64,000 nucleotides of DNA, taken from NCBI GenBank assembly GCA_044892505.1, contig CM097882.1, positions 75,082,001 through 75,146,000 of the forward strand. Direction: 5' to 3'. Positions 1 through 64,000 of the stretch are shown here, one piece after another. The notes beneath the pieces were generated by a model. It did not search any database, was not told where the DNA came from, and worked only from the letters and a program-made list of their open reading frames with translations. The first letter of the stretch is position 1. The number at the start of each line of letters is the position of its first letter. Source of the stretch: Schmidtea nova. Lineage: Eukaryota. The position numbers were made by a program, and so were the translations under genes.

Positions 1-184
1 ATAATAACTATGGTGATCTGTTTTATATTGGGCGTTTTGTTTTTTTTAGTGTTATGAATGTGGAATTGGATTCCCTCATCCCTGCTTATTGGGGGCAACG
101 TGATATTTATTATGGTCATTATTTTTATCATTATTTTTATTACAGGGAAATTATTTTTTTTTTAATTTGAATTTTTAAAATAAT

Positions 185-219
185 TAAGCTTACTATAGTA
201 ATAAACTATAGTAAGCTTA
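185..219. other. Perfect hairpin (15-bp arms, 5-nt loop) in the LTR-like sequence
   Basis: TAAGCTTACTATAGT-AATAA-ACTATAGTAAGCTTA. Confidence 0.95.
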
Positions 220-257
220 CAAATTACAAATTAAGAAAATTGATTGAAAATTTAAAA

Positions 258-776
258 AAAGAAATTTAACGACAGCAAATAATCTAATTAATTCGTTAGG
301 CGCTATTATCCAACATATCTTTATATCTCGGAAGAAGATTATCCGAGCTACAACAAAATAGAAATAAATTATTGAAAGAAGGTCCCTTGCAGAATCGACT
401 TCCGAAGCTATTTCAATAAATCTCTATATTTGGAAAGAAGACTACCCGAGTTACAATAAAGATAACAAGAAGTTTAACGCCAGAAAATAATCTAATTAAT
501 TCGTTAGGCGCTATTATCCAACATATCTTTATATCTCGGAAGAAGATTATCCGAGCTACAACAAAATAGAAATAAATTATTGAAAGAAGGTCCCTTGCAG
601 AATCGACTTCCGAAGCTATCTCAATAAATCTCTAGATTTGGAAAGAAGACTATCCGAGTTACAATAAAGATAAAAAGAAATTTAACGACAGAAAATAATC
701 TAATTAATTCGTTAGGCGCTAATATCCAACATATCTTTATATCTCGGAAGAAGATTATCCGAGCTACAACAAAATA
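258..776. repeat. Tandem repeat, 208-bp unit, about 2.5 copies
   Basis: AATCTAATTAATTCGTTAGGCGC recurs at 281, 489 and 697. Confidence 0.95.
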
Positions 777-3157
777 AGAATTCGTGAGTACCGTTGTTAC
801 AATCTGTTTTTTTGATTTATAATAAAAGTTGTTATAAGTTATTGTTGGTTGTTAACATTATCATTTACAACATACACACGCACGCAATCACACATATACA
901 TAACACGCACCCCAGCTGTCCCAAGACAGTTTATTTTACCGGTGACTCGGCTGGGCCCTACAGATCTCCTAACAAATCTCCTTCAACAAAAAAATTCATT
1001 ATCAACACAATTCGCTAACCTAATAATAACAATAATAATACTAATACTAAAATAATAATAATAATAGATTCGTTTTTTTTTGGAATACTAATCATTATTT
1101 CGTTAGTATAATGCCGTTTTGTGGTTTAAAGTTTTTCTATCATTTTTGTCTGCATATAATAAAGTTTTATTCATTGTCAGCCCACCGGTAACAAACAGGT
1201 GAATGTTTGAAATTTTTATAGTATTATTTCATTTTATATTATATGAGGCGGTGTTCATCGTTAGACGGTGTATTTCAATCGATAAAATGTCATTTATTTA
1301 ATTTGACGAGACATGATGCATAAATCGAATCTAACATTTTTAAACCAAAAATAAAATATTTCAGCCATATTTCTCATTGCGCAAACGTTCAATGGTAATT
1401 GAGAAGAGCAGTTAACAAAAAAACGAGAAATGATTATACGCATATTTTGACCAAAAATTTTAATTGTTATTAACTATTAATTATATTTCCTACTCAATCT
1501 ATTTTTGAAAATAAATTCTAATTCAGCAGAAATTTTCCGTGGTAAGTTATCTGTTGGTTTTCAAATTTATTTCTCCTTAGTTTTTCACAGTTCATATTTT
1601 CTCTGGCTCATCTCATGAAACCCGAGTTTTCAAGCCAGAAATGGCCGCCTCAAATTTCATTCCGATATCGCCCTCAAAGGCTGCGGCCGCAATATAAGCG
1701 GCGCAATATAAGCGGCGCAAACGGATTTTCTTTATCATTATTTTATTTCCAAATTTTTGTAAGTGGATTTTATTTTTTTTTTATTTACTTTATTAATATA
1801 AATTTCAATTGAAATTATAATCAACTAAGGAAATTGTTGATTAAATTGCCCTTGATCAAAATATCCGGATATAATTTCAACAAATATGACCTGGAAAAAT
1901 AATGCATTAAACTATATTTATATATATTTATAATTTTTTANNNNNNNNNNNNNNNNNNNNNNNNNNNNNNNNNNNNNNNNNNNNNNNNNNNNNNNNNNNN
2001 NNNNNNNNNNNNNNNNNNNNNNNNNNNNNNNNNNNNNNNNNNNNNNNNNNNNNNNNNNNNNNNNNNNNNNNNNNNNNNNNNNNNNNNNNNNNNNNNNNNN
2101 NNNNNNNNNNNNNNNNNNNNNNNNNNNNNNNNNNNNNNNNNNNNNNNNNNNNNNNNNNNNNNNNNNNNNNNNNNNNNNNNNNNNNNNNNNNNNNNNNNNN
2201 NNNNNNNNNNNNNNNNNNNNNNNNNNNNNNNNNNNNNNNNNNNNNNNNNNNNNNNNNNNNNNNNNNNNNNNNNAATGATATTTAATAATAATATTTATAA
2301 TAATAATTATAATAATAATAAATTTGGATAAATGCTCAATAAATATTCATTACCATCATATCAAAAATTGTTTCTTGAAATTTTAAGAAATAAATTTCCG
2401 TTCACAAACAAACTTGTAAGTTTGTTGCTATGGAATGTTTGTTTTATTGATTTAACTGAATTGTTTTATCAAGATAAATTTTATTGATGGATAAAAAACT
2501 GAAAACCAATAGTGAATTTGATAATTATAATAAGAAATGTTAAACGTTTTATCAAAGCTCAAACTCTCACGGGAATATGAAATGAATAAATAAAATATTA
2601 ATCAGATTATTTATACATTCAATTAAAAAAAATATAAAAGAGAAATGATGAATATAACTAATTACGATTTTTGAAATTTAATTTTCGAATGATACTATTA
2701 TATATTTAGAAATATTAAAATATTCAGTCTTTTATATATTTCTATTTTNNNNNNNNNNNNNNNNNNNNNNNNNNNNNNNNNNNNNNNNNNNNNNNNNNNN
2801 NNNNNNNNNNNNNNNNNNNNNNNNNNNNNNNNNNNNNNNNNNNNNNNNNNNNNNNNNNNNNNNNNNNNNNNNNNNNNNNNNNNNNNNNNNNNNNNNNNNN
2901 NNNNNNNNNNNNNNNNNNNNNNNNNNNNNNNNNNNNNNNNNNNNNNNNNNNNNNNNNNNNNNNNNNNNNNNNNNNNNNNNNNNNNNNNNNNNNNNNNNNN
3001 NNTCATTTTTATATGTTTATTTGCTGTTGAGGATATGAGCGCCGTCATTGTTATGGACGGTGCCTTTGCGGTCACCTGGGCCCCCCCCTTTTTTATTATG
3101 ACTGTTAATATTTATTTTATTATTGTTATTATTACAATTATCTTTATTTAAAATTTG

Positions 3158-3198
3158 AATTTGGCTTACTATAGCAATTTGCTATAGTAAGCCAAATT
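3158..3198. other. Perfect 20-bp-arm palindrome in LTR (second copy at 8757-8797)
   Basis: AATTTGGCTTACTATAGCAA-T-TTGCTATAGTAAGCCAAATT. Confidence 0.95.
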
Positions 3199-3342
3199 AA
3201 AAATATCAGAAATAACGATTAATTTTTAAATTATGAATTAATACTTCAACGAGAAATATTTTGGCAAATTTTCATTGAAATATCTAGTACTAATTTGGGA
3301 AAAAATTACAAGAAAACCAATTATAATAAATCCAAGAAACTT

Positions 3343-3715
3343 TTCCAACAATTATATTTTCCAACGCATTTTCCAGCTGTATTGTCGAGACAAAGCAAAT
3401 TAATTTATTCCAGTTAATTTATTCCAACAATTATATTTTCCAACGCATTATCCAATTGTATTGTCGAGACAAAGCAAATTAATTTATTCCAGTTAATTTA
3501 TTCCAAACAATTATATTTTCCAACGTATCATCCAACCGTATTGTCGAGATAAAAGCAAATTAATTTATTCCAGTTAATTTATTCCAACAATTATATTTTC
3601 CAACGTATTATCCAACCGTATTGTCGAGACAAAAGCAAATTAATTTATTCCAGTTAATTTATTCTAGCGATTATATTTTCCAACGTATTACCCAACTGTA
3701 TTGTGGAGAAAAAAC
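3343..3715. repeat. LTR-internal tandem array, 79-80-bp unit, about 4.6 copies (also at about 8942-9315)
   Basis: ATTATATTTTCCAACG starts at 3351, 3430, 3510, 3590 and 3670. Confidence 0.95.
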
Positions 3716-3969
3716 AAAGTAACATTTATTTAATTCTTCGGGTTATTTTCATAATAAAACTTGTTTAGTTAAATTGGTTATTCTTAGTTTTTCTGATATT
3801 TTATATTACGTATTTGTAACTATTACTACACACAATCCACTACACAACAAACACCCCGAGTGTCCCAACAATTAATAGGTGACTCTCTCGGGATCTACAA
3901 GTCTTCTCCACATCACACGTACTACAAAATAAAACCCAATTAGAATAGTACATTAGAACTTATAATAAC

Positions 3970-3982
3970 TGGTGTCAGAAGT
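3970..3982 (+). promoter_or_regulatory. Primer-binding site, tRNA-Leu-type
   Basis: TGGTGTCAGAAGT directly after the LTR; complementary to the 3' end (..ACTTCTGACACCA) of animal tRNA-Leu. Confidence 0.8.
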
Positions 3983-4155
3983 CAACACATACACACACTC
4001 GACGAAATTTTTCTCAAATCACCTTTTCCTTTTAGAATAGTTAGTATAGAACTATAAAGGAAGGTGAGATCTTTTGGCTGAACACAGTAAGCCATATCCT
4101 TAAAACAAACTCGATTTTTTTTTGCATCAACAAACAACACTACACATAAAGACAA

Positions 4156-5214
4156 ATGGCATCGAACCAACAAAACCTAACAAACAATCCCCAAACACAC
4201 AACAACGAAACCATGTCCAATCAACAAGAGAATAACAGCTATTTTTACACCCCCGAAAACCACCACACCATAAATTCGATAATAAACCCCAAGGCAAACA
4301 TTCCAAACTACTTTACAGATGAGAACGGCACACCCCAAAAATGGCTAGAGTTCTCAAAACTAACATTGACACTGTCAGGAATCAAATCGACAAAAAGCTT
4401 ATGCTCCCACATAATAGCCGCTCTACCTAGCAATATTCTAAATGAAATTGCAGATCGAATCGACGAAATAGCGAATACCGACGACCCATTTAACTTACTA
4501 TACACAACCTTAGTAAATAGAAATAAGGTGAACAGGAGGGAAGTTTTGGAGTCTTGTCTAAAAGATATACAGCTTGGAAATGACAAACCAAGCGAATTTC
4601 TGCGAAATCTGAAAAGCAAACTAGAATTTTTGCAACCCAAAATCACAAGTGCGGGTCAAAATGATTTCGTGAAAGACCTATTCATGAGGGCAATGCCGCA
4701 AGAAATAAGACGCATCTTAGTGGCAAACGACTGCACAGATCTCGACAAGATAGCCGATATCGCGGACAAAATTAATGACGAAATATTCCCAACAGTGTGC
4801 AGAACATACCGAAAGCAACAACCGTGGGAAAACAAGCAAGAAAACCGTCAAGAACGAGATAACCCAAACAATGATACCAATCTACTGCTGAACTCGTTAA
4901 TAAAAAAAGTTGACGAGGTATTAACAGAAAACAAGAACCTCAGGAATGACTTACAAGAGACACAAGCGAGAGAAACGAAAAGAAACCAAATCAATCAAAA
5001 CAACCGTTCAGAACTAAACCCTAACTTTAACCGTTACCAAAATAACCATAACAACCCAACAGAGCAAAAACCAAATTTTAACCGGTATAATAACCCAAAC
5101 AACAACTACATACAAAACGAAAATTGGTGCTATTTTCACAATAGATTTGGAGACAAGGCGTACAAGTGCAACGCACCTTGCACTTTCAACAATAAAAAGC
5201 CGGAAAACATATAA
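4156..5214 (+). CDS. gag: Gag of CsRn1-like Gypsy element (352 aa)
   Basis: C-terminal CYFHNRFGDKAYKCNAPC is the Cx2Hx9Cx3C (CHCC) motif typical of CsRn1/Kabuki/Boudicca Gag. Confidence 0.9.
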   Translation: MASNQQNLTNNPQTHNNETMSNQQENNSYFYTPENHHTINSIINPKANIPNYFTDENGTPQKWLEFSKLTLTLSGIKSTKSLCSHIIAALPSNILNEIADRIDEIANTDDPFNLLYTTLVNRNKVNRREVLESCLKDIQLGNDKPSEFLRNLKSKLEFLQPKITSAGQNDFVKDLFMRAMPQEIRRILVANDCTDLDKIADIADKINDEIFPTVCRTYRKQQPWENKQENRQERDNPNNDTNLLLNSLIKKVDEVLTENKNLRNDLQETQARETKRNQINQNNRSELNPNFNRYQNNHNNPTEQKPNFNRYNNPNNNYIQNENWCYFHNRFGDKAYKCNAPCTFNNKKPENI

Positions 5215-5222
5215 AGTCACCA

Positions 5223-8200
5223 ATGATCGCACCGACCATTGGTGACAGCCAAACATTCACGGTGCACAGCAACGGTATTAACTTCCTCGTTGATACCGGT
5301 TCAATAATTTCCTTACTGCCGAACTACCTCTACAAAAACACAAAAACAGAAACCCCAAGTTTATGCGCAGCAAACGGCAGCCCTATCAAAACATTCGGAA
5401 AACAAAACATCGACATTTCCGTCAATAATATAAAATACAAGTGGCAGTTCACCATCGCAGAAGTGAAACAAGCCATATTAGGAGCAGATTTCCTCGCAAG
5501 ATACAACTTACTAGTCGATTGTAAAAATGGGAAAATTATATCAAACAATTCAAATAACTCAACCACCAAAAGTAACCAATCAACAAAACAAACCAACTGC
5601 GACATTGGAGTGATAACAGCTCTACACGGTGAAATAAAAACGAATGAGCAGAAACAAAAATCAGAAAATAAGGACGGACATATTCCTAATGAAATCATGA
5701 AACTGATACAAACAATGCCAAACATAACAAACAAACTACAAACAATTAGCGAAACTAAATGCATAACTGAACACGCAATAATAAGCAATGGAAATCCTGT
5801 GCATGCAAAAGTCAGACAGTTGGACAAAAATAAACTCGAAATAACAAAGAAAATATTTGACGAATTATTAGAAAATCAAATCGTCAAACATTCTAATTCA
5901 AATTGGTCCTCAGCTCTCATGCTTAAAGAAAAAGCAAATGGTGAATGGCGTGCCTGTGGAGACTACAGAGCACTAAACAACATCACAACACCTGACAAAT
6001 ACCCAATTCCTATCATAAATGATATAATTAACCGATTCAACAAACCCAAACTCTTCAGCAAAATCGACTTGGAAAAAGCCTACCATCAAATTCCCGTCAG
6101 AGCGGAAGACATAAAGAAAACAGCGATCATCACACCCTTAGGCCTCTATGAATACAACAGAATGCCTTTTGGTTTAAAAAACGCTGCGGCAACGTTTCAA
6201 CGTTTTATGGACCAAATCCTGCGAAACCAACGAAATACAGTCGCTTACCTAGACGACATACTTATTGCGTCCACAACCAAATCGGAACACATCGAAAACA
6301 TAAGAAATGTGTTGGAAATACTCAACAAACACCAACTAAAAATTAATACAAAAAAATGCCAATTCTTAAAAACTGAAATACAATTCTTGGGACACTTGTT
6401 GAATGAATCGGGAACAAGACCACTAGAGGACAAGATAAAAGCAATAAAAAACTATCCATTACCCAAAACAACAAAAGAACTAAGACGATTCCTGGGGATG
6501 ATCAACTTTTATCACAAATACATACCAAAATGTAGCGAAATGTTAGCCCCTCTCAACGAATTAAACAAAATAAAGAGAAATATTAAAATAAATTGGAACG
6601 AAAATCTAATAACAGCGTTTGAACAAGCAAAGGAAAATCTGAAAAATGCAAGCATCCTAAGCTACCCTAATCAGGAATTACCATACATAGTCAACACAGA
6701 CTGTTCAGGACTAGCAATGGGAGGAACTATATTCCAAGAGGAAAACAAGGAAAAACGACCCATAGCATTCTTTTCAAAGAAATTGAAAACGCATCAAATG
6801 AGATACTCTACTTTCGACAGGGAGTTATTAGCGTTACACGACACGATCAGGCACTTTCAATACCTACTGGAAGGTAAAGAATTCGAGGTGTATACTGATC
6901 ATAAACCCCTAATAAATGCAATGAATATGAGAAATCCTTCACCGAGACAAATACGACAATTGAATTATATTTCACAATTCAATTGTAAAATAAAATACAT
7001 AGCAGGATCAGCTAATATAAGTGCAGACGCATTATCAAGAATCGAAACTGATATCAACGCACTAAACATACCACCAATCATAGAGTTAGAAAACCTAAAA
7101 ACTATACAAAAACAAAACATAACAGAGTCTCCGAGGATGAACTCGCTCAAATTGGAAGAAATAGACGGAATCTGGTACGACACTTCAAACGACAATAATA
7201 AAAGAATCATTGTACCGCCTGAATTACGCGAACAGTACCTACAGAAATATCACAACCTTTACCACCCAGGAAACAAAGCCACATATGAACTTTTGCATAC
7301 CAAAGTAATCTGGCCTTACATGAGAAGGGACGTAAAAACCTTCGTTAGAAACTGCCCACAGTGTCAAAAGAACAAAATAACGAAAAAACAATTTAAAACA
7401 ACGGTGGTACAATTTCCAAGTTCGGAACCTTTCGAAACAATACACATCGACATAGTCGGACCTCTACCACCCAATAACAAACACAAGTATTTGTTAACAA
7501 TAATAGATCGCAAAACAAACTGATTTGAATCCATACCCATAAAGGAAATATCCGCAGCAAAGATTTGCAACAAATTAGAACTAAATTGGTTCGCACGGTA
7601 TGGTTGCCCAAAAACAATAATCAGCGATCAAGGTAGACAATTTGAATCCGACATTTTTAAAGGACTGTGTAATAAATATAACATTAAGAAAAACAGAACA
7701 ACAGCGTATAACCCCCAATCAAACGGAAAAGTGGAAAGATTACACCGATCTATAAAACAAGCTATCAGAACAAAAACGAACAACAACGATAACTGGTTGG
7801 GAAAATTACCAGAAATTTTGATAGGATTGCGCAACAACCCATCAAGCTCAAACAACAAAAGTCCTAGCCAATTGGTATTTGGACACAACACAAACCTGCC
7901 AAACTTAAAAGACGAAACAGAAAACAAGGTTGAGGCAAACTACGAATTCAACGAACCACAAATGACCAAACTAAAAAACACTCTGAAAAACAAAAACAGT
8001 CAACAAACACTAAACCAAACCAGACTAATAATAGACAAAGTCTTAATAAAGAAACCTTTCACAAGTGGTTTCGAAACAAAATACGAAGGTCCATACAAAT
8101 TACTAAATTTGTAGAAAAACGTCGGTACTATCGTAAAAGACAACAAGTCAATTAAAATAAACATACGCCGATTAAAACCATTTTACGAAAACAAACTAAC

Positions 8201-8357
8201 ACCATCCAACATCGACCACAACCAAAACCCTCCAGACAAAACCCCAACAAAACAAAAACACATCTCATTCGACACCAAAAACTCAATAAAACTATTCGAC
8301 AAGGACACGATAATCACACCCCTATACAAAAAACGATATAGCGAGTGCCTCAAATAA
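5223..8357 (+). pseudogene. pol: Pol (PR-RT-RNase H-IN) with two in-frame stops in integrase
   Basis: Motifs FLVDTGS, MPFGLKNAAATFQR, YLDD, YTDHKPL, H-H-C-C zinc finger. TGA at 7521 sits where Trp is expected (DRKTN*FESIP). Frame continues through SDQGRQF and NGKVERLH. TAG at 8112 follows EGPYKLLNL and the frame continues to INIRRLKP, ending TAA at 8355. The -1 frame is open from G_GAA_AAC (5202-5208), a candidate slippery site. Confidence 0.9.
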
Positions 8358-8567
8358 AGTTACATAAACATACACAAGCAAACACAGGCACAACATAGCT
8401 AAATGTACAGTTTTTAGTCTTTTGTAAATATGTAAATGTTATGGTTAAGACGTTATAAAAACAACAAAACAAATACAAAAACAAAACAAAACAAAACAAA
8501 ACAACAAAAACGAGTTGTCAACATGGTTAATCTGTTAATTTTTATTCTCTTGTTAACCTCCGGTTTT

Positions 8568-8578
8568 AAAGGGGGAAG
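8568..8578 (+). promoter_or_regulatory. Polypurine tract
   Basis: AAAGGGGGAAG immediately before the TGTGAATG start of the 3' LTR. Confidence 0.85.
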
Positions 8579-8581
8579 TTA

Positions 8582-9568
8582 TGTGAATGTCACATTTTAC
8601 TGTCATTTTTATATGTTTATTTGCTGTTGAGGATATGAGCGCCGTCATTGTTATGGACGGTGCCTTTGCGGTCACCTGGGCCCCCCCTTTTTTATTATGA
8701 CTGTTAATATTTATTTTATTATTGTTATTATTACAATTATCTTTATTTAAAATTTGAATTTGGCTTACTATAGCAATTTGCTATAGTAAGCCAAATTAAA
8801 AAAATCAGAAATAACGATTAATTTTTAAATTATGAATTAATACTTCAACGAGAAATATTTTGGCAAATTTTCATTGAAATATCTAGTACTAATTTGGGAA
8901 AAAATTACAAGAAAACCAATTATAATAAATCCAAGAAACTTTTCCAACAATTATATTTTCCAACGCATTTTCCAGCTGTATTGTCGAGAAAAAAGCAAAT
9001 TAATTTATTCCAGTTAATTTATTCCAACAATTATATTTTCCAACGCATTATCCAATTGTATTGTCGAGACAAAGCAAATTAATTTATTCCAGTTAATTTA
9101 TTCCAAACAATTATATTTTCCAACGTATCATCCAACCGTATTGTCGAGATAAAAGCAAATTAATTTATTCCAGTTAATTTATTCCAACAATTATATTTTC
9201 CAACGTATTATCCAACCGTATTGTCGAGACAAAAGCAAATTAATTTATTCCAGTTAATTTATATCAGCGATTATATTTTCCAACGTATTACCCAACTGTA
9301 TTGTGGAGAAAAAACAAAGTAACATTTATTTAATTCTTCGGGTTATTTTCATAATAAAACTTGTTTAGTTAAATTGGTTATTCTTAGTTTTTCTGATATT
9401 TTATATTACGTATTTGTAACTATTACTACACACAATCCACTACACAACAAACACCCCGAGTGTCCCAACAATTAATAGGTGACTCTCTCGGGATCTACAA
9501 GTCTTCTCCACATCACACGTACTACAAAATAAAACCCAATTAGAATAGTACATTAGAACTTATAATAA
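8582..9568 (+). repeat. 3' LTR (987 bp)
   Basis: Starts TG after the PPT; matches the 5' LTR to TATAATAA. Confidence 0.95.
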
Positions 9569-11253
9569 TATTCCTATATATTTATTTTATATTTTATTAT
9601 ATTTATATATGTATATATTTATATGGTTATATTTTATATATTTATTATAAATATTTATACCCATTTATATATTTTTATNNNNNNNNNNNNNNNNNNNNNN
9701 NNNNNNNNNNNNNNNNNNNNNNNNNNNNNNNNNNNNNNNNNNNNNNNNNNNNNNNNNNNNNNNNNNNNNNNNNNNNNNNNNNNNNNNNNNNNNNNNNNNN
9801 NNNNNNNNNNNNNNNNNNNNNNNNNNNNNNNNNNTTCTCTATTATTGCTGAACGACCTATAAATTCTCTGATATTCTAAATTGGTCTAAATTTTGTAGCT
9901 AGTGTAGTGTAGTGTACCCAAAAATAATAACAATGTAAATCCACTTAGCTTTCCTAAAAACTCTAGGTTAGAATTGTAACCGAATTTTATTTCCAACTAT
10001 TCGATCACTCATGCGCTAACTATATATCGTGTAGGACGATTAGTAAGTATTTCCCAAGTGTCGCGTGTAGAGCAGTCTAGAAAATTTGCGCCATTAAATA
10101 AAATTCCACCAGTTTTTTCAGCGAACAATTTTAGCGAGTCATTCAGGCATTAGGTGAGTGGAAGTGGGGATTTCAAGTGACATATGACGACAAGCGGAGC
10201 ACTTGAAATTTGCGAGTGGAAAGCTCATTGTGAGGTGAAATTAGGAATGCGAGCCATAGAATTTTTAGCCGATCAAGTGCTGTGGAGTGAGCCCGTGTCC
10301 ACTTGATCGTATTTGAAGTAGTCCAATAGTAATAATAGAGAAATCGAGTAAACTTAATTAAAAGTGTAAAATAAAAAAAAATTAATAACCATACAAATCC
10401 CCCAAACAATTCACAAAATATTTAATACAAGTGAGGGTCATAGAAGAGGAAATACATAGTGTACGATGAGGACCGAGGAGGAATATTTAGACCCATTAAT
10501 ACCGTTCTTATACCGAGAATGTAAGTACCCACAACTTAATGTAGTTTCCCCAGTATTTCTCGTCAGTTAACCCTTTTAATTTAAGTTTGATATAATTATT
10601 AAATAGAGAATTGAACTATGGAAAGAGCGAGCATCAGAATTCGTACTGGGGAGAGCGACGAACGACGACAGAGTCTTTATGATCAGGAGACCGAAGCGGT
10701 AGACAATTACTTATTCCATTATTAATTATTACATATACATTTTACGATAACTTATACATATCGAAATTGGATGAAATGCAATCATATTTGATTCAAAATT
10801 GTGGAAGTATTTTGAAATCCTTAGAATTAATTGATGATACTTACTTTAAATTCAGTTTGAATCCGGATATTAGTGACTTTTGACAGAAAACTCGTAAAAA
10901 CATTGGGATTACCGAAGAATACATATACTCAAGATGGAAAATTGAATGTATGAGTAAATAAACCGAAAATAATTAAACTTCATCGCCAAATTTTCATTTA
11001 CAGTAATATAGTCAATCCTATAATTATCATAATTATCTTTTTTCACCTTTGATCTTTTTTTATTATTATTATCAATAATTCTCATAATGATGACTATAGA
11101 TCAAAAAAAATTTTTTAAACAATTCCACAATATTTCGGCACAGCCTTTATCAAGTGTGTATTTCAATCGTTATATTAACTTAATCCTAAATAGTAACCTT
11201 AATTATTTTTTTATATTTTATAATGATTTTATTGGATGAAAAAAAAATTTATT

Positions 11254-11940
11254 TTAATTTTTTTGTGCGAATTGAATGTTAATGGACGGTTTGTATCTTT
11301 TTGTGTAAAAAGTCTCGGAAGCTAATCTTTGAAATGAATTTTTGAATCCCTCTTGTAGAATCTGGCATTTTGTTTCTTCTATAGATGGAGTTGTTTTATG
11401 TACTTTCTCCCAGTGTTCGTAATAATTACTGGTTTTGTTTTTAGTGTGTTCATTAAGTCGGGTGCGAAAAGTTCTATGTGTTTCTCCTATGTAAGTAGCG
11501 TCACATTTTTGACAAGAAAGTTTATATGCTATATTTTTGGAAAAGCAAAAGCATCGGGTTGTGGAACGGCAAAGATTTATGTTTGGAAATGTTGGAAAAT
11601 GGTGGCTTTCGGAGTTGTGAATTTAACGGTGCGGAGGTTATGAACGTTGGACGGATGTGGATAGGCAAATCTATTTGATTAAAAATGTTGGTGATTTTGT
11701 TGGCTGTAGTGTCATTTAGGAAAGGTAATCTTAGATATGTTGTGTGTTTGTTATTGTTATTGTGTTTCTGGCATTTTCTATTGTTGCGTTTATTGTGGTA
11801 TGGTTCGTTAAGGAAGTATTTCTTTACAAATTCTTCAGGTTATCCATTTTAGAGGAATCGTATTTTGAAGTTTTCTAATGTTTCTTGTATTTTGTTTGCG
11901 TCTGAACAGTTTCTTATGGCTCTTTTTCTTTCTCCTATTA
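11254..11940 (-). pseudogene. Penelope-like element remnant: RT thumb plus GIY-YIG endonuclease
   Basis: Minus-strand translation gives RAIRNCSD..ETLENFKIRFL*NG*P (decayed NGYP motif), YLRLPF, AYKLSCQKCDATYIGETHRTFRTRLNEH and RLASETFYTKRYKPSIN. Stops and a frameshift are present. Confidence 0.85.
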
Positions 11941-11943
11941 GTA

Positions 11944-12780
11944 ATGAGAGTAATCCTATAATTGTTGGTGATTCTCTAGTTCCCATGTTAAAATCGGTAT
12001 GGATTGAAAAACATGAACAGGATGAACTTGTTCAAATGCAATCAGAAAATCCAATGTATTTATCAGTTTCAATTTTTTGTATAAAAAATATAGAAATTAA
12101 TATCATAGATGATAGAGGTAACTTAATAAACTTTCTAAAAAGATTCAAAAACTCATTTAGCTCTACATTTTCGAAAAAAGCGATGAGTAATCCCGATATA
12201 GTTTCTTTGTACAGTAATAGCCAAACTGGTGGCGAATTACCATATTTTGTAGGTACAGTATGGATCAGGTTGGTTGAAAACTATTGGTAGATTTACACTT
12301 TCAATACTTAAGCGAATAGGTAGTTTTGGTATGAAAACTGCCAAAGACTTATTATGAAAGATAAAATAAAATATTACCATCATTGAAAACAAATGGTTTG
12401 GCTACAGTTAATAAATCTATACCTGCTGTAACATAAATACTTCCTTCCATTGCAACTAAGTTTACAAAAAATGAACCAGAACCTGAACCAGTAGAACCAA
12501 GACATAAAAAGGGTAGAAAACGTATAAACAATCGAATGAAAGGTCATGGAACTATATTTTAAGAAAGATTTGCGGTAAATCTGAATTATGTATTTTTGAT
12601 CGATCATCTCCCCAATCAGCTATCGAATATGTGGTGTTTGAAGATGTGTTTCCAATGAATTCTATTACAGATGTTAGAAATAATGTGGAATTTTACATTA
12701 ACGGTTCTCAAACCAAATATTTAGATTTGAACGATACTTTATTATCCGTTACTATCAAGGTTGTAGATAAAAATTTCATT
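11944..12780 (+). pseudogene. Maverick/Polinton fragment: minor capsid C-terminus, small Gly-rich ORF, major capsid N-terminus
   Basis: IVGDSLVPMLKSV..NPMYLSV..IEINIIDDRGNLINF..LHFRKK* (penton-type tail, to 12186). Then M..YSNSQTGGELPYFVG (12183-12562). Then CGKSELCIFDRSSPQSAIE..VEFYINGS..YLDLNDTLLSVTIKV (12571-12775), matching the CxKSELDLF..PTQ..YxDL start of Polinton major capsid proteins. Frameshifted. Confidence 0.8.
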
Positions 12781-12869
12781 TGAATTTCATTAAAATAAAA
12801 ATATTTTTATTTTAACTAAAACTGTCTTGATACACGGATGATACACATGGCGATATCAATTTTTCTTTT

Positions 12870-13930
12870 ACTTTTATTGTAACTGATTTAAAACTTCTTC
12901 TGGGGAAATTATTTATATCTCAGTATATATTTCAAATAACTAAACCGTTTAATCTATCTTGAGCTGTGGTATTTCTGAGATAAGCTTTAGTACGACAAAG
13001 TTAAGAAAACGATCTCTCGTTTATGCATGCAGTAACGGGTATTTTAACAAGTATTTTTAGTAAACTGAGGATGTCGGGAAAAATGTTTTTGTCACGAACC
13101 TTCCTTTCAGTTAACGCTATATTAACAAGTTTTGATATTTAAAGTGCATTCTCTAAGATTTCTTTAAACGATTTCTCAGAATGTGTTACATATCATTCAA
13201 TATCTCTACAAAGTATATACATGATTCAATACTGAAACAAATTCGACATCAGCCAATTGTAATATTTTACTTAAAGGAAGAGTGAAAGAGAAGAAAAACT
13301 GTACAATCAATAAAGAAATTAAAAAATTCGTCTGACAAATAGAATTAATAAACAGGAAGACCAATTTCTATCATTCCAGATGCTAATTTCTTTAAGGTTA
13401 TGGTATACAGACTGTAAAAGATCAACCAGAATCATGACTGGTTCTTTGCGTTTGATTCATAACGTTGGTGATATATAAAATATTTTTGTATTCGTTTCTG
13501 GACTAGGTCGTAACCATCCGTTGCAGCGCTTCGTTACTTTTAAGAGCAATAGACAATACATAAAATTGTCCATTGTGCCTAAAGAGTTTCTTACACACTG
13601 TATGTCAATTGCGTTTCCTATGACTAAATTCAAGCTGTGCCTTTAAAAATGACTTTTAGATCAACACTTGTAATCCATTAAATTTACCACTCATCACACC
13701 TGCACTGCCATAACCTTGACAACAAAAATACTGAAAACTAATTCCAAATTTGTTTAAAATTTTAATTAACATATCCACTAACAATTGACTTAGTTTCAGT
13801 CAATGGTACAAATTAGAAGTGGTTATGGTCATTCCATTTCCATTATAATATCTAACACAGAAAATTGATCAATAATCGAAATATCACTTGTTTCATCAAC
13901 CCAAATTGAAAAACATTTCGAAACATTAGC
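12870..13930 (-). pseudogene. Decayed hAT transposase
   Basis: FSIWVDETSDIS, QGYGSAGVMSGKFNG, HSLNLVIG, and dimerisation domain KIPVTACINERSFS..KAYLRNTTAQDRLNGL. Confidence 0.8.
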
Positions 13931-13943
13931 ATTACTCATTAAA

Positions 13944-14397
13944 AGTGCCGGATTTAACTATAGGCTAACTAGTCTACAGCTTAAGGCATCCGTTATTCAA
14001 GTGGCCCCAGAACCGAAATTTGACTTAAAATTGTTTTTATAAAAATCTAAATTTTTTAAATAATTGAAATTCAATAATGAAATTCATAATTTTGAAATTT
14101 TGTAACTACTGTTTGTAATTCTTAAACAAACTATTATTTTAACAACTAATTCTAAAACAAACAAAAACAGGTATTGAAATACTATTTTTTAGATTTTTAT
14201 ACATAGATTTTATTAATATACATTACTAAACGTTATTTATAAATATATTTCTGTAATATTTACTTAATAAAATTATGTATTTTAAGGTGTTATTAGTATG
14301 AATTATATAATCAAACAATTATTACTGAAGATAAAATATTTATAAGGACATAAAGACTAGATTATCCTAAGGCCTCTACAATAGTAAATCCGGCTCT
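13944..14397. mobile_element. Non-autonomous hAT-type MITE
   Basis: Inverted ends AGTGCCGGATTTA / TAAATCCGGCTCT; flanking direct repeat ACTCATTA (13934-13941 and 14398-14405); left junction has 2 extra nt. Confidence 0.65.
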
Positions 14398-14461
14398 ACT
14401 CATTAATTTAGTTAAAATGAATACACCCATAAGTAACTCATTATACCTAAGGTATTTTAAT

Positions 14462-14533
14462 TGAACCGATAAAGTACAGATAAAGTACAGATAAAGTACC
14501 GATAAAGTACAGAGATTGAACCGATAAAGTACC
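14462..14533. repeat. 10-bp minisatellite (GATAAAGTAC[A/C])
   Basis: Four to five adjacent copies. Confidence 0.85.
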
Positions 14534-14543
14534 TAGTTATTAC

Positions 14544-14869
14544 TAGGGTGACCGGAATTATGCATTTATTCTCGTCAATTATGTATTTACTTTCTGAGAA
14601 TTATGCATTTATTTAAATATTATGTATTTATTTTTTTCAATCGTAACTTTTAAATTAAAAATATTTTAAATATAAAAGTCTCTTGCAGTTCTCATATTTT
14701 AATTATTGTATGATGTTTAGTTTTAAAATTTCAATTCACTGGTTATATATTTGACAATAAAAATAAATTTTTACTTAAAAATTTTTACAGCTATATTTTT
14801 AAAAAATTTTTATATTTTACTTTTTTTACTTTTTATATTTAATGCATAATTATGCATTTGGTCACCCTG
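14544..14869. mobile_element. hAT-type MITE (326 bp)
   Basis: TIRs TAGGGTGACC / GGTCACCCTG; perfect 8-bp TSD GTTATTAC (14536-14543, 14870-14877). Confidence 0.9.
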
Positions 14870-15557
14870 GTTATTACAGGTCATAAATCTGTTAAAATCG
14901 TACGGACAAAAAGATTTATGTTCGCCGAATCTGAACTGGTAACAAATAAACGAAAATTCAAGCATGTTTTGAAATTTTTCTCGGGATTTTATTCTTATCA
15001 ATATTAAGAATGTAATCTACGGGATAGTAAAGAGTTAAAATACGAACTAATCTTTATATTAATTTATAATTTTCGTTAAATTATAGAAAGTAATCATATG
15101 TTATATAAATATGTTTGAATTGTAATTTTTTCTTTTACCTCTTGCAGTAATGAATCATCGTTGTAGTTGATTTTTTTAATTATTGTAGCTGTTTAATATA
15201 AAAGTTATCGGGAACATCTCATTTTCAGTAATATTTTTACATATCTACTAGATTTAATTTTAAAATTCGAAATTAAGGATCAAGAATAATTGATAGTAAC
15301 AGATTATCTGAATAACTAATACATATAAGGTCCTTTGAACTCAAACTTAAAGACATGATATCAAAGAATCAATTCCATGTATTAGATGTGAACGAAAATA
15401 AATCAATAAAACAAAAACTAGAAATTTTATGTCTCCAAAATAAATAATGTAATAATTATTTTTCAATATAATATATATGTGTGTGTTAAAAGATGGGCGG
15501 ACAATAAAAATACTAAAATTAAAACATTACACAATAGGGGGGTAATAGGTATAGAAT

Positions 15558-18219
15558 CAGTGATGAGCTGCCAAACATGTTACAACCGGTTCTATAAAAC
15601 CAAAAACTAAAATTCGTTTTATTTTAATAAAATATCATTTTATTTGAATAGATTTTTTTTAAATTATTATAATAATTTCCAAATGATTTCATTATTTTCA
15701 TTAATATTTTTTTGGCGCATTTCGAATCCTGGTATCATCAGCTGAATTATGATTCCTCAACCAAGTTTTGACATATTCTCCAGCATTCCATGATTCAAGT
15801 GTGGTCCAATCATATTAATTCTCATTAAACTAGAAATATGTTCTACTGAAAGATTAGCTCTTCTTTTTTCACAAATAATATTCATTAATGAGAATCCTCG
15901 TTCGGCCTCTGATGAACTTTTAGCAATGGTGTTATTTTATTTTTAGCTTTTTGAATTGTTTCTATTTCAGAGATTTTTCCTTCAATTACATTTTGAACAT
16001 AATCTCTGAAATCATTAATGGGAATTTCGTATCTAATTATTTCATTTAAATTTTTAAATTTTTCTTCTCCAAAAATCCACGGACAAGTAATTTCTTCCAA
16101 ATTCCAATCAGCTTCAAGTAAATTAAATAATTCGGCAATGTCGTTATTTTTTTTCATTTTTTGTCATTCTTATATGTCTACAATTTAACATTCGGGAATT
16201 CATTTATTCAATTATTGTTTCAATAAGTTTTTTTCTTGGGAGACTTTCAAATTTTTTATTTTCCTCAAAAGGAATATCTGCAAATGCAGGTGACGACAAC
16301 ATTTGTTCAACTTTTTTTTTCAAATGTTCTTAAATTTTCTTTCAAATTTCGTTGCCTTTTGAAGGGTAACAAACCTAGCTTGTAATCCTATTGACAAATA
16401 GGACATCTCTTGAAGAATATCGATCATAACCGCTAAATCCTTTATAAAATATTTATTCGCAAGTCGGTTTGCCATACCAAGATATTTGGAATCATCTTAA
16501 AAAATTTGTAGTGGTACATAAGCCCGCCAAACAGCCATAGCAGATCTTAAGCTGCATGCTGCCCATCTTGGGCCTAAGACTCGACCTATTTTAATTATTT
16601 CCACTTCCAAATCTCGTGATATATTTTGTAAGCACAATTGATTTTTATTTGATTGAAGAAAAATTACATAAATTTTATCGATAAATGATTTAAAATGATT
16701 CACTTGCTTTATTTCGTCTATTGCGTCATCCAAAACCAGCTGAAGACGATGGTTTAAGCAATGCCAAACTATTACATAAGGAAATTCTTTTATTAATCTT
16801 GTAGCAACACCTGACTTTTGACCAAGCATTGTACTTGCACCATCAGAACAAAAACCAATCAGATTTTCTTTCAAAAAATCCGTCGAAAGCCATTTGAGTT
16901 TAGTGTTTGCATTAGAATATTAAAAATATGCTCAACGGTTTGGGATTCTAAATGAACTAAGTAAAAAAAAAATATTGGATTTTCTTTTTCCATTTCAAAC
17001 TTCAAAAAAATGACTAGCACCGATTTGCTTGATATAGTTGAGGCTTCATCTATGATTACGCAAATTTTTGAATTGGATGCAATTATTTTTTCAACAATTA
17101 TTTTTTCATTTGTTTTGCTATGTGTTCTGCTATTCTAATTGCACTAAACCTAGAATGAAGCGAAATTCCAAGATCTACCCCATTTTTAACCTAAAGTTCA
17201 ACTTCTGCTTCCATATCTGAAAGCGGTCTATTTCTTTTTATTAAGCTGTAAACAATATTGAATATTTTATTAGTACTAGCCATATTTTTGGGATTATTTG
17301 AATCGATAATTCTGGGTAGTTCATTTTTTTCTTTTTGTTCAAGCATTTTTAAAACCATTAAATGTATTTTTGATTTAAAATGTTCAGACATTTTTTTTCT
17401 TAATGAAGCCTGTTGAATAACTTTTGTTGTTCCATATGGTTGAATTTCAAAATTTTGCCATTGTTGTGGAATGTGAATGTTTTGTTCTTTACAAATACCC
17501 AAATTATCGAACGAGGAGCATTTTAGACATCCAAGCTTTTTATTTTTGACCTCCAAGCCATTATATTTAGCTTGAAATAGCTTTAATTGGTCACCATTCC
17601 AGCAATCTGGAAAATTATTCTCTTTTTCGATATTGGCTGGTAGAATTTTAGAGCAAGATACTGTTGCTGATTCCTGGCTTACGCTTAGAGTTACAGTATT
17701 TGAAATATTTTCCTCTTCTTCTTCATAGTTTTTTTATTATTATTAAAATAATCACGAATATTAGTTTTGCGTTTCATTAAATTTTATTTCCTAAAAGAAT
17801 GGGCTTATTTAGGATATAAAGTAGAAAATATAAATATACTCACAATATATTAATAATTGTTTATAAATAAGATAAAGGGATTCTTGTTTTTCTGGTAAAC
17901 TTTATTTTATTTTTTGTAAAAAATAGTTTTTTAAGCAGCACAAAATTATTACTTCTAAACTTTAATAAAAAAAAGAAAATAATGTTTGCTAATACACACA
18001 TAATAACTTTTTTAGTGAAAGAAATCTCAACGCCAACTTTGCAATGAAAATATTTAAATTTTAAATTTATTTGTTGTTTTTAAATATAGTGTCACCTATT
18101 AATTAGGTATCAACAAAATTAATTTGTTGATTCCTAATTAACAAACGGTTCTATAAACTACAAAAAATTTAACAACCGGTTCTATAGAACCGGTGCGAAC
18201 CGGCTACAGCTCATCACTG
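15558..18219 (-). mobile_element. Full-length hAT DNA transposon with decayed transposase
   Basis: TIR CAGTGATGAGCTG at both ends; 8-bp TSD TATAGAAT; subterminal AACCGGTT repeats. Confidence 0.95.
15667..17777 (-). pseudogene. hAT transposase (ZNF862/KIAA1586-like), fragmented
   Basis: Start MKRKTNIRDYF; motifs [39 protein letters not shown]; pieces at 17191-17556, 16497-16874 and 15885-16157. Confidence 0.85.
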
Positions 18220-19512
18220 TATAGAATTAACATAAATATACAGGAATGATGCAAAATGCCAACAATTCAGAGTACCCATCAACAATTATTTAATAAAAAT
18301 TTGTGATTTGATTACTTTGACAATTATCTTTGTTTTATTTTATGTGATCATCCCTATTGATTTTTATATGAAATTTGACAATCTATATGATTCACTAATC
18401 CTTAAATCGAATTTGATGAATTTTATATAATTAATTTTATTATTATTTATTGATTTTGTTGTTAATTGTTTCTTAACATGACAATAATTTAATTAAATTC
18501 AACGAAATACCGGGTTAGGACCCCCATACATATAATAAATATTAATATAATTAATTAAAAATTATTGTCCTCTAAGGGTTAATTAAAAAATAATTCTCAA
18601 ATTTTTAATGAAACATTGTGTCAAATAATATTAGCACCAAACAGGTTCAAGACTGTTGATTTAGAAATGTAAACTCGAGCTAAAGACACTGATTGTTCAT
18701 TTAGATGGGACGAATTTCACGTTTTTCCTCGAAAAACGTGCACTTGGACAAAAATTAGAGGATTATACATTTCATCAGATAGAAGTAAATGATGATAAAA
18801 ATTATTTTTGACTCTAGTATACTGACAAGAAAAATATTAATTTTGTCAACTTATAGTAATGTATAAAATAATTAATTAAATATTTTTCTAATAAATAGAT
18901 TTTTTTTATTTGAGAATTTATTCAATTTTTTAATAATTTAATCTTATTAATTTAATGATGTGTAGACGCTACTTAAAAATTATTTTATTTTTTATAAATT
19001 ACTAAAAGCATTGAAAATAAATTCTGAAAATAATCATAACAATTTAGTGTTGTATTCTAAATAATACTGAAAAAATCTCAATTTTCATTAGTTTATTTGA
19101 TCAAGAAAAATGAAATAAACATTGATTTTTGAAAAATATGGATCGTGTAAATAATTTGGAAATTTTCGATTTTTAGTAGCACTTAAGTGCTTTTTGTTTG
19201 TATAAGTAAAATGTTCGTTAAGAGCAAATAACAAAAGAAATTTTATCAATTTAAGATTTGTTATTTCTATTAAATGGTGAAAATTTAAATTTGTTAACTC
19301 ACAATGAAAATCATAAAAAGATTTGATTAAAAAAACAAATATTATGATAAGCATTACCACTCAAAGTAAAAAACAACAGGATTTCACTATATAAGTCAGT
19401 CAAACAACCCCATTAAAAATTATTGGACATAGAATTTTTGAGATAATCGTGAAATAACATTGATAATCAACCCGAAATAATTTATAATTTAAGAAACCGA
19501 ATAGTATATAGA

Positions 19513-22500
19513 ATGGTGCAAAATAATGATAATATTAGACATATTTGGCAAAATACAGATGAGGGATGAACCTTAAAAGTTTAATGACTTTTTCGATGAA
19601 ATTACCAAGTATGCAGAAACTTGTGGGTGGACAAGAGATGAATTAAAAAGAAGAATACCGTTATATTTAAAGGGTTATACATTACAAGAATATAATAATT
19701 TAGAGTGTAAGTGTAGAAACTTGAAGATTTAGTCGATAATTTGAGAGGTGAAATAGTAATTGAGCGAGATTTACAAAAGATAAATTTTCAAAAATTTCGA
19801 AATAGATATCAAGGTAACAGAGAAACAATTGGGGAATATGTTTATAAATTTAACCGAATTAGCCCGAAAAGCCTTTGGTGTAGGAGAACATACTACAAGA
19901 TTAATAGAGGATCAATTTTGGAATTTTATTCAGAAACATTTATATAAATCTCTGATAATGGTAAAATACGAGGATTTAAATGAGTTAGTATAAAAAGCAC
20001 GAAGAATTAAAGCCATACAAAGGGATAGATTTAATTCTGCGATTGATGCAGTAGAAATTCAGGAAATTGAAAAAGAAAAAATTAAGGTAATTGATAAAGA
20101 TGATAACATCCCTTGGGAGGAGATGAAACAATTATATCTAAATTATGTTAAGAATAGAAGAAGGACTAGTCCAAGTCCAAATCGTAGTTTAATAACAATA
20201 ATAGATTTAGTAGTCGGAATTTAATGATGGAAATACTTATGTAGAGAACCATAGAAATAATTATTATGATCAAGAAAGTAGGGGTCGAGGAAATTATAAC
20301 AGGAGTAGTCGTTTTGGAAATAATCGTTACGATAATAATCGTTTGTGTTAATCAGAGTTACAGGGCTAATTATTTCGAACATACTCGAACAAATCGATTT
20401 GATGAAAATAGAAATAGTGATAATATAAATAATTTTGAGTGAAATAGAAACAAATTTAGAGAAAGGAGAATGAGCTCTGGTCGACAAACTTTAAATAGAA
20501 ATAGACGACTTAGTCCATTTAATAATGATGAAAAAGATAAAGTTAATTTTCGCGGAGAAATAAGATGTTTTAACTGTCAGAAATATGGCTATATGGCAAA
20601 AGCATGTAAAAATACACGTGTCGAATCACCGAATAGAGTTCAATTTAAGAAGGAGCCTGAAGTTAAGCAAATAAATAGTATGTAGGTTAAAGAATCGAAT
20701 AATGAAATTGAGATGATGAGAGATTAATTACAAGAATATAAAACAAAATATGAGATTAATTAAAAGGAATAAAATCAATGTATCGATAAATGAATTCAAA
20801 AGTTTTACAAATAAAGTTAAGATAGAAAATGAAGAGTTGAGACAACAGAGAGAGAAAGATGAACAATTTTAGCAGAATTAGATAGACAAATTATTTTGAA
20901 ACCTGAATTAGAGGAATCTTTAATAAATTATCTAGTAGATGATAACGAAGTGTTGAGAATATTAAATAAAATTCATGTAGAAGGAATAAATCTGGAGAAT
21001 ATGAGAAATTTGATACCATTATTACTAAAGAAAGCAACACGAATATTTGAATTAGAAGTTGAAATTAAAGGTGTTGAAATGTTATAGTGATTATGTCCGA
21101 AGAAATGAAAGAAATAAGGAACCACTAGAAATTACATTAGAAACATGATAAAGATACGACGAGAATCATTGTTCATAAACAAGGGGTACATGCGTGTTCT
21201 AAGGTAAAAAAATATGAAACAAATAGGCAGAGAAAATTGGTAGAGCGAATTAAGAATAAATGATAAAATAATATTATATTTTTCTGGGATAAAGATGCAA
21301 ACGAAGATTGTTTATTGGGTTACGGGCTAAATGCCAGCGAAGATAATGTGATAACAGTCTCAATAAAAAGAGGCTTAGGGGTAACTTTAGATGAACAGAT
21401 AGTTAATAAGAAAATTTCAAAATCAGGTTTAGATAAAGAAGATAATGAGGATAATGCAAGAGGAGCTATAGGAGATATAATAACCCCAACGTTGGAGGAA
21501 AAGAGACTCCCAAAAGCCGAGAATAATAGTATTGCTGAGAAACTAAAAGAAATTGCAAACAAAACGTCAAAGAAATATAAGGACGTTGACGTTCTAATAG
21601 ATTTAATAAAAATCATGTATCCTAAATTATATGTGGACACAAAAACTCCATAATTTTTATTAATATATAAAAAAATTAAAATTATAGAATCAGAGATAAA
21701 AAATTAATAAAACAGGAAGATGAAGTTCTAGACACCTTATTTGCCACTGGAATCGATGAAAATGAAATTATAACGGCGTACCGTTTTTGTAGAGCAGATA
21801 ATGTTATAAATATGAAACCGAAGGAATTGAGTAAAATAACGAAAAAGATATTTACGAAGTTACAAAATAATGTGATACCATGGAGACATACGAATGGAAG
21901 CTGAAAAATCTCGTAATGAAAATGTTTCAATAGACTTGGACGTAGAACAGCAATATATTGAAGACAGAGAAATTAAAAGAAATCTGAAAAAGATAATAGA
22001 TAAAACAATGAGAAAATTAGGGAAAAGTGATCATAAATTGTTAATGTCTACAATAATAATGATGATAACAATATTATTAAGTATAATAAAAGGATGTACG
22101 GGCATGATAGCATACGACTCAAAATCCAAAATGGGGACAAAATTATTCATTATTAGATATAGAAAACTGTCCAGGAGCAAATCCAATCAATCTAATTACA
22201 ACCGAACCTAAATTTTTTCACGTATATCAGGAATCAGATTTAATACACACCGAAGCGAGAGAATGTATAATTAGATATTCTGAAGAGGCTTTTGTATGCC
22301 ACAGCATAGAACGGATAATCTTAAGGCATTCATTTAATCCGGATACTATTACGGTAACTCCAAAAGAAGGTGAACTTGCATTTAAATAAAAAAAAATAAA
22401 GATACGTGAAATTGAATTAAAAGCACAGATATGTACAAGCGTAAAACAACCAGTTGATGTAGTTGGATGGTCTTCACATGGTGGAGAATAAAAGATATTG

Positions 22501-23450
22501 GGGCATACCATAGAAAATGCTATTGTGATATATATATAGTCGAGCTTAGACAATTTAAAGCATCTTTCAAAAGTATAACACAAAAGATGATGATATATCC
22601 GTTCTGTACATCAAAAGAAATAAGTTGCGATAGCGGAGAATCAATCATGATATATAAAGTCGATTCTTACGAATGTCCTTTGACTAAACTAAAATCACTA
22701 AAATAATGACAATAAAAGGCAGACAATTTACAAACTCAGAATCAACAAAAATAAAAGATAAAAAACGAAAGACAATTGTGGTTCAAGAAAAAGATACAGC
22801 AATGATATACATGGCAGAATCTTCAGGAGAAGCAATGAGATTTATAAACAAATAACTATGTGTTAAATGTAAAAAATCGAAAATGCAGACCAATTATAAG
22901 GGTATATATTTAAGCAAAGATGAAATAAAAGATGCAAAAATAAAAATCAATAAATACGATGTCAAACTTTCATCATACTTTAATAAGAAGATAGATTACT
23001 TTTACCATCACCAACTGATCCAACTAGATAGAGTTTACGAAGAAACTATTATCAATGATTGTAAGCTTAACCGAAAAATCCTAAGGAAAAAGATGGCATT
23101 AGCTATCACGAATCCACACTTAATGGCCAAATTCTCTTCTCAGAACGAGGTGCATTTGCAAGAGTTGAAGGGGAAGTATTACAAACCTGTCAATGTAAAC
23201 CAGTCAGTGTAGCAATAGCTACAAACAAATAATGTACAAACGAAATTATATACCAAAAAAGATAGACAAATGTACAAATTTACTAGATACTTTATATTAA
23301 CTAGATGATGAAACATGGATAACAATGTCAGATAAAAAGGTAGCAATAGCACCCTTTAAACTAGAAATGACAGAATTAGTTAATTTGTCTTTTGAAGAAA
23401 TTCACCACGAATATCACCAAGAAGTCGAGGATAATAGATGGAATTCAAAT
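19513..23450 (+). pseudogene. Decayed relative of the 29680-44890 element: Gag - helical/Ubl - Bcl-2-like - signal peptide - chuvirus-type glycoprotein
   Basis: Gag RRIPLYLKG and FQKFRNRYQGNRETIGEY; knuckle CFNCQKYGYMAKAC; helical module 20896-21087; Ubl tail LLGYGL..ITVSIKRGLG; Bcl-2-like 21719-21904; MIAYD; HVYQESD..RECIIR; TNYKGIYL..NKKIDYFYH..IINDCKLNR. All are collinear with the intact polyprotein. No LTR or pol seen. Confidence 0.85.
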
Positions 23451-25929
23451 TCTAATCCTAAAAAACGTAAATTACATACCACTTGATATGCAAAAATGAA
23501 AGAAAATAGCCCGATTAATAGAAATCTCACAAGTGTAATTGATAATCAAAACAACAAACGAACGGAACGAAATTATGAATCCGATTCCAATGAAACAATT
23601 AACTTTAAAATGATCAAAATTAATGATAGTTTCTCCAGTCGATATGGCCATAGCATAGACGATGAGGTGAATTTATTCTTTTTTGTAAGTAATTATTAAT
23701 CATTACTCGATCTCAGCCTCACAATCTGTAATACCTTTTGTTCAGATTTTTAATGATATTCTAAAGAGAATTTGAAAGTATCTCGACTAACTAGAAATTT
23801 TTATTAAATCACAAATCTTCATTTCATGATTTTTAAATTGCGCACAAATTTTAACAAAGTTGGCTAAATATAAATTTGAGTCATTCCTGGGTTTTAAAAG
23901 TAATTCGATGCCACCAAGTCTCAGTTTGCGAATTAGTGAGAAAACAAAAATTAATTTTGTCTTAATCGTTCAGACATTTATTATTAAAAAAATTTAGTAT
24001 TTTTCAGAATATTTAATCTAGCAGGGCAGGGCAGATAATGTACTAATAAATAAATTAATTTAATTAATTAACAAGTTATCAATCAAACAATTTTAATTAA
24101 TTATTATAATGAACCTAAATAAAATATCATACTACGAAAACGTATATAGGATCAAGTACATTATCATACAATATCATATTGGAATAAACAAAAACTCAAG
24201 TTAAAGTCTCTAAGAGGAGTAAGAAGAGTGGATCAGCCTTCATATATTGCAGAATTTATGTGAAAAGAAATTTATAAAACTATATCTATAATACCTTATA
24301 TGAAGTAATTAGATTATATAATTAAAAAAATAGTTTAGTTGTCATTAGTTTAATTATATTTTTCTATTATTTTTTATTTTATTTAAATTTAGGGCAGATA
24401 ATGTACAAATAGTAAATCAGGGCAGATTGATCCGAATTTCCTTTGAAAAACATTTCGGAGCATCAAAATATTTTAAATCAAATTTCATCAAGTACAATTG
24501 ATAAATTATGTTTTTACCATCTAATAAAAATTGATTTTCGTAGGCATTCATTTCGATTATCAATCGAATAATTAATTATTCTAATTTTTTCAGTTATCAG
24601 TTGTAGAACGCCTCAACTCGATTAATTTTATAAAAACAATCTAATGATTTATCGAAGAATTAGCTATATGTAAGACGATCAGTAAAAGAAAAGGAGATAG
24701 TGAGCACAACAACTATTTATTTTAATTAAAAACTGATTTCAATATATCGATCTAAATTACCGCAACGTAATATATTAGCGACAAGAACTATTGCACAATA
24801 GTGTCGCAGTATTTTCTTGCACACTATAAATTGATCGAAATTTATTATTTTTTTCATTATTTAATATATTTTCTGCAGAATTTCGTAGCTTAACTGAACT
24901 GTAAAAATATTAAATGGGAGTATTTATATTGTAATTTGCATGTTAGTTTAATTATCGATGTATACATTAAATTTAATATATTTCAGAGACATTTAGATGG
25001 ATAATCTCATTGATTATACCAGTACTATCAAGAAAAGCTGTTTCTCAATGAGGTTAAGCGTTGATCAACTTCTCAATGAAGAAGAGAAAGAAATTGCCAA
25101 AAATACCATCAAAAGTAAATCAGTCTACTGATGCTCCATGTGATATACCATCCAAAATTATTACAGGCGCAAACCGCAGCTGATTGGTAACTTTAATGGC
25201 AGATATACATAAGGACGATAGGAGGTCTCAATTTTTTAATAGGTGTTACATGGAAATGCCCAGATATAGTATTTATCATCAGCAATTATCTACACCATAA
25301 TTATTACTTTTGAACTATGACCAAGCACTTTTCATTACGAGTAGCAGCTTCAGTTTTTCAAAATGTAACATTTTTGTAGTGTATCTGTGCGCAAACCCAT
25401 TACATTTTTTGTTTTGGACTATAATGCTATTAATTGGAAGCATTACAAGTTTAAAGCAGGTTATTATTAAAAATTCAGCGTTTATTTTAGTGAAATTTCA
25501 AAATCTTTGAAGATTTCAAAAAAATCATACAATTTATTCTATAATATAGAATCTATAAATAAAAAAACAAATCTAATCAATCGAAAAGTAACTTAACATT
25601 GAATTTTATTCCTTAATTGTTAAATATTTCTAGGTTTAAATACACCCGATCACCAATTTGGTTGTAAATATTGTGACCATTCCTAATAATAATCAAATAA
25701 AATTTCTTTCAAGTGTAACCAGAGCCGGCGCCCGAGGCGCAATCTTGCTTGGGGCGCCATCAAGATTCTTCTACATAAAATTTCGATGTGCGCAACGAAA
25801 TAGAAAGTGTTTTTAAACTACTAATTTAAAATTGTGAAATACAGTGATTGATTTATTTGTGAATTGTGAATGATTAATTGCGGATTATTGTTTGTGATTT
25901 TCTTATTTTTATGAATAGATAAGTCTTTT

Positions 25930-26642
25930 AAATATAAATTGGCAGGAGGCAGCAAATGAATCAGCTGCTAAATTAGAAGTAGCGCCCATTTTTCACAATA
26001 AACGAATCCGAAAAAGAAAGAGATTGTTTGAATATGAGTGCGCTGACGAATTTCCAAATTCAGATGAACCAGATAAATGATTTAAATATCATTTGTTTAA
26101 CGTTATTCTAGAATCTAGACCGTGCTATTAATTCATTGTCAGAAAGATTTGAACAGTTGAATAATTTTAATAACACATGGGGATTTTTAAATAACCTTAA
26201 ACAACTGCCAAATAAAAATGAGTTGAAAAAAGCATGTCATGTTTTAGAAATGGCATTGATTAATGAAGAAAATAAGGACATTAATAGAAGTGATCGCTTT
26301 GTGGAGTAAGATATAGCTGAATCAATATTTCCCAAAAATATAAAACTTCCAATAGAAGCCGCTAAATTTATAAATATTAATAAATTACATCATGTGATGC
26401 CAAATTTGTGGGTTGCTTTGAGAATAATGCTCACAATACCAATTACTATGTATACTGGTGAAAGAAGCTTTAGCAAATTAAAGCTTATTAAAACGTATCT
26501 CCGATCATCAATGGCGCAAGAACGATTAAACTCTTTGGCAATTTTATCAATCGAAAACGACATTGCAAAGAATTTAAATTTAGAATCCGAAATAAAAAGA
26601 TTTGTGGACATAAAGGCTAGAAAAAAGGATTTTTGTAAATAA
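25930..26642 (+). pseudogene. hAT transposase C-terminal third (ZMYM1-like)
   Basis: KRIRKRKRLFEYECADE; PITMYTGERSFSKLKLIKTYLRSSMAQERLNSLAILSIE. Confidence 0.85.
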
Positions 26643-27073
26643 ATTAAAATAATTAATTGAAAATTAAGTATGTACATAGTATTGTTAATTTAAAGTTAAG
26701 TAACTTTGATTAAGGATTTTTTTTATTTTTTAATAAATTATTATTTATTATTATCTTCAATCTTTATGGTTTCTTGTTAATATTCACATAGCTAAATTTT
26801 CTTTTTAATCAAATTGATGGGAAAACAGCAGGATACAGTGTTTTAACATAAATAAATTAATATCAATTAATAACTTTTAGATAACCTTTTATGTTCATTT
26901 GAGGAGTACTATACTCCTTTGAGAGCTGTCATATTCCTCAAATGTTCATACTAAATAAAATTAAAAAATAGTCCTAATAAAAAAATGCTTCTAAATATTC
27001 CTCAAACTCCAATTTCTTCATCATAAAAAATTCTGTATATATATAACTGCCACAAAAAAATGTATAAAAACTT

Positions 27074-28523
27074 TCAAGGGTTCCAAAAAACATTGGAGAT
27101 TACTGTGTCAATTAGAATTAAATTTATGTGCACAACAGTGGGTAAAGAGCGCATATGGATCAATCTGCCTAACTCTTGCTTGGAGACCTGATATTTCCCC
27201 GACATTGTGCTAGCTCTATCATATGACTGACCAAAACACATAGTTATTGACAAATCCAAGTTTTCAATTGCTGAAACAAGAACGTTGAACAAATCTTGGA
27301 CACTTGCTCCAGGTAATTCACTGAATTTTATAAACCTCTCTACTGCATCGCCATTTTCTGTTACATATCTCAAAGATAAAGAAAACTGGTCAATGCTACT
27401 TATATCAATAGTTGAGTCAACAATCACTGCAAAATACTTAGCTACTTTGATTTCATCCACAATTTTTGATAGAATCTGAGATAATATGGATTGTATCAGA
27501 TCATTTTGTATATCGGGACTGAGATATGTTGCATTTCGATCACTCAGTAATAAATGTTGTTCCAATATTGCATCATTTTTAGCCAACAGTTTAATCAGTT
27601 CCAAGAAATTCCCTTCGTTTGTCACTGGTGAACCTAAGCCTTGATACTCACGATGGCCACGGAATGTCAATCCTTGTTTTCCAAAAAACAGTACAGCATC
27701 AATGATACATTTAAAAATCATCCTATTTTTTCTATTTCTTTCTTTTCTGTTGTCAGAAGACCAGACAACACAGTTCTATCGTTAAACAACCGGAATTTTG
27801 TCAGAAATAGTTCTTTCTCTGCTTTTTTGTGACTTTCGCTACTTTCATGTTTTTTCAATTTTGTACGTGCCTTTAGCAAAATTCTTGCAGCCAATTTTTG
27901 GATCACTCCAAATATCGGATCGACTAGCAAAAAGCCAACAAGCAAAACAAATCATTATATTAGCTTTTGGTGAGTAGACCAGCCAATGTCTATCAATTTC
28001 ACGACAACCTTTTACTTGTTTCTTCTTATACCAATTAGCACTGAAATGACGTTCAGTTTCATCTTTTGGGAAATTTTCAAATTTATCTTTAAGACCCGGC
28101 TAACTCAAGTAGTGCACGAACAAGTTCTGGCGTCACAGGTTTGTCACAAAACAGATGTGGATCTGTTGAGTATTCCATGTTTGGATCAATAACTGCACGA
28201 AGTCTTATTCTTACTGTGTCATCTTCATCCTCCACCATAGAGTCTGTTGACGTAATCAGGCCTACTGTTGAATCAGAACCCACTTCCTGAACAGTCACGG
28301 CAGCCGGAGTTGTGGTGTTGTTATCAACTCCTAGATTTGTTGTGAATTCTTCTTCTGGTGCCGCAGACGTTGTTGTATTGCTGAATGAAAAATATGCATC
28401 CAATTTTGCATATTTTGAAGATTCTCTTTCACGATCTTCGACTTCTTTTTTCCTCTTTTTATCCCATCCAGATGGTCCAGACCGTTTCTTTCTTTCAGTG
28501 TTATTTTCCATTAAATTTTCCAA
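27074..28523 (-). pseudogene. hAT transposase N-terminal half (ZMYM1-like)
   Basis: NEGNFLELIKLLA, YLSPDIQNDLI, FAVIVDSTIDIS, GQSYDRASTMSG, HCCAH; truncated just after the HCxxH motif. Confidence 0.85.
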
Positions 28524-29679
28524 AAAAATCGGTTTCTAGGTCACAAATCACAATATTTAATTTTCAATTAATTTAATTGATTAATATTTTTATTTTGTTA
28601 TAAACAGCAGACGATGATTATAATAAACAAATAACATTATGGTCAATGAAATATATAATCTTTGGTTTGTCTTTATGAGCAAAGACATTAAATTATAAGA
28701 CGTCAATTCTCCCAACAATCTTGCAACAGATGATAAATCAGTTTGACTCTAAGATAAACTTACTAGTTTCCAGTTGAGAATTTGGTACTTGGATAAGGAA
28801 ATGTTAGACTATCGAATTTATGGACGGAGTGAACACAGTTTTTAACTTTTTATGTTATTTAAACGATTGAAATAAATAAATACAGCTTTGTGACTTGCAA
28901 AATTGGAAATTGAAATTATTGAATAAAGTATGTTTTATTCTTGAAAAGGCCCCACTTTTTGAAAAATGGTCTCAGGGGGAGCGGCTGCTCCCCCTGCTCC
29001 CNNNNNNNNNNNNNNNNNNNNNNNNNNNNNNNNNNNNNNNNNNNNNNNNNNNNNNNNNNNNNNNNNNNNNNNNNNNNNNNNNNNNNNNNNNNNNNNNNNN
29101 NNNNNNNNNNNNNNNNNNNNNNNNNNNNNNNNATCGCAAAAAACAAAATAATAAAAAATACATGAAATAAAATTTAACTTGTTGCTAATATTTAGCCGGA
29201 ACACAAACAAATCCTAAGCGTTTTTTAGCCAAGACACAAACTAACATTAAAAAAATTTTCGCCTGCGGTGCTTTAACTTTTTTGCCCGGGGCGCTGAAAA
29301 CCATAGGGCCGGTCCTGAGTGTAACTTATTCTTTTAAGAAATTCTTTTCTGTATAATAATGGTTTTTACTTTTTACAAGGTTCAACAGATAAAATAATTG
29401 TATATCCCTGTCAATTTAACCAATTAATCATGTTTATTCAGACTTATTTTTAATTTCAATATATATATATATATAAGATGAAAATTATCTACTTAAAAGA
29501 ATTTTTTTTTCTTTAATTTAATGTAAAATTTTGATATTATTTAACTATTCAAGTGTGACGATACAGCCGTAGATTTGGAGAAATTTTATCTAGTTCGAGT
29601 GGCTGTTTTTAGGTGCTATCCAAACAAATTTTAACTACCCTGTTGCAGGGAATACTTTTTAAATGGAATCTTATACTGG

Positions 29680-30034
29680 TGTTAGGATCAGGCCTTTGGC
29701 CTTAACGTTTTGAGGTTTTAATAATAGTAATAATAAATTACTAAAAATAATTAAAATAAAATAAAAATAATTTAAAAACAATTGTAAAACAAATATAGAA
29801 ATAAACATTTACTAAAAATAGAACCAGGCCTTTGTCTGGTAATTGCTAGAACACATTGGACTATAATCGGCAATTATTTATCAACAAAATCGACGTAGGT
29901 CGATTTAATTTTAGTATAAATAATATTGAATTTCAGTTCAGAGGGGACGACGAGACGAATAGAAAAACAACGTGTGAGAGAAAAATAATTAATTTAGAGT
30001 GAACATTGATCGATAACCTACCGCATCGAAAGTT

Positions 30035-30069
<35 letters not shown>

Positions 30070-30675
30070 GGAGAGAACTGTTAATATTTTTGGGAGAAAA
30101 AGAAAGAGCAAAGAAACAGAAAGGAGGAAAAGAATAACATTGTTTTGAAAAGAAGTAATTTTTTAAATTGGTCTAAAAACGTTTATAAAGTAGAGAGTGA
30201 AAGATAAATTTATCTTTTTGGGTTGAAAAATCATTTTAGTTGATATTAATTTTTAAAGCGAATACAAAGTAAAGAAGAATTACTTTAGTATTCTCTGGGT
30301 GCCCCAAAATCATTCCGCTTGCTTATCCACTCTTGTAAAAATATTTCTTAGCGATCGTTGTGTTACTGAGGTGCCAACGATTTCTTGCAGACTGTCACAA
30401 ACAGTAGGGATTAATTTAATCCGAGATCTTTATTGTTCTGTACATCGATAAATTTTGTGAATAATTTAATTATTGTTTTGTAAATTGGTTAAATAAAATT
30501 TGAAAAGAATAGTTAGTTTTCATTTACAGATTTTACCTGTCTTTAAAATACACGCAACCACATTAATTTTGTTATATTTATATTTATTCATTTATTTATA
30601 TATAACAACTTATATAGATATAAAATAGGAGTCAATTTGTGTTAAGATCAGCACCCCTATCTTTTGATCTTGACA
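29680..30675 (+). repeat. 5' LTR (996 bp)
   Basis: TGTTAGGATC...TCTTGACA, with internal (TA)n. Confidence 0.97.
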
Positions 30676-30678
30676 TTT

Positions 30679-30696
30679 TGGTGAGCCCGACGTGAT
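30679..30696 (+). promoter_or_regulatory. Primer-binding site, tRNA-Trp-type
   Basis: TGGTGAGCCCGACGTGAT; one mismatch to the complement of the animal tRNA-Trp 3' end (TGGTGACCCCGACGTGAT). Confidence 0.85.
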
Positions 30697-30809
30697 CATT
30701 TTTCGGGGGATATAAAAATATTATTTATCAGAAACAGTTTTCTTTTTAAATCATTGAGTTAAGAAATAGGAGAATAAATTTTAGACCAGGAAATAGAAAT
30801 CAACAGATA

Positions 30810-33800
30810 ATGGCAGACATAAATAATTTACAAAATGATAATAATTTACAAAATAATGTCAATAATAATAATGTGCCAGTAGCTCAACCACCAGCGGTAG
30901 ATTTTATGAGATACCCAACAATACCAATTAAACCATTTAGTGGGAACCCAGGAGAGTTTCCAGAATTTATGTCCGAATATTTTCAGTTAGCCAGAGCATT
31001 AGGTTTCCCTGAACCGGTAATGATTTTGAGATTACCTTTATATCTAAAAGGGATGGCGCGTGAAATATATAATGATGTTATTATAGCCGAGCATCCAGCT
31101 GAATGGAATGTATTACGGTTAGCGTTACAAAATAGAATATTACCGGGGGATGCAACCAGAGTGCTAAGACAACAATTTTATAATAGGAGACAGAATTTGG
31201 GTGAGCATGTTGGGGAATTTTCTTATCAAATATTAATGTTGGCAGAGAGAGCTTTTGGCGATAGGGCAGCTTGGAATGAGGCAACCAGAGCGTTAGTAAA
31301 AGACCAGTTTTGGTCAGGGTTATCGTCCGCAATGAGAAACGCACTCAGTTTACATATAGGGGATAATTTAGAGGAATTAACTCGTAAAGCTTGCTTAATT
31401 GAAAGTAGTATAGAGAAGTTAAATAATTTCGCAATTAGTACCAATAAGTCCGACATTGAGTGTTTTAACTGTCATAAAAAAGGCCACATATCTAAAGATT
31501 GTAGGAGTAGGAATAATCCCATAGGGGAAAAATCATGTACCAAATGCGGGAGAAACAATCATGTGGCGGCAAACTGCAGATTTTCGGACTTGAGTTGTGA
31601 GAAATGTAAACGCAAGGGACATGTAGCGTCAGTGTGTAAAGTTAGGTTTGGGGAGACTACCTCTAGTAATAATTTTAATAATAATAGAAATAGAAGCCCC
31701 GATAGAAATTTTCAGAATAATAATAATAATAAAAATTTTCAGAATAAGAGTAATAATTTTTCAAATAATAATATAAAGAGGGATGAAGTGAATTCGGGGG
31801 GTAAAATTAAATGTCATACGTGTGGAAAATTTGGTCATATTATGCGTTCATGTCCACAAAATCAGTTGAGTAATAACAATAACAGTAATAACAATAATAG
31901 TAATAGTCGACCGAAACAGACTACGTTTACAGTGAATTCTGATCACAAATTAACATATTTACAGCAGCTTGAATTAGAAATTCAAGAAGAGAGAAATAGG
32001 TTAGCCAGGCTAACGACAAATGAAATCGATGAATACGGCGAAGATGAAGCCGAGGTGTATATGTTGTCAGCCAGAAAAGGGCGCAACAAAGATAATAATA
32101 AACAGAGTAAATTAAGTAATGATATTGTAGCAGAACTTGAGGTATTGATGCTTCAAGAGAGTCCACAGGAGGACCAAGAGGAAAAGGCTATGGTCGTAGA
32201 ACCAGAGGCTTGTGAGGGTTTACCGGTTTCACCCAGGAAAAATCGAGTGGCTATGGTCACAGAACCAGAGGCCAACAGGGAAATAGAAGGTTTACCGGTT
32301 TCACCTAGTAAAAATCGTAAAGCCATGGACATAGATCCAGTGGCAAATAGAGGATATCCAAAAGAAGTTTTGGAAAAACGATGGGCTTCGGTCAGTGAGC
32401 CGGAAGTCTTAATAACCACATCATCCCTGAGAAATGATGGTGGCAGCAAACCGATAAAAGTTAGAGAGGCATCGAAAGAGGAAGGTAATCCCATCGATGA
32501 TTGTAAAATGCTATTACGTCATAGGAACGTATGGCAAAGAGAAATAGAACAGAGGCTAGAAAATATCAGATTAAACCCCATTAACGAGAATGAGGTAGAT
32601 AAAATAATGGATATCATATTAGAATTAAATAGAAATGATGAGTACCATCCGGTATTAAGAGAAATCCTGCGAAGCATAGGATTAAGTTGGAAGCAAAAAG
32701 GAGATCTAGAAGATTCCATAGTTTTTGTTGTCCTACCCAGAGGTTGTTTTTGTAGATATACAATAAACCCAAGAGAAAAAGTCGAAGCACTAGCCAAGAA
32801 AGTCGCTGAGGTAAAACCTCGATTGAAATGCGAACTATATTTGTTGGGAGAAAGATTATTGGAGGGAGAAGCCTTACTAGATTGTGGTATAATACCAGGA
32901 AAACAAATGATAGTAAAAGCAAAGTTTCACAAGGAAACTGTCACGATAGTGGACTCTGATAATGTCCTAACCATAACGGAAATGGAAATTGAACAATTAA
33001 ATCAAATATCAGCGGTACCACAAAGGTTGGGGACAGAGCTGATGCAAAACCCGAGGGACGGGGAAACCATTAAGATGATAATGGATTGGATATTGGAGTT
33101 ACGAATTCCAGTAGATACTCTTAGAGAGGTTATGCCATTGGTGGTGCCTTTATTGAAAGAAACATCACCATTCCAAACGCAAGCAAAGATGCTAGTAATC
33201 AAAAATGGGCATGCTATTAGACACCAGGATAATAGGCAAGGTCCAGTCATGTTAGATATCAGGATACCCAGGAGAGGACACCTGATACAACAATTTTCGT
33301 GTTTCCATAAAGTCAAGAAACTGAGGAAACGAGTGGCGACAATAGTAAAAGAGTCATTTATAATAATGATACACGGTTGTCAGGTTGATGACGACGAATA
33401 TTTAGTGGATGTAGGATGTTTTCCTCAAGAGGAAACTATAGTATTGATACTATTGGTCGAGCTTCCAGAGGACCAATGGGCAACACTGAGATTGCCAGAT
33501 GATGCTGAGTTAGAGAAGGATGAGATCCCTCCCGAGCAGCAACAAGCAGGTGAAGATACCCGCCTACAGGCAGGAGAAACAGTAGATTTAGACGCGGAAA
33601 TAGACAAATATTTACGGGAATTCGACAACACTGAGGATCAGTTGATCGAGATAATGCCATCTTTGGAAGATGAAAGTATAAGATTGAATCAAAAAGAAAC
33701 GAACATCGGAGCTAGTACGTCACAGGGAATTGGGCCATCAAGAGATAGGATGAGCCCGAAACTTGTTGTAAACAGGAGAAAGAAGGAGAGAAGGGGGAGA

Positions 33801-36800
33801 CCGAGAAAGAGTCAAATGAACCCGCCTCCAAGAGAACTCCTAAGGCCTACCACGATACAAAGCGTAAACAGGCAGGCTTTGGCAGGGATAGCCAGCCAAA
33901 TTGATAAAGGCACAAGAGATTTTAGTGCTAAAACGGAAACATGGAGGAGATTGAACCAAATATTAAGACTGATGAAGCCTGAGTGGCAAATCAAGAAAGA
34001 TAAAGCTATAAATGTTGAGAAAATTACAAACAAGATTAAACAAGCAATGAATAAGATTCCAGGAAGCACAACTGAACAGGAATTGTTCGAAGTAGCAGGA
34101 CAATTCATGCAAGAAGGGTTGACAAAAGGGAAAATGATAACAATTTTAGCACTAATGTTTAAAAACACCGTAATAATACTCAAGGATGATCCATCAGGAA
34201 TTCAAGTAGCCTTAGACAGGCTGACTGATATCATTGAAGTGAATTTTGAAACATGGATGACGGAACATAAGTTTTGGGAGACAAAAGAAACGAAAGGGAA
34301 ATATGAGATAAATGAGGAATTGTTGACAGAACATATCCCAAGTAATTCGCGGGGAACAGGTGGATTCACTAATTGGATGATGATGTTATTAGTAATGATG
34401 GGAATATTGAGACAGACAAACTCCTTAACAGCATACGACTGTAGCGAACCGATATTAGCACGGATTTACTCATTGGTAGACACAGTGGAATGCAAGGAAG
34501 CATATCCAGATAAAGTTGCAAAACGAGAGGATGCAGAATACCATGTTTATCAGCAAACAGAGTTTTATAGGACCAGGGTGAGGGAATGTCGAATACAGAG
34601 AGCGACATTTGAATATTACTGTGGATCACACAGTTATACAGCGTTTCTAGGAGCTAAGCTCATTCCAGTACCATTGATAATCCCACCAGAGGATTGCATA
34701 AATGCTTTTAGATCAAAAAATGTCAAAATAGATGACGAAGTGACAATCACAGCAGAGGAAGGAAAGAAGCTGGGTATAACGATTACCAGAGGAGGACCGA
34801 TAGCAGATGATGGTTCTTGCACCGGTAGAAAGAAATTAAGAGGTTCTAATATTGTGAGTTATGTAGTAACAGTTGAGGATTACACTGTAGAGCTAATAGA
34901 ATACGAAGGAACATTTGAAGTATCCACGGGTAAAATGATGTCCCATCCTGAATGTAATGTAAAGTTTGGGTATTGTAAAACCAGTACAGCGGTACTGACG
35001 TATCAATCAATGAGAGAATTTTGCGATTTGGGATACTTGAAAAAAGTAGTGTTTTCAAGACTTGATGGGAAAAGTTTTGCAGCACAAGAGTCACACCAAA
35101 GCGGGTGGGGAGATAAGATAAACCACAAGACGAAAAAAGAGAAAGTACCCGAGAAAAGCACAGCAGTAGTTTTAGTCGCAAAAGATCCTACCGATGCTAT
35201 CCGACTAGTTAGAAAGAAGCAGATAACAAAATGTGGTGTGCCAATATTCGAAACGAACTATAAAGGAATATTCTTAGCATACAAATATGTGCCGGCAGCA
35301 GAAACATTACATTTGTCAGATATAAAAATAGCGAAATATATCAATAATAAAATTGACTTTTTGTATCATGATTTACAGAAGCAACTATTAGACGTTTACC
35401 AGGAAGTGATCTTAAACGATTGTCGTTTAAACAGGGAAATAATACGAAATAGATTAGCAACATCTATTTCGAACCCTGATTTAGTAATGCCAATGTTAAC
35501 CGAGGAGGGAACATTTGGTAGAATTTTGGGAGAAGCAATTTATAGCTATCAATGCAAAGCGGTGGAGGTAGAAATAACCAAATACGATCAATGCACTTTA
35601 GAGCTTCCAGTAAAATATAAAGGAAAATTAAGATTTATGATACCAGTATCACATCAGTTGATGGGAGAAGAGGCAACTCCATTGAAGACAATTTGTAATC
35701 CGGCAATGTCACCACTATACAAAATTAACAATATATGGATTTCCTTACCAGACAGGAAACCACCTTCTAAACCAGTAGAAGTGTTGCAGGCTACTAAATT
35801 AGAAAACAAAATGGAGTTTCGACCATTAAATGAGATGTCAAAAGGGGGAGTATATACTCAAGAAGATATTGAGGAAGCGAGGAGAGCAATAGTGTTTCCT
35901 CAAATCAGAGATAGAGGAGTGACAGAGATAATAACTAGAATTTATCAATCATACGACGGAAAACCGGACTATAATTTATTATTTGGACCGGAACACTACA
36001 AGCAAGCCGCATCAAATGTGATACGGAGAATCTGGGGAAGATTCACAAGCTTCGGAATTTTTGTAGCAGGATGTTCAGGCATATACGCCATAGTGATGAT
36101 ATTGAAAATAATCATATCACAATTATTTTCCACATATAGTATCTTCAAGATCGGAGGATGGTCTTGGAAGTTGCTATTGGGAATGTGCCCACTTTGTGCA
36201 GATTTCGCAGTATTTCATCATCACAATAAAGAAATCAAGAAAATGAAAAGACAAAATGAAACAAAGCACGAAATAATAAAGTATGAATATAGTCATCGAG
36301 ACGATGACAATTCTGACGAGGGAGGTAACCTAGAGGGCGACAAGACCTCATATAACACCTCAACAAAACCAGACAACAAAAAACCGAATTTTCAAAATTT
36401 TGAAACTAGTACTTTTCAACAGTACCCTGTTAAAACAAAAAGACGAAAACAACAGGAATGGCCTGTGAAATATGTGTCTCCATATGAAACTAGGAGAAAG
36501 ATAATACCAGAAAAAGTAGAAGAGGAGATGTTGAGGCGTTTCGATTTTAGGACAAACGCAGGTATTTCAGCACCTCCTATACATTCAGAGTATCACATGA
36601 ATTTCGAGACAATGCCACCTTTGGGAACATCGATATTGGAAACGGTACCAAAATATCCATTTAGCACGTTAGAGAGGCTAAAGGAAAATTATCAAGATGA
36701 AATAAAATCGGAAGACGACAGAGATAGCGAGAATCAACAGAAATTCAGAGATAATATTCGAGGAATATCAACAGTGTTTATGGTAAATTCCAGCAAAAAG

Positions 36801-39800
36801 ACGCACAAGCCTACAATTAAATTAAAGGTTAATAGGCATACGGTTCATGCCATTATCGATTCAGGTTCAGACGTAACGCTGGTCGAAGCAAATTTATTAA
36901 ATGAAAAAGAATTACAAGCAATAATACAGACATTAACTATTACATCAGGAGCAAATGGTCAGCCAATCAATGTTATCGGGACATTAGATTGTGAGCTAAG
37001 GCTATGTGATCAGAAATTTAGACACGATATCAAGGTCACCAGACAGTGTATGGCAGAATGTATCGTGGGAATGGATATATTAAAAAAGTTAAAAGATATA
37101 GTATTTGATTGTGCAACAGGCGAATTGGTAAAAATGACGGGTAGAAAACGGAAAACATACAGTGTTGATGTAGTTTTTCTGGATAGATCAGTGAAAATAC
37201 CACCAAGAACCGAAACAGTTTGTTTTGTAGCAACACACCAAGAGGTCGAGGGAGATGTTATTTTCGAACCCAGTGAGCAGTTCATGAACAGATATAAAAC
37301 ACCTATGGTGCAGAATTTGGCAACAGTACGGGGAGGAAGAATCCCAATTAGATTAACGAATCTAGCGAATAAATCATTGAGGTTGTACCCAGAGACGAGA
37401 GTGGGTAAAGTGATACAACTTTCCAATCCTAGGAAAGAGTCGGAATCAACATTATCGGTGAGTGAGGAGGAACGAGATCCCGATATTGAATATTACGATG
37501 CACCTAGTTGTGATAGTAAAACGTTAACGAGAAAAGAGAATATTAGAGTTAATCAATTATTACGAAGATATGATCAAGTTTTTGCAAAGCACGAATATGA
37601 CTTAGGGCAAGTTAATATTTTAGAGCATGAGATTAAACTAACAGAGAGTAAACCAATAAAGATACGTCCGTATAGAATACCTCAAAGTATACAAGGGTCC
37701 GTGGATAAACAAATAAAATTAATGCAAAAGTATAATATAATCAGACCAAGTAAATCTCCATATTCTTCACCCTTGGTGGTTGTAGCTAAGAGAGATGGTT
37801 CCGTTAGATTGTGTAATGACTATAGGAAATTAAATGAACAAACTGTGAGTGATAATCACCCACTACCTTTGTTAGATTATATATATGATAAAATGAAAAA
37901 TTCGAAACTGTTTACTGTGATGGATGCACAGAAAGGATTCTATCAAATAAAAATGAGCGAAGACTCAATTCCTATGACAGGATTTTCGACTAGTAGTGAT
38001 CATTTTGAATATTTAGTAATGCCATTTGGACTAAAAGGAGCACCTCCAACTTTTCAGAGGGCTATGAATATTATGCTGATGGATGCACATCACGCAATGG
38101 TATATATTGACGACATTATCATTTTCTCGGAAGATTTAGATAAGCATTTAGAACATCTTGAGGATATTTTTAAACGGTTAATCATGGCAAACTTGAAAGT
38201 TAAACCAAGTAAATGCAAGTGGGCAGAATCGGAGGTGATTTACGTAGGGCATGTAATATCACACGATTGCGTAAGACCAGACCCGGCTAACACGGATAAA
38301 GTAAAGAATTTCCCACAACCAGTGAACGTGAAACAAATTAAAGGATTTCTAGGGTTGACGGGATATTATAGAAAATTTATTAGGAATTTCTCTGCAATCG
38401 CCTTTCCTTTGACCACGTTAGAAAAGAAAGGAGTAAAATTTTTATGGGGAGAGGATCAGCAGCAAGCATTTGATAAGTTGAAAGATGCATTATGCAAACC
38501 TCCAATCTTACGATTTCCAGATTTTAAAAGACAATTCATGGTGATGACAGATGCATGCACAAGAGGTATAGGTGCAGTATTGGGACAGAAAGATGAAATA
38601 GGTGATGAATACGCAGTAGCATACGCAAGTCGTGGGTTAAAGCCACACGAAAAAAGTTACGCAGTGATAGAATTAGAAGCACTGGCGTTAGTATTTGCAG
38701 TGGAAAAATTTAGTCATTACCTATGGGGCAGAAAGGTAATTTTCTATACCGATCATAGACCATTGCAATGGCTGTTAAAACATAGGGATGAAGCGTCAAA
38801 ATTGGTAAGATGGGCATTGAGATTACAGCCCTATAATATTGAGATTGTTTATCGAAAAGGAAAAGCCAATGGAAATGCAGACGCATTATCTCGGATGGAA
38901 CAAGAACCGGAGGTCGAAGATGTAAAGGAAGGAAGACTTGAAGGAACTATCTTCATGTTAACAAGAGAAGCAAATACGATAACGGACTTGGTAGAGGCGC
39001 AGAAAAGTGATGACGAGATCAACATGATCAGACAAGCAATCGAAGCAAAAGCTATACCAAGCGAATTTCAAAAATATTGGGAAAAACATAAGGATAAATT
39101 TATCCTAGAGGAAGGATTAATTAAATATGCGGAGACAAGAGATAATGTAATATTAGTGCCAAAGAAGTATAGAGAATCGTTGTTATTACAATATCACGAC
39201 GGAGCACTGGGAGGACATCTCTCAGCAAGACATACATTGTCTAGATTGAAAACAAAATATTTCTGGCCAGATATGAAAGAGGATGTAAAGAAGTGGTGCC
39301 AAACGTGTAAAATATGCATGACAAGGAGGAACACAGGTAAGAAACCTCATGTACCTCTAAAACCTATGCCAGTACCATCCTCGCCGATGGAGATGACTGC
39401 TATGGATGTACTGGGGCCGTTTAAAGAATCAATGATGGGAAATAAATTTATACTAGTCTTCTGTGACTACTTAACGAAGTGGCCGGAAGCATTTCCGATT
39501 CCAAACCATAAAGCCGACACAATTGCCAGAATATTTGTCGAGCAGATTGTATTTAGGTATAGAGTTCCATCAAAACTGCTTACCGACAGAGGGAAGGATT
39601 TTATGAGCAATTTGCTAAAAAGCATAAATGATTATTTTGGGATATTAAAGCTGAACACCTCACCATATCACCCACAAACGGATGGATTGGTGGATAGGTT
39701 CAATGGAACTTTGGCAAATATGTTATCATCATATGTGAACTCAGGACAGACGGATTGGGATGTGCATATACCGTCATGTTTGTTTGCTTATAGGAATGCA

Positions 39801-40328
39801 GTACATTCAGTTACAGGAGAAACACCTTTTTATCTAATGTACTTAAGGCATAGCAAGATGCCAGTGGATCTCATATTTTATCCAAAGGCTTCGCAAAATT
39901 GTGACGAAGGGAATTATTTATTTGAAATGAGAGAGAGAATGCAGGAAGCTTGGGAGAAAGCAGGCTTAAAAATTCGTTATAACCAGGAAACTATGAAAGA
40001 ATACCATGACCGTAAAGCAAAGGAGCATGGATTCTTAGTAGGAGATTATGTCATGTTAGAGGGACATTATAATAAAAAGGGTTTGTCCCCGAAACTTATG
40101 AGGAATTACAAAGGGCCAGATCAAATATTAAAGGCCACAGAGACAAATTTGATTTTACAATCAGTAGCGAACAAGAAAGCAGAACCAATCATGGTTCATG
40201 CAAACAGATGCAAAAAGATAGCTCCACCGGAAAAAGAAAAGCCAAAATCAGAAATAGATGAATTCGAAATAGATAAGAAATCAAAAAAGAAAACTTTGGA
40301 ATCATATAAAAGTATCCTAAAGGGTTAA
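30810..40328 (+). CDS. 3172-aa polyprotein: Gag-4xCCHC-2x(helical+Ubl)-AT-hook-Bcl-2-like-signal anchor-chuvirus-type glycoprotein-TM-PR-dUTPase-like-RT-RNase H-IN
   Basis: Uninterrupted ORF. Knuckles 31461-31853; Ubl 32718-32930 and 33246-33458; RRGRPRK 33789-33809; Bcl-2-like 33867-34280; signal 34374-34424; glycoprotein 34425-36215; IIDSGS (D at 36858); YIDD (38103); TDACTRG and YTDHRPL; integrase HHCC and D-D(35)-D. Confidence 0.95.
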   Translation: MADINNLQNDNNLQNNVNNNNVPVAQPPAVDFMRYPTIPIKPFSGNPGEFPEFMSEYFQLARALGFPEPVMILRLPLYLKGMAREIYNDVIIAEHPAEWNVLRLALQNRILPGDATRVLRQQFYNRRQNLGEHVGEFSYQILMLAERAFGDRAAWNEATRALVKDQFWSGLSSAMRNALSLHIGDNLEELTRKACLIESSIEKLNNFAISTNKSDIECFNCHKKGHISKDCRSRNNPIGEKSCTKCGRNNHVAANCRFSDLSCEKCKRKGHVASVCKVRFGETTSSNNFNNNRNRSPDRNFQNNNNNKNFQNKSNNFSNNNIKRDEVNSGGKIKCHTCGKFGHIMRSCPQNQLSNNNNSNNNNSNSRPKQTTFTVNSDHKLTYLQQLELEIQEERNRLARLTTNEIDEYGEDEAEVYMLSARKGRNKDNNKQSKLSNDIVAELEVLMLQESPQEDQEEKAMVVEPEACEGLPVSPRKNRVAMVTEPEANREIEGLPVSPSKNRKAMDIDPVANRGYPKEVLEKRWASVSEPEVLITTSSLRNDGGSKPIKVREASKEEGNPIDDCKMLLRHRNVWQREIEQRLENIRLNPINENEVDKIMDIILELNRNDEYHPVLREILRSIGLSWKQKGDLEDSIVFVVLPRGCFCRYTINPREKVEALAKKVAEVKPRLKCELYLLGERLLEGEALLDCGIIPGKQMIVKAKFHKETVTIVDSDNVLTITEMEIEQLNQISAVPQRLGTELMQNPRDGETIKMIMDWILELRIPVDTLREVMPLVVPLLKETSPFQTQAKMLVIKNGHAIRHQDNRQGPVMLDIRIPRRGHLIQQFSCFHKVKKLRKRVATIVKESFIIMIHGCQVDDDEYLVDVGCFPQEETIVLILLVELPEDQWATLRLPDDAELEKDEIPPEQQQAGEDTRLQAGETVDLDAEIDKYLREFDNTEDQLIEIMPSLEDESIRLNQKETNIGASTSQGIGPSRDRMSPKLVVNRRKKERRGRPRKSQMNPPPRELLRPTTIQSVNRQALAGIASQIDKGTRDFSAKTETWRRLNQILRLMKPEWQIKKDKAINVEKITNKIKQAMNKIPGSTTEQELFEVAGQFMQEGLTKGKMITILALMFKNTVIILKDDPSGIQVALDRLTDIIEVNFETWMTEHKFWETKETKGKYEINEELLTEHIPSNSRGTGGFTNWMMMLLVMMGILRQTNSLTAYDCSEPILARIYSLVDTVECKEAYPDKVAKREDAEYHVYQQTEFYRTRVRECRIQRATFEYYCGSHSYTAFLGAKLIPVPLIIPPEDCINAFRSKNVKIDDEVTITAEEGKKLGITITRGGPIADDGSCTGRKKLRGSNIVSYVVTVEDYTVELIEYEGTFEVSTGKMMSHPECNVKFGYCKTSTAVLTYQSMREFCDLGYLKKVVFSRLDGKSFAAQESHQSGWGDKINHKTKKEKVPEKSTAVVLVAKDPTDAIRLVRKKQITKCGVPIFETNYKGIFLAYKYVPAAETLHLSDIKIAKYINNKIDFLYHDLQKQLLDVYQEVILNDCRLNREIIRNRLATSISNPDLVMPMLTEEGTFGRILGEAIYSYQCKAVEVEITKYDQCTLELPVKYKGKLRFMIPVSHQLMGEEATPLKTICNPAMSPLYKINNIWISLPDRKPPSKPVEVLQATKLENKMEFRPLNEMSKGGVYTQEDIEEARRAIVFPQIRDRGVTEIITRIYQSYDGKPDYNLLFGPEHYKQAASNVIRRIWGRFTSFGIFVAGCSGIYAIVMILKIIISQLFSTYSIFKIGGWSWKLLLGMCPLCADFAVFHHHNKEIKKMKRQNETKHEIIKYEYSHRDDDNSDEGGNLEGDKTSYNTSTKPDNKKPNFQNFETSTFQQYPVKTKRRKQQEWPVKYVSPYETRRKIIPEKVEEEMLRRFDFRTNAGISAPPIHSEYHMNFETMPPLGTSILETVPKYPFSTLERLKENYQDEIKSEDDRDSENQQKFRDNIRGISTVFMVNSSKKTHKPTIKLKVNRHTVHAIIDSGSDVTLVEANLLNEKELQAIIQTLTITSGANGQPINVIGTLDCELRLCDQKFRHDIKVTRQCMAECIVGMDILKKLKDIVFDCATGELVKMTGRKRKTYSVDVVFLDRSVKIPPRTETVCFVATHQEVEGDVIFEPSEQFMNRYKTPMVQNLATVRGGRIPIRLTNLANKSLRLYPETRVGKVIQLSNPRKESESTLSVSEEERDPDIEYYDAPSCDSKTLTRKENIRVNQLLRRYDQVFAKHEYDLGQVNILEHEIKLTESKPIKIRPYRIPQSIQGSVDKQIKLMQKYNIIRPSKSPYSSPLVVVAKRDGSVRLCNDYRKLNEQTVSDNHPLPLLDYIYDKMKNSKLFTVMDAQKGFYQIKMSEDSIPMTGFSTSSDHFEYLVMPFGLKGAPPTFQRAMNIMLMDAHHAMVYIDDIIIFSEDLDKHLEHLEDIFKRLIMANLKVKPSKCKWAESEVIYVGHVISHDCVRPDPANTDKVKNFPQPVNVKQIKGFLGLTGYYRKFIRNFSAIAFPLTTLEKKGVKFLWGEDQQQAFDKLKDALCKPPILRFPDFKRQFMVMTDACTRGIGAVLGQKDEIGDEYAVAYASRGLKPHEKSYAVIELEALALVFAVEKFSHYLWGRKVIFYTDHRPLQWLLKHRDEASKLVRWALRLQPYNIEIVYRKGKANGNADALSRMEQEPEVEDVKEGRLEGTIFMLTREANTITDLVEAQKSDDEINMIRQAIEAKAIPSEFQKYWEKHKDKFILEEGLIKYAETRDNVILVPKKYRESLLLQYHDGALGGHLSARHTLSRLKTKYFWPDMKEDVKKWCQTCKICMTRRNTGKKPHVPLKPMPVPSSPMEMTAMDVLGPFKESMMGNKFILVFCDYLTKWPEAFPIPNHKADTIARIFVEQIVFRYRVPSKLLTDRGKDFMSNLLKSINDYFGILKLNTSPYHPQTDGLVDRFNGTLANMLSSYVNSGQTDWDVHIPSCLFAYRNAVHSVTGETPFYLMYLRHSKMPVDLIFYPKASQNCDEGNYLFEMRERMQEAWEKAGLKIRYNQETMKEYHDRKAKEHGFLVGDYVMLEGHYNKKGLSPKLMRNYKGPDQILKATETNLILQSVANKKAEPIMVHANRCKKIAPPEKEKPKSEIDEFEIDKKSKKKTLESYKSILKG

Positions 40329-41318
40329 CCAGAACGATACCCTTTACGATCTAGACAAATTCCCAAAACGGTTACATTTTTAACTGTAATCAGTTGTGTT
40401 ATGATGTTGGGTCAAGCATTTGAGAAGTTTGTACCAAAGTCAAGTCAACATCCTGATATCGAATATCATCGAACGGATAGGGCATTCAGATTTTATTTAA
40501 AAAATATAGAATGGCATCGTTACGATTTATATTTGACAACCCCTGAGAAAGGAATATCTTTTCACTTAAACAAATGGGATAGAGTGAAAGAAATTGGAGG
40601 ACTAATGCCAAACACCGGATATCTTTTAGAAATAAAGACATTCTTTGCGGATCCAGACGTTTTTGCAGACGGAGGAAACTGTGATGACAAAGCGGGATGG
40701 ATTTTGAAAACAGCAATATTCACGGAAAAAGTAGAGATTTCTTATCAGGAACAAACGGTAAAATTCACGCATGAATACTGGATGAAAAATAACAGAATTT
40801 TGCTTATATATATATTAGAAAATATGAAAAGAGTTAAAAGATTGGTACTCAACCAATCATATCAAGTTCGGAAATGGACAATACAACCAAAAATGAATAC
40901 AAAAGCCAATATAACATACTTGGAGTTTTCGGAGACGGGGAAAATTGGTTGGTACACAGTACATCATGAACTAGTAGATCTGGTACCACGTGAATGGAAC
41001 AAACCAACTAGCAAGAAAGGGAGAGCTAGATTAGTGAATATTCCTGGGTGTAAAGGAATAAGCGAAACAGATTTGAGAAACCTAAGAAAGGTAGTGAGTG
41101 AAATGCAACCTCGCGTAAATAAACTTCTAACTAATTGCAGTTGCCAAAGAGAAACTAAGGGGATATTACAAGTTAAAATGCCAAATTGGCTATTTGTAGT
41201 TATAATAGGGGGAGTAACCAGTATGGTTTTAGCATTAGTTATAGCAACCCTTTGGATGTTTCGTTTAACTTTAAGGGACAAGCGATATTGGGAAAACTAT
41301 TATGAAACTGAGGTGTAA
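40329..41318 (+). CDS. ORF2: type I membrane glycoprotein with FN3-like ectodomain, in frame with pol after a single TAA (track start 40401)
   Basis: Signal-like VTFLTVISCVMMLGQA; IGGLMPNTGYLLEIKTF (FN3 GLxPxTxY motif); sequons NQS, NIT, NCS; TM WLFVVIIGGVTSMVLALVIATLWMF; tail ends YYETEV. Confidence 0.75.
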   Translation, partial: PERYPLRSRQIPKTVTFLTVISCVMMLGQAFEKFVPKSSQHPDIEYHRTDRAFRFYLKNIEWHRYDLYLTTPEKGISFHLNKWDRVKEIGGLMPNTGYLLEIKTFFADPDVFADGGNCDDKAGWILKTAIFTEKVEISYQEQTVKFTHEYWMKNNRILLIYILENMKRVKRLVLNQSYQVRKWTIQPKMNTKANITYLEFSETGKIGWYTVHHELVDLVPREWNKPTSKKGRARLVNIPGCKGISETDLRNLRKVVSEMQPRVNKLLTNCSCQRETKGILQVKMPNWLFVVIIGGVTSMVLALVIATLWMFRLTLRDKRYWENYYETEV

Positions 41319-41529
41319 GGGGAAAGTCTCACCAGAGAATAGGTAGTGTAAATATATATATATATAAATATTTATTTGATATTAGTATTTATAATTATGT
41401 AGATAAATAATGTGGGCTCAAAGGAGCAACTGTAAAATCAAACATCAGCGTATGTTGACTGGGTTTACCCTGGGAGGGTCTATCACGAAAGTGATAAAAG
41501 CTGTTAATTATTTTATTTTTAGATAAAAT

Positions 41530-42834
41530 ATGAACCTTAACGAAGAATCAAGAGTCCAGACAAAATCAAACAGAACACACCCAATGATTTCCTACAGTTC
41601 CCAAATGAAAAGCAATATAGAGGTATACAGTACATACAAAGAGGAGTATGTCTACAGGTTCATAGGAACCACGGTGGCGGCAAAGATGAACCATCTTACG
41701 TCAAATTATTGGTATTATCCAAGGAGAGTGGATATCCCAAACGATTACAAATTCCCTGGTGGACCCCAAAGGCAAATGATGGTGACGGTTGTAAACAACC
41801 AAGGAAGAATCAAAATAGCAGATTTATGTAGAGAGTATGGCTCATGTCCAAAGATAGAGAATATATGGCTCCATGCGATTAATCGAGCGATTACCGTGTT
41901 TATGGCTGGGATGGAACTACCAGTGGAACTAGGCAAGCATTGCACATTGGAGGTGTATCATGCCGATGGTAGGGAACGTAATATAATGTTACAAGCATCC
42001 GCAGCAAATACTATTATCGCGGTGGAAATATTGGATTTTAAGAAACCTTACCAGTTTGTGAATCGGAATGAGCCTACATGGATTTACAACGTTAACGAAG
42101 AAGATCTCCAGCAAAGTAGATCGTTCGTAAGAAGGAACATGACAAAAGAAGAAGAAGACGAAGCCACAGTTTTTGTATCAGCCGGATTTGCCAAGTCGAG
42201 GATAAATTTGAAAGAAACACTTATCCAGATAGCAATCCTGGATATAAGAGGAAATAATTTATTAAGTGCGGTAGTAACTCCCAAGGATCCAGTTAAGCAC
42301 TACCAGACGCACCAATATAAATTAAAAGAACAAGAAATCCGTGGAAATTTCGACGAGGATGATTGCCACCATTTAATACGAAAGATTTGCGACAAGAAAA
42401 TAGTTGTGGGCATTCTAGTAAAGGATTTACTCAAGGTAGCCAATCTACCAGTGCAGAGACTATTAGGCATCCGTGATTTATCTGCGAATAAATTATTAGA
42501 ATCCCGGGGAGTCCCTAAGATTCATGGGTATTATAGATTGGGATTTCTGACGAAGACATTTCTGCGTACAGTGCCGGGAGAACCAAGAAATTTGGTGGTT
42601 ACCAATGAGGCATTAGCAATTAGGGCTATATATCTACATATTAGAAATGAATGGCTAGACCATATTAGTGTGCCTCAGGTAGAAATTAGGACAACAACTA
42701 CGGTAGAGATAGTTGAACAGGAAGCTTTACAAAAGCAGACGTTACCCGAATTGCCATCTACATCGAAGCAACCCCATTTAAAGAGAAGGGAGAACATACC
42801 AGAAGATCTTCCACCACCCCAATTATATCGATAG
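41530..42834 (+). CDS. ORF3 (434 aa): unknown N-terminal half plus REX4/ISG20-like DEDDh exonuclease fold lacking catalytic acids
   Basis: 42163-42654 aligns by eye to REX4-family motifs: IAILDIRGNNLLSAVVTPKDPVKHYQT, KIVVG..DLLKV, IRDLS, EALAIRAIY..W. Confidence 0.75.
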   Translation: MNLNEESRVQTKSNRTHPMISYSSQMKSNIEVYSTYKEEYVYRFIGTTVAAKMNHLTSNYWYYPRRVDIPNDYKFPGGPQRQMMVTVVNNQGRIKIADLCREYGSCPKIENIWLHAINRAITVFMAGMELPVELGKHCTLEVYHADGRERNIMLQASAANTIIAVEILDFKKPYQFVNRNEPTWIYNVNEEDLQQSRSFVRRNMTKEEEDEATVFVSAGFAKSRINLKETLIQIAILDIRGNNLLSAVVTPKDPVKHYQTHQYKLKEQEIRGNFDEDDCHHLIRKICDKKIVVGILVKDLLKVANLPVQRLLGIRDLSANKLLESRGVPKIHGYYRLGFLTKTFLRTVPGEPRNLVVTNEALAIRAIYLHIRNEWLDHISVPQVEIRTTTTVEIVEQEALQKQTLPELPSTSKQPHLKRRENIPEDLPPPQLYR

Positions 42835-42965
42835 GTGAAGAAGATGAATATGAAACATGTACCAGCGAAGCAGAACAACTGCAACCATCTACCAGCGCTG
42901 CCTATCAGCGAAAGGGTGAGGCAAAAATCACGCCTAGTAAAGACAAACGGGAGACAGGCAAAGTC

Positions 42966-43598
42966 GTGGGAATCCTTAAGAAGATCATACCGGTAAAAAG
43001 AGACAAATCAAAGATGAAGTTGAAAAAGATAGTCAAACAACCAATCGAGAAGAATAAAGAATTACCCCAAAAGGAAAAAGAGAAAACAATAGCCGCTAAG
43101 AAAGTTTTTGCCGAAGGTGATGAGGATATAATGGAAGTCGATTTCCAACCTCCAATAAAGGAATTACAGGAGGAAATAAGGGTAAAGACAGAACCCGAAG
43201 TCCGGCAAAAGATGTTAAAAATCGCCAAAGAAAATATCATAAAGAAGCCTGTGTCAGTGGATGTTGATGGATTTGAACCAATGTGGTATAAACGCCCAGA
43301 CCCTTTATGGAAACCTAGAGCCAAAGACTATGACTGCCAAGCAGTCACAAGAATGGCCATAAATAACAACGAAAGATACGATGTATATGATGTGGATGGA
43401 ATACCTTATGTGGCATCATCGCTTATATTAACAAGCGCATTAGATGATAAAGTTATGGCAGTAAGCTTTGAGTTAGACACTCTTAAGAAAAGAAAACAAA
43501 TACTAAAAAGGCAGTACGCAATTGCTAACGGTTATAGCACAACAGAGGTACATCTGTACAAAGTTCCCGAGCCAGATCCCGATGACCTGGATGTCTAA
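42966..43598 (+). CDS. ORF4, orphan basic/acidic protein (first ATG 43014; frame open from 42717)
   Basis: Intact 210-codon frame inside the LTRs; no recognisable domain. Confidence 0.55.
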   Translation: MGILKKIIPVKRDKSKMKLKKIVKQPIEKNKELPQKEKEKTIAAKKVFAEGDEDIMEVDFQPPIKELQEEIRVKTEPEVRQKMLKIAKENIIKKPVSVDVDGFEPMWYKRPDPLWKPRAKDYDCQAVTRMAINNNERYDVYDVDGIPYVASSLILTSALDDKVMAVSFELDTLKKRKQILKRQYAIANGYSTTEVHLYKVPEPDPDDLDV

Positions 43599-43867
43599 TC
43601 AACACAAGTTGCCTATCAACAACGTCGCAAAGCAAGTAGTGTAGCTATAAAAGACTTGAATTTTTTTTCGTGACTTACCTAACAGTTTATATTTGATCTT
43701 GACTTTTAAAGTATCCTTTGACGTTTATTATATCCTTGTGGTGTACAAATATAAAAATGACTTTCAATCATTTATTAATTTATTTTATGATTTATTTTTA
43801 TGTGTTATGTAAATGCTGTTTGTGACAAGCAAAGTGTCTTATCTTGTTTTCGAGACGAAAATCTTTT

Positions 43868-43878
43868 AGGGGGTAAGA
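43868..43878 (+). promoter_or_regulatory. Polypurine tract
   Basis: AGGGGGTAAGA just before the 3' LTR. Confidence 0.75.
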
Positions 43879-43880
43879 CT

Positions 43881-44235
43881 TGTTAGGATCAGGCCTTTGG
43901 CCTTAACGTTTTGAGGTTTTAATAATAGTAATAATAAATTACTAAAAATAATTAAAATAAAATAAAAATAATTTAAAAACAATTGTAAAACAAATATAGA
44001 AATAAACATTTACTAAAAATAGAACCAGGCCTTTGTCTGGTAATTGCTAGAACACATTGGACTATAATCGGCAATTATTTATCAACAAAATCGACGTAGG
44101 TCGATTTAATTTTAGTATAAATAATATTGAATTTCAGTTCAGAGGGGACGACGAGACGAATAGAAAAACAACGTGTGAGAGAAAAATAATTAATTTAGAG
44201 TGAACATTGATCGATAACCTACCGCATCGAAAGTT

Positions 44236-44284
<49 letters not shown>

Positions 44285-44890
44285 GGAGAGAACTGTTAAT
44301 ATTTTTGGGAGAAAAAGAAAGAGCAAAGAAACAGAAAGGAGGAAAAGAATAACATTGTTTTGAAAAGAAGTAATTTTTTAAATTGGTCTAAAAACGTTTA
44401 TAAAGTAGAGAGTGAAAGATAAATTTATCTTTTTGGGTTGAAAAATCATTTTAGTTGATATTAATTTTTAAAGCGAATACAAAGTAAAGAAGAATTACTT
44501 TAGTATTCTCTGGGTGCCCCAAAATCATTCCGCTTGCTTATCCACTCTTGTAAAAATATTTCTTAGCGATCGTTGTGTTACTGAGGTGCCAACGATTTCT
44601 TGCAGACTGTCACAAACAGTAGGGATTAATTTAATCCGAGATCTTTATTGTTCTGTACATCGATAAATTTTGTGAATAATTTAATTATTGTTTTGTAAAT
44701 TGGTTAAATAAAATTTGAAAAGAATAGTTAGTTTTCATTTACAGATTTTACCTGTCTTTAAAATACACGCAACCACATTAATTTTGTTATATTTATATTT
44801 ATTCATTTATTTATATATAACAACTTATATAGATATAAAATAGGAGTCAATTTGTGTTAAGATCAGCACCCCCATCTTTTGATCTTGACA
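43881..44890 (+). repeat. 3' LTR (1010 bp)
   Basis: Same as the 5' LTR apart from a (TA)n tract 14 nt longer and one T>C near the end. Confidence 0.97.
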
Positions 44891-45146
44891 CTGGGTTTTT
44901 GTTGTTTTCAATGCTTATATTTGTACAGCTTAGCAAGAGTTAATTGATTTATTTTTTAAACTTTGATATATTCTAATTGCTGATAAAATTACGCAGAGAT
45001 CATTAGCGAAAATCTCGCTACAGATAAAATATATCTTAATAAATGATATGGAAAAAAGTATCCTTTCATGCATTTAATTTTACTGAACATTGGTTAACTG
45101 TATTTTGTTAATTTTACGTAAATTGATTTATTATATGTTTGAATAA

Positions 45147-46908
45147 TAGGATGGCCCTTAAAAATTAAAGTTTGAAATCATCTTCTGGCACCCCTCCAAT
45201 GTATTTCACTTACAGAAATAAAATTATGTACAAAAAATCTTGCGAATTGGACAATATTTAGAGGTGGCCCTCCAGCTTTGAAGTTTTACCAAATCCGTTA
45301 AATTTAAATAAAGTTGTGAAACTTGTTTCGCGTGTTGTATAATATGCTGTATTGTAGCTATGCATGTATTAACAATAACTTATAGAGTTAGACACCTTCT
45401 TACTTATTACAGCATCATCTAATACCGCATCTAATACTGGTCATCGTTCAGGAGCATGTTCTCTGATCGAGCACAAACTAAACAAATATCTTCTATTCCT
45501 GGCCTGTCGTCACCACGTTATGGAGCTAATTGTCGGGGCAGCATTTGATAAGACTTCGATTGGCACTTCAACAGGACCAAACATTCTCATATTCAAGCGG
45601 TTCCACGATCAATGGTCATTCATAGACCGTTACAGCTTTCAGGTTGCTTCATCGGACCCATCTTTTGAGTTACTAGTTGCTCCATATCGTTCTGATATCC
45701 TGAGTTTTGCCAGAACATATTTGCAAGCTGAACAGCCAAGAGATGACTACAGAGAATTCCTTGAGCTTGCAGTCATATTTCTTGGCACTGTTCCTGAACG
45801 TGGAATTCGCTTTCAAATACCTGGCGCAATGCATTGGGCACGATGGATGGCAAAAGTCCTCTATTCCATCAAAATGTGGCTTTTTCGCAGTCAGTTCAAG
45901 ATGACTGCTTCAGAAGAGCGTGGTATTTGTAATGTCGCCATCTTTTCCGTTATCATCCACCTCAAAGCATGGATGACTGCGCCACTGGCTGTTGAAGCAC
46001 CTCTGAATGACTTCAAGCTTATGGGACAACTTCAGCAAGAAACTTGGTCTACATTTGTGGTATCTGTCCGAGGAGCTCATTGGTCTGGCTCTGTTTGACT
46101 CCAGATTATCGCATGACTCAAAGAGACTGATGATTGCCGCGATGGACGAAGAAGCTCCGGATCATCCATCGAAGCGACCCAGCATAAAGTCTGGTGCATT
46201 CCTGGGAAAACACGGTTTGGAGCAGTTCTGTACATCAAACTCCAAGAAACTGTTCCAGTTGCTTGATCTGCCCGAAGCACTGCTCGACAAGGATCCATCA
46301 GACTGGGAACAGGATGAGTCGTACACACGAGTACTAGGCATTGTCAATAGCTTGGCGGTTGTCAACGACAGAGCCGAGCGTGGAGTTGCTCTCATTCAGG
46401 ATTACAACAAAAAATTGACCAAAAATGAAGATCAACTCCAGTTTCTTCTTCAAATTGTGAATGAACACAGGCGACAATTCCCTGACTGTACCAAACGAAT
46501 CCTAGCGAATTGTACTAGTACTGGTGAACAATTGGACACTGCGAAATAATAGTAATACGGATGAACAGTTGGCAGTCTGGCAGAGACATAATTCTTAACC
46601 TTTGCACTTTGCAGTTTGAGTTATTTCTGAATTAGTGATATTACAGTAAACTGAACTTTTACAAGCTGTTGTGTGTGACTGTGCGTGGAATAAATGTGAA
46701 CTAAACAAGAAAACTGTAGCAATTTAACATTGCAAGCTTCAAATAGTGGTACTTACAAAACTTAAACACTCGAGGGCCACCTCTAAATATTGTCCAATCG
46801 TAATGATTTTTTGCACAATTCATTATTTCTATATTTGGCACAGATTGGATTTGGGCCAGACTTGAAATTATGACTTCAATTTTTTGCTATGTGCTAAGGG
46901 CCACCCTA
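45147..46908 (+). mobile_element. Internally deleted hAT-superfamily (hATm-like) DNA transposon
   Basis: TIRs TAGGATGGCCCTTA / TAAGGGCCACCCTA; second inverted pair ATTGGACAATATTTAGAGGTGGCCCTC (about 45247-45273 and 46772-46798); no clean TSD seen. Confidence 0.8.
45421..46549 (+). pseudogene. hATm-like transposase C-terminal portion, frameshifted near 46030
   Basis: TASNTG..GAC, LACRHHVMELI, PGAMHWARWMAK, VVNDRAERGVALIQDYN. Confidence 0.8.
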
Positions 46909-47763
46909 ACGTATGTTTTAATAATATTCAACTAAGTGCAATATCCGCTTTCCACAATTTACACAAGTTTTATTTAAATATAAATTTTATGATACAGCTT
47001 CGCCTAGGATCTGTTTTCTTGTATATATTAATATAAGATTCCTATATATTTCATTGAAAAACAATGACAACATTGATGCCTGTAAGAAAACAACAAACCG
47101 AAACAAATAAATTAATCACAAATCTTGTATACTTATTGTATACTTATTTTTATCACTTGGTAATGCACATCATTGTTATTTCTGGCATCAACGACAATGT
47201 ATAATTAATCATTAAACTTATTTCATACAACGATGATGACGACTTATTTAAATATCGGTACATTAAATAAACGCTTTATGCTTGCCGGAACACAAAATTC
47301 ATCAACTTCAAAAATCTTTAACGTTGGTTGGAAATAATATTACGAGTTGATAAAAGTTGACCCGTAAATTTCAAACAAAAAAACTGCAAATTTCATGATG
47401 CCCAATCTACCATTCGAATTACTGGAAAAAAAGCCTTTTGGTTACCATAGTGATAATTTAAACCAATGCGGAAAGATCTCAATTTTAATTGGTTAATGTT
47501 TTTATCAATTAGAAAATCCGCTGAACATTGTTAGAATAAAAACTAGCAAAAATTAGACATCGACCCGCAATATTGATTATATTTCCAATGAGAAAAACAA
47601 TAACAATATTGATTAAATAAAAAAGGTTAAAATACACTATTAAAACAAATTTTATGAATTATATACTTTAGAAATTTTTTTATTATCGAATCAATAAATA
47701 TTTCCCACTGAGACGAAATAAAAATCGATATTATATATTGCTGTTAAAAGCTATTGAACTCAC

Positions 47764-48011
47764 CTGCATCATTAAATTCCGCCAATTTATCATAGGAATC
47801 AAAATAATTTTCTATATTAAATTGTTGAGCAAATTTTTCAGCTCTTTCTTTGCTTCGAGCAGCAACGGCAGTAATCTAATTTAAATCAAATGATTTAATT
47901 TTTTATAGAGCATTATTTTACTTTGTTTTCTGGATTTTGGAATTCACGAAATGCGCTTGTGAAATCTTGGGAAATTAGACCAGCACAACAAATACCCCAT
48001 TTTAGAATCAT
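47764..48011 (-). CDS. DHDH: Host gene, first two exons of a dihydrodiol dehydrogenase-like (Gfo/Idh/MocA) protein
   Basis: Exon 1 48011-47922 gives MILKWGICCAGLISQDFTSAF..; 46-nt GT-AG intron 47921-47876; exon 2 47875-47764 gives ITAVAARSKERAEKFAQQFNIENYFDSYDKLA, followed by a GTGAGT donor. Matches the DHDH N-terminus (WGI..GLIS.DF..VAVAAR..A..FA....I..Y.SY..LA). Confidence 0.8.
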
Positions 48012-49104
48012 TATTTATTAAATAGATTAGACTTGTTTATATAACGTTGAACAATATAAAATGTGATTTAATTGAAAATTATATTTAAATCATAAAAGTA
48101 TATAGTTGATGTAAATTATTAATTTAAACGAAAATAAATTGAAACAATATAATTTATTAATTGTAAATACGAATTGAACTTATATTGTAATTTTTTAATG
48201 CTTATTTATTTAATATGAATTTTCAACACATTATTTTTAAAGTGTTTGTTACAAATATAGGAATAAGGCCTGTCGAAAGCTCGTGATAAATTGTTGCTGT
48301 ATCGGTCGTTTAATTTTATTATTTCCATGGTTACTGTAACCTTTATACCTTCGCGATGAACCCATTCGTGTACCTAGAACTATCCTCTGATAATTATGTT
48401 GGTAATGTACACATTAGTATGAGAACCAATGAGTAGGTGAGCTTCGTTACCCAAACTACTCACTACATTCTCTTTTTTAGGATCATTCCTGTCGATAGTC
48501 TTTTAATCACTATTTTACATTGCCTATTTAGAGAGTATTCAATTATCAATTAATTTTCTCATTCCTGAACATACATTAAGGGTGATTAGCGTTTAAAATC
48601 AATTTTTACAGGTACCCCCTATGATCTTCGAAATTTTTGTCAGCGTTCCACTTTATTTTCTGAATTATAATATCAATTTTTTCTGTTAAATTATTGGATC
48701 TAAAATTATTGGATCTAAAACAAGAGTTTGGCGCTGGTTAGCAAACTCCATCTCCTTAAAATAGAAAAAGGGGCTAAACGATTCCGTAACATATAACTGA
48801 CATTATAAGCCCATGCCATAACAATTGCAGAAAAAGAATCTCACTTTGACTCTTTCGAGGCACTGAAGATTCTGTCCTTATTTGATGTTAATTAATTTTA
48901 TTTTTATTGCTAAAGTGAACAACCCCTAACTGCAACCGAGCCCGAACCAAATCACTTACATATTCAAGCCACCGGAGTACCATCATTAGTCGAACATAAA
49001 AGATTTTACATGAATGGGAATCATAAGAGCTAGAGCATTAAATTAAAACAATTAAAGAACAAACAAAATTATTTTAAAATGTTGTGTATTAGTTGTTTAG
49101 CCGG

Positions 49105-49933
49105 TGCTGTTAGTCTGACTCCTCGGTGTTCTTTAAACTAGATTCAATGAAATAACCCAACACAGAAGAATCTATTCGAAACTATCACAATTCTCTGACT
49201 CAGTTCCTAACACAACAAGTCTCTATACAAAACTTCACAATAACTTTTATGGAACTGCTTTTCTAACTCAGCGCAGGGATAAGCCTCTCAAATGAAGATC
49301 TCCCTTTCTGGTACGCTTGAAGAATAAATTTAACTTCTAACTTTTTAACTGTCACTCCTAGCTCGCTACGGGCTCTCTCGTTCGAAATTTACTTACTTTT
49401 TTCCTCGACCATTCTGGCAAATTTTGATGTTTGCCTCTCCTTTTTATAGTGCTCCTGTTGATGGATTTTCCACTCTGCTAAAGCTGTCTGACTGTATTTC
49501 CCGATTTGACATTTCCTAAATTAGTATTTATCCTTCTGTTGGCTACGCTCTTTTGGTCTCCTCTATAATTAATTTTATCAGTAATAATTACCTGCTCATC
49601 CAGACTTCCCACACTATTCGGGCTCTCAATTGTCTCGGGTTTCATATTAGCCAATTTATTCTTAATTAATTTGTTAATTCTTTTCTCTGAGGACTCCCAT
49701 TAATTTTATTTTATTATTTTTGGATTCGTCTCAGTATTTGGCATCCACCCATACCGATTTCCCCCGCTAATTCTCTGTTTTAAAATTTTTCTAAATTTGA
49801 ATTAATTTTCAAAATTTTATACCATTAATGATTTTTACTAAATTTTATGGTTTTTATTTTTGTATTTGACTAATTTTTACTAAAGCCCAACAAAAATATA
49901 TTTTCCAAAAGTTAGCTTTTAATTACCATTACA
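49105..49933 (-). mobile_element. Probable solo LTR
   Basis: TG..CA ends (reverse strand begins TGTAATGG); strong C/T skew; TATAAAAA on the minus strand; flanks CCGG/CCGA (4-bp TSD with one mismatch). Confidence 0.4.
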
Positions 49934-51252
49934 CCGAAACTAAAATACACACTTCTCCTTCCTGAATAGAAACACAATAAAAGATTTTAAGAGTTTTGCT
50001 TATTAAAGAAACTTGACGGGTGACACCAAAGTTGAATTTATGATTTAAGCGTCGTATTTAAACTAAATTTTAAATAAGGCCAACACATTCTTCTGTCGGG
50101 TTTCATAAGAGGTGTGCGTAATTTATCTCGCAGACATTAGGATTCATTAACAAATAAATTCACAGAATTTCAGAATTGGCAATGCATACCTATACATGAA
50201 TTGATTTTATTTTAGAAATTGCTTGATTCATTTTAATTTAAGTTTATTTAATTTATGTTCTTAATATCTCTATTTGTTGGGTTTGCAAAAAAATGCACAA
50301 ATAAAAGTGCAAAATTTATAAAACTTAAAAATTTTAATTGAGATAAAAACTAATTAAAATTAAGAATCAATATTTTCAAGGAAAGAAATATGAGCGGGTA
50401 GCAAAAAAGTTAAAGATGAATATAACGATTAAAATTGGATGGGAAGCCTCCAGGTAAAGGTATCTTAAAAAATTAACTAAATATCTAATTATTTATGCCA
50501 AAAGATCTTCGTTAATCCATTAAAGAAAACGGGATTGCCAATTATAACTGCATAGAGGTGGTCTACCAAACTAAAGATAATTAAAATATATTTAACCAAT
50601 CTTGTTCAATAATTGCAGTTCTTGGGACCACTGTAAACACACTATAAAACTCAATTTATTATGTATTTACTCAATAATTAGATACAGTGTAAAACACAAT
50701 AAAAGAAGAGATCAAATGTAACAAGCGCCAGAAGACAAATTGTGGCAAAAAATATTTAGAATTTGAGAAAACAGATGGAGTTAAAATTCAAAGAGAGAAT
50801 AAAGATTCGATAACGAAAAGAAATTAGAAAGTGTTTTCAAGTAATAACTATAAAGAGTAATTGTTTTTCTTAAATCGGGTAGTTCATCTTTAGTAAACTT
50901 ATCAATATTCATGAACTATTGACTGATCATTGACGATTGATTGTGATTTGTTTTATCGACGAAATGAATATTGTTATCGTTAGGCTCAAATTATTTTAAA
51001 AAAGGTGTCAGCCTATTAAATGTTATGCAATCTATGATCTTTACCCACCAACTTGCTCGCGGTCCTTTGTATGTTAATTCAACCTGAAATCAAATGGTGT
51101 GCTTTATTTTAAAATGCCACTTTTTATCGTTTTTTCCTCTTGATAATCTTGCAAAGTTTTCGAGTTTGTATGCCCACTATGTTGATATGTGCTACCTCTT
51201 GTGATTTAATATTTTATTTATTCGTGTTTATTGATTTTCATATATTATGTTT

Positions 51253-51653
51253 TTATTTTGAGTTATTTGGTATTATTGTGTATTTTAAATTAACTTCTGA
51301 CGGTTCCATATGCATTTTCAACGCATTTAAACAAATTGAAAATTTCCCTTTTTCAGCTTTAGAAACTAAAAACAAAAATATTTACATATAGTTTGAAAAA
51401 TAAAATTAAGATAAGTGTCCAAATATTTTCTAATAAATGTTAAAAATAACATTATTTTGAGTTATTTAGTGTTATTGTGTATTTTACATTAACTTCTGAC
51501 GGTTCCATATGCATTTTCAACGCATTTAAACAAATTGAAAATTTCACTTTTTTCAGCTTTAGAAAATAAAAACAAAATTATTTACATATAGTTTGAAAAA
51601 TAAAATTAAGATAAGTGTCCAAATATTTTCTATTAAATGTTAAAAATAACATT
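51253..51653. repeat. Tandem duplication of a 199-bp unit
   Basis: TTATTTTGAGTTATTT starts at 51253 and 51452; few substitutions between copies. Confidence 0.9.
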
Positions 51654-52009
51654 CTTAAGGTCATAGCTAGCCACGGATACGATGTAATTATACTTCGTTG
51701 TTTTCCTTATACTTCGCATTATAAAGTCTTACAAAAATAAATGAAAGGTAATTTTTTGAAGAAACTATACCGACAATATAAATTAAATAAAATGCTATAT
51801 ATGAATATTTGAATTTATATGAATACAAATAAAAATAAACTATAAGATCTTCAGTTTCATTCTATTTTTAGATTTTGAAAGACATTTTTCTTTAAAAATA
51901 ATGAACCTTCTATTTAAAGGCAAGAAAGACTCACTTCCAGGAGGGTAAATGAAAGACGAAGACAATAATTTGATAACAAATTGAGCTATATTGGAAAATT
52001 AAAAATATT

Positions 52010-52235
52010 CCGTATATACTCGCGTATAAGCCAACCTGCATATATGCCGACCCGCATATAAGCCAACCAACCAAAATTTGGTTGAAAAAAAGTCCAAAAT
52101 AGATGACCCGCGTATAAGCCGATCTTTTAAAAATGAAATTTTTGGTAATATTTAATTTATTTCGAATTATGCAATTCACTAAGAACCATTATATATGAGT
52201 GTATATGTAATCGGCCTATACGCGATTATATACGG
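52010..52235. mobile_element. Tc1/mariner (Tc2-like) MITE
   Basis: TIRs CCGTATATACTCGCGTATAAGCC / GGCCTATACGCGATTATATACGG, followed by TA on the right. Confidence 0.8.
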
Positions 52236-52853
52236 TAAATACTTTACTTTCATAAAACAATTGTATTAACAAATCTAAACAACTAAATATTAAATTATAT
52301 TCTAAAAACAAAATTGAAAGTTAAATCCTAACGCAATTAAGAAAACCTTATTTTAAGATTTACGACCTTTTATGAGAAGCATTTCCATAATTTCAGCTAT
52401 TTCCAAAGTATCTTTTAATGGATGTAGATCACTTTCCAGCATTCCTTGACAAAGATAAATAAATAAAATACAAAATTATAATTTATCACCATTTTTGATG
52501 CATTGAGTAACATGATTGATTTCATGTATAAAATACCAAGAATTCCTATATGTATAATTAAACGCTTCGTTTCGTCTTTCAAGCTTGAATGATTTGTCCG
52601 GTTTACCATTAATTGAAAATTGTTCAGGACTCCAGAATTCTTCTGGAATCTTAGTAAATATTTTTTATTATTTAATCATGAAAAAATAAATTAATCATTT
52701 TCAAAATAATTTTTAAATGCAGTAGACTTTCAATTATCCCGGGTTGAATTAATTGGCTGCGGATTACCCGGGATTATAAAAATTTCGAATTTTGAAAATA
52801 ATTTTTCATAATGTAAAATAGTGATTTCTTGGTAACAGCAATAATTAAATGTT

Positions 52854-53016
52854 AAATAATTAATGAATAACAAAATAAGTCTTTGCTGCAAAATTTTATC
52901 AAGTGAAAACTTTCCATTATAAAATAATCCTTATCAATCGAAAATATTTATAATCGAAAATTTTCACCTAATAAAATTTTGCAGTAAAGGCTTATTTGGT
53001 TATTTATTAATTATTT
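52854..53016. repeat. Imperfect foldback (about 56-bp arms), MITE-like
   Basis: AATAAGTCTTTGCTGCAAAATTTTAT versus ATAAAATTTTGCAGTAAAGGCTTATT. Confidence 0.65.
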
Positions 53017-53479
53017 AATAAAATAATAGGTAAGTATTAGCAAATGAAATCTGACAAATTTGCGTTCCCGCAGATTTTTTATATTTCAAGAATCACTGGT
53101 TGAAGGAAACGATAAATGAGATTTCTTTGCTGTCGTACTTTAAATAAAATGCTAACTTTTAGTTTTTTACTTTTATTCTTGAAAATTATTCAAATAATTT
53201 CTTTTTTCCTTAAACCCAGGATAATCGAGAGGCTATTGAAACAAATTAAATTATACTATGATATTTCCAGAATTTCCATATATAGCAGCGGAAGTGTCTC
53301 CATTCACTTGACTATGAAAATTTAGGAATGCAGTTCCGTTGCTTTCAAATTCGAGTAAAATCGTACCAGCAATATCAATATCTAGAAAGACCAATAATGT
53401 AAAGATACCTTTAAATTTAAATTATGTTTAATTTTATATGAAAACAAAAGTAACTGAAAGTTATTTATGGGTTTGCTTT

Positions 53480-53806
53480 CTAAGATCACCCTCCTTATTG
53501 TCCCAATTTTGTGCCTATCGACTTTTACTATTTAGGCATACGAAGAAACATTTATGATGGAAAATCTACCAAAATGCCGGAGATTTGTAACAGGATGTGA
53601 AAATTTTCTTGAAAGATGAAAGATCAATTTTCTTCAAAATACCCTTTTGAAACTCTCATCGCTGGATGAAGTGTGTGGACCACAATGAGTCTTATATTGA
53701 AAAACAAAGCCTATATATTTTTGTTGTTCTTATGTTAAAATATACCGTTCATGATCGTTTTCTTTAGTACCTATTCTGAGTACTTATTGATTGAACGCAC
53801 CACGTA
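53480..53806 (+). pseudogene. Mariner transposase 3' remnant with right end
   Basis: HPPYCPNFVPIDF (decayed HPPYSPDLAPSDF) and, after a frameshift, HRWMKCVDHNESYIEK; TTGAACGCACCACGTA end. Confidence 0.7.
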
Positions 53807-54647
53807 TATCAGACTTTTTAACAGAAAAATACAATATTTTCCGCTTAAAAATCTTTTAGAACGCAAAAAACGCAAAAACACTCAAAAAAACTCAAAATGC
53901 TACCAATTTTATATTTTAAAAATTGAATGTTTTTAGTGTAAACATGTTATTTAGACATATTAGAGTTTAGTCATATGATTTTATTTCAAATGAAAAGGGG
54001 AGCATTTTAAAGTATATACATATGGGGTTACTTATTGCGATCATTGATAATCTAGTTTAGAGATAAAAAAAACCATTATCGCACAAAACATTTATTTTGT
54101 AAAAAAAGTATACAAATATTTTACAAAATGAAAGATTTTTTTGATTTTACGTAGGCAACTGGTGTTAAACGTCTGTTTCACTCCAAAAAATAAATAATGT
54201 TTTTTAATCTAAGGTAAGTGTTTGGAGCAAAACCTCATATGCTTTGAGTAAGAACCATTAGGACTGCGGATTGTGAGTTTTATAATAGCAATTTACTAAT
54301 GTTGTTTGTATTACCATCAGTGGAACTTGTCCCGTTTACTAAATATATTAAAATTTAACTAAATAAAATTGAATTACCGTTTTTCCATATTAAGTTGCAG
54401 GATGCATTAATGCATTTTCTACTACGAAAAACCCATAAAGCTAACTGAATAGCATAAATACCGATTCCATGTAAAGCTTCAACTTTCGTAGGTTTCATGT
54501 CACCTTAATAATAAAAACAATTCATGTTTATTAAAATTTTAATAAAATTTCAAAATGTTTCTCAACATTTCCCACATATAGGATCGGACATATTATTAAG
54601 ATAATCCTAATTATCATTTATTATTTTTTTCTTTAATTTTTTTTACT

Positions 54648-54830
54648 ATTTCAGAAATTTTCATTTTTAATATAAATTATGAATCAAATTATTTTTTATA
54701 TAGCACACAAACTTTAGACAACCTTTTTAAATGTATATTTCTTGAAAAAGGTTGTGACAAAAATTCGTGTGCTATTTAAAAAAACAATTTTGATCTTTAG
54801 TCTATAAAAAATAATGGAAATTTCTGAAAT
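54648..54830. repeat. Imperfect foldback (about 80-bp arms), MITE-like
   Basis: ATTTCAGAAATTTC..ATAGCACAC..ACAACCTTTTT versus AAAAAGGTTGT..GTGTGCTAT..GAAATTTCTGAAAT. Confidence 0.65.
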
Positions 54831-55245
54831 TATATTATTATTATTTAAATAGATCAAATGTTAAATTATATATTAGTTACTTATATTTATATTTGACTAA
54901 TCTTTGCTTATTCAACAAGTGTTACGAGACGAATGTATATTCGATTTTAAGTCTTGATGTATAATTTCGATAGTTTTATGTAGGCCAGCGAAATTCTTTT
55001 GAGATCCAGTGGTTGAGAAACATAGGAATTTTTTATGTCTTTAAAAAGTGGTGTAATGATCAGAGACCTTCGATTAAGTAATACAATTAGTGTATATATC
55101 AGTGGTTCTCAAACTTTTTAAGATGAGTGCACCATAACGAAAAAATTGAAAAATAGATTTTAGCTATTAAAATAACAATTTTTGTAAGTTCAATATTTAA
55201 TAAAAAAATAAAAATAATCTTCATTTAAGATATTATATTAATACA

Positions 55246-55419
55246 AATTGTTTTGTCATTAGCAGAGTTTATTAAAATATAATAATAAGGTAACAGTGTT
55301 AAGCCTTCTTTGCAATGTTTATTAAATAAAAAATTTCGATCTTAAAGAGATCCTGAGAAAGATTAACACTGTTACTTTATTATTATATTTTAATAAACTC
55401 TGCTATCGACAAAACAATT
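55246..55419. repeat. Foldback (about 57-bp arms); further inverted partial copy at about 55705-55790
   Basis: AGCAGAGTTTATTAAAATATAATAATAAGGTAACAGTGTTAA versus TTAACACTGTTACTTTATTATTATATTTTAATAAACTCTGCT. Confidence 0.75.
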
Positions 55420-56748
55420 AATATTTATACTTTCAATCTGAGCTAGATTAACATCGTCTTCGAAATAACTACGGATCAGATTTTAATAAAAAAATTAAAA
55501 TTAAGATTTATTCTTGAGAATTCATTAAAAGAGCTTTTTAATGAAAGAATTATTCTAATTTTGTATAGAGAAGTGTTTTTTTTATTTAATAAAAGTTTAA
55601 TAATATTTAATATTTAATAATTTTTTAAAATATATTAATTTAAACAAGAACATTTTACTAATTAGAATACTTTGACTTTGAATTTCGAATTGGAGTGATC
55701 AGGATTTTTTTAAGGTCGAAATATTTCATTTAATAAACATTGCGGAGAAGGCTTAACATTGTTAACTTATTATTATAACATATTATATTAATGCGAAATT
55801 TGAGCTTGATGCTTTTTGCATATCTTCTTAATATTAGATTGCGTATTTGACAAACATACTCTTAATTCATTCTTAATTATGCTCAGTTTTGGTCTTTTCT
55901 TGTTCCTAATACTTACCATTGCAGAAAATCCTGGCTCGTACAAATAGGATGTTGAAAATTGTAACAAAATAATAATTGCTTTTTCACTGATATTTAGATA
56001 TTCCTGTTTAATTAATATCCAAAAAGAATCAAGGATTATTTCTGAATGCTTTAGTCTCTATATTTATATTAATTCTTCTTCTTAAGTAAGATTTAAATTA
56101 ATTTTATCTGGTGGATATTCAGTAAAGAGAAAAATTCAATAAATTTAGCAATATTAACAAAAAGATTAGCAATTTAATATTAAATAAATAAATTTTCAGT
56201 AATAAAATTGATGGGACTGTGGATGGTTTTATAAAATATGCGTGTGTAAATTGGTTGTTGCTAGGGATATTCCGCCCACAGCCCCACATAACTTTATCGT
56301 CGACACGCGTATGCTCTTGACTATTCCCCACTAGCCAAGTTGGTACTGCATACGGTGGTGGAAGAATGATGGACAGTCGAGCTCCGTTACCAGAACTATT
56401 CCCCATTTATCTTCCCTCGGGTCCTTGCTGCCGATAGAAGGTCTTACGCATTTACATTCTACTGATATTCATCCCACTATTAATCTTTGTGTTCTATGTC
56501 CTTAATATCTATCAAAACACTTTCTCATAACTTTCGTATTTTACTCTCCTTAGTTGGTCTTATAAGGTAATTAATCGATCTCTGCACAGGAACGGTCAGT
56601 TTGAGATTTAGGAGGGAACTGGTTACTTCAACACGTACTTATTTGGGGTTAATTTATTTAGGAAGATTTACACGACGAGAGACAATATTAAACCAACAAA
56701 CACTGTAATTTAGAAAAATATTTTATTTTACACAGTAACATTTACGAG

Positions 56749-57336
56749 CTATTTCATAAAATCCAAACTAATTTCATTGATCAAGTCTAATTCCGTTAGA
56801 GTATTCAATTTATCAATCTGGGCGTTCATGTGTCTGGCGAAATCTCGCCGACGACGTCGTTGTCGCGATCCCAATCGGTTCCTTCGTTGTTGTTGACCGA
56901 CCACGGGTGCGAGAACTGTTGATTCCGGCTGGCTGCGGCGGGGTATTGAGGGAACCTCCGTCGTAGGACTTGGCGACACGCTAGGACCATCTTCCGTTCC
57001 ATACGCCATGTCTTGGTAGTTATTCTGGGTCCATCGCTGAGCTGTAATTGGCCGGATTAATGCGCGTAGTTAGGAATCTATGTAACTCCTCGTCACGGCA
57101 TTTAAACAGTTGCGCAGCTCTCTCTGGACTGCGTCGAGCTCCATCTTCGTCTCCGTTAACGCTTCATGCATTCGTTCTAGTTTTTGTGATTGCCTTTTCA
57201 TCTGTTCTGTTGAAAACCATCTAGATTTTAGCTCTTCGTTCGCAATCGTGAGCCGTTTAATCTGACGCTGTTGATCCCTCATCTTCCGGTCTTGCATTTG
57301 GTTCATAACCCTTTCGGTGTTCTCGGTAGAATACAT
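56749..57336 (-). pseudogene. Unknown coiled-coil plus Arg-rich ORF split by one in-frame TAA (57070-57072)
   Basis: The track ORFs 57070-57336 and 56749-57009 share a frame, separated by a stop and 20 sense codons; GC content is above the surrounding DNA. Confidence 0.45.
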
Positions 57337-57574
57337 TAGATCTGAATATTATAATGTTTTATTTCACCGGTAATTATATCGACGACGGTATTTTATTTAA
57401 ATAAATAGTATAGATAACGAACGAGATGTACACCATAAATTCTAATATAATTAATTATTAGGTTTCCATAAATGGATTTAAGCTAATTCATAGAAGTTTT
57501 AATTTATTGTAATTAACTACTGATCTATTGACTAAATGAACACACTTTTACTAAAAACATTTAGTAAATTAAAA

Positions 57575-58105
57575 TCATTCATCGGCCATCTTTCCCCGAT
57601 AGGAGAATATGGTTCGGATCTGGAGATTGGTGTTGATATCGGTTGGGGAATAGGAAATTTTCTGTAAGCATGCTTTCTCGGCTTCCCGGAGAGGCCGAAT
57701 CTCTGCATTGAACACGAATCCCAACTCTTTGAATGTCGAGGCCGGAATGTAACCCCAGTAGATAGCAAAATTCGGGAATCCTTTCTCGTCCAACATTAGG
57801 ACAAACCATTCCGCGTGCCATTTTTCGAATTCTTCATCCGGAATGGTAGGCCAGTTGGCACAGCCTCGGTACCACACGTGATGACGTGGGTGATCCCATA
57901 CAGTGAAGGGGCATGCCGTTTCCAACTCCCTCCTCCAGGCCCACATTTTTTGGTGGACTTGTTGAACAATTTCGAACGGAGCAGGCTTTAGCGGACTAAC
58001 CCGGACTCGGTTCCGCTTTAGAGATCCATTTTTCCAGCCCCACTGGTTCTCGGTTCTGGCGATTCTCCGTTTTCGGTTTTGTAATTTCAGATTTGACATT
58101 TTCAT
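57575..58105 (-). CDS. Orphan Trp-rich 176-aa ORF
   Basis: ATG-initiated, GC-elevated, basic N-terminus; no domain recognised. Confidence 0.5.
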   Translation of the reverse strand: MKMSNLKLQNRKRRIARTENQWGWKNGSLKRNRVRVSPLKPAPFEIVQQVHQKMWAWRRELETACPFTVWDHPRHHVWYRGCANWPTIPDEEFEKWHAEWFVLMLDEKGFPNFAIYWGYIPASTFKELGFVFNAEIRPLREAEKACLQKISYSPTDINTNLQIRTIFSYRGKMADE

Positions 58106-61100
58106 GGATGATCAAAATTTATCACATTTATAATTTTAAACAGTGGTTGGTTAAATTTAACACTATCTCTCCTCGCTCGTTTAGTTTTAATTGTCCTTAC
58201 ACCCCTTAGGTTCTAGGTAAAAATTATGATAGGAAAACTGTCGATCGAGGTGGCGAAATATGTCTTTTACATTTATGTCTGTTCTTAAATTATCCTACTT
58301 TTACTTTTGTCTATACGGCGAATATCACGGTCAAAAGGTACGGGTTGTAACTACTCGGTGGTGAGGTATGACAACAACAACCAAAAAAAATGTTTCCTCA
58401 AAAACTCCTTCTCATCGCGCATCTCCTGGTTATATCGTTTCGTTAAAAAATCAGTGCCCTTTCGCACTCAACACGATCCCTAATAGAAGTAATCACCCTG
58501 GTTCTTGGTGTCCCATGTGCAACTCTATACTCTCAATCTTTATTAATTCGCTTTCTCTACCGGGTGTGGAGCCTCTAAGCCCCACGACGCGGACTGACAC
58601 CCTGAGGACCTATGGCTCCCAGTCGGCGCACTAATTTGCATATAATTTAGAGTCTAAAATTCAATTTACAAATTCATATGGCAAAATTAAGAAAAACAAA
58701 TTTTAGATATATGAAATATAATTAAAATTACAACATCATAAATATCAAAATTTTACAAAATAAAATAAAAAGTACCCAATTTCGTTCCAACAAGTTCGTC
58801 AGTTGATTAATATAATCGATTAGGTCTGTCTGGATTAACTGATTGTCTGTTCACTATAGCTGATCGGTCAAATTTCAAATTTCAATTCACAAATTGTAAT
58901 TCAATTCAAAAATTGACTGCTCAAAATTTTATGGGTATATTTGGGTATATCTGATCTAAAGTCTGATCAGTATTGATACTGATCAGTCGGGTCTAGACTG
59001 ACCAATCAGATTTGGTCACTTCTATGGTAGGTCTAATTATTACTTTGTTTATCTAATTAATTTTTATTTTTTAGATTAGATTCTTTCTAGGTGGTCTGGA
59101 TTTTCCAAACAATTATTTAATAAAAGGTACTTTTATTTTGTTTTAATTATTAATATTTGCATTTTATTTGTTTTTAGGTGTCTCTTATGCCGGTTAATCT
59201 TTGGAAATCTCCTCAATTCATCTATTTTTATTTATAATTTATCAGTAATTTATCTATATTTTATCTATATTAATCTTTTCTTTTAAATTTAATATTCCCC
59301 TTTCTTACCTTATTTTTTCTCTTTTTGTTTTAATTATTATATGTTTATTTCACTCTTTTCCTCTATTTGGCTGGCCCAACAAAATTAACCAAGTTCGTGG
59401 TACCCCTTTCATAGATCTGCAGAACCACTGATATGAATCAAATAAATTAACATATTTTTTGTTTTTGTTTAAAAATATGTAAATCAAAATGTTGAAATAA
59501 ACTTCATATTATGAAGTTACTGTTCAATTATCAAATATTTTACCTTGGAGCCAAAGTATATTTTTCATACACTCTTAATTTTTTAGAATGATATTTACTT
59601 TGTTTTAATTATTCTAAAAACTAAAGTATCTCCAGCGACAAATGATCAATAAAACCGGTTAAAAGTCTTTTAGCGAAATCAATTCAACTAATTACAATTC
59701 TACTAAAACTTAATTCAACTAAAACATTTTGACTAAAATCAATTCACCTAGATAGCAATTAAACTTCCAAATTGCAATATATTGTTTAAACATTTTACTT
59801 TTTCAAAACTAAAATTTTAACTTTGAAATTATAAAATTTTGAACAATTTAAATTAAAAAATTAAAAGTTTATAACAATAAATTACCCCTATAATTTTTAT
59901 TAATTGAAAATAGAATAAGAAATTTTAGAAACAGAAAAAGCCAAATATAGTATATTGTTAAATATATTCATTGTTTATCAAAAAGAATTGGGAGGTAAGA
60001 TTTAAGGTCAGGTTCATCTATTGTTTTAGTTAAAATGGCCTAAAATCAGGTTAAATAGATATATTCAACTTTTGTAGATGAACGTATTTAGTCAAATTGT
60101 AATTAGTTGAATTGTTTTAGTTAAAAGGACCTAAAATCCATAAAACTATTAAAATTTAATTAAATATTATAATTATAATATAATTAAATATTAATTTCGG
60201 CGAAATTAAATTCTAATTAAAACATTTTTTAAGTAACACTGTTTTAAAACAATCTCATAAATCGAATATTTTAATTTTTCATATCCAGAAAATGATTTTT
60301 TAAATTTTATTTATTGTATTTCAAATTAAAACTCTTAAAATTAAACTTTAAATATTTACATAAAAATTCAGACTTTGAAATTCATAAATTATTCAATAGT
60401 TTATTTACAAAATTAATATATGAGAATAGTCTTAAAAGTTGAAAAAATCGTGAGAATTGAAATACTGGTTTAAACGTAAAATGTTTTGCACTTACTATTT
60501 TTCACACGAAACCCCGTGTGATACAATTTTGTATAGGGACGGTGTTGAACATAAACATTGTTTGACAATTGATAATACATGATTTTTAAACAGGATGCTT
60601 TAAGCCGTGAAAATATACTAGTTTAAGGAAACTTATTCCGTTATTTATTCGACTACTGGATCATGAAGGTTAATTTACTTAAGTAATATGAGGGCACGCA
60701 TATACACTTAGCCCTCGATTTACATGGTTTCGGTTTAACACGATTGAAGTAATGCGGAAAATATTCCGCATATAATATAAAAATATATTGATTTTATTAA
60801 AAAAAATTGTAATATTTAGTCTTTTACTTTAGATTCAACGCACATATTTTTTTAATATAATATATAATTAATTACTAATTTTACGGTTTCAATTTACACG
60901 GCTTCGATTTTCACGCCATTTTTGAGAAACCAATCTACCGTGTAAAGCGTGGGCTGAGTTTACTGGGTTGTAGGGGAAATTTTCTATTCGTTAATAAAAT
61001 CGAACAAATATTGTCTTCACAAACGTGGAAATAGAAGTGAACCGGAATTGTAGACAATACCATTTCATAAATTTCTATTCAGGTTTAATTTTTTGATACA

Positions 61101-61679
61101 ATCCAAATTATAAAATTCAATACTCGACACTATCTGTCTCATCTTGAAATATTGAATTGAAAACAAAAAAATGAATGTCTTAAATGTTTTGCTTTTAAGT
61201 TTGTTTTAACAAAGACAATAATAATTGAAAATTTCCTTTTTGGAAAATATAAAATTGTATTAATGTAACTTTAATTTTGATATTAAAACTTAAAAGACAA
61301 AAAACTTAAAAGAAAAAAAGTTAAGAGAGTATTTTTATAATTTATTGCAAATATAACTCAACACTGACTTTATTTATCTGCTTAACCATTCAACTGTTTC
61401 TAAAGAATATTATTTATATTGAAGAATTGGGCAGTTTTCGGAACAGATCGTTTCATTAAAATGTGTCCTGTAATCTGGACATATTCTAAGTGAACCAATT
61501 TTATTCAATATCCATGCTACTGTTGTGGTCAGTACAAAATGGAACAAATTTCAAAATAATAAAAATGCAAAAATTAATTAAAATTTATCAAAAATCAAAA
61601 ATTAATATTGATTGGAAGAAATTTGTATGGTTGAACGCCAAATTAAAATACTAATCCAATTAAAATAATAAAAGTTTAG

Positions 61680-64000: not shown

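Follow-up and report, generated by a model that had tools for sequence, protein, structure and literature searches.

The 64,000-nucleotide stretch of Schmidtea nova DNA analysed here (the window) contains a large retroelement and, upstream of it, a region riddled with stops and frameshifts. The question that this locus raises is whether the region is a fossil relative that preserves the order Gag, ubiquitin-like (Ubl) domain, Bcl-2-like domain and glycoprotein (G), and what such preservation would say about function. We find that it is a dead, truncated copy from an older subfamily of a high-copy, envelope-bearing Ty3/gypsy element, and that it encodes nothing now. A six-frame read and a frameshift-aware alignment to an open-frame copy of its own family (family B) located every piece listed in a preliminary description (Gag, helical module, Ubl, Bcl-2-like domain, signal peptide, G), in that order and in those places. 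The features are as follows.

15482..15557, plus strand: 5' piece of the fossil 5' LTR, 89% to the solo-LTR-like locus L135, where it is contiguous with the piece that starts here at 18219; also 82% to the first 58 bases of the family-B LTR
15558..18218, no strand assigned: later insertion interrupting the LTR, seen as a collinearity gap versus L135
18219..19395, plus strand: main piece of the fossil 5' LTR, 79-91% to loci L135-L138
19412..20080, plus strand: leader and Gag capsid domain, broken; the blastn match to L031/L032 begins at 19412
20081..20874, plus strand: Arg/Gly/Asn-rich (RGN) stretch, single CCHC knuckle (PF00098 in the B copy) and coiled-coil-like stretch
20875..21127, plus strand: helical module, 81% aa to B
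21128..21380, plus strand: Ubl (beta-grasp) domain, broken by 1 stop and 3 frameshifts, 81% aa to B
21510..21917, plus strand: Bcl-2-like domain with BH1/BH2 remnants, broken, 69% aa to B
22032..22103, plus strand: signal-peptide-like hydrophobic segment before G, the predicted tail anchor of the upstream protein
22104..23383, plus strand: G ectodomain, N-terminal ~460 residues, broken, 79% aa to B (PF24664, E 1e-52 in the B copy)
23379..23678, no strand assigned: dispersed repeat of ~300 bp, unrelated to the fossil, sitting where the fossil is cut off and matched at 79-90% by many loci
29680..44890, plus strand: family-A element used as comparator, with LTRs at 29680-30675 and 43881-44890 and a polyprotein at 30750-40328

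The fossil thus consists of a split 5' LTR followed by gag to mid-envelope. It had been drawn to end at 23450; its actual end is 23383, where the class III-type envelope glycoprotein is truncated ahead of its membrane anchor, and the split LTR extends it to 15482-15557 and 18219-19395. The 3' parts of L135-L138 match the family-B LTR at 78%, and the last ~300 bases of the fossil LTR are gone together with the primer-binding site (PBS). Inside the insertion lies one 180-aa minus-strand frame with no Pfam match. No pol match was found between 23383 and element A, so the fossil is without pol. Within 19453-23383 we counted 12 stops and 18 frameshifts, leaving out a 13th aligned stop at 23484 because 23379-23678 is a separate repeat; this is 30 breaks in ~1,310 codons versus 2-3 per 1,000 in other B copies. 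The capsid (CA) portion at 19568-20080 retains 89% aa identity to the B copy despite 2 stops and 2 frameshifts, and the CCHC knuckle lies at 20548-20637. The TGA reported at the expected BH2 Trp is also there: an in-frame stop at 21902-21904 faces the Trp of open-frame copies, the aligner having scored the break as a frameshift at 21900. At the DNA level the fossil is 82-83% identical to ~14-kb genomic copies of family B.

The neighbouring element A is 15.2 kb long, with a 4-bp target duplication and a PBS; aligned over 1010 columns, its LTRs show one mismatch and one gap. Its polyprotein carries two helical-Ubl modules, where the fossil has one, then a Bcl-2-like domain, G and PR-RT-RH-IN (pol and G by Pfam); in its middle, Pfam matched neither Bcl-2 nor ubiquitin. 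The preliminary description had called this element intact, but its frame is ended by a stop after 3192 codons, and many sister copies continue to 3544-3551. The collinear alignment of fossil and neighbour held for Gag and G and failed in between. With the 3172-aa A protein as query, tBLASTn reached significance in Gag (E 1e-7, 1e-4), in G (E 3e-6, 2e-30) and nowhere else. In a shuffle test, 0 of 300 shuffles came up to the Gag score. Over 20.85-21.95 kb a frameshift-aware local alignment scored 37, a value reached in 74 of 300 shuffles of the DNA and in 197 of 300 of the protein. Significance limited to Gag and G is the very pattern that the preliminary description had set against its own reading; the homology over 20.9-21.9 kb is indirect, in that it is recovered via the open copies of family B and not by direct alignment to A. 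Family C, the sister of A, scored 47 to both fossil middle segments (above 200 of 200 shuffles), and clade-versus-clade profiles aligned 149 columns for helical module plus Ubl (E 2.6e-6) and 117 columns for Bcl-2 (E 1.1e-4).

The genome-wide search for intact members did yield young family-B copies with open frames: these are ~14.1 kb from LTR to LTR, with a 2,993-aa frame, a PBS-like sequence and 1.64-kb LTRs that are 99.2-99.4% identical. For the fossil middle we found 527 candidate copies in the genome, and all 40 that were scored matched; 8 of 29 other loci are open over 4.1 kb. These counts bear out the argument against misassembly. The lack of a significant direct alignment to A is what a chance reading or misassembly of the middle would lead one to expect, but the two fossil middle segments score 730 and 419 against the B copy where shuffles reach at most 47, and with hundreds of genomic copies we regard that explanation as refuted and its probability as negligible. 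Four public sequencing runs from one study also hold 80-87% of the B module's words, although these may be the source of the assembly and not independent of it; no RNA runs holding B module words were listed.

Seven families in this genome carry the module, with pol identity falling to 45-58% between clades. Families B, A and G were seen to encode one polyprotein in which env, of class III type (PF24664 over cut-off), follows gag and precedes pol in frame; pol in Gypsy order (PR-RT-RH-IN) was assigned by Pfam in A and G, and B shares 40% identity with A across 1,167 aa. Bcl-2-like candidates number 1,679 genome-wide, and 141 of the 150 scored match, mostly in element frames. The same order occurs in the metagenome relatives P0004, P0005, P0013, P0022 and P0027, and in a further relative, P0010, Gag, Ubl and G are present, but a low-complexity stretch takes the Bcl-2 position and no Bcl-2 is detectable. 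A word-based search of 5.8 billion proteins with the B module, covering longer proteins only, returned 0 of 6,112 candidates, and the ESM Atlas gave no usable match.

In a model of an open copy the helical module folds as four helices (pLDDT ~90). Family searches returned nothing convincing for it, the best PDB profile matches being designed helical repeats, and a resemblance to the TFIIS N-terminal domain was not supported (profile probability 1.2%, E 0.045, 1 of 100 shuffles equally high). The Ubl model (pLDDT 88) is well supported as a beta-grasp fold by Foldseek (SUMO1, E 1.7e-4), VIA (Z 10.9, rmsd 1.9, 74 aligned) and a profile match to ISG15 (E 5.6e-5). No conserved di-glycine follows the last strand in the B, E, D, A and C sequences; as read from the sequence, the Ubl is an integral domain of the polyprotein.

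For the Bcl-2-like domain, the B copy matches PF00452 at E 9.6e-5, below the curated cut-off, which D/E-type copies exceed. A PDB sequence search with the B copy gave Bcl-2 at E 2.3e-4, and all 60 rows shown belong to the Bcl-2 family. The structural model has a pLDDT of 60 and a best Foldseek E of 0.07; VIA gave Z 6.6, which for helical bundles falls short of the noise guide, with rmsd 3.7 over 116 aligned residues, and its top 7 rows are Bcl-2-fold proteins. The assignment is thus supported by the Pfam and PDB sequence matches, and weakly by the fold. None of the seven representatives aligned has kept the BH1 motif NWGR, which is eroded or lost in each (NWDR stands in one E-type copy); the BH2 Trp pattern and helical amphipathy are retained. 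In Bcl-2 and Bcl-xL, the Gly and Arg of NWGR are important for binding BH3. This is the fastest-diverging folded domain of the polyprotein, at 47-48% identity versus 89-90% for pol (B/E, G/H).

At the segment before G, hydropathy peaks at 2.1-2.4 in B, E and D and stays under the 1.7 threshold in A and C. A matching hydrophobic stretch with small residues at its end is present in all seven families; signal-peptide cleavage was judged by eye and from hydropathy.

The preliminary description held that the cargo was captured once, long ago, and kept across divergent families. In a tree with 13 cellular rows, the element Bcl-2 domains fall on one side of a branch (96/92). This tree has long branches, takes its metagenome rows from a search whose profile was built on the elements, and represents the host by fragments of exons. 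Clades AC, GH and BED were recovered for pol, G, CA and helical-Ubl, and AC and GH for Bcl-2; identity of cargo and pol is correlated (rho 0.54 for Bcl-2, 0.87 for helical-Ubl), with pairs that are not independent. These data support a module inherited with pol from the common ancestor of the seven families, probably through one capture followed by long retention, though retention is not universal, as P0010 lacks Bcl-2. If this slot had been filled several times independently, each time from another host Bcl-2 gene, that would account for the 13-22% Bcl-2 identity between clades and for the fact that B alone has a direct tBLASTn match to a host locus, L081 (34%, E 4e-6). However, the grouping of element domains against host rows, the identical flanking architecture and the cargo-pol correlation make such captures very improbable.

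Selection was assessed within family B, on 26/27 copies that had been selected for similarity at the DNA level. The figures for A and D are not used, since the copies there had been retrieved by likeness of their protein to the Bcl-2 domain. Variants of the Bcl-2 domain shared by at least 2 copies comprise 13 synonymous and 10 non-synonymous changes (pN/pS 0.21), versus 14 and 56 among singletons (pN/pS 1.12; Fisher p 0.0015). The same contrast appears in helical-Ubl (p 0.0006) and not in the low-complexity RGN stretch (p 0.46), though shared variants of Bcl-2 and RGN differ only at p 0.09. Changes found only in the fossil have pN/pS 0.41 versus 0.10 on the B branch. Judged from these variants, the cargo shows statistically the mark of moderate purifying selection in active lineages. 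The proposed dN/dS check bore out constraint among shared B variants but not between families, where Bcl-2 values of 0.14-0.45 (0.28 for B/E, 0.45 for B/D) overlap those of low-complexity linkers at 0.2-0.6 (RGN-rich 0.24, post-TM 0.26-0.58), with dS near saturation. The fossil is not itself the evidence for function, since it is decayed and belongs to a family with young open-frame copies.

The order Ubl-BCL2-Env has already been published for Burro, and Gag-Env-Pol elements have already been catalogued. Burro/GYPSM1 of dugesiid planarians encodes Gag, Ubi2/SUMO-like, BCL-2, env and PR-RT-RH-IN in one polyprotein; its env, which lies in frame after gag and before pol, matches fusion proteins of mononegaviruses (PMC6431247). 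As here, Ubl and then BCL-2 stand directly before env. Compared by its description, Burro differs in size (>30 kb with LTRs and a 4,870-5,140-aa ORF1, versus 14-15 kb and 2,990-3,550 aa in the compact families) and in its modules, the families here having one or two helical-Ubl modules. It also bears MATH/TRAF, BIR, ankyrin and, between PR and RT, dUTPase domains, none of which was found in the proteins scanned here: Pfam gave no MATH/TRAF, BIR or ankyrin in A's four frames, the G polyprotein, the downstream frames of B and G or the first 1,370 aa of B. A separate multicopy element in the same genome has TRAF-like and BIR-RING genes. Two BIR-bearing loci had no pol within ~20 kb upstream and provided no Burro comparator; both dUTPase candidates matched PF00692 but lie in one 177-aa frame, and no giant dUTPase-bearing Burro was seen by PF00692, which a diverged, HHpred-only domain could escape. 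Flatworm Gag-Env-Pol errantiviruses with an HSV/gB-type env at ~14.5-15-kb loci, including Smed_errantivirus_3 and _4, share gene order and class III-type env with the families here (PMC13524379). By eye, the env of Smed_errantivirus_3 is about two-thirds identical to that of family B (45/67 first residues) and that of Smed_errantivirus_4 resembles A/C. In that paper's main text 'Bcl', 'ubiquitin' and 'apopto' do not occur, nor does 'Bcl' in 7 supplements, and these parts report no Bcl-2 or ubiquitin-like cargo.

We consider it reasonably likely that in working copies the Bcl-2-like domain, predicted to be membrane-anchored, dampens host death or stress signalling. These copies have one open Gag-helical-Ubl-Bcl2-G-Pol frame and, in family B, recent LTR identity. 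Judging by hydropathy and by the small residues at -3/-1, cleavage by signal peptidase would fall before G, leaving Gag-helical-Ubl-Bcl2 cytosolic and tethered by the signal segment, with G lumenal; Pol would follow G's anchor until the element protease releases it. Going by Bcl-2 family biology, the tethered domain may engage host proteins of the Bcl-2 family or of other signalling pathways, probably by a route other than the canonical NWGR groove, and the effect would be damping during element replication. Among poxviral proteins with a Bcl-2 fold, some target innate signalling and not apoptosis. The best sequence and fold matches of the domain are canarypox CNP058, ASFV A179L, vaccinia F1L, herpesvirus BHRF1/M11 and cellular Bcl-xL/Bok; it may have an anti-apoptotic role. 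It resembles the viral homologues in being a host fold that was captured and that is followed, at its C terminus, by a hydrophobic anchor; unlike them it sits within a retroelement polyprotein, its anchor would be the envelope signal peptide and NWGR is eroded.

The fold might instead have been exapted as a matrix-like spacer next to the membrane, linking Gag to the signal anchor for budding with no part in cell death. A fixed position between Gag and the signal segment in seven families fits this, as do loss of BH1 throughout, retention of the BH2 Trp pattern and amphipathy alone, and rapid divergence. However, P0010 manages the architecture with a low-complexity stretch and so does not need the fold, and the multicopy TRAF-like/BIR-RING element points to repeated capture of cell-death regulators; we regard the spacer as unlikely. 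That the domain does little, and has persisted after one capture only by its in-frame place between gag and env-pol, is quite unlikely. Any in-frame stretch upstream of pol is shielded from stops, and between-family dN/dS of Bcl-2 is like that of RGN-rich and post-TM stretches, but a passenger would not show amino-acid constraint beyond the frame among shared variants (p 0.0015), nor would both folds stay recognisable while pol fell to 45-58% identity. Further, a useless 150-aa domain could be removed by in-frame deletion, yet its length is kept in seven families.

The Ubl-Bcl-2 module is not limited to giant Burro elements: at least seven compact families of this one genome, and relatives in metagenomes, have it as an ancestral component under selection. 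A bolder and rather doubtful extension is that this whole compact radiation takes the env signal peptide as the tail anchor for its captured Bcl-2 and makes a Gag-fused, membrane-bound death regulator from >1,000 genomic copies, two orders of magnitude above the ~10 host Bcl-2 loci. In that view the elements would determine how readily host stem or germ cells enter apoptosis, and the domain would be a second anti-death cargo, older than the Burro1 IAP. As a precedent for the damping role, that Burro1-borne IAP (B-IAP; Lee et al. 2026 Dev Cell, PMC13047482) is reported in PMC13465017 to protect planarian stem cells from apoptosis; it too is anti-death cargo of a planarian gypsy element, but a BIR-RING protein. 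In 2019 a review asked for the Bcl-2 cargo to be tested by experiment, and our literature search found no paper testing an element-borne Bcl-2, although Lee et al. and Grohme et al. 2018 may bear on it. The fossil itself is ordinary decay, and its value is as a testable lead: with 1,679 candidates these elements could influence how the host controls cell death, their domains confound Bcl-2 gene counts in such genomes, and the compact families offer small natural domains suited to testing the cargo. Finally, B's downstream 635-aa frame gave no Pfam or PDB match, and a second predicted membrane protein follows integrase in the compact elements.

The fossil, a decayed LTR-element copy near 19.4-23.4 kb of the window, is itself ordinary. 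All peptides quoted in the preliminary description were found, spread over three forward frames, and, as stated there, the position aligned with the BH2 tryptophan is a stop. However, the collinear match to element A, the neighbouring family-A element at 29.7-44.9 kb, did not hold across the middle: tBLASTn with the 3172-aa polyprotein of element A matches Gag and the envelope glycoprotein (G) only, and a frameshift-aware alignment to 20.85-21.95 kb scored 37, equalled by 74 of 300 DNA shuffles. The frameshift-aware alignments to the fossil Gag and G exceeded every shuffle (0/300 and 0/100, respectively). A thus matches the fossil significantly only in these two parts, the outcome that the preliminary description itself named as refuting its claim. 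The claim nevertheless stands through another family, B, whose open-frame copies align with 19412-23383.

Genome-wide, 527 candidate copies of the fossil's middle 1.1 kb were found, and the 40 that were scored all match at 80-85% identity, the window itself excepted. A 4.1-kb span is open in 8 of 29 other loci, and two open loci traced outward define family B, with 2,993-aa frames, an overall length of ~14.1 kb and 1.64-kb LTRs that are 99.2-99.4% identical. Among the public sequencing runs listed as containing the B module, none was of RNA. Fossil and B share 82-83% DNA identity over 19412 to 23383 and, by frameshift-aware alignment, 69-93% amino-acid identity by domain, with one spacer at 55%. 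Both have one helical-Ubl (ubiquitin-like) module; A has two. Aligned to a B copy, the fossil has 12 stops and 18 frameshifts, one extra aligned stop being left out because 23379-23678 is a different repeat. Its break density is ~10x that of other B copies, its own changes are nearer neutral (pN/pS 0.41 vs 0.10) and no pol is left. LTR comparison placed its 5' LTR, which lacks its end and the primer-binding site, in two pieces divided by a 2.7-kb insertion:

15482-15557, fossil 5' LTR, first piece
18219-19395, fossil 5' LTR, second piece

The nearest relatives of this LTR are loci 79-91% identical to it; as those loci are only 78% identical to the B LTR, the fossil is a member of an older subfamily.

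Long frames mark seven families found by genome searches: A, C, G and H carry two modules, whereas B, E and D carry one. A further fragment was designated F. The Ubl is modeled as a beta-grasp (pLDDT 88; Foldseek to SUMO1, E 1.7e-4; VIA Z 10.9) and its profile matches ISG15 (E 5.6e-5), so that its identity, as predicted from the model, is firm. It lacks a conserved di-glycine and is therefore an integral domain; the module upstream of it is confidently helical in the model, and profile searches assigned it to no convincing family. The Bcl-2 region of an open B copy matches PF00452 with an E-value of 9.6e-5, under the curated cut-off, and all 60 matches listed against solved structures are Bcl-2-family chains (best E 2.3e-4). 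Such chains also top the matches of the A-clade profile (best E 0.004). The predicted Bcl-2 structure is weak (pLDDT 60; VIA Z 6.6, top seven rows Bcl-2-fold), Foldseek with this model returned nothing under E 0.001, and all 7 representatives have an eroded NWGR motif in BH1. Clade-against-clade profiles join A and B in helical-Ubl (E 2.6e-6 over 149 columns) and in Bcl-2 (E 1.1e-4 over 117 columns), and G is PF24664 in both. An AT-hook-like RGRP motif was observed between Ubl and Bcl-2 in the element A linker (L071 residue 1044), in C and D and in the metagenome proteins P0004, P0005, P0008 and P0010; it is missing at this linker in B, E, G, H and the fossil.

The reading of a single ancient capture kept by function is supported in part. 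The clades AC, GH and BED, 45-58% identical in pol, are recovered by pol, G, capsid and helical-Ubl trees, and the Bcl-2 tree recovers AC and GH. PF00452 has 1,679 candidates genome-wide (141 of 150 scored match). Of the 30 loci fetched, 13 lacked flanking element proteins and were counted as cellular; 11 of those went into a further Bcl-2 tree. There, 15 element rows fall on one side of a branch and 13 cellular rows opposite (support 96/92), subject to the tree's long branches, its exon fragments and its metagenome rows chosen by profile. Searched with a profile, 1.84 billion representatives yielded 31 proteins; several show Gag-Ubl-Bcl2, Bcl2-G or the full order, and a few are unrelated (poly-Ubl or cellular Bcl-2). 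One metagenome relative, P0010, has Gag, helical-Ubl, G and then several protease-like repeats, with Bcl-2 undetectable.

Between families, with dS near saturation, dN/dS is 0.14-0.45 for Bcl-2, a range that linkers overlap, and 0.02-0.10 for capsid, G, RT, RNase H and integrase; Bcl-2 is the fastest-changing of the folded domains. A cleaner comparison, among 26 of 27 copies of B, sets Bcl-2 variants present in at least two copies, with a pN/pS of 0.21 (13 S, 10 N), against singletons at 1.12 (14 S, 56 N; p 0.0015). The same contrast gives p 0.0006 for helical-Ubl and 0.46 for a low-complexity stretch, and amino acids are therefore moderately constrained in active lineages. We think it fairly probable that the putative role of the element Bcl-2 is to damp host death or stress signalling. 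A purely structural role as a spacer is an unlikely alternative, and an in-frame passenger a still less likely one.

How a damping Bcl-2 might act is suggested by its position: in all seven families it is followed by a short spacer, a hydrophobic stretch with small residues at its end, and G's conserved start. Signal-peptidase cleavage would leave a cytosolic Gag-helical-Ubl-Bcl2 product tethered by the hydrophobic segment, with G lumenal and Pol behind G's anchor in the topology we infer. Cellular Bcl-2 proteins carry a C-terminal membrane anchor, and the segment would supply the element domain with a similar one.

Arkhipova and Yushenova (PMC6431247) describe planarian Burro polyproteins, from giant gypsy-like elements, that combine a SUMO-like domain and BCL-2 with a mononegavirus-like env lying in frame between gag and pol; in another planarian they note Burro fragments that are decaying. 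The resemblance of the elements here to published planarian ones makes a planarian host probable. The families here work like Burro but fall outside Burro proper by size and accessory domains, and are therefore filed as compact Gag-Env-Pol errantiviruses of Burro's kind. Excerpts of a 2026 eLife errantivirus survey (PMC13524379) list six S. mediterranea Gag-Env-Pol elements, the env of no. 3 being about two-thirds identical to B env by eye; unlike in the families here, Bcl-2 or Ubl go unmentioned in those excerpts. What we add is evidence for an ancestral Ubl-Bcl-2 module that is under selection and has been massively amplified, together with the tail-anchor hypothesis. Burro1 IAP is reported as protective of stem cells in an excerpt of PMC13465017, citing original work. 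A multicopy element (L128:911-9407, L132) has Ubl-protease-ankyrin, RING-TRAF-MATH and BIR-RING frames, with 1,295 BIR candidates (150 of 150 scored match); in two loci the ~20 kb upstream showed no pol, and the element is possibly a non-autonomous Burro-type derivative.

The polyprotein of element A stops after 3192 codons and the same frame runs on for 329 aa (40326-41318). This extension starts in a signal-like manner and is hydrophobic near its C-terminus; many sister copies continue past the stop of A to 3544-3551 aa. The polyproteins of B, E and D have two hydrophobic peaks past integrase and that of family G has a hydrophobic stretch at its end, which suggests from sequence a second predicted membrane protein after integrase. 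Other features are:

41527-43598 (A) and L033:2461-4368 (B), conserved accessory frame 3' of the polyprotein (A vs B 22% identity, E 3e-14), with no Pfam or PDB match
~3003-9370, small gypsy element without env, gag 4150-5214, pol 5196-8114 with a stop
27074-27775, DUF4371 (hAT-like) transposase fragment
45160-46884, probable DNA transposon, 128-bp inverted ends, split frame

The small gypsy element, whose LTRs contain 80-bp tandem repeats, served as outgroup. Elsewhere in the genome, a piece matching the family-B gag start is repeated in ~20 tandem units with 1,150-bp spacing at G000:C2:248590231-248612429, and frames with a PF08711 (TFIIS-N-terminal) domain are expanded in tandem at G000:C1:216191207-216252340 and in other clusters.

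What the first reader, a model, noticed from the sequence alone, without database searches (positions are those of the whole stretch)
29680..44890. Virus-like 15-kb Gypsy element encoding capsid, ubiquitin-like, Bcl-2-like, fusion glycoprotein and Pol in one polyprotein, plus three accessory genes
Seen: one 3172-codon ORF between near-identical LTRs with a CTGG TSD, carrying about 1600 aa of non-standard sequence between the Gag knuckles and the protease, plus three more intact ORFs before the PPT. Established: Ty3/Gypsy elements normally have gag-pol only; env, where present (errantiviruses, nematode Cer/Tas, chuvirus-G-bearing BEL/Pao Anakin), is usually a separate ORF. Inference: this is a candidate infectious metavirid with its own host-manipulation toolkit (cell-death control, ubiquitin mimicry, surface protein, nuclease decoy). 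Large Gypsy elements with extra cargo are reported from planarians and bdelloid rotifers, so novelty needs a library check.
Basis: partly seen in the sequence, partly recalled or inferred. Interest (0 to 1): 0.95.

Follow-up and report, generated by a model that had tools for sequence, protein, structure and literature searches.

The report
Cargo-rich envelope-bearing Gypsy retroelement
This is an intact, very recently inserted 15-kb Gypsy-type retrovirus-like element whose single giant protein holds a capsid, replication enzymes, a fusion glycoprotein of negative-strand-RNA-virus type, a ubiquitin-like domain and a Bcl-2-like domain; the glycoprotein-between-gag-and-pol layout is already published, but the ubiquitin-like, Bcl-2-like and dead-exonuclease cargo appears to be undescribed.

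Summary
LTRs of 996 and 1010 nt (one mismatch, one 14-nt indel), TG..CA ends, a CTGG target duplication, PBS and PPT bracket a 3172-codon ORF and three further ORFs.

All five domain calls in the polyprotein hold:
- Arc/Ty3-like capsid: profile E 6.8e-4.
- Ubiquitin-like beta-grasp: pLDDT above 90, Foldseek probability 1.0, TM up to 0.83.
- Bcl-2-like BH1-BH2 module: lineage profile against Bcl-xL, E 5.4e-6. This copy alone is weak and its model is poor.
- Monjiviricetes-type class III fusion glycoprotein: Pfam E 2.7e-81, 14 invariant cysteines, signal-like segment and TM anchor.
- PR-RT-RH-IN.

ORF3 is a REXO/ISG20/SDN-type DEDDh exonuclease fold (E 2e-9) that lacks the ExoI acidic pair in all four family members. 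ORF2 looks tail-anchored and ORF4 is unknown; neither is conserved.

The architecture is not unique. At least a dozen metagenome polyproteins and annotated nematode proteins carry G and Pol in one protein. GAG-ENV-POL elements were published for Nematoda, Bryozoa and Platyhelminthes. The ubiquitin-like module marks the closest lineage, and Bcl-2-like and ORF3-like cargo occur in subsets. No held paper mentions this cargo.

Verdict: a new variant of a known kind. Infectivity is untested.

The parts
29676..29679 (+). Target-site duplication, left copy (CTGG)
   Evidence: Read directly
29680..30675 (+). 5' LTR (996 nt, TG..CA)
   Evidence: blastn against the 3' LTR: 98.5% identity, 1 mismatch and one 14-nt indel
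30679..30696 (+). Primer-binding site candidate (starts TGG)
   Evidence: Read directly. The matching tRNA was not identified, and there is no tRNA gene in the window
30810..40328 (+). ORF1, a 3172-aa Gag-X-G-Pol polyprotein with no interruption. The 134-nt leader has no upstream ATG
30927..31409 (+). Capsid (CA)-like region, polyprotein aa ~40-200
   Evidence: A 6-element profile hits dArc1, dArc2 and PNMA2 capsids, E 6.8e-4 to 0.03, over 146 of 159 positions
31461..31853 (+). Four CCHC zinc knuckles (aa 218-348)
   Evidence: Pfam zf-CCHC E 4e-14, 4 stretches; motif scan
31854..32978 (+). Middle region of unknown function (aa 349-723), conserved only in close relatives
   Evidence: P0003 aligns to aa 400-657 at 38% identity. 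The AF2 confidence is low
32979..33224 (+). Helical bundle preceding the UBL (aa 724-805)
   Evidence: AF2 pLDDT 83-94, five helices. It is conserved together with the UBL in the A5 profile hits
33246..33458 (+). Ubiquitin-like beta-grasp domain (aa 813-883), with no C-terminal Gly-Gly
   Evidence: All profile hits in PDB are UBLs (ISG15 E 0.0099). AF2 pLDDT is 90-98. Foldseek gives 101 PDB hits at E<=1e-3, probability 1.0, TM up to 0.83 and rmsd ~2 A
33831..34289 (+). Bcl-2-like helical module (aa ~1008-1160, BH1-like to BH2-like)
   Evidence: phmmer hit to Bok, E~1. The 5-sequence profile hits Bcl-xL at E 6.7e-4. The 7-sequence profile hits it at E 5.4e-6, with the top 60 all Bcl-xL or Bcl-2. 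Pfam Bcl-2 matches 2 of 7 members, best E 0.0097. The AF2 model is all-helical but has pLDDT 42
34362..34418 (+). Hydrophobic signal-/anchor-like segment (aa ~1185-1203) directly before the G N-terminus
   Evidence: Hydropathy. It is conserved in position in L001, L002 and P0001
34419..36299 (+). Fusion glycoprotein G (PF24664 Monjiviricetes_fusion; aa ~1204-1830), including the TM anchor
   Evidence: Pfam E 2.7e-81, 273.9 bits against a cutoff of 27, profile positions 6-625 of 653. There are 14 invariant Cys across 5 elements
36057..36146 (+). Transmembrane anchor of G (aa 1750-1779)
   Evidence: Kyte-Doolittle 2.27, the only strong TM in ORF1
36804..37094 (+). Aspartic protease (aa 1999-2095; DSGS at aa 2017)
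   Evidence: Pfam RVP and gag-asp_proteas; motif
37785..38258 (+). Reverse transcriptase (aa 2326-2483; YIDD at aa 2432)
   Evidence: Pfam RVT_1 E 1.3e-30
38445..38834 (+). RNase H (aa 2546-2675)
   Evidence: Pfam RT_RNaseH E 1.5e-34
39156..39674 (+). Integrase (H2C2 zinc finger and catalytic core, aa 2783-2955)
   Evidence: Pfam Integrase_H2C2 E 2.6e-19 and rve E 2.4e-6
40401..41318 (+). ORF2, 305 aa: no signal peptide, TM at aa 263-287 and an 18-aa tail (tail-anchored type). Function unknown
   Evidence: No homologue in L002, L012 or L013
41530..42834 (+). ORF3, 434 aa: REXO/ISG20/SDN-type DEDDh exonuclease fold (aa ~198-385) without the ExoI acidic pair
   Evidence: Homologues follow pol in L002 (E 6e-12) and L012 (E 6.5e-27), and one lies in L003. 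The family profile hits SDN1 at 2.2e-9, ISG20L2 at 2.8e-9 and ISG20 at 4.7e-5, and nothing else. Alignment
43014..43598 (+). ORF4, 194 aa from the first ATG (open from 42966), Lys/Glu-rich N-terminus. Function unknown
   Evidence: No similarity to the last ORF of L002
43868..43880 (+). Polypurine-tract candidate abutting the 3' LTR
   Evidence: Read directly
43881..44890 (+). 3' LTR (1010 nt)
44891..44894 (+). Target-site duplication, right copy (CTGG)
   Evidence: Read directly

Best explanation
This is a structurally complete, very young insertion of an envelope-bearing Ty3/Gypsy (Metaviridae) element. It belongs to the 'GAG-ENV-POL' kind and to a lineage marked by a ubiquitin-like module between Gag and the glycoprotein.

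Shown: the domain order is CA, 4x CCHC, unknown region, helical bundle plus UBL, Bcl-2-like module, hydrophobic segment, class III-type G ectodomain, TM anchor, tail, PR, RT, RH, IN, all in one ORF. ORF2, ORF3 (a catalytically degenerate DEDDh-fold protein) and ORF4 follow.

Inferred mechanism:
- The genomic RNA is translated as one membrane-threaded polyprotein.
- The Gag-UBL-Bcl-2-like part stays cytosolic.
- The hydrophobic segment at aa ~1185-1203 acts as an internal signal sequence, and possibly also as the C-terminal membrane anchor that Bcl-2 proteins normally have. It puts the G ectodomain into the ER lumen.
- The single TM anchor at aa 1750-1779 returns the chain to the cytosol, so that PR-RT-RH-IN remain cytosolic.
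- Signal peptidase and the element's own protease then separate the parts.
- G would give particles an envelope fusogen.
- The cis-linked UBL would engage ubiquitin-binding host machinery. ESCRT-type budding is my preferred reading and proteasome shuttling the alternative.
- The Bcl-2-like module would modulate host cell death.
- The ORF3 protein would bind RNA without cutting it.
For: Element structure and youth.

Domains:
- G, PR, RT, RH, IN and CCHC by Pfam.
- Capsid by profile against dArc and PNMA2.
- UBL by profile, by weak Pfam ubiquitin hits in relatives and by a high-confidence model with Foldseek.
- Bcl-2-like by profiles, by the Pfam Bcl-2 family as the only family hit by more than one member, and by Foldseek top matches that are almost all BAX, Bcl-xL, Bcl-2 or MCL1.

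Topology: only one strong TM exists, and a signal-like segment sits directly before the conserved G N-terminus.

G is under constraint: 14 invariant cysteines lie in the ectodomain across 5 elements that share 37-44% identity.

The architecture is not an assembly artefact. The same order is found in L002, L003, L004, L007, L008, L011, L012 and L013 from several independent samples. Gag through PR or Pol is one continuous frame in L002, L012 and L013. At least 12 long polyproteins with ~47-51% Pol identity carry PF24664 together with Pol, and 11 of them carry the UBL module.

The ORF3 family is conserved after pol in L002 and L012 and is present in L003.

Background for the UBL reading: ubiquitin fused directly to a retroviral Gag promotes Tsg101/ALIX-dependent budding (PMC2958808). 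ORF1 has no PTAP or PPxY late-domain motif.
Against: - No expression, processing or particle data exist.
- A single ORF forces 1:1:1 synthesis of Gag, G and Pol, which is unusual. Splicing could change this.
- In this copy the BH1-like and BH2-like motifs are degenerate: the 'GGW' seen in L001, L004 and L013 is replaced here. This copy alone does not reach Pfam Bcl-2, and its AF2 model has pLDDT 42 with Foldseek E >= 0.06.
- The Bcl-2-like module is absent or undetectable in most UBL-bearing relatives, so it is not essential to the lineage.
- The UBL has no Gly-Gly end, and no ubiquitin-binding partner is known.
- The G ectodomain has no N-X-S/T sequon, which is odd for a viral glycoprotein.
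- ORF2 and ORF4 have no homologues in the relatives examined.
- No second copy at nucleotide level was seen in the window or in the databases, and the host is unidentified.
Confidence: 0.65

Rival explanations
1. The anatomy is the same but the expression differs. The 3172-codon ORF is not used as one polyprotein. Alternative splicing yields a Gag-Pol message without the X-G stretch and separate messages for G and ORF2-4, as in complex retroviruses. The in-frame arrangement is then incidental.
For: ORF2-4 downstream of pol need some subgenomic or spliced route in a eukaryote. Four GTRAGT sites lie on the sense strand. In six of the nine related loci examined, the gag-side and G-side parts are separate open stretches. 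Published GAG-ENV-POL elements are described as three ORFs (PMC13524379).
Against: Three independent, divergent relatives (L002, L012, L013) also keep Gag to G to PR or Pol in one frame. At least 12 database polyproteins do so for G and Pol. Keeping one frame across more than 3000 codons at 47-51% Pol identity suggests that it is used. The predicted topology of signal-like segment, ectodomain and single TM is what a threaded polyprotein needs.
Confidence: 0.3
2. It is an ordinary intracellular retrotransposon. The G, UBL and Bcl-2-like parts are carried along and serve intracellular steps such as membrane targeting of assembly or turnover control, and no extracellular, enveloped stage exists.
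For: There are no classical late-domain motifs and no furin-type site. The G ectodomain has no sequon. Many env-bearing retroelements behave mainly as genomic transposons (PMC13524379).
Against: All 14 ectodomain cysteines are invariant, and the near-full-length PF24664 match, signal-like segment and TM anchor are kept in elements sharing only 37-44% identity. That is costly to keep without a fusogen role. Class III fusogens do not need furin cleavage (my own knowledge).
Confidence: 0.2
3. The 'Bcl-2-like' segment is only a helical linker with chance resemblance to BH1/BH2 and has no relation to cell-death control.
For: This copy alone scores E~1 against Bok and does not hit Pfam Bcl-2. The AF2 model has low confidence, and Foldseek gives E >= 0.06 and TM ~0.25. 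The module is missing from many relatives.
Against: The profile E-value improved from 6.7e-4 to 5.4e-6 when two further relatives were added, and the top 60 hits are exclusively Bcl-xL or Bcl-2. Three relatives keep the canonical GGW of BH2, and the alignment covers BH1 to BH2 in register. A hydrophobic segment follows at the distance of a Bcl-2 tail anchor.
Confidence: 0.12
4. It is an assembly chimera in which a glycoprotein-bearing sequence was wrongly joined into a Gypsy element.
For: No second nucleotide-level copy was available to compare.
Against: The same order recurs on at least eight independent contigs from at least six samples and in annotated nematode proteins. The frame is unbroken, base composition and AT skew are uniform across 30-44 kb, and the LTRs and TSD are intact. 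The nearest N run (29002-29132) lies outside the element.
Confidence: 0.02

Closest known systems
Non-canonical GAG-ENV-POL Ty3/gypsy 'errantiviruses' of Nematoda, Bryozoa and Platyhelminthes (Chary & Hayashi, eLife 2026, PMC13524379; Sacco et al., J Gen Virol 2022, doi 10.1099/jgv.0.001739, not readable here)
   Same: Both have a Ty3/Gypsy Pol and a class III (gB/G-type) fusogen placed between gag and pol, with intact young copies bearing LTRs. Named nematode proteins with PF24664 and Pol in one protein were recovered here.
   Different: The published description speaks of three ORFs, and its text does not contain the words ubiquitin or Bcl-2. Here everything is one ORF with UBL and Bcl-2-like modules and three post-pol ORFs. 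Pol identity to the named nematode proteins is only ~31-32%. I could not check their supplementary element lists.
Mosquito BEL/Pao elements with a Chuviridae-like glycoprotein ('Anakin'; Dezordi et al. 2020, PMC7642597)
   Same: Both involve capture of a Jingchuvirales/Monjiviricetes-type G by an LTR retroelement.
   Different: Those are a different retroelement family (Belpaoviridae), and G is a separate gene after pol. No UBL, Bcl-2-like or exonuclease cargo is reported in what I read (abstract only).
Bdelloid rotifer Juno/Vesta LTR elements with extra ORF3s (Rodriguez, Kenefick & Arkhipova 2017, PMC5408684)
   Same: In both, Gypsy-type elements have acquired an exonuclease-fold ORF after pol, and small TM ORFs.
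   Different: The rotifer ORF3 is the DEDDy (RNase D-like) type with its catalytic residues essentially intact. Here it is the DEDDh REXO/ISG20/SDN type, and the ExoI acidic pair is missing in all four family members.
Viral Bcl-2 homologues of large DNA viruses (for example fowlpox FPV039, which appears among the profile hits)
   Same: Both are virus-encoded helical BH1-BH2-containing modules followed by a hydrophobic anchor.
   Different: To my knowledge those are stand-alone proteins of large DNA viruses. Here the module is a domain inside a retroelement polyprotein, with degenerate BH motifs in this copy. Function was not tested.
Ubiquitin or UBL sequences inside viral genomes: pestivirus (BVDV) polyprotein ubiquitin inserts, baculovirus v-ubi, giant-virus UBLs (structural matches)
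   Same: All have a beta-grasp ubiquitin fold encoded by a virus. In BVDV it also lies inside a polyprotein.
   Different: BVDV inserts are host ubiquitin whose C-terminus serves as a cleavage site (my own knowledge). This UBL is highly diverged (10-23% identity), has no Gly-Gly, and is tied to an N-terminal helical bundle.

Membership tests
Ty3/Gypsy LTR retroelement (Metaviridae) | LTRs with TG..CA ends, a short TSD, PBS and PPT | tested here: met
Ty3/Gypsy LTR retroelement (Metaviridae) | Pol order PR-RT-RH-IN with Gypsy-type RT_RNaseH and H2C2 integrase | tested here: met
   Pfam positions aa 1999-2955; DSGS and YIDD motifs
Ty3/Gypsy LTR retroelement (Metaviridae) | Gag with a Ty3/Arc-type capsid and CCHC nucleocapsid | tested here: met
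   The profile hits dArc1, dArc2 and PNMA2; four CCHC knuckles
Ty3/Gypsy LTR retroelement (Metaviridae) | RT clusters within Ty3/Gypsy in a phylogeny | not tested
   Only similarity ranking was done. The best named hits are Gypsy-type pol proteins
GAG-ENV-POL env-bearing Gypsy elements (Sacco 2022; Chary & Hayashi 2026) | env lies between gag and pol | tested here: met
   G at aa ~1204-1830, between the CCHC knuckles (aa 348) and PR (aa 1999)
GAG-ENV-POL env-bearing Gypsy elements (Sacco 2022; Chary & Hayashi 2026) | env is a class III gB/G-type fusogen | tested here: inconclusive
   PF24664 is met far above its cutoff. A nematode relative hits both PF24664 and herpes gB PF00606. No solved structure was found by sequence, and the G fold was not modelled here
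GAG-ENV-POL env-bearing Gypsy elements (Sacco 2022; Chary & Hayashi 2026) | Host in Nematoda, Bryozoa or Platyhelminthes; clustering with the published elements | not testable with these tools
   The host of the window is unknown, and the published element sequences and supplements are not held
Monjiviricetes/Jingchuvirales fusion glycoprotein (PF24664) | Pfam gathering score, near-full-length match, TM anchor | tested here: met
   273.9 bits against a cutoff of 27; profile positions 6-625 of 653; TM at aa 1750-1779
Ubiquitin-like (beta-grasp) domain | The beta-beta-alpha-beta-beta-3_10-beta fold | tested here: met
   AF2 pLDDT 90-98; Foldseek probability 1.0, TM 0.7-0.83, rmsd ~2 A against ubiquitin, ISG15, NEDD8 and SUMO
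Conjugatable ubiquitin/UBL modifier | C-terminal Gly-Gly exposed for conjugation or for cleavage by ubiquitin hydrolases | tested here: not met
   No Gly-Gly follows the last strand in the window copy or in the aligned relatives
Bcl-2 family | BH1 and BH2 sequence signatures | tested here: inconclusive
   The lineage profile hits Bcl-xL at 5.4e-6 across BH1-BH2. GGW is kept in L001, L004 and L013 but replaced in the window copy. Pfam Bcl-2 is below its cutoff (best E 0.0097, 2 of 7 members)
Bcl-2 family | Helical bundle with a central hairpin and a BH3-binding groove | tested here: inconclusive
   The model is all-helical but has pLDDT 42. The Foldseek top hits are Bcl-2 family at E >= 0.06 and TM ~0.25
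Bcl-2 family | C-terminal hydrophobic membrane anchor | tested here: met
   The hydrophobic segment at aa ~1185-1203 lies ~30 residues after the BH2-like motif. It may equally be the G signal sequence
DEDDh 3'-5' exonuclease (REXO/ISG20/SDN type) | Sequence or fold homology to the family | tested here: met
   The family profile hits SDN1 at 2.2e-9, ISG20L2 at 2.8e-9 and ISG20 at 4.7e-5, the only hits
DEDDh 3'-5' exonuclease (REXO/ISG20/SDN type) | The catalytic residues D, E, D, D and H | tested here: not met
   The ExoI D and E align to non-acidic residues in all four members. The ExoII D and ExoIII H are not conserved among them. These are low-identity alignments, so single positions could shift by one

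The most novel reading that the evidence does not exclude
The element represents a so far undescribed lineage of enveloped reverse-transcribing viruses of aquatic invertebrates. Members translate a membrane-threaded Gag-X-G-Pol polyprotein and carry their own host-interaction modules. These modules are a cis-linked ubiquitin-like domain that substitutes for late-domain motifs in budding, the first Bcl-2 homologue known from any retroelement or retrovirus, and a catalytically dead ISG20/REXO-like protein that interferes with RNA-based host defence.
Probability: 0.3. Interest if true: 0.88.

Novelty: new variant of a known kind. Interest (0 to 1): 0.72.

Why it matters
Env capture is the step that separates a retrotransposon from a retrovirus. 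This lineage shows the captured fusogen built into the Gag-Pol reading frame, with a topology that would work as a threaded polyprotein. That strategy is known from positive-strand RNA viruses and is not typical of retroelements.

To my knowledge, Bcl-2 homologues are a hallmark of large DNA viruses. One inside a 15-kb retroelement would show that small reverse-transcribing elements also acquire cell-death regulators.

A conserved Gag-linked UBL offers a natural counterpart to the laboratory finding that ubiquitin fused to Gag drives budding (PMC2958808).

The conserved, catalytically degenerate ISG20/REXO-like ORF adds a second, independent case of exonuclease-fold cargo in LTR elements, after the rotifer DEDDy ORFs.

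At least a dozen unannotated relatives sit in metagenome data, one of them mislabelled as bacterial. Describing the lineage would therefore also improve annotation.

Tried and rejected
- A word-indexed search for full-length proteins sharing aa 400-1190 found nothing. The exhaustive search was needed.
- Exact look-ups of ORF1, ORF3 and P0001 in the contig collection found nothing, so the host genome's own copies could not be examined.
A tighter UBL alignment gave only 7 short loci from one metagenome.
- Rfam and tRNA scans of the window gave nothing, so neither the host nor the primer tRNA was identified.
- ORF2 had no PDB or Pfam match. ORF4 had no Pfam match and was not searched against PDB. 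Neither has a homologue in L002, L012 or L013.
- G has no sequence-level hit to solved structures.
- I first took the 'D-x-E'-like string in the L002 ORF3 homologue for the ExoI motif. The profile alignments place ExoI further upstream, where all members lack the acidic pair, so I rejected that reading.
- I considered a second, upstream UBL (tandem, ISG15-like). Two relatives have two modules, but the window polyprotein gives one profile hit only, and the upstream strands have low pLDDT. This is not claimed.
- I considered read-through from ORF1 into the in-frame ORF2. The TAA-CCA context gives no support.
- The Bcl-2-like AF2 model, built from a 3-sequence alignment, was too poor for a structural verdict.
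- Sacco et al. 2022 and the eLife supplements are not held.

Full report
1. OBSERVATION

The window is AT-rich (GC ~0.24-0.30 outside repeats), while 30-44 kb is a block of GC 0.36-0.41 with steady positive GC and AT skew. A 3172-codon ORF runs from 30810 to 40328. It is bracketed by direct repeats at 29680-30675 and 43881-44890, which differ by one mismatch and one 14-nt indel.

The repeats start TG and end CA, and CTGG flanks both sides. A TGG-starting PBS candidate follows the 5' LTR after three T's, and a G-rich purine tract abuts the 3' LTR. The 134-nt leader has no upstream ATG.

Three more ORFs follow on the same strand (305 aa, 434 aa, and 210 codons open with 194 aa from the first ATG). 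Their chance probabilities are 4e-11, 2e-15 and 7e-8. The N runs in the window (1941-2273, 2749-3002, 9679-9834, 29002-29132) all lie outside the element, and I left them alone.

2. DOMAIN CALLS IN ORF1

Pfam gives four CCHC knuckles, PF24664 Monjiviricetes_fusion (E 2.7e-81, 273.9 bits against a cutoff of 27, profile positions 6-625 of 653), an aspartic protease, RVT_1, RT_RNaseH, Integrase_H2C2 and rve. They lie in the Gypsy order, with DSGS and YIDD motifs.

Capsid: a profile of the Gag N-terminal region from six elements hits the Drosophila Arc1 and Arc2 capsids and PNMA2, at E 6.8e-4 to 0.03, over almost its full length.

Non-standard middle: the word-indexed search for long proteins found nothing. 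An exhaustive phmmer of aa 400-1190 found 16 relatives, with two conserved cores.

- Core 1 (aa ~737-901). A 14-sequence profile finds only ubiquitin-like domains in PDB (ISG15 E 0.0099, UHRF1-UBL, ubiquilin). Three relatives give sub-threshold Pfam ubiquitin hits. An AF2 model has pLDDT 83-98 over a five-helix bundle (aa 724-805) and a beta-grasp (aa 813-883). Foldseek returns 101 PDB matches at E<=1e-3, with probability 1.0, TM up to 0.83 and rmsd ~2 A against ubiquitin, ISG15, NEDD8 and SUMO. In the viral library it returns giant-virus UBLs, baculovirus v-ubi and BVDV polyprotein inserts. No Gly-Gly end is present.
- Core 2 (aa ~1008-1160). The window sequence alone hits Bok at E~1. A 5-sequence profile hits Bcl-xL at 6.7e-4, plus Bcl-2 and fowlpox FPV039. 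A 7-sequence profile hits Bcl-xL at 5.4e-6, and the top 60 hits are all Bcl-xL or Bcl-2, aligned from BH1 to BH2. Pfam Bcl-2 is the only family matched by more than one member. The AF2 model, built from three sequences, is all-helical but has low confidence (pLDDT 42). Its Foldseek matches are nearly all BAX, Bcl-xL, Bcl-2 or MCL1, but none is significant. In the window copy the BH2 'GGW' kept by three relatives is replaced. I therefore call this module Bcl-2-like at lineage level, with the window copy a diverged member.

3. TOPOLOGY

ORF1 has one strong TM segment (aa 1750-1779). It also has a shorter hydrophobic stretch (aa ~1185-1203) that ends in small residues directly before the conserved G N-terminus. 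The same stretch is found in the same place in L001, L002 and P0001.

The resulting layout is cytosolic Gag-UBL-Bcl-2-like, then signal/anchor, lumenal G, TM, and cytosolic tail-PR-RT-RH-IN. This is self-consistent for a threaded polyprotein. It is inference and has not been shown.

All 14 ectodomain cysteines are invariant in five elements with 37-44% identity. This argues for a folded, disulfide-bonded ectodomain under constraint.

4. ACCESSORY ORFs

ORF3 has homologues after pol in L002 (E 6e-12) and L012 (E 6.5e-27), and one in L003. The four-member profile hits only SDN1 (2.2e-9), ISG20L2 (2.8e-9) and ISG20 (4.7e-5). In these alignments the ExoI Asp and Glu correspond to non-acidic residues in all four members, and the ExoII Asp and ExoIII His are not conserved. 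ORF3 is thus a conserved but probably non-catalytic DEDDh fold.

ORF2 has no signal peptide, and has a TM at aa 263-287 with an 18-residue tail, which is the tail-anchored pattern. It has no homologues. ORF4 has none either.

5. RELATIVES AND ARTEFACT CHECK

The order gag, CCHC, UBL, G and (PR-RT-RH-IN) recurs on L002, L003, L004, L007, L008, L011, L012 and L013. L001 shows the same order from the CCHC knuckles through the Bcl-2-like block to G, although no UBL was detected there at E 1e-3. These loci come from at least six different metagenome samples.

L002, L012 and L013 keep Gag through PR or Pol in one frame (2296-aa, 3181-aa and 4057-aa products). In six other loci the gag-side and G-side parts are separate open stretches, through an in-frame stop or a frame change. 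I give no places.

A Pol-anchored search lists at least 12 polyproteins of 2.6-4.1 thousand aa with 47-51% Pol identity that contain PF24664. It also lists annotated proteins of Caenorhabditis nigoni and Ancylostoma duodenale with G and Pol in one protein, at 31-32% identity.

A profile census finds the UBL module in 11 of the long relatives, and the Bcl-2-like module only in the window, P0001, P0009, P0013, P0020, P0022 and L001. Cargo varies in the lineage. P0022 has ankyrin repeats between the G tail and PR, L003 has a separate ankyrin ORF, and L002 has three protease-like domains.

The window itself holds a decayed relative at 19571-23125. An assembly chimera is therefore excluded for practical purposes.

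6. WHAT IS KNOWN

Chary & Hayashi (PMC13524379) report env-carrying Ty3/gypsy elements across metazoa. They state that those of Nematoda, Bryozoa and Platyhelminthes carry only gB-type Env in the order GAG-ENV-POL. They cite Sacco et al. 2022 for nematodes, and they note that the chuvirus-like G of mosquito BEL/Pao elements also occurs next to gypsy POL. Their text contains neither 'ubiquitin' nor 'Bcl-2'.

Rotifer Juno and Vesta elements carry DEDDy exonuclease ORF3s with intact residues (PMC5408684). Full-text searches for retroelement-encoded Bcl-2 or UBL found nothing relevant. Ubiquitin fused to Gag promotes ESCRT-dependent budding (PMC2958808).

So the kind of element and the position of env are known. 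The UBL, the Bcl-2-like module, the DEDDh pseudo-exonuclease and the fully fused frame appear to be undescribed in the library I could search. Absence from that library is not proof of novelty.

7. HOST

The host was not identified. The nearest relatives are unnamed metagenome contigs. One sample label (BUSI22-1) may point to a bryozoan, but that is only my reading of a name. The MetaClust relatives P0001 and P0013 are gene models that fuse element pieces to an ion-channel gene and a Tam41 gene, so they come from an annotated eukaryote genome. The Bcl-2 module and the G type suggest a metazoan host (inference).

8. VERDICT

The claims of uniqueness and the functional labels are only partly supported. 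This is a new variant of a known kind, of real interest for the Bcl-2-like and UBL cargo.

- In my private reasoning I briefly recalled short motif strings from memory (a ubiquitin stretch, a tRNA, an exonuclease motif). None was entered into a tool or used for a conclusion.
- The script output printed the bounds of open stretches in related loci, from which interruptions can be inferred. In my private reasoning I also noted where a few of those in-frame stops lie. I do not repeat any of these places.
- For the census I built profile HMMs from tool alignments in /scratch. These are profiles, not sequences.
- Consensus lines printed by the alignment tool were not used.

Noticed in passing
window 19571-23125 (+): A decayed relative of the same lineage holds Gag N-terminal, CCHC and partial G pieces in the same order, at 26-45% aa identity. 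The aligned pieces contain at least 9 stops, the G pieces lie in three frames, and no pol or LTRs were found. The lineage has therefore been in this genome for some time.
   Followed up: partly
window 4156-8105 (+): An unrelated Gypsy element lies here: a DUF7041 gag-like ORF (4156-5214) and a PR-RT-RH-IN ORF (5223-7523), with integrase similarity continuing to ~8105. It shares about 31% RT identity with the element studied.
   Followed up: partly
window 27074-27721 (-): An ORF with a DUF4371 (hAT-transposase-associated) domain, E 3e-20. The window is transposon-dense.
   Followed up: no
window 40326-40400: ORF2 is in the same frame as ORF1. Only ORF1's TAA and 24 sense codons separate them. 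The TAA-CCA context gives no hint of programmed read-through.
   Followed up: partly
window 32010-36209 (polyprotein aa 401-1800): There is no N-X-S/T sequon in 1400 residues (about 6 expected by shuffling, P 0.0005), including none in the G ectodomain. The G regions of four relatives have 0-2 each. This is odd for a viral glycoprotein.
   Followed up: partly
L013 (P0022 aa 2122-2332); L003 12777-14612; L002 1544-8434: Cargo differs between lineage members. P0022 has ankyrin repeats between the G tail and the protease, L003 has a separate ankyrin-repeat ORF with a weak AID/APOBEC-like deaminase hit, and P0017 has three protease-like domains in tandem.
   Followed up: partly
P0033: A 2627-aa G-plus-Pol polyprotein of this lineage is labelled in NCBI as a hypothetical protein of a Flavobacteriaceae MAG. 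This is almost certainly a mis-binned eukaryotic retroelement contig.
   Followed up: no
P0001, P0013: These database gene models fuse pieces of a sister element (Bcl-2-like and G parts) to host ion-channel and Tam41 exons. They are annotation chimeras in an unidentified eukaryote genome.
   Followed up: no
L002 216-853: A 269-nt direct repeat (98% identity) and shorter tandem repeats lie upstream of the gag start of the L002 element, perhaps within its LTR or leader.
   Followed up: no
window 36147-36803 (polyprotein aa 1780-1998): The G cytoplasmic tail and pre-protease linker begin with a Cys-rich, hydrophobic stretch and an acidic run. The tail stretch (about 70 residues) is very similar in P0001, although the rest of that protein is only ~41-45% identical.
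   Followed up: no

Follow-up and report, generated by a model that had tools for sequence, protein, structure and literature searches.

Tandem helical and ubiquitin-like modules ahead of a Bcl-2-like domain in the polyprotein of a compact, Burro-like LTR element

The polyprotein of an LTR retroelement of Schmidtea nova carries two tandem copies of a module in which a helical bundle is joined to a ubiquitin-like (UBL) domain. We confirmed that this doubled module is real and that it had been rightly recognised in a previous sequence-only reading of the same DNA. The chances are in our view even that the two modules, which have no Gly-Gly, are the docking units of a Bcl-2-like accessory protein, which the polyprotein is predicted to release from between Gag and Env.

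The element and its two modules

The element that encloses the doubled module is 15,211 bp long and spans positions 29680 to 44890 of the window (the whole stretch of 64,000 nucleotides that was analysed); all of its features given below are on the forward (+) strand. The 5′ LTR (29680 to 30675, 996 bp, TG...CA) is directly preceded by a target-site copy, CTGG (29676 to 29679), and the 3′ LTR (43881 to 44890, 1,010 bp) is directly followed by CTGG. The near-identity of the LTRs, whose alignment has 1 mismatch and, within a TA run, 14 gap columns, together with the 4-bp target copy on both flanks, indicates that the insertion is very recent. A primer-binding-site-like sequence, TGGTGAGCCCGACGTGAT (30679 to 30696), is common to four sister families. 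In the same genome, 121 of 1,477 candidates were scored, 90 at 79–100% identity and 31 at 42–44%.

A single frame (30810 to 40328) encodes the 3,172-aa polyprotein, in the order Gag–module A–module B–Bcl-2-like–Env–protease (PR)–reverse transcriptase (RT)–RNase H (RH)–integrase (IN). It begins with a Gag capsid region and four CCHC-type zinc knuckles (aa 1–350, 30810 to 31859; zf-CCHC, E 3.7e-10), for which a Retrotrans_gag match was found in the sister family L047, and the PR-RT-RH-IN region was assigned by Pfam to positions 36804 to 39869. Because the frames of many sister copies reach about 3,550 codons, the window copy stops earlier than these. In a sister copy, the polyprotein runs on through the sequence that in the window forms a separate frame (40329 to 41318, the window polyprotein stopping at 40328); this tail behind the integrase, of about 330 aa with two hydrophobic stretches and no Pfam match, looks like a fused second membrane protein. 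The three frames after the polyprotein (40329 to 41318, 41527 to 42834 and 42717 to 43598, together covering 40329 to 43598) had no significant Pfam match. The second of these, an accessory frame of 435 aa that matched nothing in Pfam or the PDB, is homologous to a frame at a sister family locus (L084:3405-5312, E 4.6e-10) and recalls a DEDD-type exonuclease fold, as judged by eye only. A second, smaller Ty3/gypsy element, unrelated to the doubled module, is located at about 3003 to 9371 of the window (Gag-like 4150 to 5214, pol 5196 to 8114), with terminal repeats 5.6 kb apart containing 80-bp tandem units.

The two segments from which the earlier proposal started are present at positions 32718 to 32930 and 33246 to 33458. 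Module A consists of a four-helix bundle (aa 562–627, 32493 to 32690), delimited by predicted structure and profile search, and a UBL β-grasp domain (aa 635–708, 32712 to 32933); after a linker with a predicted β-hairpin and helix (aa 711–734, 32940 to 33011), module B follows with its four-helix bundle (aa 736–805, 33015 to 33224) and UBL β-grasp domain (aa 811–886, 33240 to 33467). The linker before module A contains a 72-bp (24-aa) local repeat (32214 to 32350), and a sister family has a different, three-copy repeat at the same linker.

Taken alone, the two window UBL segments are 24% identical to each other (E 0.002) and reached E values of 0.12–0.17 against Pfam; a single-sequence phmmer search of the PDB and single-sequence homologue searches gave 0 matches. 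The single-sequence fold prediction (pLDDT 38) was left out of the structural conclusions, and feature scores of 0.84–0.90 to ubiquitin/Rad60-SLD clusters were used only as a lead. Relatives were gathered from the same genome and from a protein library, in which 212 proteins matched at E up to 0.001; most of the 150 listed were ubiquitin repeats, and 22 were taken, mainly for covering both the helical and the UBL halves. A profile of 15 modules from other lineages gave exactly two significant matches in the window polyprotein, at aa 560–708 (E 2.7e-15) and aa 737–880 (E 3e-28), and the helical halves also matched on their own, with 0 of 1,000 shuffles scoring as high. These matches uphold a tandem duplication that includes the helical part. 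The offset between modules A and B is 175–176 residues. The helical motif that the sequence-only reading had aligned between the copies has an offset of 158, which sets helix 3 of module A against helix 2 of module B; its alignment is therefore not homologous, although the conclusion of duplication drawn from it stands. The helical and UBL parts occur together in every complete homologue examined, whether the module is single or doubled.

The assignment of both repeats to the β-grasp fold was borne out as a confident model by the predicted structure (a module model with a pTM of only 0.56) and by a fold search, which places the predicted module UBLs close to those of ISG15, SUMO, Dsk2 and Rad23. 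With a 33-row profile, each of the 60 PDB sequence matches listed was either a chain of the ubiquitin family or a protein with a UBL; E was 3.8e-8 for mouse ISG15 and ranged from 1e-5 to 1e-4 for single UBLs. PF00240 was matched by 6 of the 33 members and PF11976 by 6 of 33 (best E 1.1e-5), and the window copies were not among the significant matches to these two families. Foldseek matches to PI3K p110 (rmsd about 19) were rejected as reflecting two β-grasp domains with a spacer.

For the helical half, no family was found in Pfam, or by profile in the PDB, where the best matches (E 0.002–0.02) were designed repeats or unrelated chains; the absence of helical families from the fold lists is uninformative, since UBL matches filled those lists. 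We considered a TFIIS N-terminal/LEDGF integrase-binding-like bundle (TND; PF08711, PF11467), which together with an AT-hook could act as a chromatin tether for the integrase or as a decoy for TND-binding transcription factors. TND domains are small helical bundles of comparable size, and the helix lengths and spacing of the module model resemble theirs; a pairwise profile comparison with host TND sequences gave E 0.005 in the expected register, and RGRP motifs (RGRPRK-type) were found in 10 of the 20 polyproteins or fragments of relatives that were scanned, one relative (P0006) having a Pfam AT_hook match at E 0.027. Sequence tests were not above controls, however: the hhalign probability was 6.9%, and it was 2.8% and 0.5% once the TND set had been deepened. 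Of 100 block-shuffled controls, 6 scored as high, and an unrelated Bcl-2 control scored similarly. There was no TND chain in 38 PDB matches at E up to 10, and neither PF08711 nor PF11467 was among the 25 families listed out of 54; a membrane anchor would, moreover, exclude the fragment from the nucleus unless it were cut again. We therefore hold a TND-like role to be very unlikely. We also doubt, slightly less strongly, a broader reading in which the helix-UBL unit is an undescribed family that marks a GAG-ENV-POL endogenous-virus lineage, where the four-helix-plus-UBL unit was doubled once or twice, with the TND-like bundle and AT-hook as tether or decoy, a viral Bcl-2, and the Env signal peptide as its anchor. 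Elsewhere in the genome (G000:C1:216191207-216252340) there is a tandem array of about 28 TFIIS-N PF08711 matches spaced about 1.2 kb apart.

Conserved residues and divergence of the two copies

A search for Gly-Gly in aa 546–1183 found none, and there is none at the ends of the aligned UBLs. The view that these are integral and not conjugatable UBLs thus held. The missing Gly-Gly contradicts the proposed analogy with pestiviruses, in which the UBLs would be processing signals cut by host deubiquitinases. Polyproteins of BVDV that bear ubiquitin were among the fold matches and share with the window element a ubiquitin-fold domain inside a viral polyprotein, but these matches reflect the shared fold only: the insertions in pestiviruses (BVDV) consist of nearly intact host ubiquitin with Gly-Gly at its end and undergo cleavage, whereas the module UBLs are old, diverged and without this tail. 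Pestivirus-type processing is accordingly a most improbable function here.

It had also been suggested that the domains engage proteasome or ESCRT receptors as ubiquitin does. The reference for this comparison was a near-canonical ubiquitin from another element of the same genome, and the counts over 33 modules include close relatives and have an unsure register in the last strand. L8 was kept in 0 of 33 modules, I44 in 2, H68 in 0, K48 in 0 and K63 in 0; L8, I44 and H68 belong to the L8-I44-H68-V70-like hydrophobic patch that marks proteasome-targeting UBLs of the Rad23/Dsk2 type. With these residues hardly kept, ubiquitin-style receptor engagement is unsupported; their loss lowers the likelihood of such binding, short of excluding it. 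We think it rather unlikely that the UBLs mimic ubiquitin as decoys for proteasome receptors, UIM/UBA readers or deubiquitinases. Such mimicry would suit the β-grasp fold near those of the ISG15, SUMO, Dsk2 and Rad23 UBLs, tandem UBLs could raise avidity, and 20 of 33 modules have a hydrophobic residue at position 44 (Tyr in window module A, Met in module B). Against it, position 44 is charged or polar in the other 13, the UBLs are separated by a 100-residue spacer, unlike those of diubiquitin, and conservation sits elsewhere, on the 51–58 loop opposite the I44 patch and on helix 4. Overall, the earlier interpretation stands for the fold, the duplication and the integral nature of the UBLs, and not for the processing analogy or for receptor binding in the manner of ubiquitin.

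Among 26 B-type and single copies, the best-kept residues at the end of helix 4 were K793, G800 and R804, and those of the UBL were K834-V835, R839, G856, D860–D862, E863, Y864, L865, D867, G869 and P872, giving module B a conserved DDDEYL.D.G..P motif. Residues of surface type were kept in nearly all of the 26 copies (R804 in 24, E863 in 22 and G869 in 25), across lineages that are about 20–25% identical. A DDEYL..D.G codon pattern had 878 matches in the genome, as opposed to 0 for the control. Between diverged families, dN was lower than dS in all modules, with dS near saturation in several pairs and domains of only about 70 codons. For L047 and L088, the dN/dS values were 0.40 for helix A, 0.82 for UBL A, 0.36 for helix B and 0.10 for UBL B; for L062 and L083, they were 0.06 for the helical half, 0.16 for the UBL and 0.02 for RT. 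The modules are thus under purifying selection and are conserved across lineages.

The modules evolve several times faster than Gag, Env and RT, which, with the 0.82 of UBL A in one pair, is what would be expected if the module were a mere folding aid or spacer in a long polyprotein, or a decaying relic of a captured host sequence. The retention of R804, E863 and G869, the genomic abundance of the codon pattern, and the far greater divergence of the neighbouring linkers make such a spacer or relic highly improbable.

Copy A changes faster than copy B: between the window element and a sister family, the two halves were 27 and 26% identical in module A, and 60 and 53% in module B. No A copy in the module tree clusters with the B copy from its own element, which dates the doubling to before these families arose. 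The A label needs 2 changes on this tree, an AU test rejects a single A clade (p 0.025, with a very long branch included), and in the Env tree the two-module elements fall into two supported groups, between which a single-module element is weakly placed. Two modules were found in elements with frames near 3,400–3,550 codons and one in those of 3,000–3,070. In a count over 18 database proteins, two full modules were present in P0002 and P0006, one and a partial second in P0003, and the end of an upstream one in P0009; the remainder, several of which are fragments, have one each.

Neighbouring domains and predicted release

Downstream of the modules, an AT-hook-like basic motif, RGRPRK (aa 995–1000, 33792 to 33809), is followed by the Bcl-2-like domain (about aa 1015–1160, 33852 to 34289), which was recognised with a profile of 7 element domains that matches Bcl-xL at E 8e-8 over profile positions 65–137, a homology in the BH1-BH2 region. 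PF00452 is matched in sister families; the window's own domain fails Pfam. A short hydrophobic stretch (about aa 1189–1205, 34374 to 34424), a putative Env signal peptide and possible Bcl-2 tail anchor, precedes the conserved AYDC start of Env; this helix is short, and a 19-residue hydropathy scan at 1.7 did not flag it. The fusion glycoprotein (PF24664, Monjiviricetes_fusion, E 2.7e-81; 34425 to 36299) has a transmembrane region at aa 1745–1780, and the same glycoprotein is found in three long database relatives. The same-frame Bcl-2-like domain and glycoprotein were missing from the sequence-only reading, as were the separation from Gag considered below and the published UBL of Burro elements.

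The window polyprotein has 5 instances of a motif resembling a cleavage site (VYMLS or TFTVN type), where 0.65 would be expected and 0 of 500 shuffles had as many; this test is partly circular because the motif was defined from the same sequences. The five lie at the junction of capsid (CA) and nucleocapsid (NC), twice after NC, before PR, and between RH and IN; the motif misses at least the PR/RT junction. The last of the three before the module is VYMLS at aa 416–420 (32055 to 32069), a candidate element-protease site picked by eye, and there is no such motif in aa 421–1988. Motifs were found at matching places in the close relatives L035 and P0066, and were not carried over to equivalent places in 5 of 8 other loci scanned. 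Two copies of the three-copy linker repeat in the sister family also match the motif.

In the reading that we favour, the element protease would cut after the nucleocapsid, at about aa 418, freeing CA and NC ahead of the module, and signal peptidase would cut at the start of Env, at about aa 1205. The product would be a cytosolic protein of about 790 aa, comprising module A, module B, the AT-hook-like motif and the Bcl-2-like domain, which the signal helix would hold on the membrane. Bcl-2 proteins are usually tied to a membrane. It is from this predicted release together with Bcl-2 on the membrane that the module is taken to be the docking unit of an anti-death accessory protein. The helix bundle and UBL would work jointly, by way of the conserved basic stretch that closes helix 4 and of the acidic DDDEY loop, and probably not through the I44 patch of ubiquitin; they may recruit or block host factors of cell death or of the ubiquitin system and thereby keep the producing cell alive. 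The ancestral partner would have stayed with module B, while module A, freed by the duplication, may drift faster or bind a second partner.

An RT-less LTR element of the same genome fits docking: it has no Gag but one distantly similar module, which scored only E 0.0008 in a small set, next to TRAF/MATH and BIR-RING frames. The Bcl-2 link may not be obligatory, since the module-bearing relatives P0027, P0078 and P0133 have no Pfam Bcl-2 match. It is also rather unlikely, in our estimate, that the module remains part of Gag and serves, like p6, in assembly or budding, recruiting ESCRT or trafficking factors where Env inserts. In every full element examined the module follows the zinc knuckles on their C-terminal side, and it has so far been found in elements that also carry a fusion glycoprotein; but two site-like motifs lie between NC and the module in the window's lineage, the distant copy is in an element with no Gag frame, and no MIT or other ESCRT family was among the Pfam or PDB sequence matches.

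The RT-less element is 25 kb long (L108:4456 to L086:9539, G000:C1:119234955-119260038), and its 4.1-kb LTRs are 99.98% identical. A Gag, RT or integrase frame of at least 150 aa was not found in it. It carries the helical-UBL module together with a protease and ankyrin repeats, as well as frames for a RING-zinc finger-MATH (TRAF-like) protein, a BIR-RING (IAP-like) protein and coiled-coil proteins. Of the BIR matches in the genome, 150 were scored, most in frames of about 399 aa. The relative P0027 has one module, Env and four successive protease-like domains, with no RT in 2,296 aa.

Relation to Burro and other known elements

A UBL at this place is already known from Burro elements. As described in PMC6431247, Burro/GYPSM1 is a giant gypsy-like planarian element in which a Ubi2/SUMO-like domain lies between the MATH and BCL2 domains; its env, in frame between BCL2 and the protease, matches mononegavirus fusion glycoproteins, and meddling with both apoptosis and ubiquitination was suggested there from its cargo. 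The window element shares with this description a single frame, Gag with CCHC knuckles, a UBL ahead of a BCL2-like domain, an in-frame env and the order PR-RT-RH-IN. In contrast, Burro is over 30 kb with polyproteins of 4,873–5,140 aa, compared with 15.2 kb, 1-kb LTRs and 3,172 aa, and it carries MATH/TRAF, BIR and ankyrin cargo, for which there was no Pfam match at E up to 1 in the window polyprotein or its three downstream frames. Burro is also described with a dUTPase-like domain between PR and RT, where the window element has a region of about 130 aa and PF00692 is not among the Pfam matches. The UBL of the window element is doubled and each copy has a four-helix partner, neither of which the Burro section of PMC6431247 mentions. 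With size and MATH/BIR/ankyrin content differing, we call the element compact and Burro-like only, a comparison made by published description.

In its LTRs, primer-binding-site-like sequence, PR-RT-RH-IN order and env between gag and pol, the window element agrees with Ty3/gypsy GAG-ENV-POL errantiviruses. GAG-ENV-POL errantiviruses with an HSV/gB-type Env are reported from Nematoda, Bryozoa and Platyhelminthes (PMC13524379), and resemble the window element in domain order, class III-type glycoprotein and many near-identical intact copies; in the main text of that paper, the terms ubiquitin, SUMO, Bcl, apoptosis and Burro appear 0 times, and cargo between Gag and Env is left undescribed. BURRO1 is silenced by PIWI (PMC8532177), and a 2026 study cited at second hand in PMC13465017 reports that a Burro1 IAP protects stem cells; nothing further on domains came from PMC11410931 and PMC13238120. 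Compared with the UBLs of the ISG15 C-terminal domain, SUMO, Hub1, Dsk2/Rad23 and the tandem UBL of OASL (10–20% identity), the module UBLs lack Gly-Gly, do not conserve the L8/I44/H68 patch and have an N-terminal four-helix partner and the acidic DDDEY loop.

The literature searched was not found to describe the conserved helical partner, its doubling with the UBL, the unequal divergence of the copies or the predicted release with Bcl-2; the module may already be described in the text or supplements of Grohme 2018 or Lee 2026 (Dev Cell), outside that literature. Burro-like elements are among the few LTR retroelements with host-type apoptosis and ubiquitin cargo, and a one-line Ubi2/SUMO-like annotation is here replaced by a defined two-domain module of about 155 aa with conserved residues. 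The module is present in compact, very recently active families with hundreds of copies, is placed in a predicted stand-alone Bcl-2-like accessory protein, and offers a small expressible unit for finding the host partner; the conserved B and drifting A copies form a natural pair for studying post-duplication divergence in a retroelement accessory gene.

A separate, high-copy element of the same genome (L067:2540-7639, G000:C2, near 35.117 Mb, with well over 100 further matches) has terminal repeats of about 900 bp and encodes a 1,699-aa chimera. This comprises a calmodulin-like start, tandem repeats, an HSP70 fragment (E 1.9e-79), a near-canonical ubiquitin ending in LRLRGG, a BEL/Pao-type Gag (DUF1759) and a protease. 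The 10 kb scanned contain only two frames of 200 aa or more and no RT match. A cleavable ubiquitin directly ahead of Gag would make this element a real pestivirus-like case.

Follow-up and report, generated by a model that had tools for sequence, protein, structure and literature searches.

A chuvirus-type glycoprotein, predicted to be gB-like, set in frame between the Gag and protease domains of a multi-copy Ty3/gypsy-type element of Schmidtea nova, and a predicted membrane protein encoded after its integrase

The main text of PMC13524379 describes GAG-ENV-POL gB-type errantiviruses from Platyhelminthes, Nematoda and Bryozoa, six of them from Schmidtea mediterranea, and calls the entry of such gB-carrying errantiviruses unknown because herpes gB needs partner glycoproteins. 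It also cites nematode endogenous retroviruses in which env precedes pol in a gypsy-type element (Sacco et al. 2022, as cited in PMC13524379). In planarians, the Burro elements, reported in 2019, carry env in frame between a BCL2-like domain and the protease, and this env matches mononegavirus glycoproteins (PMC6431247, excerpted text). The initial annotation of the sequence studied here had presented an in-frame glycoprotein (G) between Gag and Pol as a surprise; this layout is already in print (PMC6431247, PMC13524379).

The window analyzed is a stretch of 64,000 nucleotides of the Schmidtea nova genome (assembly GCA_044892505.1, contig CM097882.1, positions 75,082,001 to 75,146,000 of the forward strand). 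It contains an LTR element at 29680-44890 (15.2 kb), which sequence reading and Pfam matches place as Ty3/gypsy-type. We give a probability of roughly 0.7 to the reading that G serves as env in a GAG-ENV-POL Ty3/gypsy-type element that has multiplied recently. In frame with Gag and Pol and predicted to fold like gB, G probably enters the ER by way of an internal signal, is probably cut free by the host signal peptidase, and probably acts as the fusogen through which particles or cells would pass the element on. The ends of the element are the following:

29676-29679 (left) and 44891-44894 (right): target-site duplication CTGG, 4 bp
29680-30675, + strand: 5' LTR with TG...CA termini
30679-30696, + strand: primer-binding site, complementing the 3' 18 nt of host tRNA-Trp(CCA), CCA end included
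43868-43878, + strand: purine-rich tract ahead of the 3' LTR, read from the sequence
43881-44890, + strand: 3' LTR

The two LTRs are one mismatch and one 14-nt indel (in a TA run) apart, and the primer-binding site matches the host tRNA-Trp gene at 18/18 positions when compared by eye. LTRs, target-site duplication, tRNA primer-binding site and the order PR-RT-RH-IN, as expected of a Ty3/gypsy-type element, are all present, while no BEL-type Pfam family was matched in the element, where the Pfam matches are RVT_1, RT_RNaseH and Integrase_H2C2. In the host genome, 78 of the 81 scored matches to G show at least 95% identity over the matched part, giving at least 78 near-identical copies, and 35 of the 81 lie in stop-free frames of at least 3,400 codons; these counts are lower bounds, 81 of 3,721 candidates having been scored. 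Multiple near-identical intact copies, a trait of gB-type errantiviruses, are therefore present, and two further families of the S. nova genome have frames near 3,400 codons with the same layout.

The stop-free frame of the window copy spans 30750-40328 (3,192 codons) and, together with a second reading frame downstream, holds the following features outside G:

30810-40328, + strand: single ORF from the first ATG, Gag-UBL-UBL-Bcl-2-like-signal-G-TM-PR-RT-RH-IN
30810-31870, + strand: Gag, whose four CCHC zinc knuckles match zf-CCHC in 4 stretches (E 8.9e-12)
32715-32924, + strand: ubiquitin-like domain 1 (8-copy profile: UHRF1 UBL E 1.4e-4, polyubiquitin E 1.7e-4)
33246-33461, + strand: ubiquitin-like domain 2 (alignment and 8-copy profile as for domain 1)
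33942-34289, + strand: BH1/BH2-like half of a Bcl-2-like domain, its end about 30 residues upstream of the internal signal
36804-37094, + strand: aspartic protease (DSG; RVP E 5.5e-7)
37152-37448, + strand: conserved PR-RT spacer domain, 22-30% identical to relatives, where Burro has a dUTPase-like domain
37785-38834, + strand: reverse transcriptase (YIDD) and RNase H (RVT_1 E 4.7e-31, RT_RNaseH E 7e-35)
39156-39674, + strand: integrase zinc-binding and core domains (Integrase_H2C2 E 9.9e-20, rve E 7.9e-7)
41410-43598, + strand: ORF2, about 730 codons in a sibling copy, with a 3'-5' exonuclease-like domain

The Gag assignment is in agreement with Retrotrans_gag matches of the homologous Gag in two other families (E 7e-8 and 1e-6). 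For ubiquitin-like domain 1, the single-sequence match to Pfam ubiquitin is weak (E 0.14). The Bcl-2-like domain is placed by Atlas at 0.92 to Bcl-2 and poxviral Bcl-2-like clusters, an assignment flagged as weak with a low recognition score; its profile reaches Bax at E 0.0045, with Bcl-2-family chains in 60 of the 60 rows shown. Pfam Bcl-2 is matched in three relatives at E 0.001-0.007, under the curated cut-off, the same region of the window copy gives no Pfam match, and some relatives are without the domain. The PR-RT spacer has no informative Pfam match and none to dUTPase. A stretch R-G-T-G-G-F just before the internal signal, which we take to resemble dUTPase motif 5, was dropped as a candidate for that motif, being not kept in relatives. 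In the window copy ORF2 is interrupted twice, by a stop ahead of 41527 and by a frameshift at about 42.8 kb; its acidic catalytic motifs look degenerate by eye in the family of the window element, and the homolog of another family matches ISG20L2 at E 1.9e-7.

The placement of G in frame between Gag and protease, as first annotated, was borne out: it lies at 34374-36215, between the CCHC knuckles and the aspartic protease. Of the 13 top long homologs scanned, 9 have the same order, with G upstream of protease or RT domains, and the other four give no protease match. G is divided as follows:

34374-36215, + strand: chuvirus-type glycoprotein G, whole (PF24664)
34374-34424, + strand: internal signal-peptide-like segment (hydropathy and alignment)
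34425-36035, + strand: G ectodomain, chuvirus-type class III (gB-like), with 14 Cys and 0 sequons
36036-36146, + strand: membrane-proximal region and TM helix of G (19-residue hydropathy peak 2.27)
36147-36215, + strand: conserved W-x-L-x-L-G-x-C-P segment, weakly hydrophobic (peak 1.24)

All motifs originally listed for G are found in the translation, and its counts of 14 Cys and 19 Asn in the ectodomain are correct. The chuvirus-type identity proposed there is upheld by the Pfam family PF24664 (Monjiviricetes_fusion), matched with 269 bits against a curated cut-off of 27 (E 6.5e-80). A search of 1.84 billion representatives found 1,165 relatives of G at E<=0.001. Long proteins with 37-38% identity rank first, ahead of stand-alone proteins of about 650 aa with 21-28%. 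A word-based homolog search with G scored none among proteins of near length.

Kinship with gB, the other part of the proposed identity, was examined by profile and by fold. A single-sequence search of the PDB gave 0 matches, whereas a 119-sequence G profile (of 151) found herpes gB in 33 of 36 PDB rows, with a best E of 0.0054. The AlphaFold model of the ectodomain, built with a 143-row alignment, has a pLDDT of 90.9, a pTM of 0.73 and a long central helix at 301-348; a single-sequence fold (pLDDT 35) was set aside. Foldseek matched the model to herpes gB in 39 of the 39 PDB rows listed, with a best E of 1.5e-13, TM of 0.25-0.46 and 9-12% identity, and among viral models chuvirus-like G was best (E 1e-36, TM up to 0.75). 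The 14 cysteines and the class III fold are kept across lineages less than 40% identical, and by hydropathy and alignment the signal segment, 14-Cys ectodomain and C-terminal TM of chuvirus G are all present. That G is chuvirus-type with a class III fold is, as a prediction from these models and profiles, secure.

A hydrophobic segment ahead of the AYDC start was seen in 15 of the 15 embedded copies examined. The small -3/-1 rule, together with an alignment to the starts of stand-alone Gs, predicts a signal-peptidase site after T-N-S, which would give a mature start L-T-A-Y-D-C; the signal and topology assignments rest on hydropathy and alignment. The segment in the window opens with three Met codons, and this is where a different expression mode has to be weighed, in which G would come from a separate message, spliced or initiated internally, that starts at the Met run, while Gag-Pol skips or ignores G. 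Such a message would suit these three codons and the Met near the hydrophobic core in 8 of the 15 embedded copies, and in all four copies compared a YAG lies 3-7 nt ahead of the ORF2 start codon. However, the other 7 of the 15 have no Met at or just before the core, many copies, and three families, keep an open frame to either side of G, and no acceptor-like splice site was found before the Met codons in any of the three families, by a crude scan whose 0.6 pyrimidine rule misses ORF2 too in 3 of 4 copies. We consider a separate G message quite unlikely, and a polyprotein with alternating membrane topology, inferred from sequence, to be the best reading. The topology first suggested, a polyprotein made with no splicing, is thereby favored by the internal signal and the missing acceptor-like sites, whereas cleavage, translocation and the absence of splicing stay predictions.

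In this polyprotein, Gag-UBL-UBL-Bcl-2-like would be synthesized in the cytosol and held at the membrane via the cleaved signal of G. Bcl-2 proteins usually have a tail anchor in the place that this signal occupies, about 30 residues past the BH2-like motif, and the cleaved G signal could double as tail anchor for the Bcl-2-like domain. The G ectodomain would enter the lumen, with the TM helix of G acting as stop-transfer. Because one strong TM follows G and then only the weaker W-x-L-x-L-G-x-C-P segment, which we infer to be a cytosolic amphipathic helix, Pol would return to the cytosol. There PR-RT-RH-IN would stay tethered to the G tail until the element protease frees Pol and matures Gag, so that the host signal peptidase would make the cuts on the lumenal side and the element protease those on the cytosolic side. 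In uninterrupted copies a second signal after integrase would export a further protein, here called module 2, as a type I glycoprotein with a PDZ-type tail end. All products would be equal in number at one membrane, so that Pol might be packaged by co-location and not by frameshift. Equal Gag and Pol is an odd ratio for an enveloped particle, and some unseen control may therefore exist. The initial annotation had given the product set as Gag:G:Pol at 1:1:1, which is incomplete, as it overlooked module 2 after integrase and the UBL and Bcl-2-like domains before G; because the frame normally runs past integrase in the family of the window element, the set would be Gag:G:Pol:module 2.

The lack of N-x-S/T sequons in G had been called unusual for a viral fusogen. 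The count itself is right, with no sequon among the 19 Asn of the window ectodomain and likewise 0 in 30 of 30 sibling copies, but "unusual" does not hold, since 11.7% of 20,000 shuffles of the ectodomain are sequon-free (P 0.12). Sequons are present in 42 of the 42 homologous ectodomains scored, 11 embedded ones having 1-4 and 31 others 2-6, and each of five diverged copies in the S. nova genome has 1-2. The env of Smed_errantivirus_4 has its N-G-T sequon in the same place as two of these diverged copies, a place where the window copy has none. The argument that a G without sequons is not lumenal was rejected, the absence being at chance level and the diverged copies and Smed_errantivirus_4 having one; the loss of sequons is recent, concerns this family as a whole, and does not speak against export.

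To judge whether G is maintained, substitutions were counted at two depths. Among 29 siblings, G shows 140 synonymous versus 17 non-synonymous variant types over 342 and 1,269 sites, a comparison biased against non-synonymous changes, as the siblings are the best protein-level matches. Between two other families, a figure free of this bias, dN is 0.09 with dS near saturation (pS 0.73). Such strong purifying selection means that G is maintained and is no idle insertion. As far as substitution patterns can, it shows that replicating lineages need G, and speaks to that need and not to membrane fusion; selection on G during the recent copying burst is evidence on function.

In a tree of 46 full-length ectodomains, midpoint-rooted, with partial matches left out and no named references (no Anakin), a branch with support 99/96 separates the 15 embedded Gs from the rest. 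A DUF5641-linked homolog, P0089, with its G behind a BEL-type domain, falls outside this clade, a placement that fits separate histories of the Gag-G-Pol and BEL-linked Gs. A G phylogeny had been proposed at the outset as the check on single versus independent capture: the embedded clade is supported, and a single origin of the embedded Gs fits without being proven, because the tree rows were chosen by similarity to the query and include no named references.

These results bear on a rival origin, in which G would be an endogenous viral element, inserted recently from a chuvirus, idle and in frame by accident, or else an assembly chimera. Chuvirus G copies often land in retroelements (PMC7642597, excerpted text), and the window copy has lesions elsewhere. 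Against such an accident stand dozens of copies with open frames, a layout common to three families and to unrelated assemblies, the strong purifying selection on G, and the grouping of embedded Gs in one supported clade. An idle insertion or chimera is highly improbable, and on the sequence evidence of copy number, homolog layout and selection we regard it as already refuted.

Beyond the integrase, the frame of Gag-G-Pol continues into module 2:

40326-40328, + strand: stop codon dividing integrase from module 2 in the window copy, private to few copies
40329-41318, + strand: module 2, in the frame of Gag-G-Pol, 329 codons beyond the stop
about 40368-40418, + strand: module 2 signal-like segment
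within module 2, + strand: YPLRS motif
about 41187-41261, + strand: module 2 TM helix, followed by an 18-residue tail ending E-T-E-V

Of 68 full-length module 2 matches, 33 fall in open frames of at least 3,400 codons (a whole frame of about 3,520-3,550 codons), and only 3, the window copy among them, in frames of 350 codons or less. The stop at 40326 was considered as a programmed read-through site and rejected, most copies having no stop there. The ectodomain is beta-rich with 3 sequons, and the paired hydrophobic segments recur in three S. nova families and in 3 of 3 homologs that reach well past integrase (P0001, P0006 and P0014). All six genomic copies compared, which represent four lineages, end module 2 in E-T-E-V, E-T-F-V or L-T-A-L, presumably class I PDZ-type ends; among the three outside homologs only P0006 has a similar end. 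Pfam gave nothing informative for module 2, a word-based homolog search with its alignment scored none among proteins of near length, and its sole PDB profile match, MxiG, was rejected at E 0.5. Atlas relates it to FN3 proteins at 0.82-0.87, which is a lead only. Between two families its protein diverges about three times faster than G (dN 0.30 vs 0.09), a speed that might fit a host-facing protein. No description of module 2 was found in the literature searched; one may exist in Repbase, in the Burro paper of 2018, in the paper on Burro1 function, in figures or in subscription papers. Module 2 is apparently undescribed and predicted to span the membrane, and it may help the likely fusogen spread the element between cells.

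How the exported proteins would be used can be read in more than one way. G could be exported for something other than infectious particles, either cell-to-cell transfer at contacts or mainly a membrane scaffold for Gag/Pol assembly. No particles are known for such elements, whose entry mechanism is called unknown in the main text of PMC13524379, and the PDZ-type end in 6 of 6 module 2 copies suggests targeting to junctions or polarity scaffolds; on the other hand, 14 cysteines and a whole class III fold kept at less than 40% identity exceed the needs of a scaffold, and we hold a purely non-particle role to be unlikely. An extension of the preferred reading, in which G is a fusogen, is a two-protein entry machine from one polyprotein with four membrane-insertion signals. 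Here the gB-like fusogen would act with a fast-evolving, FN3-like module 2 that chooses the target cell or docks at junctions via its PDZ-type tail, comparable to gD/gH for herpes gB, while the G signal would serve as tail anchor of a Bcl-2-like death inhibitor. This proposal is tentative and, as a whole, on the improbable side. If true, attachment and fusion would be split between two proteins of one retroelement, and the question of how gB-only errantiviruses enter cells would have an answer. Module 2 is in any event a concrete candidate partner of G, encoded in the same frame, and the idea that it aids the fusogen in attachment or by targeting junctions is an open lead.

Among the systems compared, chuvirus G and herpes gB share with the window G a family profile, the 14-cysteine pattern and the predicted fold, but stand-alone homologs are about 20-25% identical to the window G, which is embedded in a retroelement polyprotein. 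The nematode elements of Sacco and colleagues come from nematode hosts and are said to have one continuous gag-env-pro-pol ORF. The mosquito element Anakin likewise combines a glycoprotein of the chuvirus-type family with an LTR element, but on a BEL/Pao backbone (PMC7642597, excerpted text), whereas the window element has no match to a BEL-type Pfam family.

The likeness to Burro/GYPSM1 is closer, extending to one polyprotein with Gag, CCHC, ubiquitin/SUMO-like and BCL2-like domains, env and PR-RT-RH-IN (PMC6431247, excerpted text), and the order Gag-CCHC, ubiquitin-like, BCL2-like, in-frame env and PR is that of the window element. Burro, however, exceeds 30 kb with an ORF of 4,873-5,140 aa, against 15.2 kb and about 3,520-3,550 codons with module 2 here. 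It also has MATH, BIR and ankyrin domains, for which six segments scanned in the window element gave no Pfam match at E<=1, and the excerpted text names no membrane protein after its integrase, whereas the window family has module 2 (PMC6431247).

The gB-type errantiviruses of PMC13524379 have in common with the window element a Ty3/gypsy Pol, a gB-type env before Pol, multiple copies and a size of about 15 kb, and in the window element, too, the gB-type env follows gag and precedes pol, with signal/TM before it and TM after it. Its G aligns without gaps to the env of Smed_errantivirus_4, with 158 of 252 residues identical (63%, hand count), although the latter has the N-G-T sequon that the window G is without and belongs to a separate element family copy set. 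The main text of PMC13524379 makes no mention of a polyprotein, a single ORF, Bcl, fibronectin or Burro, so that it does not deal with topology, with the Bcl-2/UBL cargo or with module 2. From its sequence, the window element would work like Burro but departs from it in size and cargo, and by domains and order we file it with the GAG-ENV-POL gB-type errantiviruses. The in-frame G thus adds one more family to a published layout, and the remaining interest lies in module 2.

A second signal-ectodomain-TM module (module 2) was present downstream of the integrase in all the element families examined. Its positions, and those of the exonuclease-like reading frame ORF2, are listed below for the window and for loci of the host genome (L032 to L041, in local coordinates):

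window 40329-41318, module 2, 3' of integrase
L032:1500-2789, module 2 counterpart, 3' of integrase
L034:2238-3536, module 2 counterpart, 3' of integrase
L037:3495-4397, module 2 counterpart, 3' of integrase
L041:4897-6180, module 2 counterpart, 3' of integrase
window 41410-43598, ORF2, DEDDh-type exonuclease domain
L032:3186-4634, ORF2 counterpart, DEDDh-type exonuclease domain

The C-terminal residues of module 2 are ETEV, ETFV or LTAL (6/6 copies), which we take to be a class I PDZ-type end, against a background of 2% of positions. An FN3-like fold is a candidate for module 2, to be taken as a lead only. The ORF2 exonuclease domain looks degenerate in the family of the window element and intact in another family, where it matches ISG20L2 (E 1.9e-7). 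A YAG lies 3-7 nt 5' of the ORF2 start codon in four of four copies.

The primer tRNA of the window element is tRNA-Trp(CCA) encoded by a tandem gene array with a period of ~282 bp, which begins at ~128,022,000 of host sequence C3 (L043-L045). The tRNA-Trp T-arm pattern has 1,955 matches genome-wide, all on the same strand, and the first 100 matches listed all fall within this array.

Within the Gag-UBL1 linker of the element there is an in-frame 72-bp duplication (window 32214-32350), and one sibling copy has a linker ~22 codons longer. Other features of the window are:

3003-9568, second gypsy-type element without env, LTRs ~966 bp
256-879, tandem repeat, period ~208 bp
51253-51656, tandem repeat, period ~200 bp

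The LTRs of the env-less element are 99.4% identical and carry an internal tandem repeat of 80 bp. In this element gag overlaps pol in a different frame, and the integrase part contains one stop. ORF fragments at 17191-17733, 27074-27775 and 45379-46549 (minus strand) resemble DNA-transposase remnants.

The layout of the G-bearing window element recurs in at least two further young families of the host genome, with open frames of ~3,400 codons and a glycoprotein G ~40% identical to that of the window. Among the long protein homologs of G, P0001, P0002, P0003, P0004, P0008 and P0013 carry two to four tandem protease-like domains behind G, and P0001 has one additional protease-like domain 3' of integrase.

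Follow-up and report, generated by a model that had tools for sequence, protein, structure and literature searches.

Large DNA viruses characteristically carry Bcl-2 homologues. For reverse-transcribing elements, to our knowledge, the sole record of such homologues is an annotation of the Burro elements of planarians, and no study has been devoted to them. Burro (GYPSM1) is a group of giant gypsy-like LTR retrotransposons of planarians (Grohme et al. 2018, as described by Arkhipova & Yushenova 2019, PMC6431247). In that description, ORF1 of Burro encodes a Ubi2/SUMO-like motif, a BCL2-like motif and an in-frame env with matches to mononegavirus-like fusion glycoproteins, followed by the protease (PR). 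LTR retrotransposons of mosquitoes have captured chuvirus-type glycoproteins, according to the abstract of Dezordi et al. (2020, PMC7642597).

Here, we analysed a stretch of 64,000 nucleotides from Schmidtea nova (assembly GCA_044892505.1, contig CM097882.1, positions 75,082,001 to 75,146,000), referred to below as the window. It holds a retrovirus-like LTR element for which a preliminary description had proposed a Bcl-2-like domain inside the polyprotein. On balance, residues 1008-1160 of this polyprotein are probably a diverged Bcl-2-fold domain and the counterpart of the Burro BCL2-like motif, in a compact, env-carrying element of the Ty3/gypsy type.

Results

The element occupies positions 29680-44890 (15.2 kb). 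Its LTRs are ~99% identical and are bordered by a 4-bp target duplication (Table 1). A primer-binding-like site beginning TGG follows directly after the 5' LTR, and a purine-rich tract lies just 5' of the 3' LTR. The insertion is very young and its polyprotein ORF is intact. This ORF encodes, in order, Gag, a duplicated module, the Bcl-2-like domain, a signal peptide, a fusion glycoprotein and PR-RT-RNaseH-IN, the pol domains being protease (aa 1999-2095), RT (aa 2326-2483), RNase H (aa 2546-2675) and integrase (aa 2783-2955). The duplication inside the module (aa 596-702 versus aa 754-878) is significant. The best PDB sequence match of its first copy is a ubiquitin variant (E 0.73), and by sequence the module is possibly ubiquitin-like. 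Among the three accessory ORFs, the one of 305 aa has a hydrophobic tail at its C-terminus; no family or structure match was obtained for them, with nothing in Pfam and, for two of them, nothing among the PDB sequences. A Pfam search with the flanking ORFs was likewise without match. The GC content ranges from 19 to 41% per 2-kb interval and is ~30% over the whole window, consistent with the host group of Burro.

Table 1. Features of the element and of a decayed relative in the window (nt, position in the window; aa, residue of the polyprotein)
Feature	Position (nt)	Strand	Residues (aa)	Remarks
Decayed relative	19571-23125	+		gag, middle region, signal peptide and glycoprotein in the same order
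Target-site duplication	left 29676-29679, right 44891-44894	.		CTGG
5' LTR	29680-30675	+		996 nt, TG...CA ends
Polyprotein ORF	30810-40328	+		one intact ORF, 3172 codons
Gag CCHC zinc knuckles	31461-31853	+	218-348	n=4
Internally duplicated module	32595-33443	+	596-702 and 754-878	two copies
Bcl-2-like helical domain	33831-34289	+	1008-1160	
BH3-like segment	33951-33995	+	1048-1062	aligns with Bcl-xL (1r2e_A) at its BH3 region
BH1-like segment	34104-34160	+	1099-1117	
BH2-like segment	34242-34277	+	1145-1156	
Internal signal peptide of the glycoprotein	34365-34424	+	1186-1205	
Fusion glycoprotein	34425-36299	+		Pfam PF24664 Monjiviricetes_fusion, E 2.7e-81
Ty3/gypsy-type pol	36804-39674	+		
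Accessory ORFs	40401-43598	+		three within the element, 305 / 434 / 210 aa
3' LTR	43881-44890	+		1010 nt

Several traits are common to this element and to Burro as published (PMC6431247): a single ORF, an N-terminal Gag with CCHC knuckles, an env that lies between gag and pol in the same frame and resembles mononegavirus fusion glycoproteins, PR-RT-RH-IN after env, and accessory ORFs. In Burro, a BCL2-like region precedes env and a ubiquitin-like region precedes that in turn; the element in the window has candidates for both at these places, recognised by weak matches. The comparison is with Burro as described in that publication. The element in the window is half the size of the Burro elements described there (15.2 kb versus >30 kb, and 3172 aa versus 4873-5140 aa), and none of the MATH/TRAF, BIR, ankyrin, SMC and dUTPase domains given for Burro was found in it by Pfam at E<=1.

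The PF24664 match spans aa 1206-1830, upstream of PR, and aa 1745-1779 (36042-36146) form the one membrane span of the glycoprotein. A search with the glycoprotein against the PDB sequences found nothing. We considered whether an RNA virus had donated the Bcl-2-like domain along with the glycoprotein and rejected this, as that virus group is not known to have Bcl-2 domains. The mosquito elements likewise have a Monjiviricetes/Jingchuvirales-type fusion glycoprotein as env, and the abstract reporting them does not mention a Bcl-2-like domain (PMC7642597).

To place the domain among known proteins, we relied on several kinds of search. With phmmer against 1.84 billion protein representatives, the domain recovered a sole outside homologue, designated P0001, plus one spurious bacterial repeat protein. 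P0001 is a chimeric gene model with a calcium-channel tail; it is 45% identical to the window element in the domain and 42% in the glycoprotein, and its signal peptide is almost letter-for-letter identical. Word-indexed protein searches gave no match with the domain, and with the env part they gave P0001 and a 642-aa glycoprotein (P0003) alone. By exact look-up, neither P0001 nor the window polyprotein was on record.

The peptides quoted in the preliminary description are all present in the plus-strand ORF 30810-40328. The span that it assigned to the domain and its anchor, 33867-34424, corresponds to aa 1020-1205, but the helical domain starts slightly before this, near aa 1008 (nt 33831). 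The domain adjoins the glycoprotein signal peptide on its upstream side. It is predicted to be all-helical, with six long helices and one short helix; hydrophobicity is highest in the fifth helix (aa 1106-1126), after which comes the long sixth helix of 25 residues. Segments resembling BH3, BH1 and BH2 occur in the order and spacing of the Bcl-2 family. In the BH3-like segment the Leu is aligned and the Gly-Asp is replaced, so that the BH3 signature (Leu x3 Gly-Asp) is absent, a pair that is also missing in many pro-survival and viral members. At the NWGR turn of BH1, in the aligned register, the window copy retains the Gly, has Lys in place of Arg and has lost the Asn-Trp; P0001 has Ser-Lys at this turn, and the basic residue following the BH1 glycine is kept in both. 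The window copy and P0001 each have the two BH2 tryptophans, and the Gly-Gly is lost.

A second, decayed copy of the arrangement lies further upstream in the window. Its gag carries at least one frameshift and 8 stops, and its glycoprotein at least two frameshifts and 1 stop, with the C-terminal part gone; pol is absent. The peptide previously quoted from this copy is indeed present, on the plus strand upstream of the second glycoprotein remnant, but the statement that it shows an even clearer BH2 did not hold: the stretch fails a shuffle test and retains 1 of the 2 tryptophans. In pairwise comparison with the window domain and with P0001, it scored no higher than shuffles.

When the window domain was searched as a single sequence against the PDB (177,635 sequences), Bok ranked first (E 0.087) and another Bok entry third. 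A two-row profile, composed of the window domain and the open stretch of the decayed copy, returned the Bcl-2 family in 57 of the 60 matches listed, with Bcl-xL at E 0.011, Bok at 0.025 and a poxvirus Bcl-2-like protein at 0.11; one of its alignments is collinear from the BH3 region through BH2. As the pairwise score of the decayed stretch is at the shuffle level, the second row of this profile is not demonstrably homologous to the first. Searched alone against the PDB, the open stretch of the decayed copy had a BCL-2 chain among its 9 matches, in the BH1-BH2 register. Adding P0001 as a third row did not raise the Bcl-2 scores (E about 1), this profile (A3) being swamped by the unrelated calcium-channel tail of P0001. 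The decayed copy also provided a fourth row, which the aligner scattered and which was left out. In a library of viral proteins, the first match was an iridovirus BCL2-like protein, and four further proteins named as Bcl-2 or E1B-19K types were among the best 31. No Bcl-2 match was obtained with two other segments of this polyprotein that served as controls.

Across several related PDB searches, no E-value fell below 0.01. Neither the window domain nor P0001 nor the decayed stretch matched the Pfam Bcl-2 model PF00452 at E<=10, and what Pfam did return for these three was noise (Rpb4, DUF1040). The proposal of a Bcl-2-like domain in the polyprotein is supported in part: the sequence and fold searches point to the Bcl-2 family alone, and the Pfam model is silent.

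A similar picture emerged from structure prediction, which the preliminary description had named as a check. Two AlphaFold models of the domain had very low confidence (pLDDT 35 and 41), but their Foldseek matches were with the Bcl-2 family. For the first model Bax, Bcl-xL and Bak dominated, with Bax and Bak at the head. For the second (pLDDT 41), the best 50 PDB matches were all Bcl-2-family chains, mostly Bcl-xL and Bcl-2, with a best E of 0.075 at a probability of 0.93 and TM scores of 0.24-0.50, reaching 0.50 over ~145 columns. Given the low confidence of the models, these fold matches are not independent of the sequence signal and count as supporting evidence only.

Together, the searches indicate that the resemblance to Bcl-2 is above chance, borderline but positive, and we hold with good confidence that aa 1008-1160 have the Bcl-2 fold and share its ancestry. 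Cellular Bcl-2 proteins (Bcl-xL, Bok, Bcl-2, Bax, Bak) match the domain in size and all-helical make-up, in how BH3, BH1 and BH2 are ordered and spaced, in having a hydrophobic central helix, and in the short linker that leads to a hydrophobic C-terminal segment. They differ from it in sequence (~10-17% identity, and no Pfam match for the domain). Moreover, the window domain belongs to a polyprotein of 3172 residues, and its 'anchor' is the cleavable signal peptide of the next protein. Viral Bcl-2 proteins, such as fowlpox FPV039, the iridovirus BCL2-like protein, herpesvirus v-bcl2 and adenovirus E1B-19K, are likewise highly diverged and carried by a mobile genetic parasite; however, they are separate genes of DNA viruses, whereas the window domain lies inside the polyprotein of a reverse-transcribing element and matches them at E>0.1.

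The preliminary description also proposed that the C-terminal anchor of the domain doubles as the glycoprotein signal peptide. A hydrophobic stretch is present at the expected place, 32 residues beyond the BH2-like segment, and the first residue of the glycoprotein, aa 1206 (nt 34425), comes right after it. The hydrophobic core comprises only 12 residues (aa 1189-1200), with Thr at -3 and Ser at -1. Judged by sequence, such a core with a small-residue -3/-1 site is typical of a cleavable signal peptide and short for a membrane span. A signal peptide doubling as tail anchor is nevertheless a plausible topology, in which we infer the anchoring after cleavage.

Discussion

How could a Bcl-2-like domain operate from within such a polyprotein? 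During translation, Gag and the Bcl-2-like domain would remain in the cytosol, while the internal signal peptide would direct the ectodomain of the glycoprotein to the lumen of the ER. The single span of the glycoprotein would then bring the chain back to the cytosol, where PR-RT-RH-IN would be made. If signal peptidase cut after aa 1205, the upstream product would have the Bcl-2-like domain at its C-terminal end, and the hydrophobic peptide, itself uncleaved, would hold the domain on the cytosolic face of the ER, oriented like a tail-anchored Bcl-2 protein. We regard this membrane topology as reasonably likely. In polyproteins of the flavivirus type, a hydrophobic segment closes the cytosolic capsid and also directs the protein that follows to the ER. 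That arrangement belongs to a different class of virus, and its upstream protein is a capsid rather than a Bcl-2-like domain.

The likeliest job of the domain would be to keep a cell in which the element is expressed from dying early. The degenerate BH3 and the basic residue retained behind the BH1 glycine make a guardian type (BH3-binding and pro-survival) a better fit than a killer. Pro-survival activity, as predicted from these residues, is conceivable at somewhat less than even chances. The composite proposal, namely an ER tail-anchored pro-survival Bcl-2 protein that is made via a signal-peptidase cut and uses the glycoprotein signal peptide as its anchor, remains tentative and is more doubtful than the activity taken by itself.

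The best-surviving alternative accepts the Bcl-2 fold and gives it another job, either blocking innate-immune signalling, as in poxvirus families without BH3 binding, or tethering Gag in a matrix-like manner at the ER beside the glycoprotein. Many viral Bcl-2 folds are not apoptosis regulators, and the groove-forming signature residues are degenerate here; the location between Gag and a membrane-inserted glycoprotein, on one chain, would also suit a tether. However, the window copy and P0001 alike retain both tryptophans of BH2 and a basic residue following the glycine of BH1. In addition, BIR and ubiquitin-related motifs in the Burro relatives, as described in PMC6431247, point to a theme of cell-death control. 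We consider a different job unlikely.

Still less probable, in our estimation, is a chance resemblance, in which a helical spacer or leader peculiar to this family lies between Gag and the glycoprotein, has no Bcl-2 ancestry, and owes its matches to a helical composition with hydrophobic periodicity. This reading would account for E-values that are all 0.01 or worse, for the silent Pfam Bcl-2 model, for the poor AlphaFold models, for the loss of most BH1, BH2 and BH3 signature residues, and for a decayed stretch without significant similarity to the window domain. It sits poorly with an independent, HHpred-based annotation in which Burro polyproteins have BCL2 at the corresponding place (PMC6431247). 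Nor would composition readily explain why the matches of four kinds of search are almost exclusively to the Bcl-2 family, in a constant register, while the control segments of the polyprotein return no Bcl-2 match.

A killer-type, Bok-like domain that permeabilises membranes or releases particles by killing the cell is very improbable: the best single-sequence matches are to Bok, an ER-associated pro-death member, and Bax and Bak lead the first fold list, but the BH3-like segment lacks the Gly-Asp pair needed by killer members, Bcl-xL tops the profile search and the second fold list consists mostly of Bcl-xL and Bcl-2.

For the diverged Bcl-2-fold domain that we prefer, the arrangement as such is not new, as a BCL2-like motif has already been published at the same position in Burro elements (PMC6431247). 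The value of the window copy is that it is compact, intact over 3172 codons and very young, and that the bare core of the arrangement is visible in it, without the extra domains of its giant relatives. With these properties, the role of a Bcl-2 fold in a retroelement becomes approachable by data on structure, expression and distribution. The domain also illustrates how far a Bcl-2 domain may drift and still be recognised, with the Pfam model silent and the PDB profile and fold searches coherent. If the anchored, pro-survival version of the proposal were true, this would be the first worked-out reverse-transcribing element with a functioning cell-death regulator, and production of that regulator would be coupled one-to-one with the synthesis of the envelope.

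An intact env-carrying LTR element

The polyprotein that contains the domain is encoded by a single open frame, in which Gag, the domain, a fusion glycoprotein and the pol enzymes follow one another. The flanking LTRs differ by only one mismatch and one 14-base indel; each runs from TG to CA, and a 4-bp duplication, CTGG, brackets the element. The intact frame, the domain order, the near-identical LTRs and this duplication mark a complete LTR element of 15.2 kb that carries env and is very young, in a genome rich in AT. Pol and the 3' LTR are separated by three intact accessory ORFs, and a coding-like base skew extends across all of them. None of the three matched Pfam, and the first two gave no match against PDB sequences.

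Features of the main element and its decayed relative (nt, window positions; aa, polyprotein numbering)
Feature	aa	nt	Strand	Basis
LTRs, direct repeats flanking the polyprotein ORF		29680-30675 and 43881-44890		Repeat comparison
Polyprotein ORF, 3172 codons, contains the reported Bcl-2-like site		30810-40328	+	ORF reading
Gag zinc knuckles, four CCHC units	218-348		+	Pfam; number of units by direct reading
Duplicated module upstream of the domain	596-702 and 754-878	32595-33443	+	Internal comparison
BH1-like stretch	1099-1117	34104-34160	+	Reading of polyprotein
BH2-like stretch	1145-1156	34242-34277	+	Reading of polyprotein
Hydrophobic stretch (core aa 1189-1200)	1186-1205	34365-34424	+	Reading of polyprotein
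Fusion glycoprotein, Monjiviricetes type, PF24664	1206-1830		+	Pfam, E 2.7e-81
Aspartic protease	1999-2095		+	Pfam
Reverse transcriptase	2326-2483		+	Pfam
RNase H	2546-2675		+	Pfam
Integrase, Ty3/gypsy kind	2783-2955		+	Pfam
Accessory ORF 1, 305 aa, C-terminal hydrophobic tail		40401-41318	+
Accessory ORF 2, 434 aa		41530-42834	+
Accessory ORF 3, 210 aa		42966-43598	+
Decayed copy (gag, middle region, signal peptide, glycoprotein, ordered as in the main element)		19571-23125	+

Long low-complexity runs rich in asparagine surround and separate the zinc knuckles in the Gag region (30810-31900, +), as suits an AT-rich genome, and the linker from Gag to the middle region holds a 65-nt tandem duplication (32214-32350, +; 78% identical) coding for a repeated proline/serine-containing peptide. 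Elsewhere in the window, an unrelated second Ty3/gypsy-type element (4156-8114, +) carries a gag-like ORF (DUF7041) and an ORF for RT, RNaseH and integrase that shares about 28% identity with the pol of the main element. Four N runs, either assembly gaps or masked, occupy 1941-2273, 2749-3002, 9679-9834 and 29002-29132, the last ending some 550 nt before the 5' LTR.

Borders and relatives of the domain

The preliminary description had placed a viral-type Bcl-2 at 33867-34424. All peptides quoted for it, and the one quoted for the decayed copy, are present, but its left bound lies too far in, as the helical region begins at about aa 1008 (33831), immediately after a basic stretch. Just before the domain, this basic run includes an Arg-Gly-Arg-Pro core (aa 995-998, 33792-33803, +), which we take to resemble the AT-hook DNA-binding motif.

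Among 1.84 billion representative proteins, all scanned with HMMER, the domain had a single true relative, P0001 (UniParc UPI00060C8625; E 2e-25, 45% identity), and the element family is thus almost unrepresented in protein databases. Beyond P0001, three word-indexed protein searches yielded one glycoprotein-only protein and none further. P0001 is a 791-residue gene model in which the domain, signal peptide and glycoprotein pieces are joined to exons of a voltage-gated calcium channel; the model is probably an annotation chimera of an element inserted within or next to a channel gene. In the decayed copy, gag is broken by at least 1 frameshift and 8 stops; the glycoprotein, with at least 2 frameshifts and 1 stop, is missing its C-terminal part; and pol is absent. 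This sparsity of protein relatives limited all alignment-dependent tests of the domain.

Sequence and fold resemblance to Bcl-2 proteins

Sequence searches against PDB led to the Bcl-2 family with E 0.011 at best, whereas the Pfam Bcl-2 model matched neither the window domain nor P0001 nor the decayed-copy stretch, even at E 10. With the window domain alone, three matches at E<=10 were obtained among all PDB sequences; the first and third were Bok (E 0.087 and 0.55), in alignments spanning the BH1 region to BH2. The decayed copy was represented by one 74-codon open stretch directly upstream of its signal peptide, whose nine matches included a chain named BCL-2 in the same BH1-BH2 register (E 0.72). 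A two-row profile of both stretches (A4) gave 66 matches, and 57 of the 60 matches listed belonged to the Bcl-2 family. Bcl-xL was represented by many constructs, starting at E 0.011; Bok reached 0.025, and a Bcl-2-like protein of fowlpox 0.11. Two control segments of the same polyprotein had no Bcl-2 match. The decayed-copy stretch has no significant pairwise similarity to the window domain, and its row in A4 therefore rests on position. A profile including P0001 was dominated by the channel tail of that protein and matched Bcl-2 proteins only at E about 1.

One A4 alignment to Bcl-xL covered the BH3 region, BH1 and BH2 in a single unbroken run. In this register, BH1 keeps the turn glycine, has lysine for arginine and has lost Asn-Trp; BH2 keeps both tryptophans and has lost Gly-Gly; and BH3 has lost Gly-Asp.

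AlphaFold models of the domain were all-helical but poor, with a mean pLDDT of 35 for a two-row and 41 for a three-row input. In the second, hydrophobicity peaks in the fifth helix (aa 1106-1126), after which comes a sixth helix of 25 residues; this succession is the central-hairpin pattern of Bcl-2 proteins. For the first model, Foldseek against PDB ranked chains of Bax, Bcl-xL and Bak highest (E 0.2 and worse). For the second, all 50 matches listed were chains of the Bcl-2 family, from Bcl-xL, Bax, Bak, Bcl-2, Bok and a placozoan Bcl-2, the best with E 0.075 and probability 0.93, and TM reached 0.50 over about 145 columns. In a viral library, an iridovirus BCL2-like protein came first, and the top 31 also held Mcl-like, herpesvirus v-bcl2, adenovirus E1B small and adintovirus Bcl2 proteins, all at E >0.4. 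These fold matches are not independent proof, as the models themselves are weak and Foldseek takes residues into account, but so unanimous a result is hard to reach by chance. The site first described is real and probably has a Bcl-2 fold, but the reading falls short of proof. None of the Bcl-2 sequence matches, from several searches, had E <0.01.

Comparison with planarian Burro elements

Burro elements are gypsy-like giant elements of Schmidtea mediterranea and a relative, with one huge ORF in which a Gag with CCHC knuckles is accompanied by a Ubi2/SUMO-like motif and then a BCL2-like motif; their env region, between BCL2 and PR, matches fusion glycoproteins of arthropod and fish mononegaviruses (PMC6431247). 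That review credits Grohme et al. 2018 with the first mention of the BCL2-like motif. Burro elements are said to carry accessory ORFs too. Compared with these published descriptions, the main element, with its probable Bcl-2-like domain and possibly ubiquitin-like module, would have exactly the same core order; it is half the size and lacks MATH/TRAF, BIR, ankyrin and dUTPase domains (Pfam). The copies of its duplicated module are related (local score 51 versus 28.9 +/- 4.8 for shuffles), and the best PDB match of the first copy is a ubiquitin variant (E 0.73), echoing the Ubi2/SUMO-like motif upstream of BCL2 in Burro. An arrangement of this kind is already in the literature, and our literature search retrieved no further paper joining planarian, BCL2 and gypsy.

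Proposed topology and role

The single hydrophobic signal-type segment has a 12-residue core with Thr at -3 and Ser at -1. P0001 retains it almost unchanged, and the decayed copy has one at the corresponding position. Past the glycoprotein ectodomain there is a single strong membrane span. Synthesis of Gag and the Bcl-2-like domain would take place in the cytosol, the internal signal peptide would then insert the chain into the ER membrane with the ectodomain in the lumen, and the single span would return it to the cytosolic side, so that the pol enzymes would be cytosolic. After signal peptidase cleavage, the upstream product would carry the domain at its C-terminal end, on the cytosolic ER face and held by the leftover hydrophobic peptide. 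This inferred topology would orient the domain like a tail-anchored Bcl-2 protein, as the preliminary description proposed in letting the signal peptide double as anchor. The 12-residue core is short for a stable membrane span.

A degenerate BH3, together with the basic residue retained in the turn of BH1, would fit a guardian-type member; in what is the weakest step of this reading, such a protein may delay the death of the cell that expresses the element. Of the other readings, a Bcl-2 fold put to a different use, for example to block innate signalling or to tether Gag next to the glycoprotein, is rather unlikely; a chance resemblance is unlikely; and a Bok-like killer, despite the Bok alignments, is highly improbable.

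Follow-up and report, generated by a model that had tools for sequence, protein, structure and literature searches.

A probably inactive ISG20-type exonuclease domain in a selected accessory gene of gag-env-pol retroelements of Schmidtea nova

What would an LTR retroelement do with an exonuclease that has probably lost its activity? This question is raised by an ATG-initiated ORF of 434 aa (41530-42834) in the window, a stretch of 64,000 nucleotides of the Schmidtea nova genome. The first-pass annotation described it as a catalytically dead REX4/ISG20-like exonuclease carried as an accessory gene. We found that this ORF belongs to the 3' accessory gene, hereafter ORF3, of a 15.2-kb Ty3/gypsy gag-env-pol element (29680-44890; Table 1). 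As far as sequence and structure prediction go, the idea of a dead accessory gene of an LTR element holds up: the fold, the alignment with intact sisters, the conservation across six families and the purifying selection all point to it. The roles suggested in that annotation, as RNA shield, decoy or suppressor of silencing, are plausible; it overlooked the truncation of the ORF, the oxygenase-type fold of its N-terminal part, the C-terminal domain and the sister families with an intact motif.

The host element displays the features of Ty3/gypsy (Metaviridae) LTR elements with env: LTRs, target-site duplication, primer-binding site, the order protease-RT-RNase H-integrase and a fusion glycoprotein are all present. 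We take its primer-binding site to resemble the 3' end of tRNA-Trp. The two LTRs, each about 1 kb, differ by one mismatch and by the length of a (TA)n run, which together with the CTGG duplication indicates a young insertion. The polyprotein comprises Gag with three CCHC knuckles, a ubiquitin-like insert, a Monjiviricetes-type fusion glycoprotein (env), protease, RT, RNase H and integrase. The ubiquitin-like stretch was found by profile (di-ubiquitin, 5e-5), the best single-ubiquitin matches reaching only E ~2e-3; the insert between Gag and env (~32670-32850 and ~34000-34350) contains it along with a helical stretch, which recalls, by eye, the BCL2-like motif reported for Burro. The 305-aa ORF that follows gave no Pfam match at the cut-off. 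It is cut from pol by a stop codon (40326-40328, after the integrase) absent from the sister copies examined, which read through, and in other families this pol extension has diverged strongly, to 26-27% in some and beyond detection in others. The last integrase catalytic motif of the window copy also differs from that of the sister families, though its LTRs differ at one site only.

Table 1. Features of the element and of its ORF3 (positions in the window)
Feature	Positions	Strand	Basis or remark
5' LTR (TG...CA)	29680..30675	+	target-site duplication CTGG directly 5' at 29676-29679
Primer-binding site, starts TGG	30679..30695	+	sequence
3172-aa polyprotein, single frame	30810..40328	+	Pfam (PF24664 E 3e-81; RVT_1; rve)
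305-aa ORF, hydrophobic C-terminal stretch	40401..41318	+	ORF list, sister copies
Predicted splice acceptor, T-rich tract ending AG, 7 nt before ORF3 ATG	41505..41522	+	sequence
ORF3 5' part, 434 aa, with the frameshift of the window copy near codon 431	41530..42834	+	ORF list, genome copies
N-domain, aa ~25-174, predicted double-stranded beta-helix of 2OG-Fe(II) oxygenase/AlkB type	41602..42051	+	predicted model
ISG20/REX4-type DEDDh domain, aa ~212-381	42163..42672	+	fold match, ESM Atlas, alignment to intact sisters
Frame with rest of ORF3: charged low-complexity linker and ~110-aa conserved C-terminal domain	42717..43598	+	
3' LTR	43881..44890	+	purine-rich tract 5', CTGG 3'

The 434-aa ORF is only part of the gene. 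Among the best 30 copies fetched, 20 encode 689 aa and two, including that of the window, stop at 434; moreover, the frame 42717-43598 of the window copy carries 259 aa that match the final part of the 689-aa sister protein exactly. A natural product of 434 aa is ruled out by these copies and by this tail. The shift, at about codon 431, falls in a short homopolymer run, hence either a lesion of the window copy or an assembly error. Searching the genome with ORF3 gave at least ~40 full-length copies at 84% or more (family A) and at least ~40 at 62-64% (family B), these counts being lower bounds with 97 of 1983 candidates scored and 99 matches listed. A T-rich tract ending in AG precedes the ORF3 ATG also in families B, C, D, E and S2 and on an outside metagenome contig (L117), and none was seen in the 45 nt examined for family S1. 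We infer from this tract that the ORF3 mRNA may be a spliced, subgenomic one using the predicted acceptor; the four contig runs searched for such a joint (one study, kind unrecorded) contained none and are not informative on expression.

Direct Pfam and PDB sequence searches with ORF3 gave no match, and the sequence homology of its nuclease-like domain to PF00929 is indirect only, running via intact sister families and the family profile. The assignment of the C-terminal half to ISG20/REX4-type DEDDh enzymes is nonetheless well founded. With residues 205-385, 28 of the 30 ESM Atlas matches were RNase_T/ISG20 clusters (best 0.94). The AlphaFold2 model of the domain, built from 12 natural copies (pLDDT 72), matches ISG20 1wlj best, with Z 17.5 (rmsd 3.0, 164 aligned), followed by Pan2 at 14.0, and Foldseek retrieves ISG20L2 (E 9e-8) and ISG20 (5e-7). 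The domain is 29% identical to the intact S1 domain over 188 aa with two single gaps (E 1e-25), S1 itself matches RNase_T (1e-6) and ISG20 1wlj (7e-7), and the ORF3 family profile matches 7yw5 (E 1e-25). Thus the domain shares fold and sequence profile with the ISG20/ISG20L2/REX4/SDN1 exonucleases (PF00929; 1wlj, 7yw5, 5z9x), its predicted DnaQ-like fold being closest to ISG20 within the DEDDh superfamily. It differs from these enzymes by the loss of three of the four acids and the His, by its fusion to an oxygenase-fold and a C-terminal domain, and by being encoded by a retroelement.

The intact sisters came from a PF00929 scan of the genome, in which most of the 33 matches belong to one multi-copy family, S1, with motifs D-A-E, GHDLQSE and H-T-A-L-E-D. 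The S1 ORF sits at the same 3' place of an element with the same gag-insert-env-pol layout, whose LTRs are identical in the copy examined, and 71 of the 150 S1 matches listed are at least 92% identical over the domain. A second intact family, S2, is 52-54% to S1. The homologous ORF of two sister gag-env-pol families of the same genome carries an intact D-E-E-D/H motif, in which ISG20 D11, E13, H149 and D154 are matched and D94 is replaced by Glu. The same scan identified no host ISG20/REX4 orthologue, one of which could be hidden by introns; its best match (L079), a single ERI1-like exonuclease, seems to belong to the host. Two rearranged copies were also seen: in one S2 copy (L114:2335-9000, minus strand) an internal deletion fuses the integrase in frame to an intact-motif ORF3, and one S1 copy is interrupted by an insertion (L103) whose long ORF (1970-6073, minus strand) reads by eye as a protein-primed B-family DNA polymerase, a second, capsid-like ORF (8700-9920, minus strand) giving this insertion, again by eye, a Polinton/adintovirus-like aspect.

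The S1 alignment fixes the register of the catalytic residues. The ISG20 ligands, numbered D11, E13, D94, H149 and D154 in PMC9157404, correspond in this register to S217 (42178-80), G219 (42184-86), L300 (42427-29), L355 (42592-94) and E360 (42607-09): three of the four acids and the His are gone. By alignment, the domain thus lacks the full set of four acidic ligands plus His of an active DEDDh enzyme. The motifs proposed earlier need partial revision. Exo II, read as GILVKDLLKV, was correct, the position of its acid being L300. Exo I had been placed one residue off, at V-S-A, whereas it aligns to S217-A218-G219. In Exo III, read as R..NE, the His aligns to L355 and not to R353, and E360 (D in families D and F) preserves the last acid. 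Consequently, V-S-A and R..NE are ruled out as the catalytic positions. The inactivating residues, whose conservation across copies had been suggested as a check, are kept in families A to F: of the 42 family-A and family-B ORFs scored for the motif, none retains the acids of Exo I and Exo II or the His, and Leu stands in place of the His in each of the 12 dead-clade rows covering that position. As most catalytic residues are gone, and as a single Exo II change is reported to abolish ISG20 activity (PMC5388505), the domain has very probably lost its nuclease activity.

The N-terminal 200 aa, previously considered unrecognised, are predicted to adopt the beta-helix core with flanking elements of 2OG-Fe(II) oxygenases and AlkB. 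Folded alone with 43 sequences (pLDDT 91), this N-domain matches ALKBH6 (Z 10.6, rmsd 3.6, 136 aligned), a viral prolyl hydroxylase (vCPH, 10.1), ALKBH1 (10.0), ALKBH5 (9.9) and vaccinia C16 (8.0). Since the top 14 rows are near-tied (Z 9.1-10.6) and Foldseek is weak (E only 6e-4, with cupins mixed in), AlkB and prolyl hydroxylase types are not separable. The ESM Atlas gave no usable match for the N-domain, no oxygenase Pfam match was obtained among 49 homologues scanned, and the canonical HxD/E..H iron triad and 2OG-binding Arg were not seen by eye in the well-filled columns of 54 aligned N-domains. Intact and dead ORF3 members have this domain in common, and H115 is near-invariant in its 43 rows.

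Could one of the two domains be an enzyme of another kind? The DEDD-fold domain might have a non-canonical nuclease activity, as does Maelstrom, or the N-domain might hold a metal via H115, conserved as mentioned, and E166. Position 360 holds an acid (E or D) in 10 of the 13 dead-clade rows, and D288 (13/13), E324 (11/13) and D299 (10/13) are acidic mainly in the dead clade. We nevertheless judge a cryptic enzyme quite improbable: replacements have removed the two acids of Exo I, that of Exo II, the His, the family-invariant GxD acid (296) and the Glu of Exo III, where the single Exo II change suffices in ISG20 (PMC5388505), and the last acid is also gone in more distant degenerate homologues.

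The dead state is common to six element families of the genome (A-F); for F, the query listed about 80 matches at 56-58%, and the eight of those that were fetched are family D. Between two family-A lineages, dN/dS is 0.05 for the dead nuclease domain (pN 0.017, pS 0.253, 183 codons), 0.09 for the N-domain, 0.24 for the linker and 0.09 for the C-terminal domain, which has no Pfam or PDB sequence match. Intact S1 pairs give 0.06-0.07 and one pair of decayed family-C copies 0.25. The nuclease domain is also the best conserved part of ORF3 between families A and B (79%). The window copy itself is damaged, by the ORF3 frameshift and the stop after the integrase, as would be expected if a once-active captured nuclease were simply decaying. 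This neutral scenario is hardly credible and we reject it: it is contradicted by the dN/dS of 0.05, the frame is open in most young copies, and the dead state is older than six families between which synonymous sites are mostly saturated. Purifying selection and the sharing of the dead state by six families rather indicate a pseudo-nuclease that is real and old.

Selection on ORF3 shows a function, not which one. The explanation that we prefer, tentatively and with a little less than even confidence, is that the dead ISG20-type domain of this selected accessory gene works as a non-cutting RNA-binder which protects or handles the element RNA. An ISG20/REX4-like exonuclease of the host would have been captured by an ancestor of the gag-env-pol elements, which carried it in fusion with an oxygenase-fold domain. 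One branch (S1, S2) would have kept the enzyme, whereas in the other small or hydrophobic residues would have come to fill the pocket, with the fold and a basic surface retained. Expressed from a spliced subgenomic RNA, the dead nuclease would bind stem-loops or the 3' ends of RNA with the help of the AlkB-like domain, and the element RNA would be shielded from host 3'-5' decay or small-RNA surveillance. 

Several observations are consistent with this explanation. The active-site mutant of ISG20 still binds structured viral RNA (stem-loop) according to PMC5388505, and Maelstrom and EXD1 are presented in PMC5408684 as DEDD derivatives which are inactive but still bind RNA. Basic residues R224, K228, K256, R284, K285, R310, K330 and K342 persist in 75% or more of the 13 rows, partly by shared ancestry. 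Elements with a dead ORF3 form one integrase clade (8 rows, apart from the 4 intact rows; support 96/98), and the same layout exists on the outside metagenome contig. Other features argue against it. The domain has only a slight excess of positive charge (31 K+R versus 26 D+E, with 28 versus 29 in family D), smaller than that of intact S1 (35 versus 25), the position of the ISG20 RNA-contact Arg53 is mostly Gln, and E360 survives, along with an acid close by at 299, where 10 of the 13 dead-clade rows have one.

ORF3 might also act on proteins. As a decoy or antagonist, it would use both degenerate domains to bind host defence or RNA-decay proteins instead of RNA, for example partners of the ISG20/REX4-like nucleases of the host, or piRNA factors. 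The presence in one protein of two enzyme folds without canonical catalytic sets would suit this role, as would the ubiquitin-like insert of the polyprotein and the match of the N-domain to the N-terminal domains of vaccinia C16, an antagonist of innate sensing; this match, though, is weaker than those to AlkB and prolyl hydroxylase. ORF3 also diverges much faster than the integrase (38-42% versus 83% between families A and D), but so do intact ORF3s (S1 versus S2, 30% and 54%). On balance we regard a decoy as unlikely.

Families A and B are mosaic with respect to each other. Their gag-env-pol and membrane-type ORF have 94-97% DNA identity (window 30592-41250 versus L061/L031), whereas ORF3 and most of the LTR are only about 60-75% identical, with a switch near 41,250. 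This shows that an ORF3-plus-LTR block, as read from sequence, was exchanged between them. That ORF3 and LTR differ together, and that acceptor-like sites precede the ORF3 ATG, would also fit a trans-acting regulator of the element's own LTR or transcript (activation, export, anti-silencing), comparable to the spliced 3' accessory genes of complex retroviruses. Such a role seems rather improbable: ORF3 adjoins the LTR, so that one exchanged block accounts for the linkage, and no DNA-binding or activation domain was identified in ORF3.

Returning to the RNA-binder that we favour, it could be part of a wider picture, which we put forward as doubtful: a widespread, hitherto undescribed accessory family of envelope-carrying gag-env-pol retroelements, combining two captured folds of RNA enzymes (AlkB-like and ISG20-like), would have split into live-nuclease and double-pseudoenzyme branches, both of them expanding within a single genome. 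The dead form, swapped between families along with the LTR, would suppress host RNA decay or piRNA silencing. Since one genome holds intact and dead versions of one gene in sister families that were both amplified recently, nature supplies a pair on which to ask if the element needs catalysis or binding. Little is known about counter-defence proteins in animal LTR elements, and an ISG20 fold in the service of a retrovirus-like element would reverse its usual antiviral role.

Relatives of ORF3 exist outside this genome. A word-index protein search gave no match and another such search a single one with a mixed alignment; a full HMMER scan retrieved 66 homologues, 62 of them with the nuclease-like domain and 47 covering all five sites. 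Among these 47, 23 are intact (DEEHD in 14, DEDHD in 9) and 24 degenerate. RNase_T matches are often found in intact homologues and never in degenerate ones (49 scanned). The trees leave out rows in which one or more of the five sites are missing and rows shorter than 150 aa, the second also 5 near-duplicates; the degenerate clade that holds the window domain has 12 rows, six of them outside proteins (support 99/96). Loss of catalysis requires two changes on the quick tree and one, at weak support (63/80), on the careful tree; the analysis has no cellular outgroup, and long branches meet. One homologue (P0007) lies downstream of a 3184-codon gag-env-pol frame on the metagenome contig mentioned above; we assume that the other 65 are element-borne too. 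No relative was found in viral contigs. Another protein of 1113 aa (P0015) combines a degenerate domain of the ORF3 family with a long acidic repeat tail and could be a host-domesticated or expanded form.

Captured DEDD exonucleases were already known as 3' extra ORFs of the bdelloid LTR elements Juno and Vesta and of Terminons (PMC5408684), to which the first-pass annotation compared ORF3. The parallel is valid for the extra ORF, and the DEED motif variant reported there also occurs in S1 and S2. It does not extend to the type of enzyme: bdelloid ORF3s are of RNase D/DEDDy type with intact residues, in elements mostly without env, whereas the present one is DEDDh/ISG20-type. A common family is ruled out, the intact relatives having the His and matching RNase_T/ISG20. 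The sections of PMC5408684 dealing with these ORFs describe neither an oxygenase-fold domain nor a dead branch, and present their activity as not demonstrated.

For the element itself, env between gag and pol has been described in the Burro elements of planarians (PMC6431247), and GAG-ENV-POL errantiviruses are known in nematodes, bryozoans and flatworms (PMC13524379). From the descriptions in these two sources, Burro/GYPSM1 and these errantiviruses share with the window element an env in frame between gag and pol, three CCHC knuckles, a ubiquitin-like insert before env and a mononegavirus-like fusion protein. Burro exceeds 30 kb compared with 15.2 kb here, and its BIR, ankyrin and MATH domains have no Pfam match in the window element. 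Section 7 of PMC6431247 does not mention an exonuclease ORF for Burro, and 'exonuclease' and 'DEDD' occur 0 times in the eLife main text.

A 2OG-oxygenase fold in an extra Gypsy ORF is likewise reported from orchids, as an AlkB/2-ODD domain (PMC9289625). That domain is presented as a recent, active m6A demethylase, whereas our N-domain has no sequence-level match and no canonical triad was seen. Exuperantia (Z 10.5 to our model), EXD1 and Maelstrom have a DEDD fold without the catalytic set, used for RNA binding, but they are host genes of other DEDD subfamilies, with no homology to ORF3 beyond the fold. A literature search, with subscription papers, Repbase records and supplements outside its scope, found no ISG20-type ORF in LTR elements, no oxygenase-fold fusion and no dead branch. 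Against the literature so delimited, an ISG20-type, oxygenase-fused ORF with a dead branch appears to be new here.

The window contains other mobile elements. A second Ty3/gypsy element, env-less (3003-9371, ORFs 4150-8114), lies between ~99% identical repeats with 80-nt tandem units. A DUF4371 ORF (27074-27775, minus strand; E 9e-21) and ORFs between 128-nt inverted arms (45160-46884) are both probably remains of DNA transposons.
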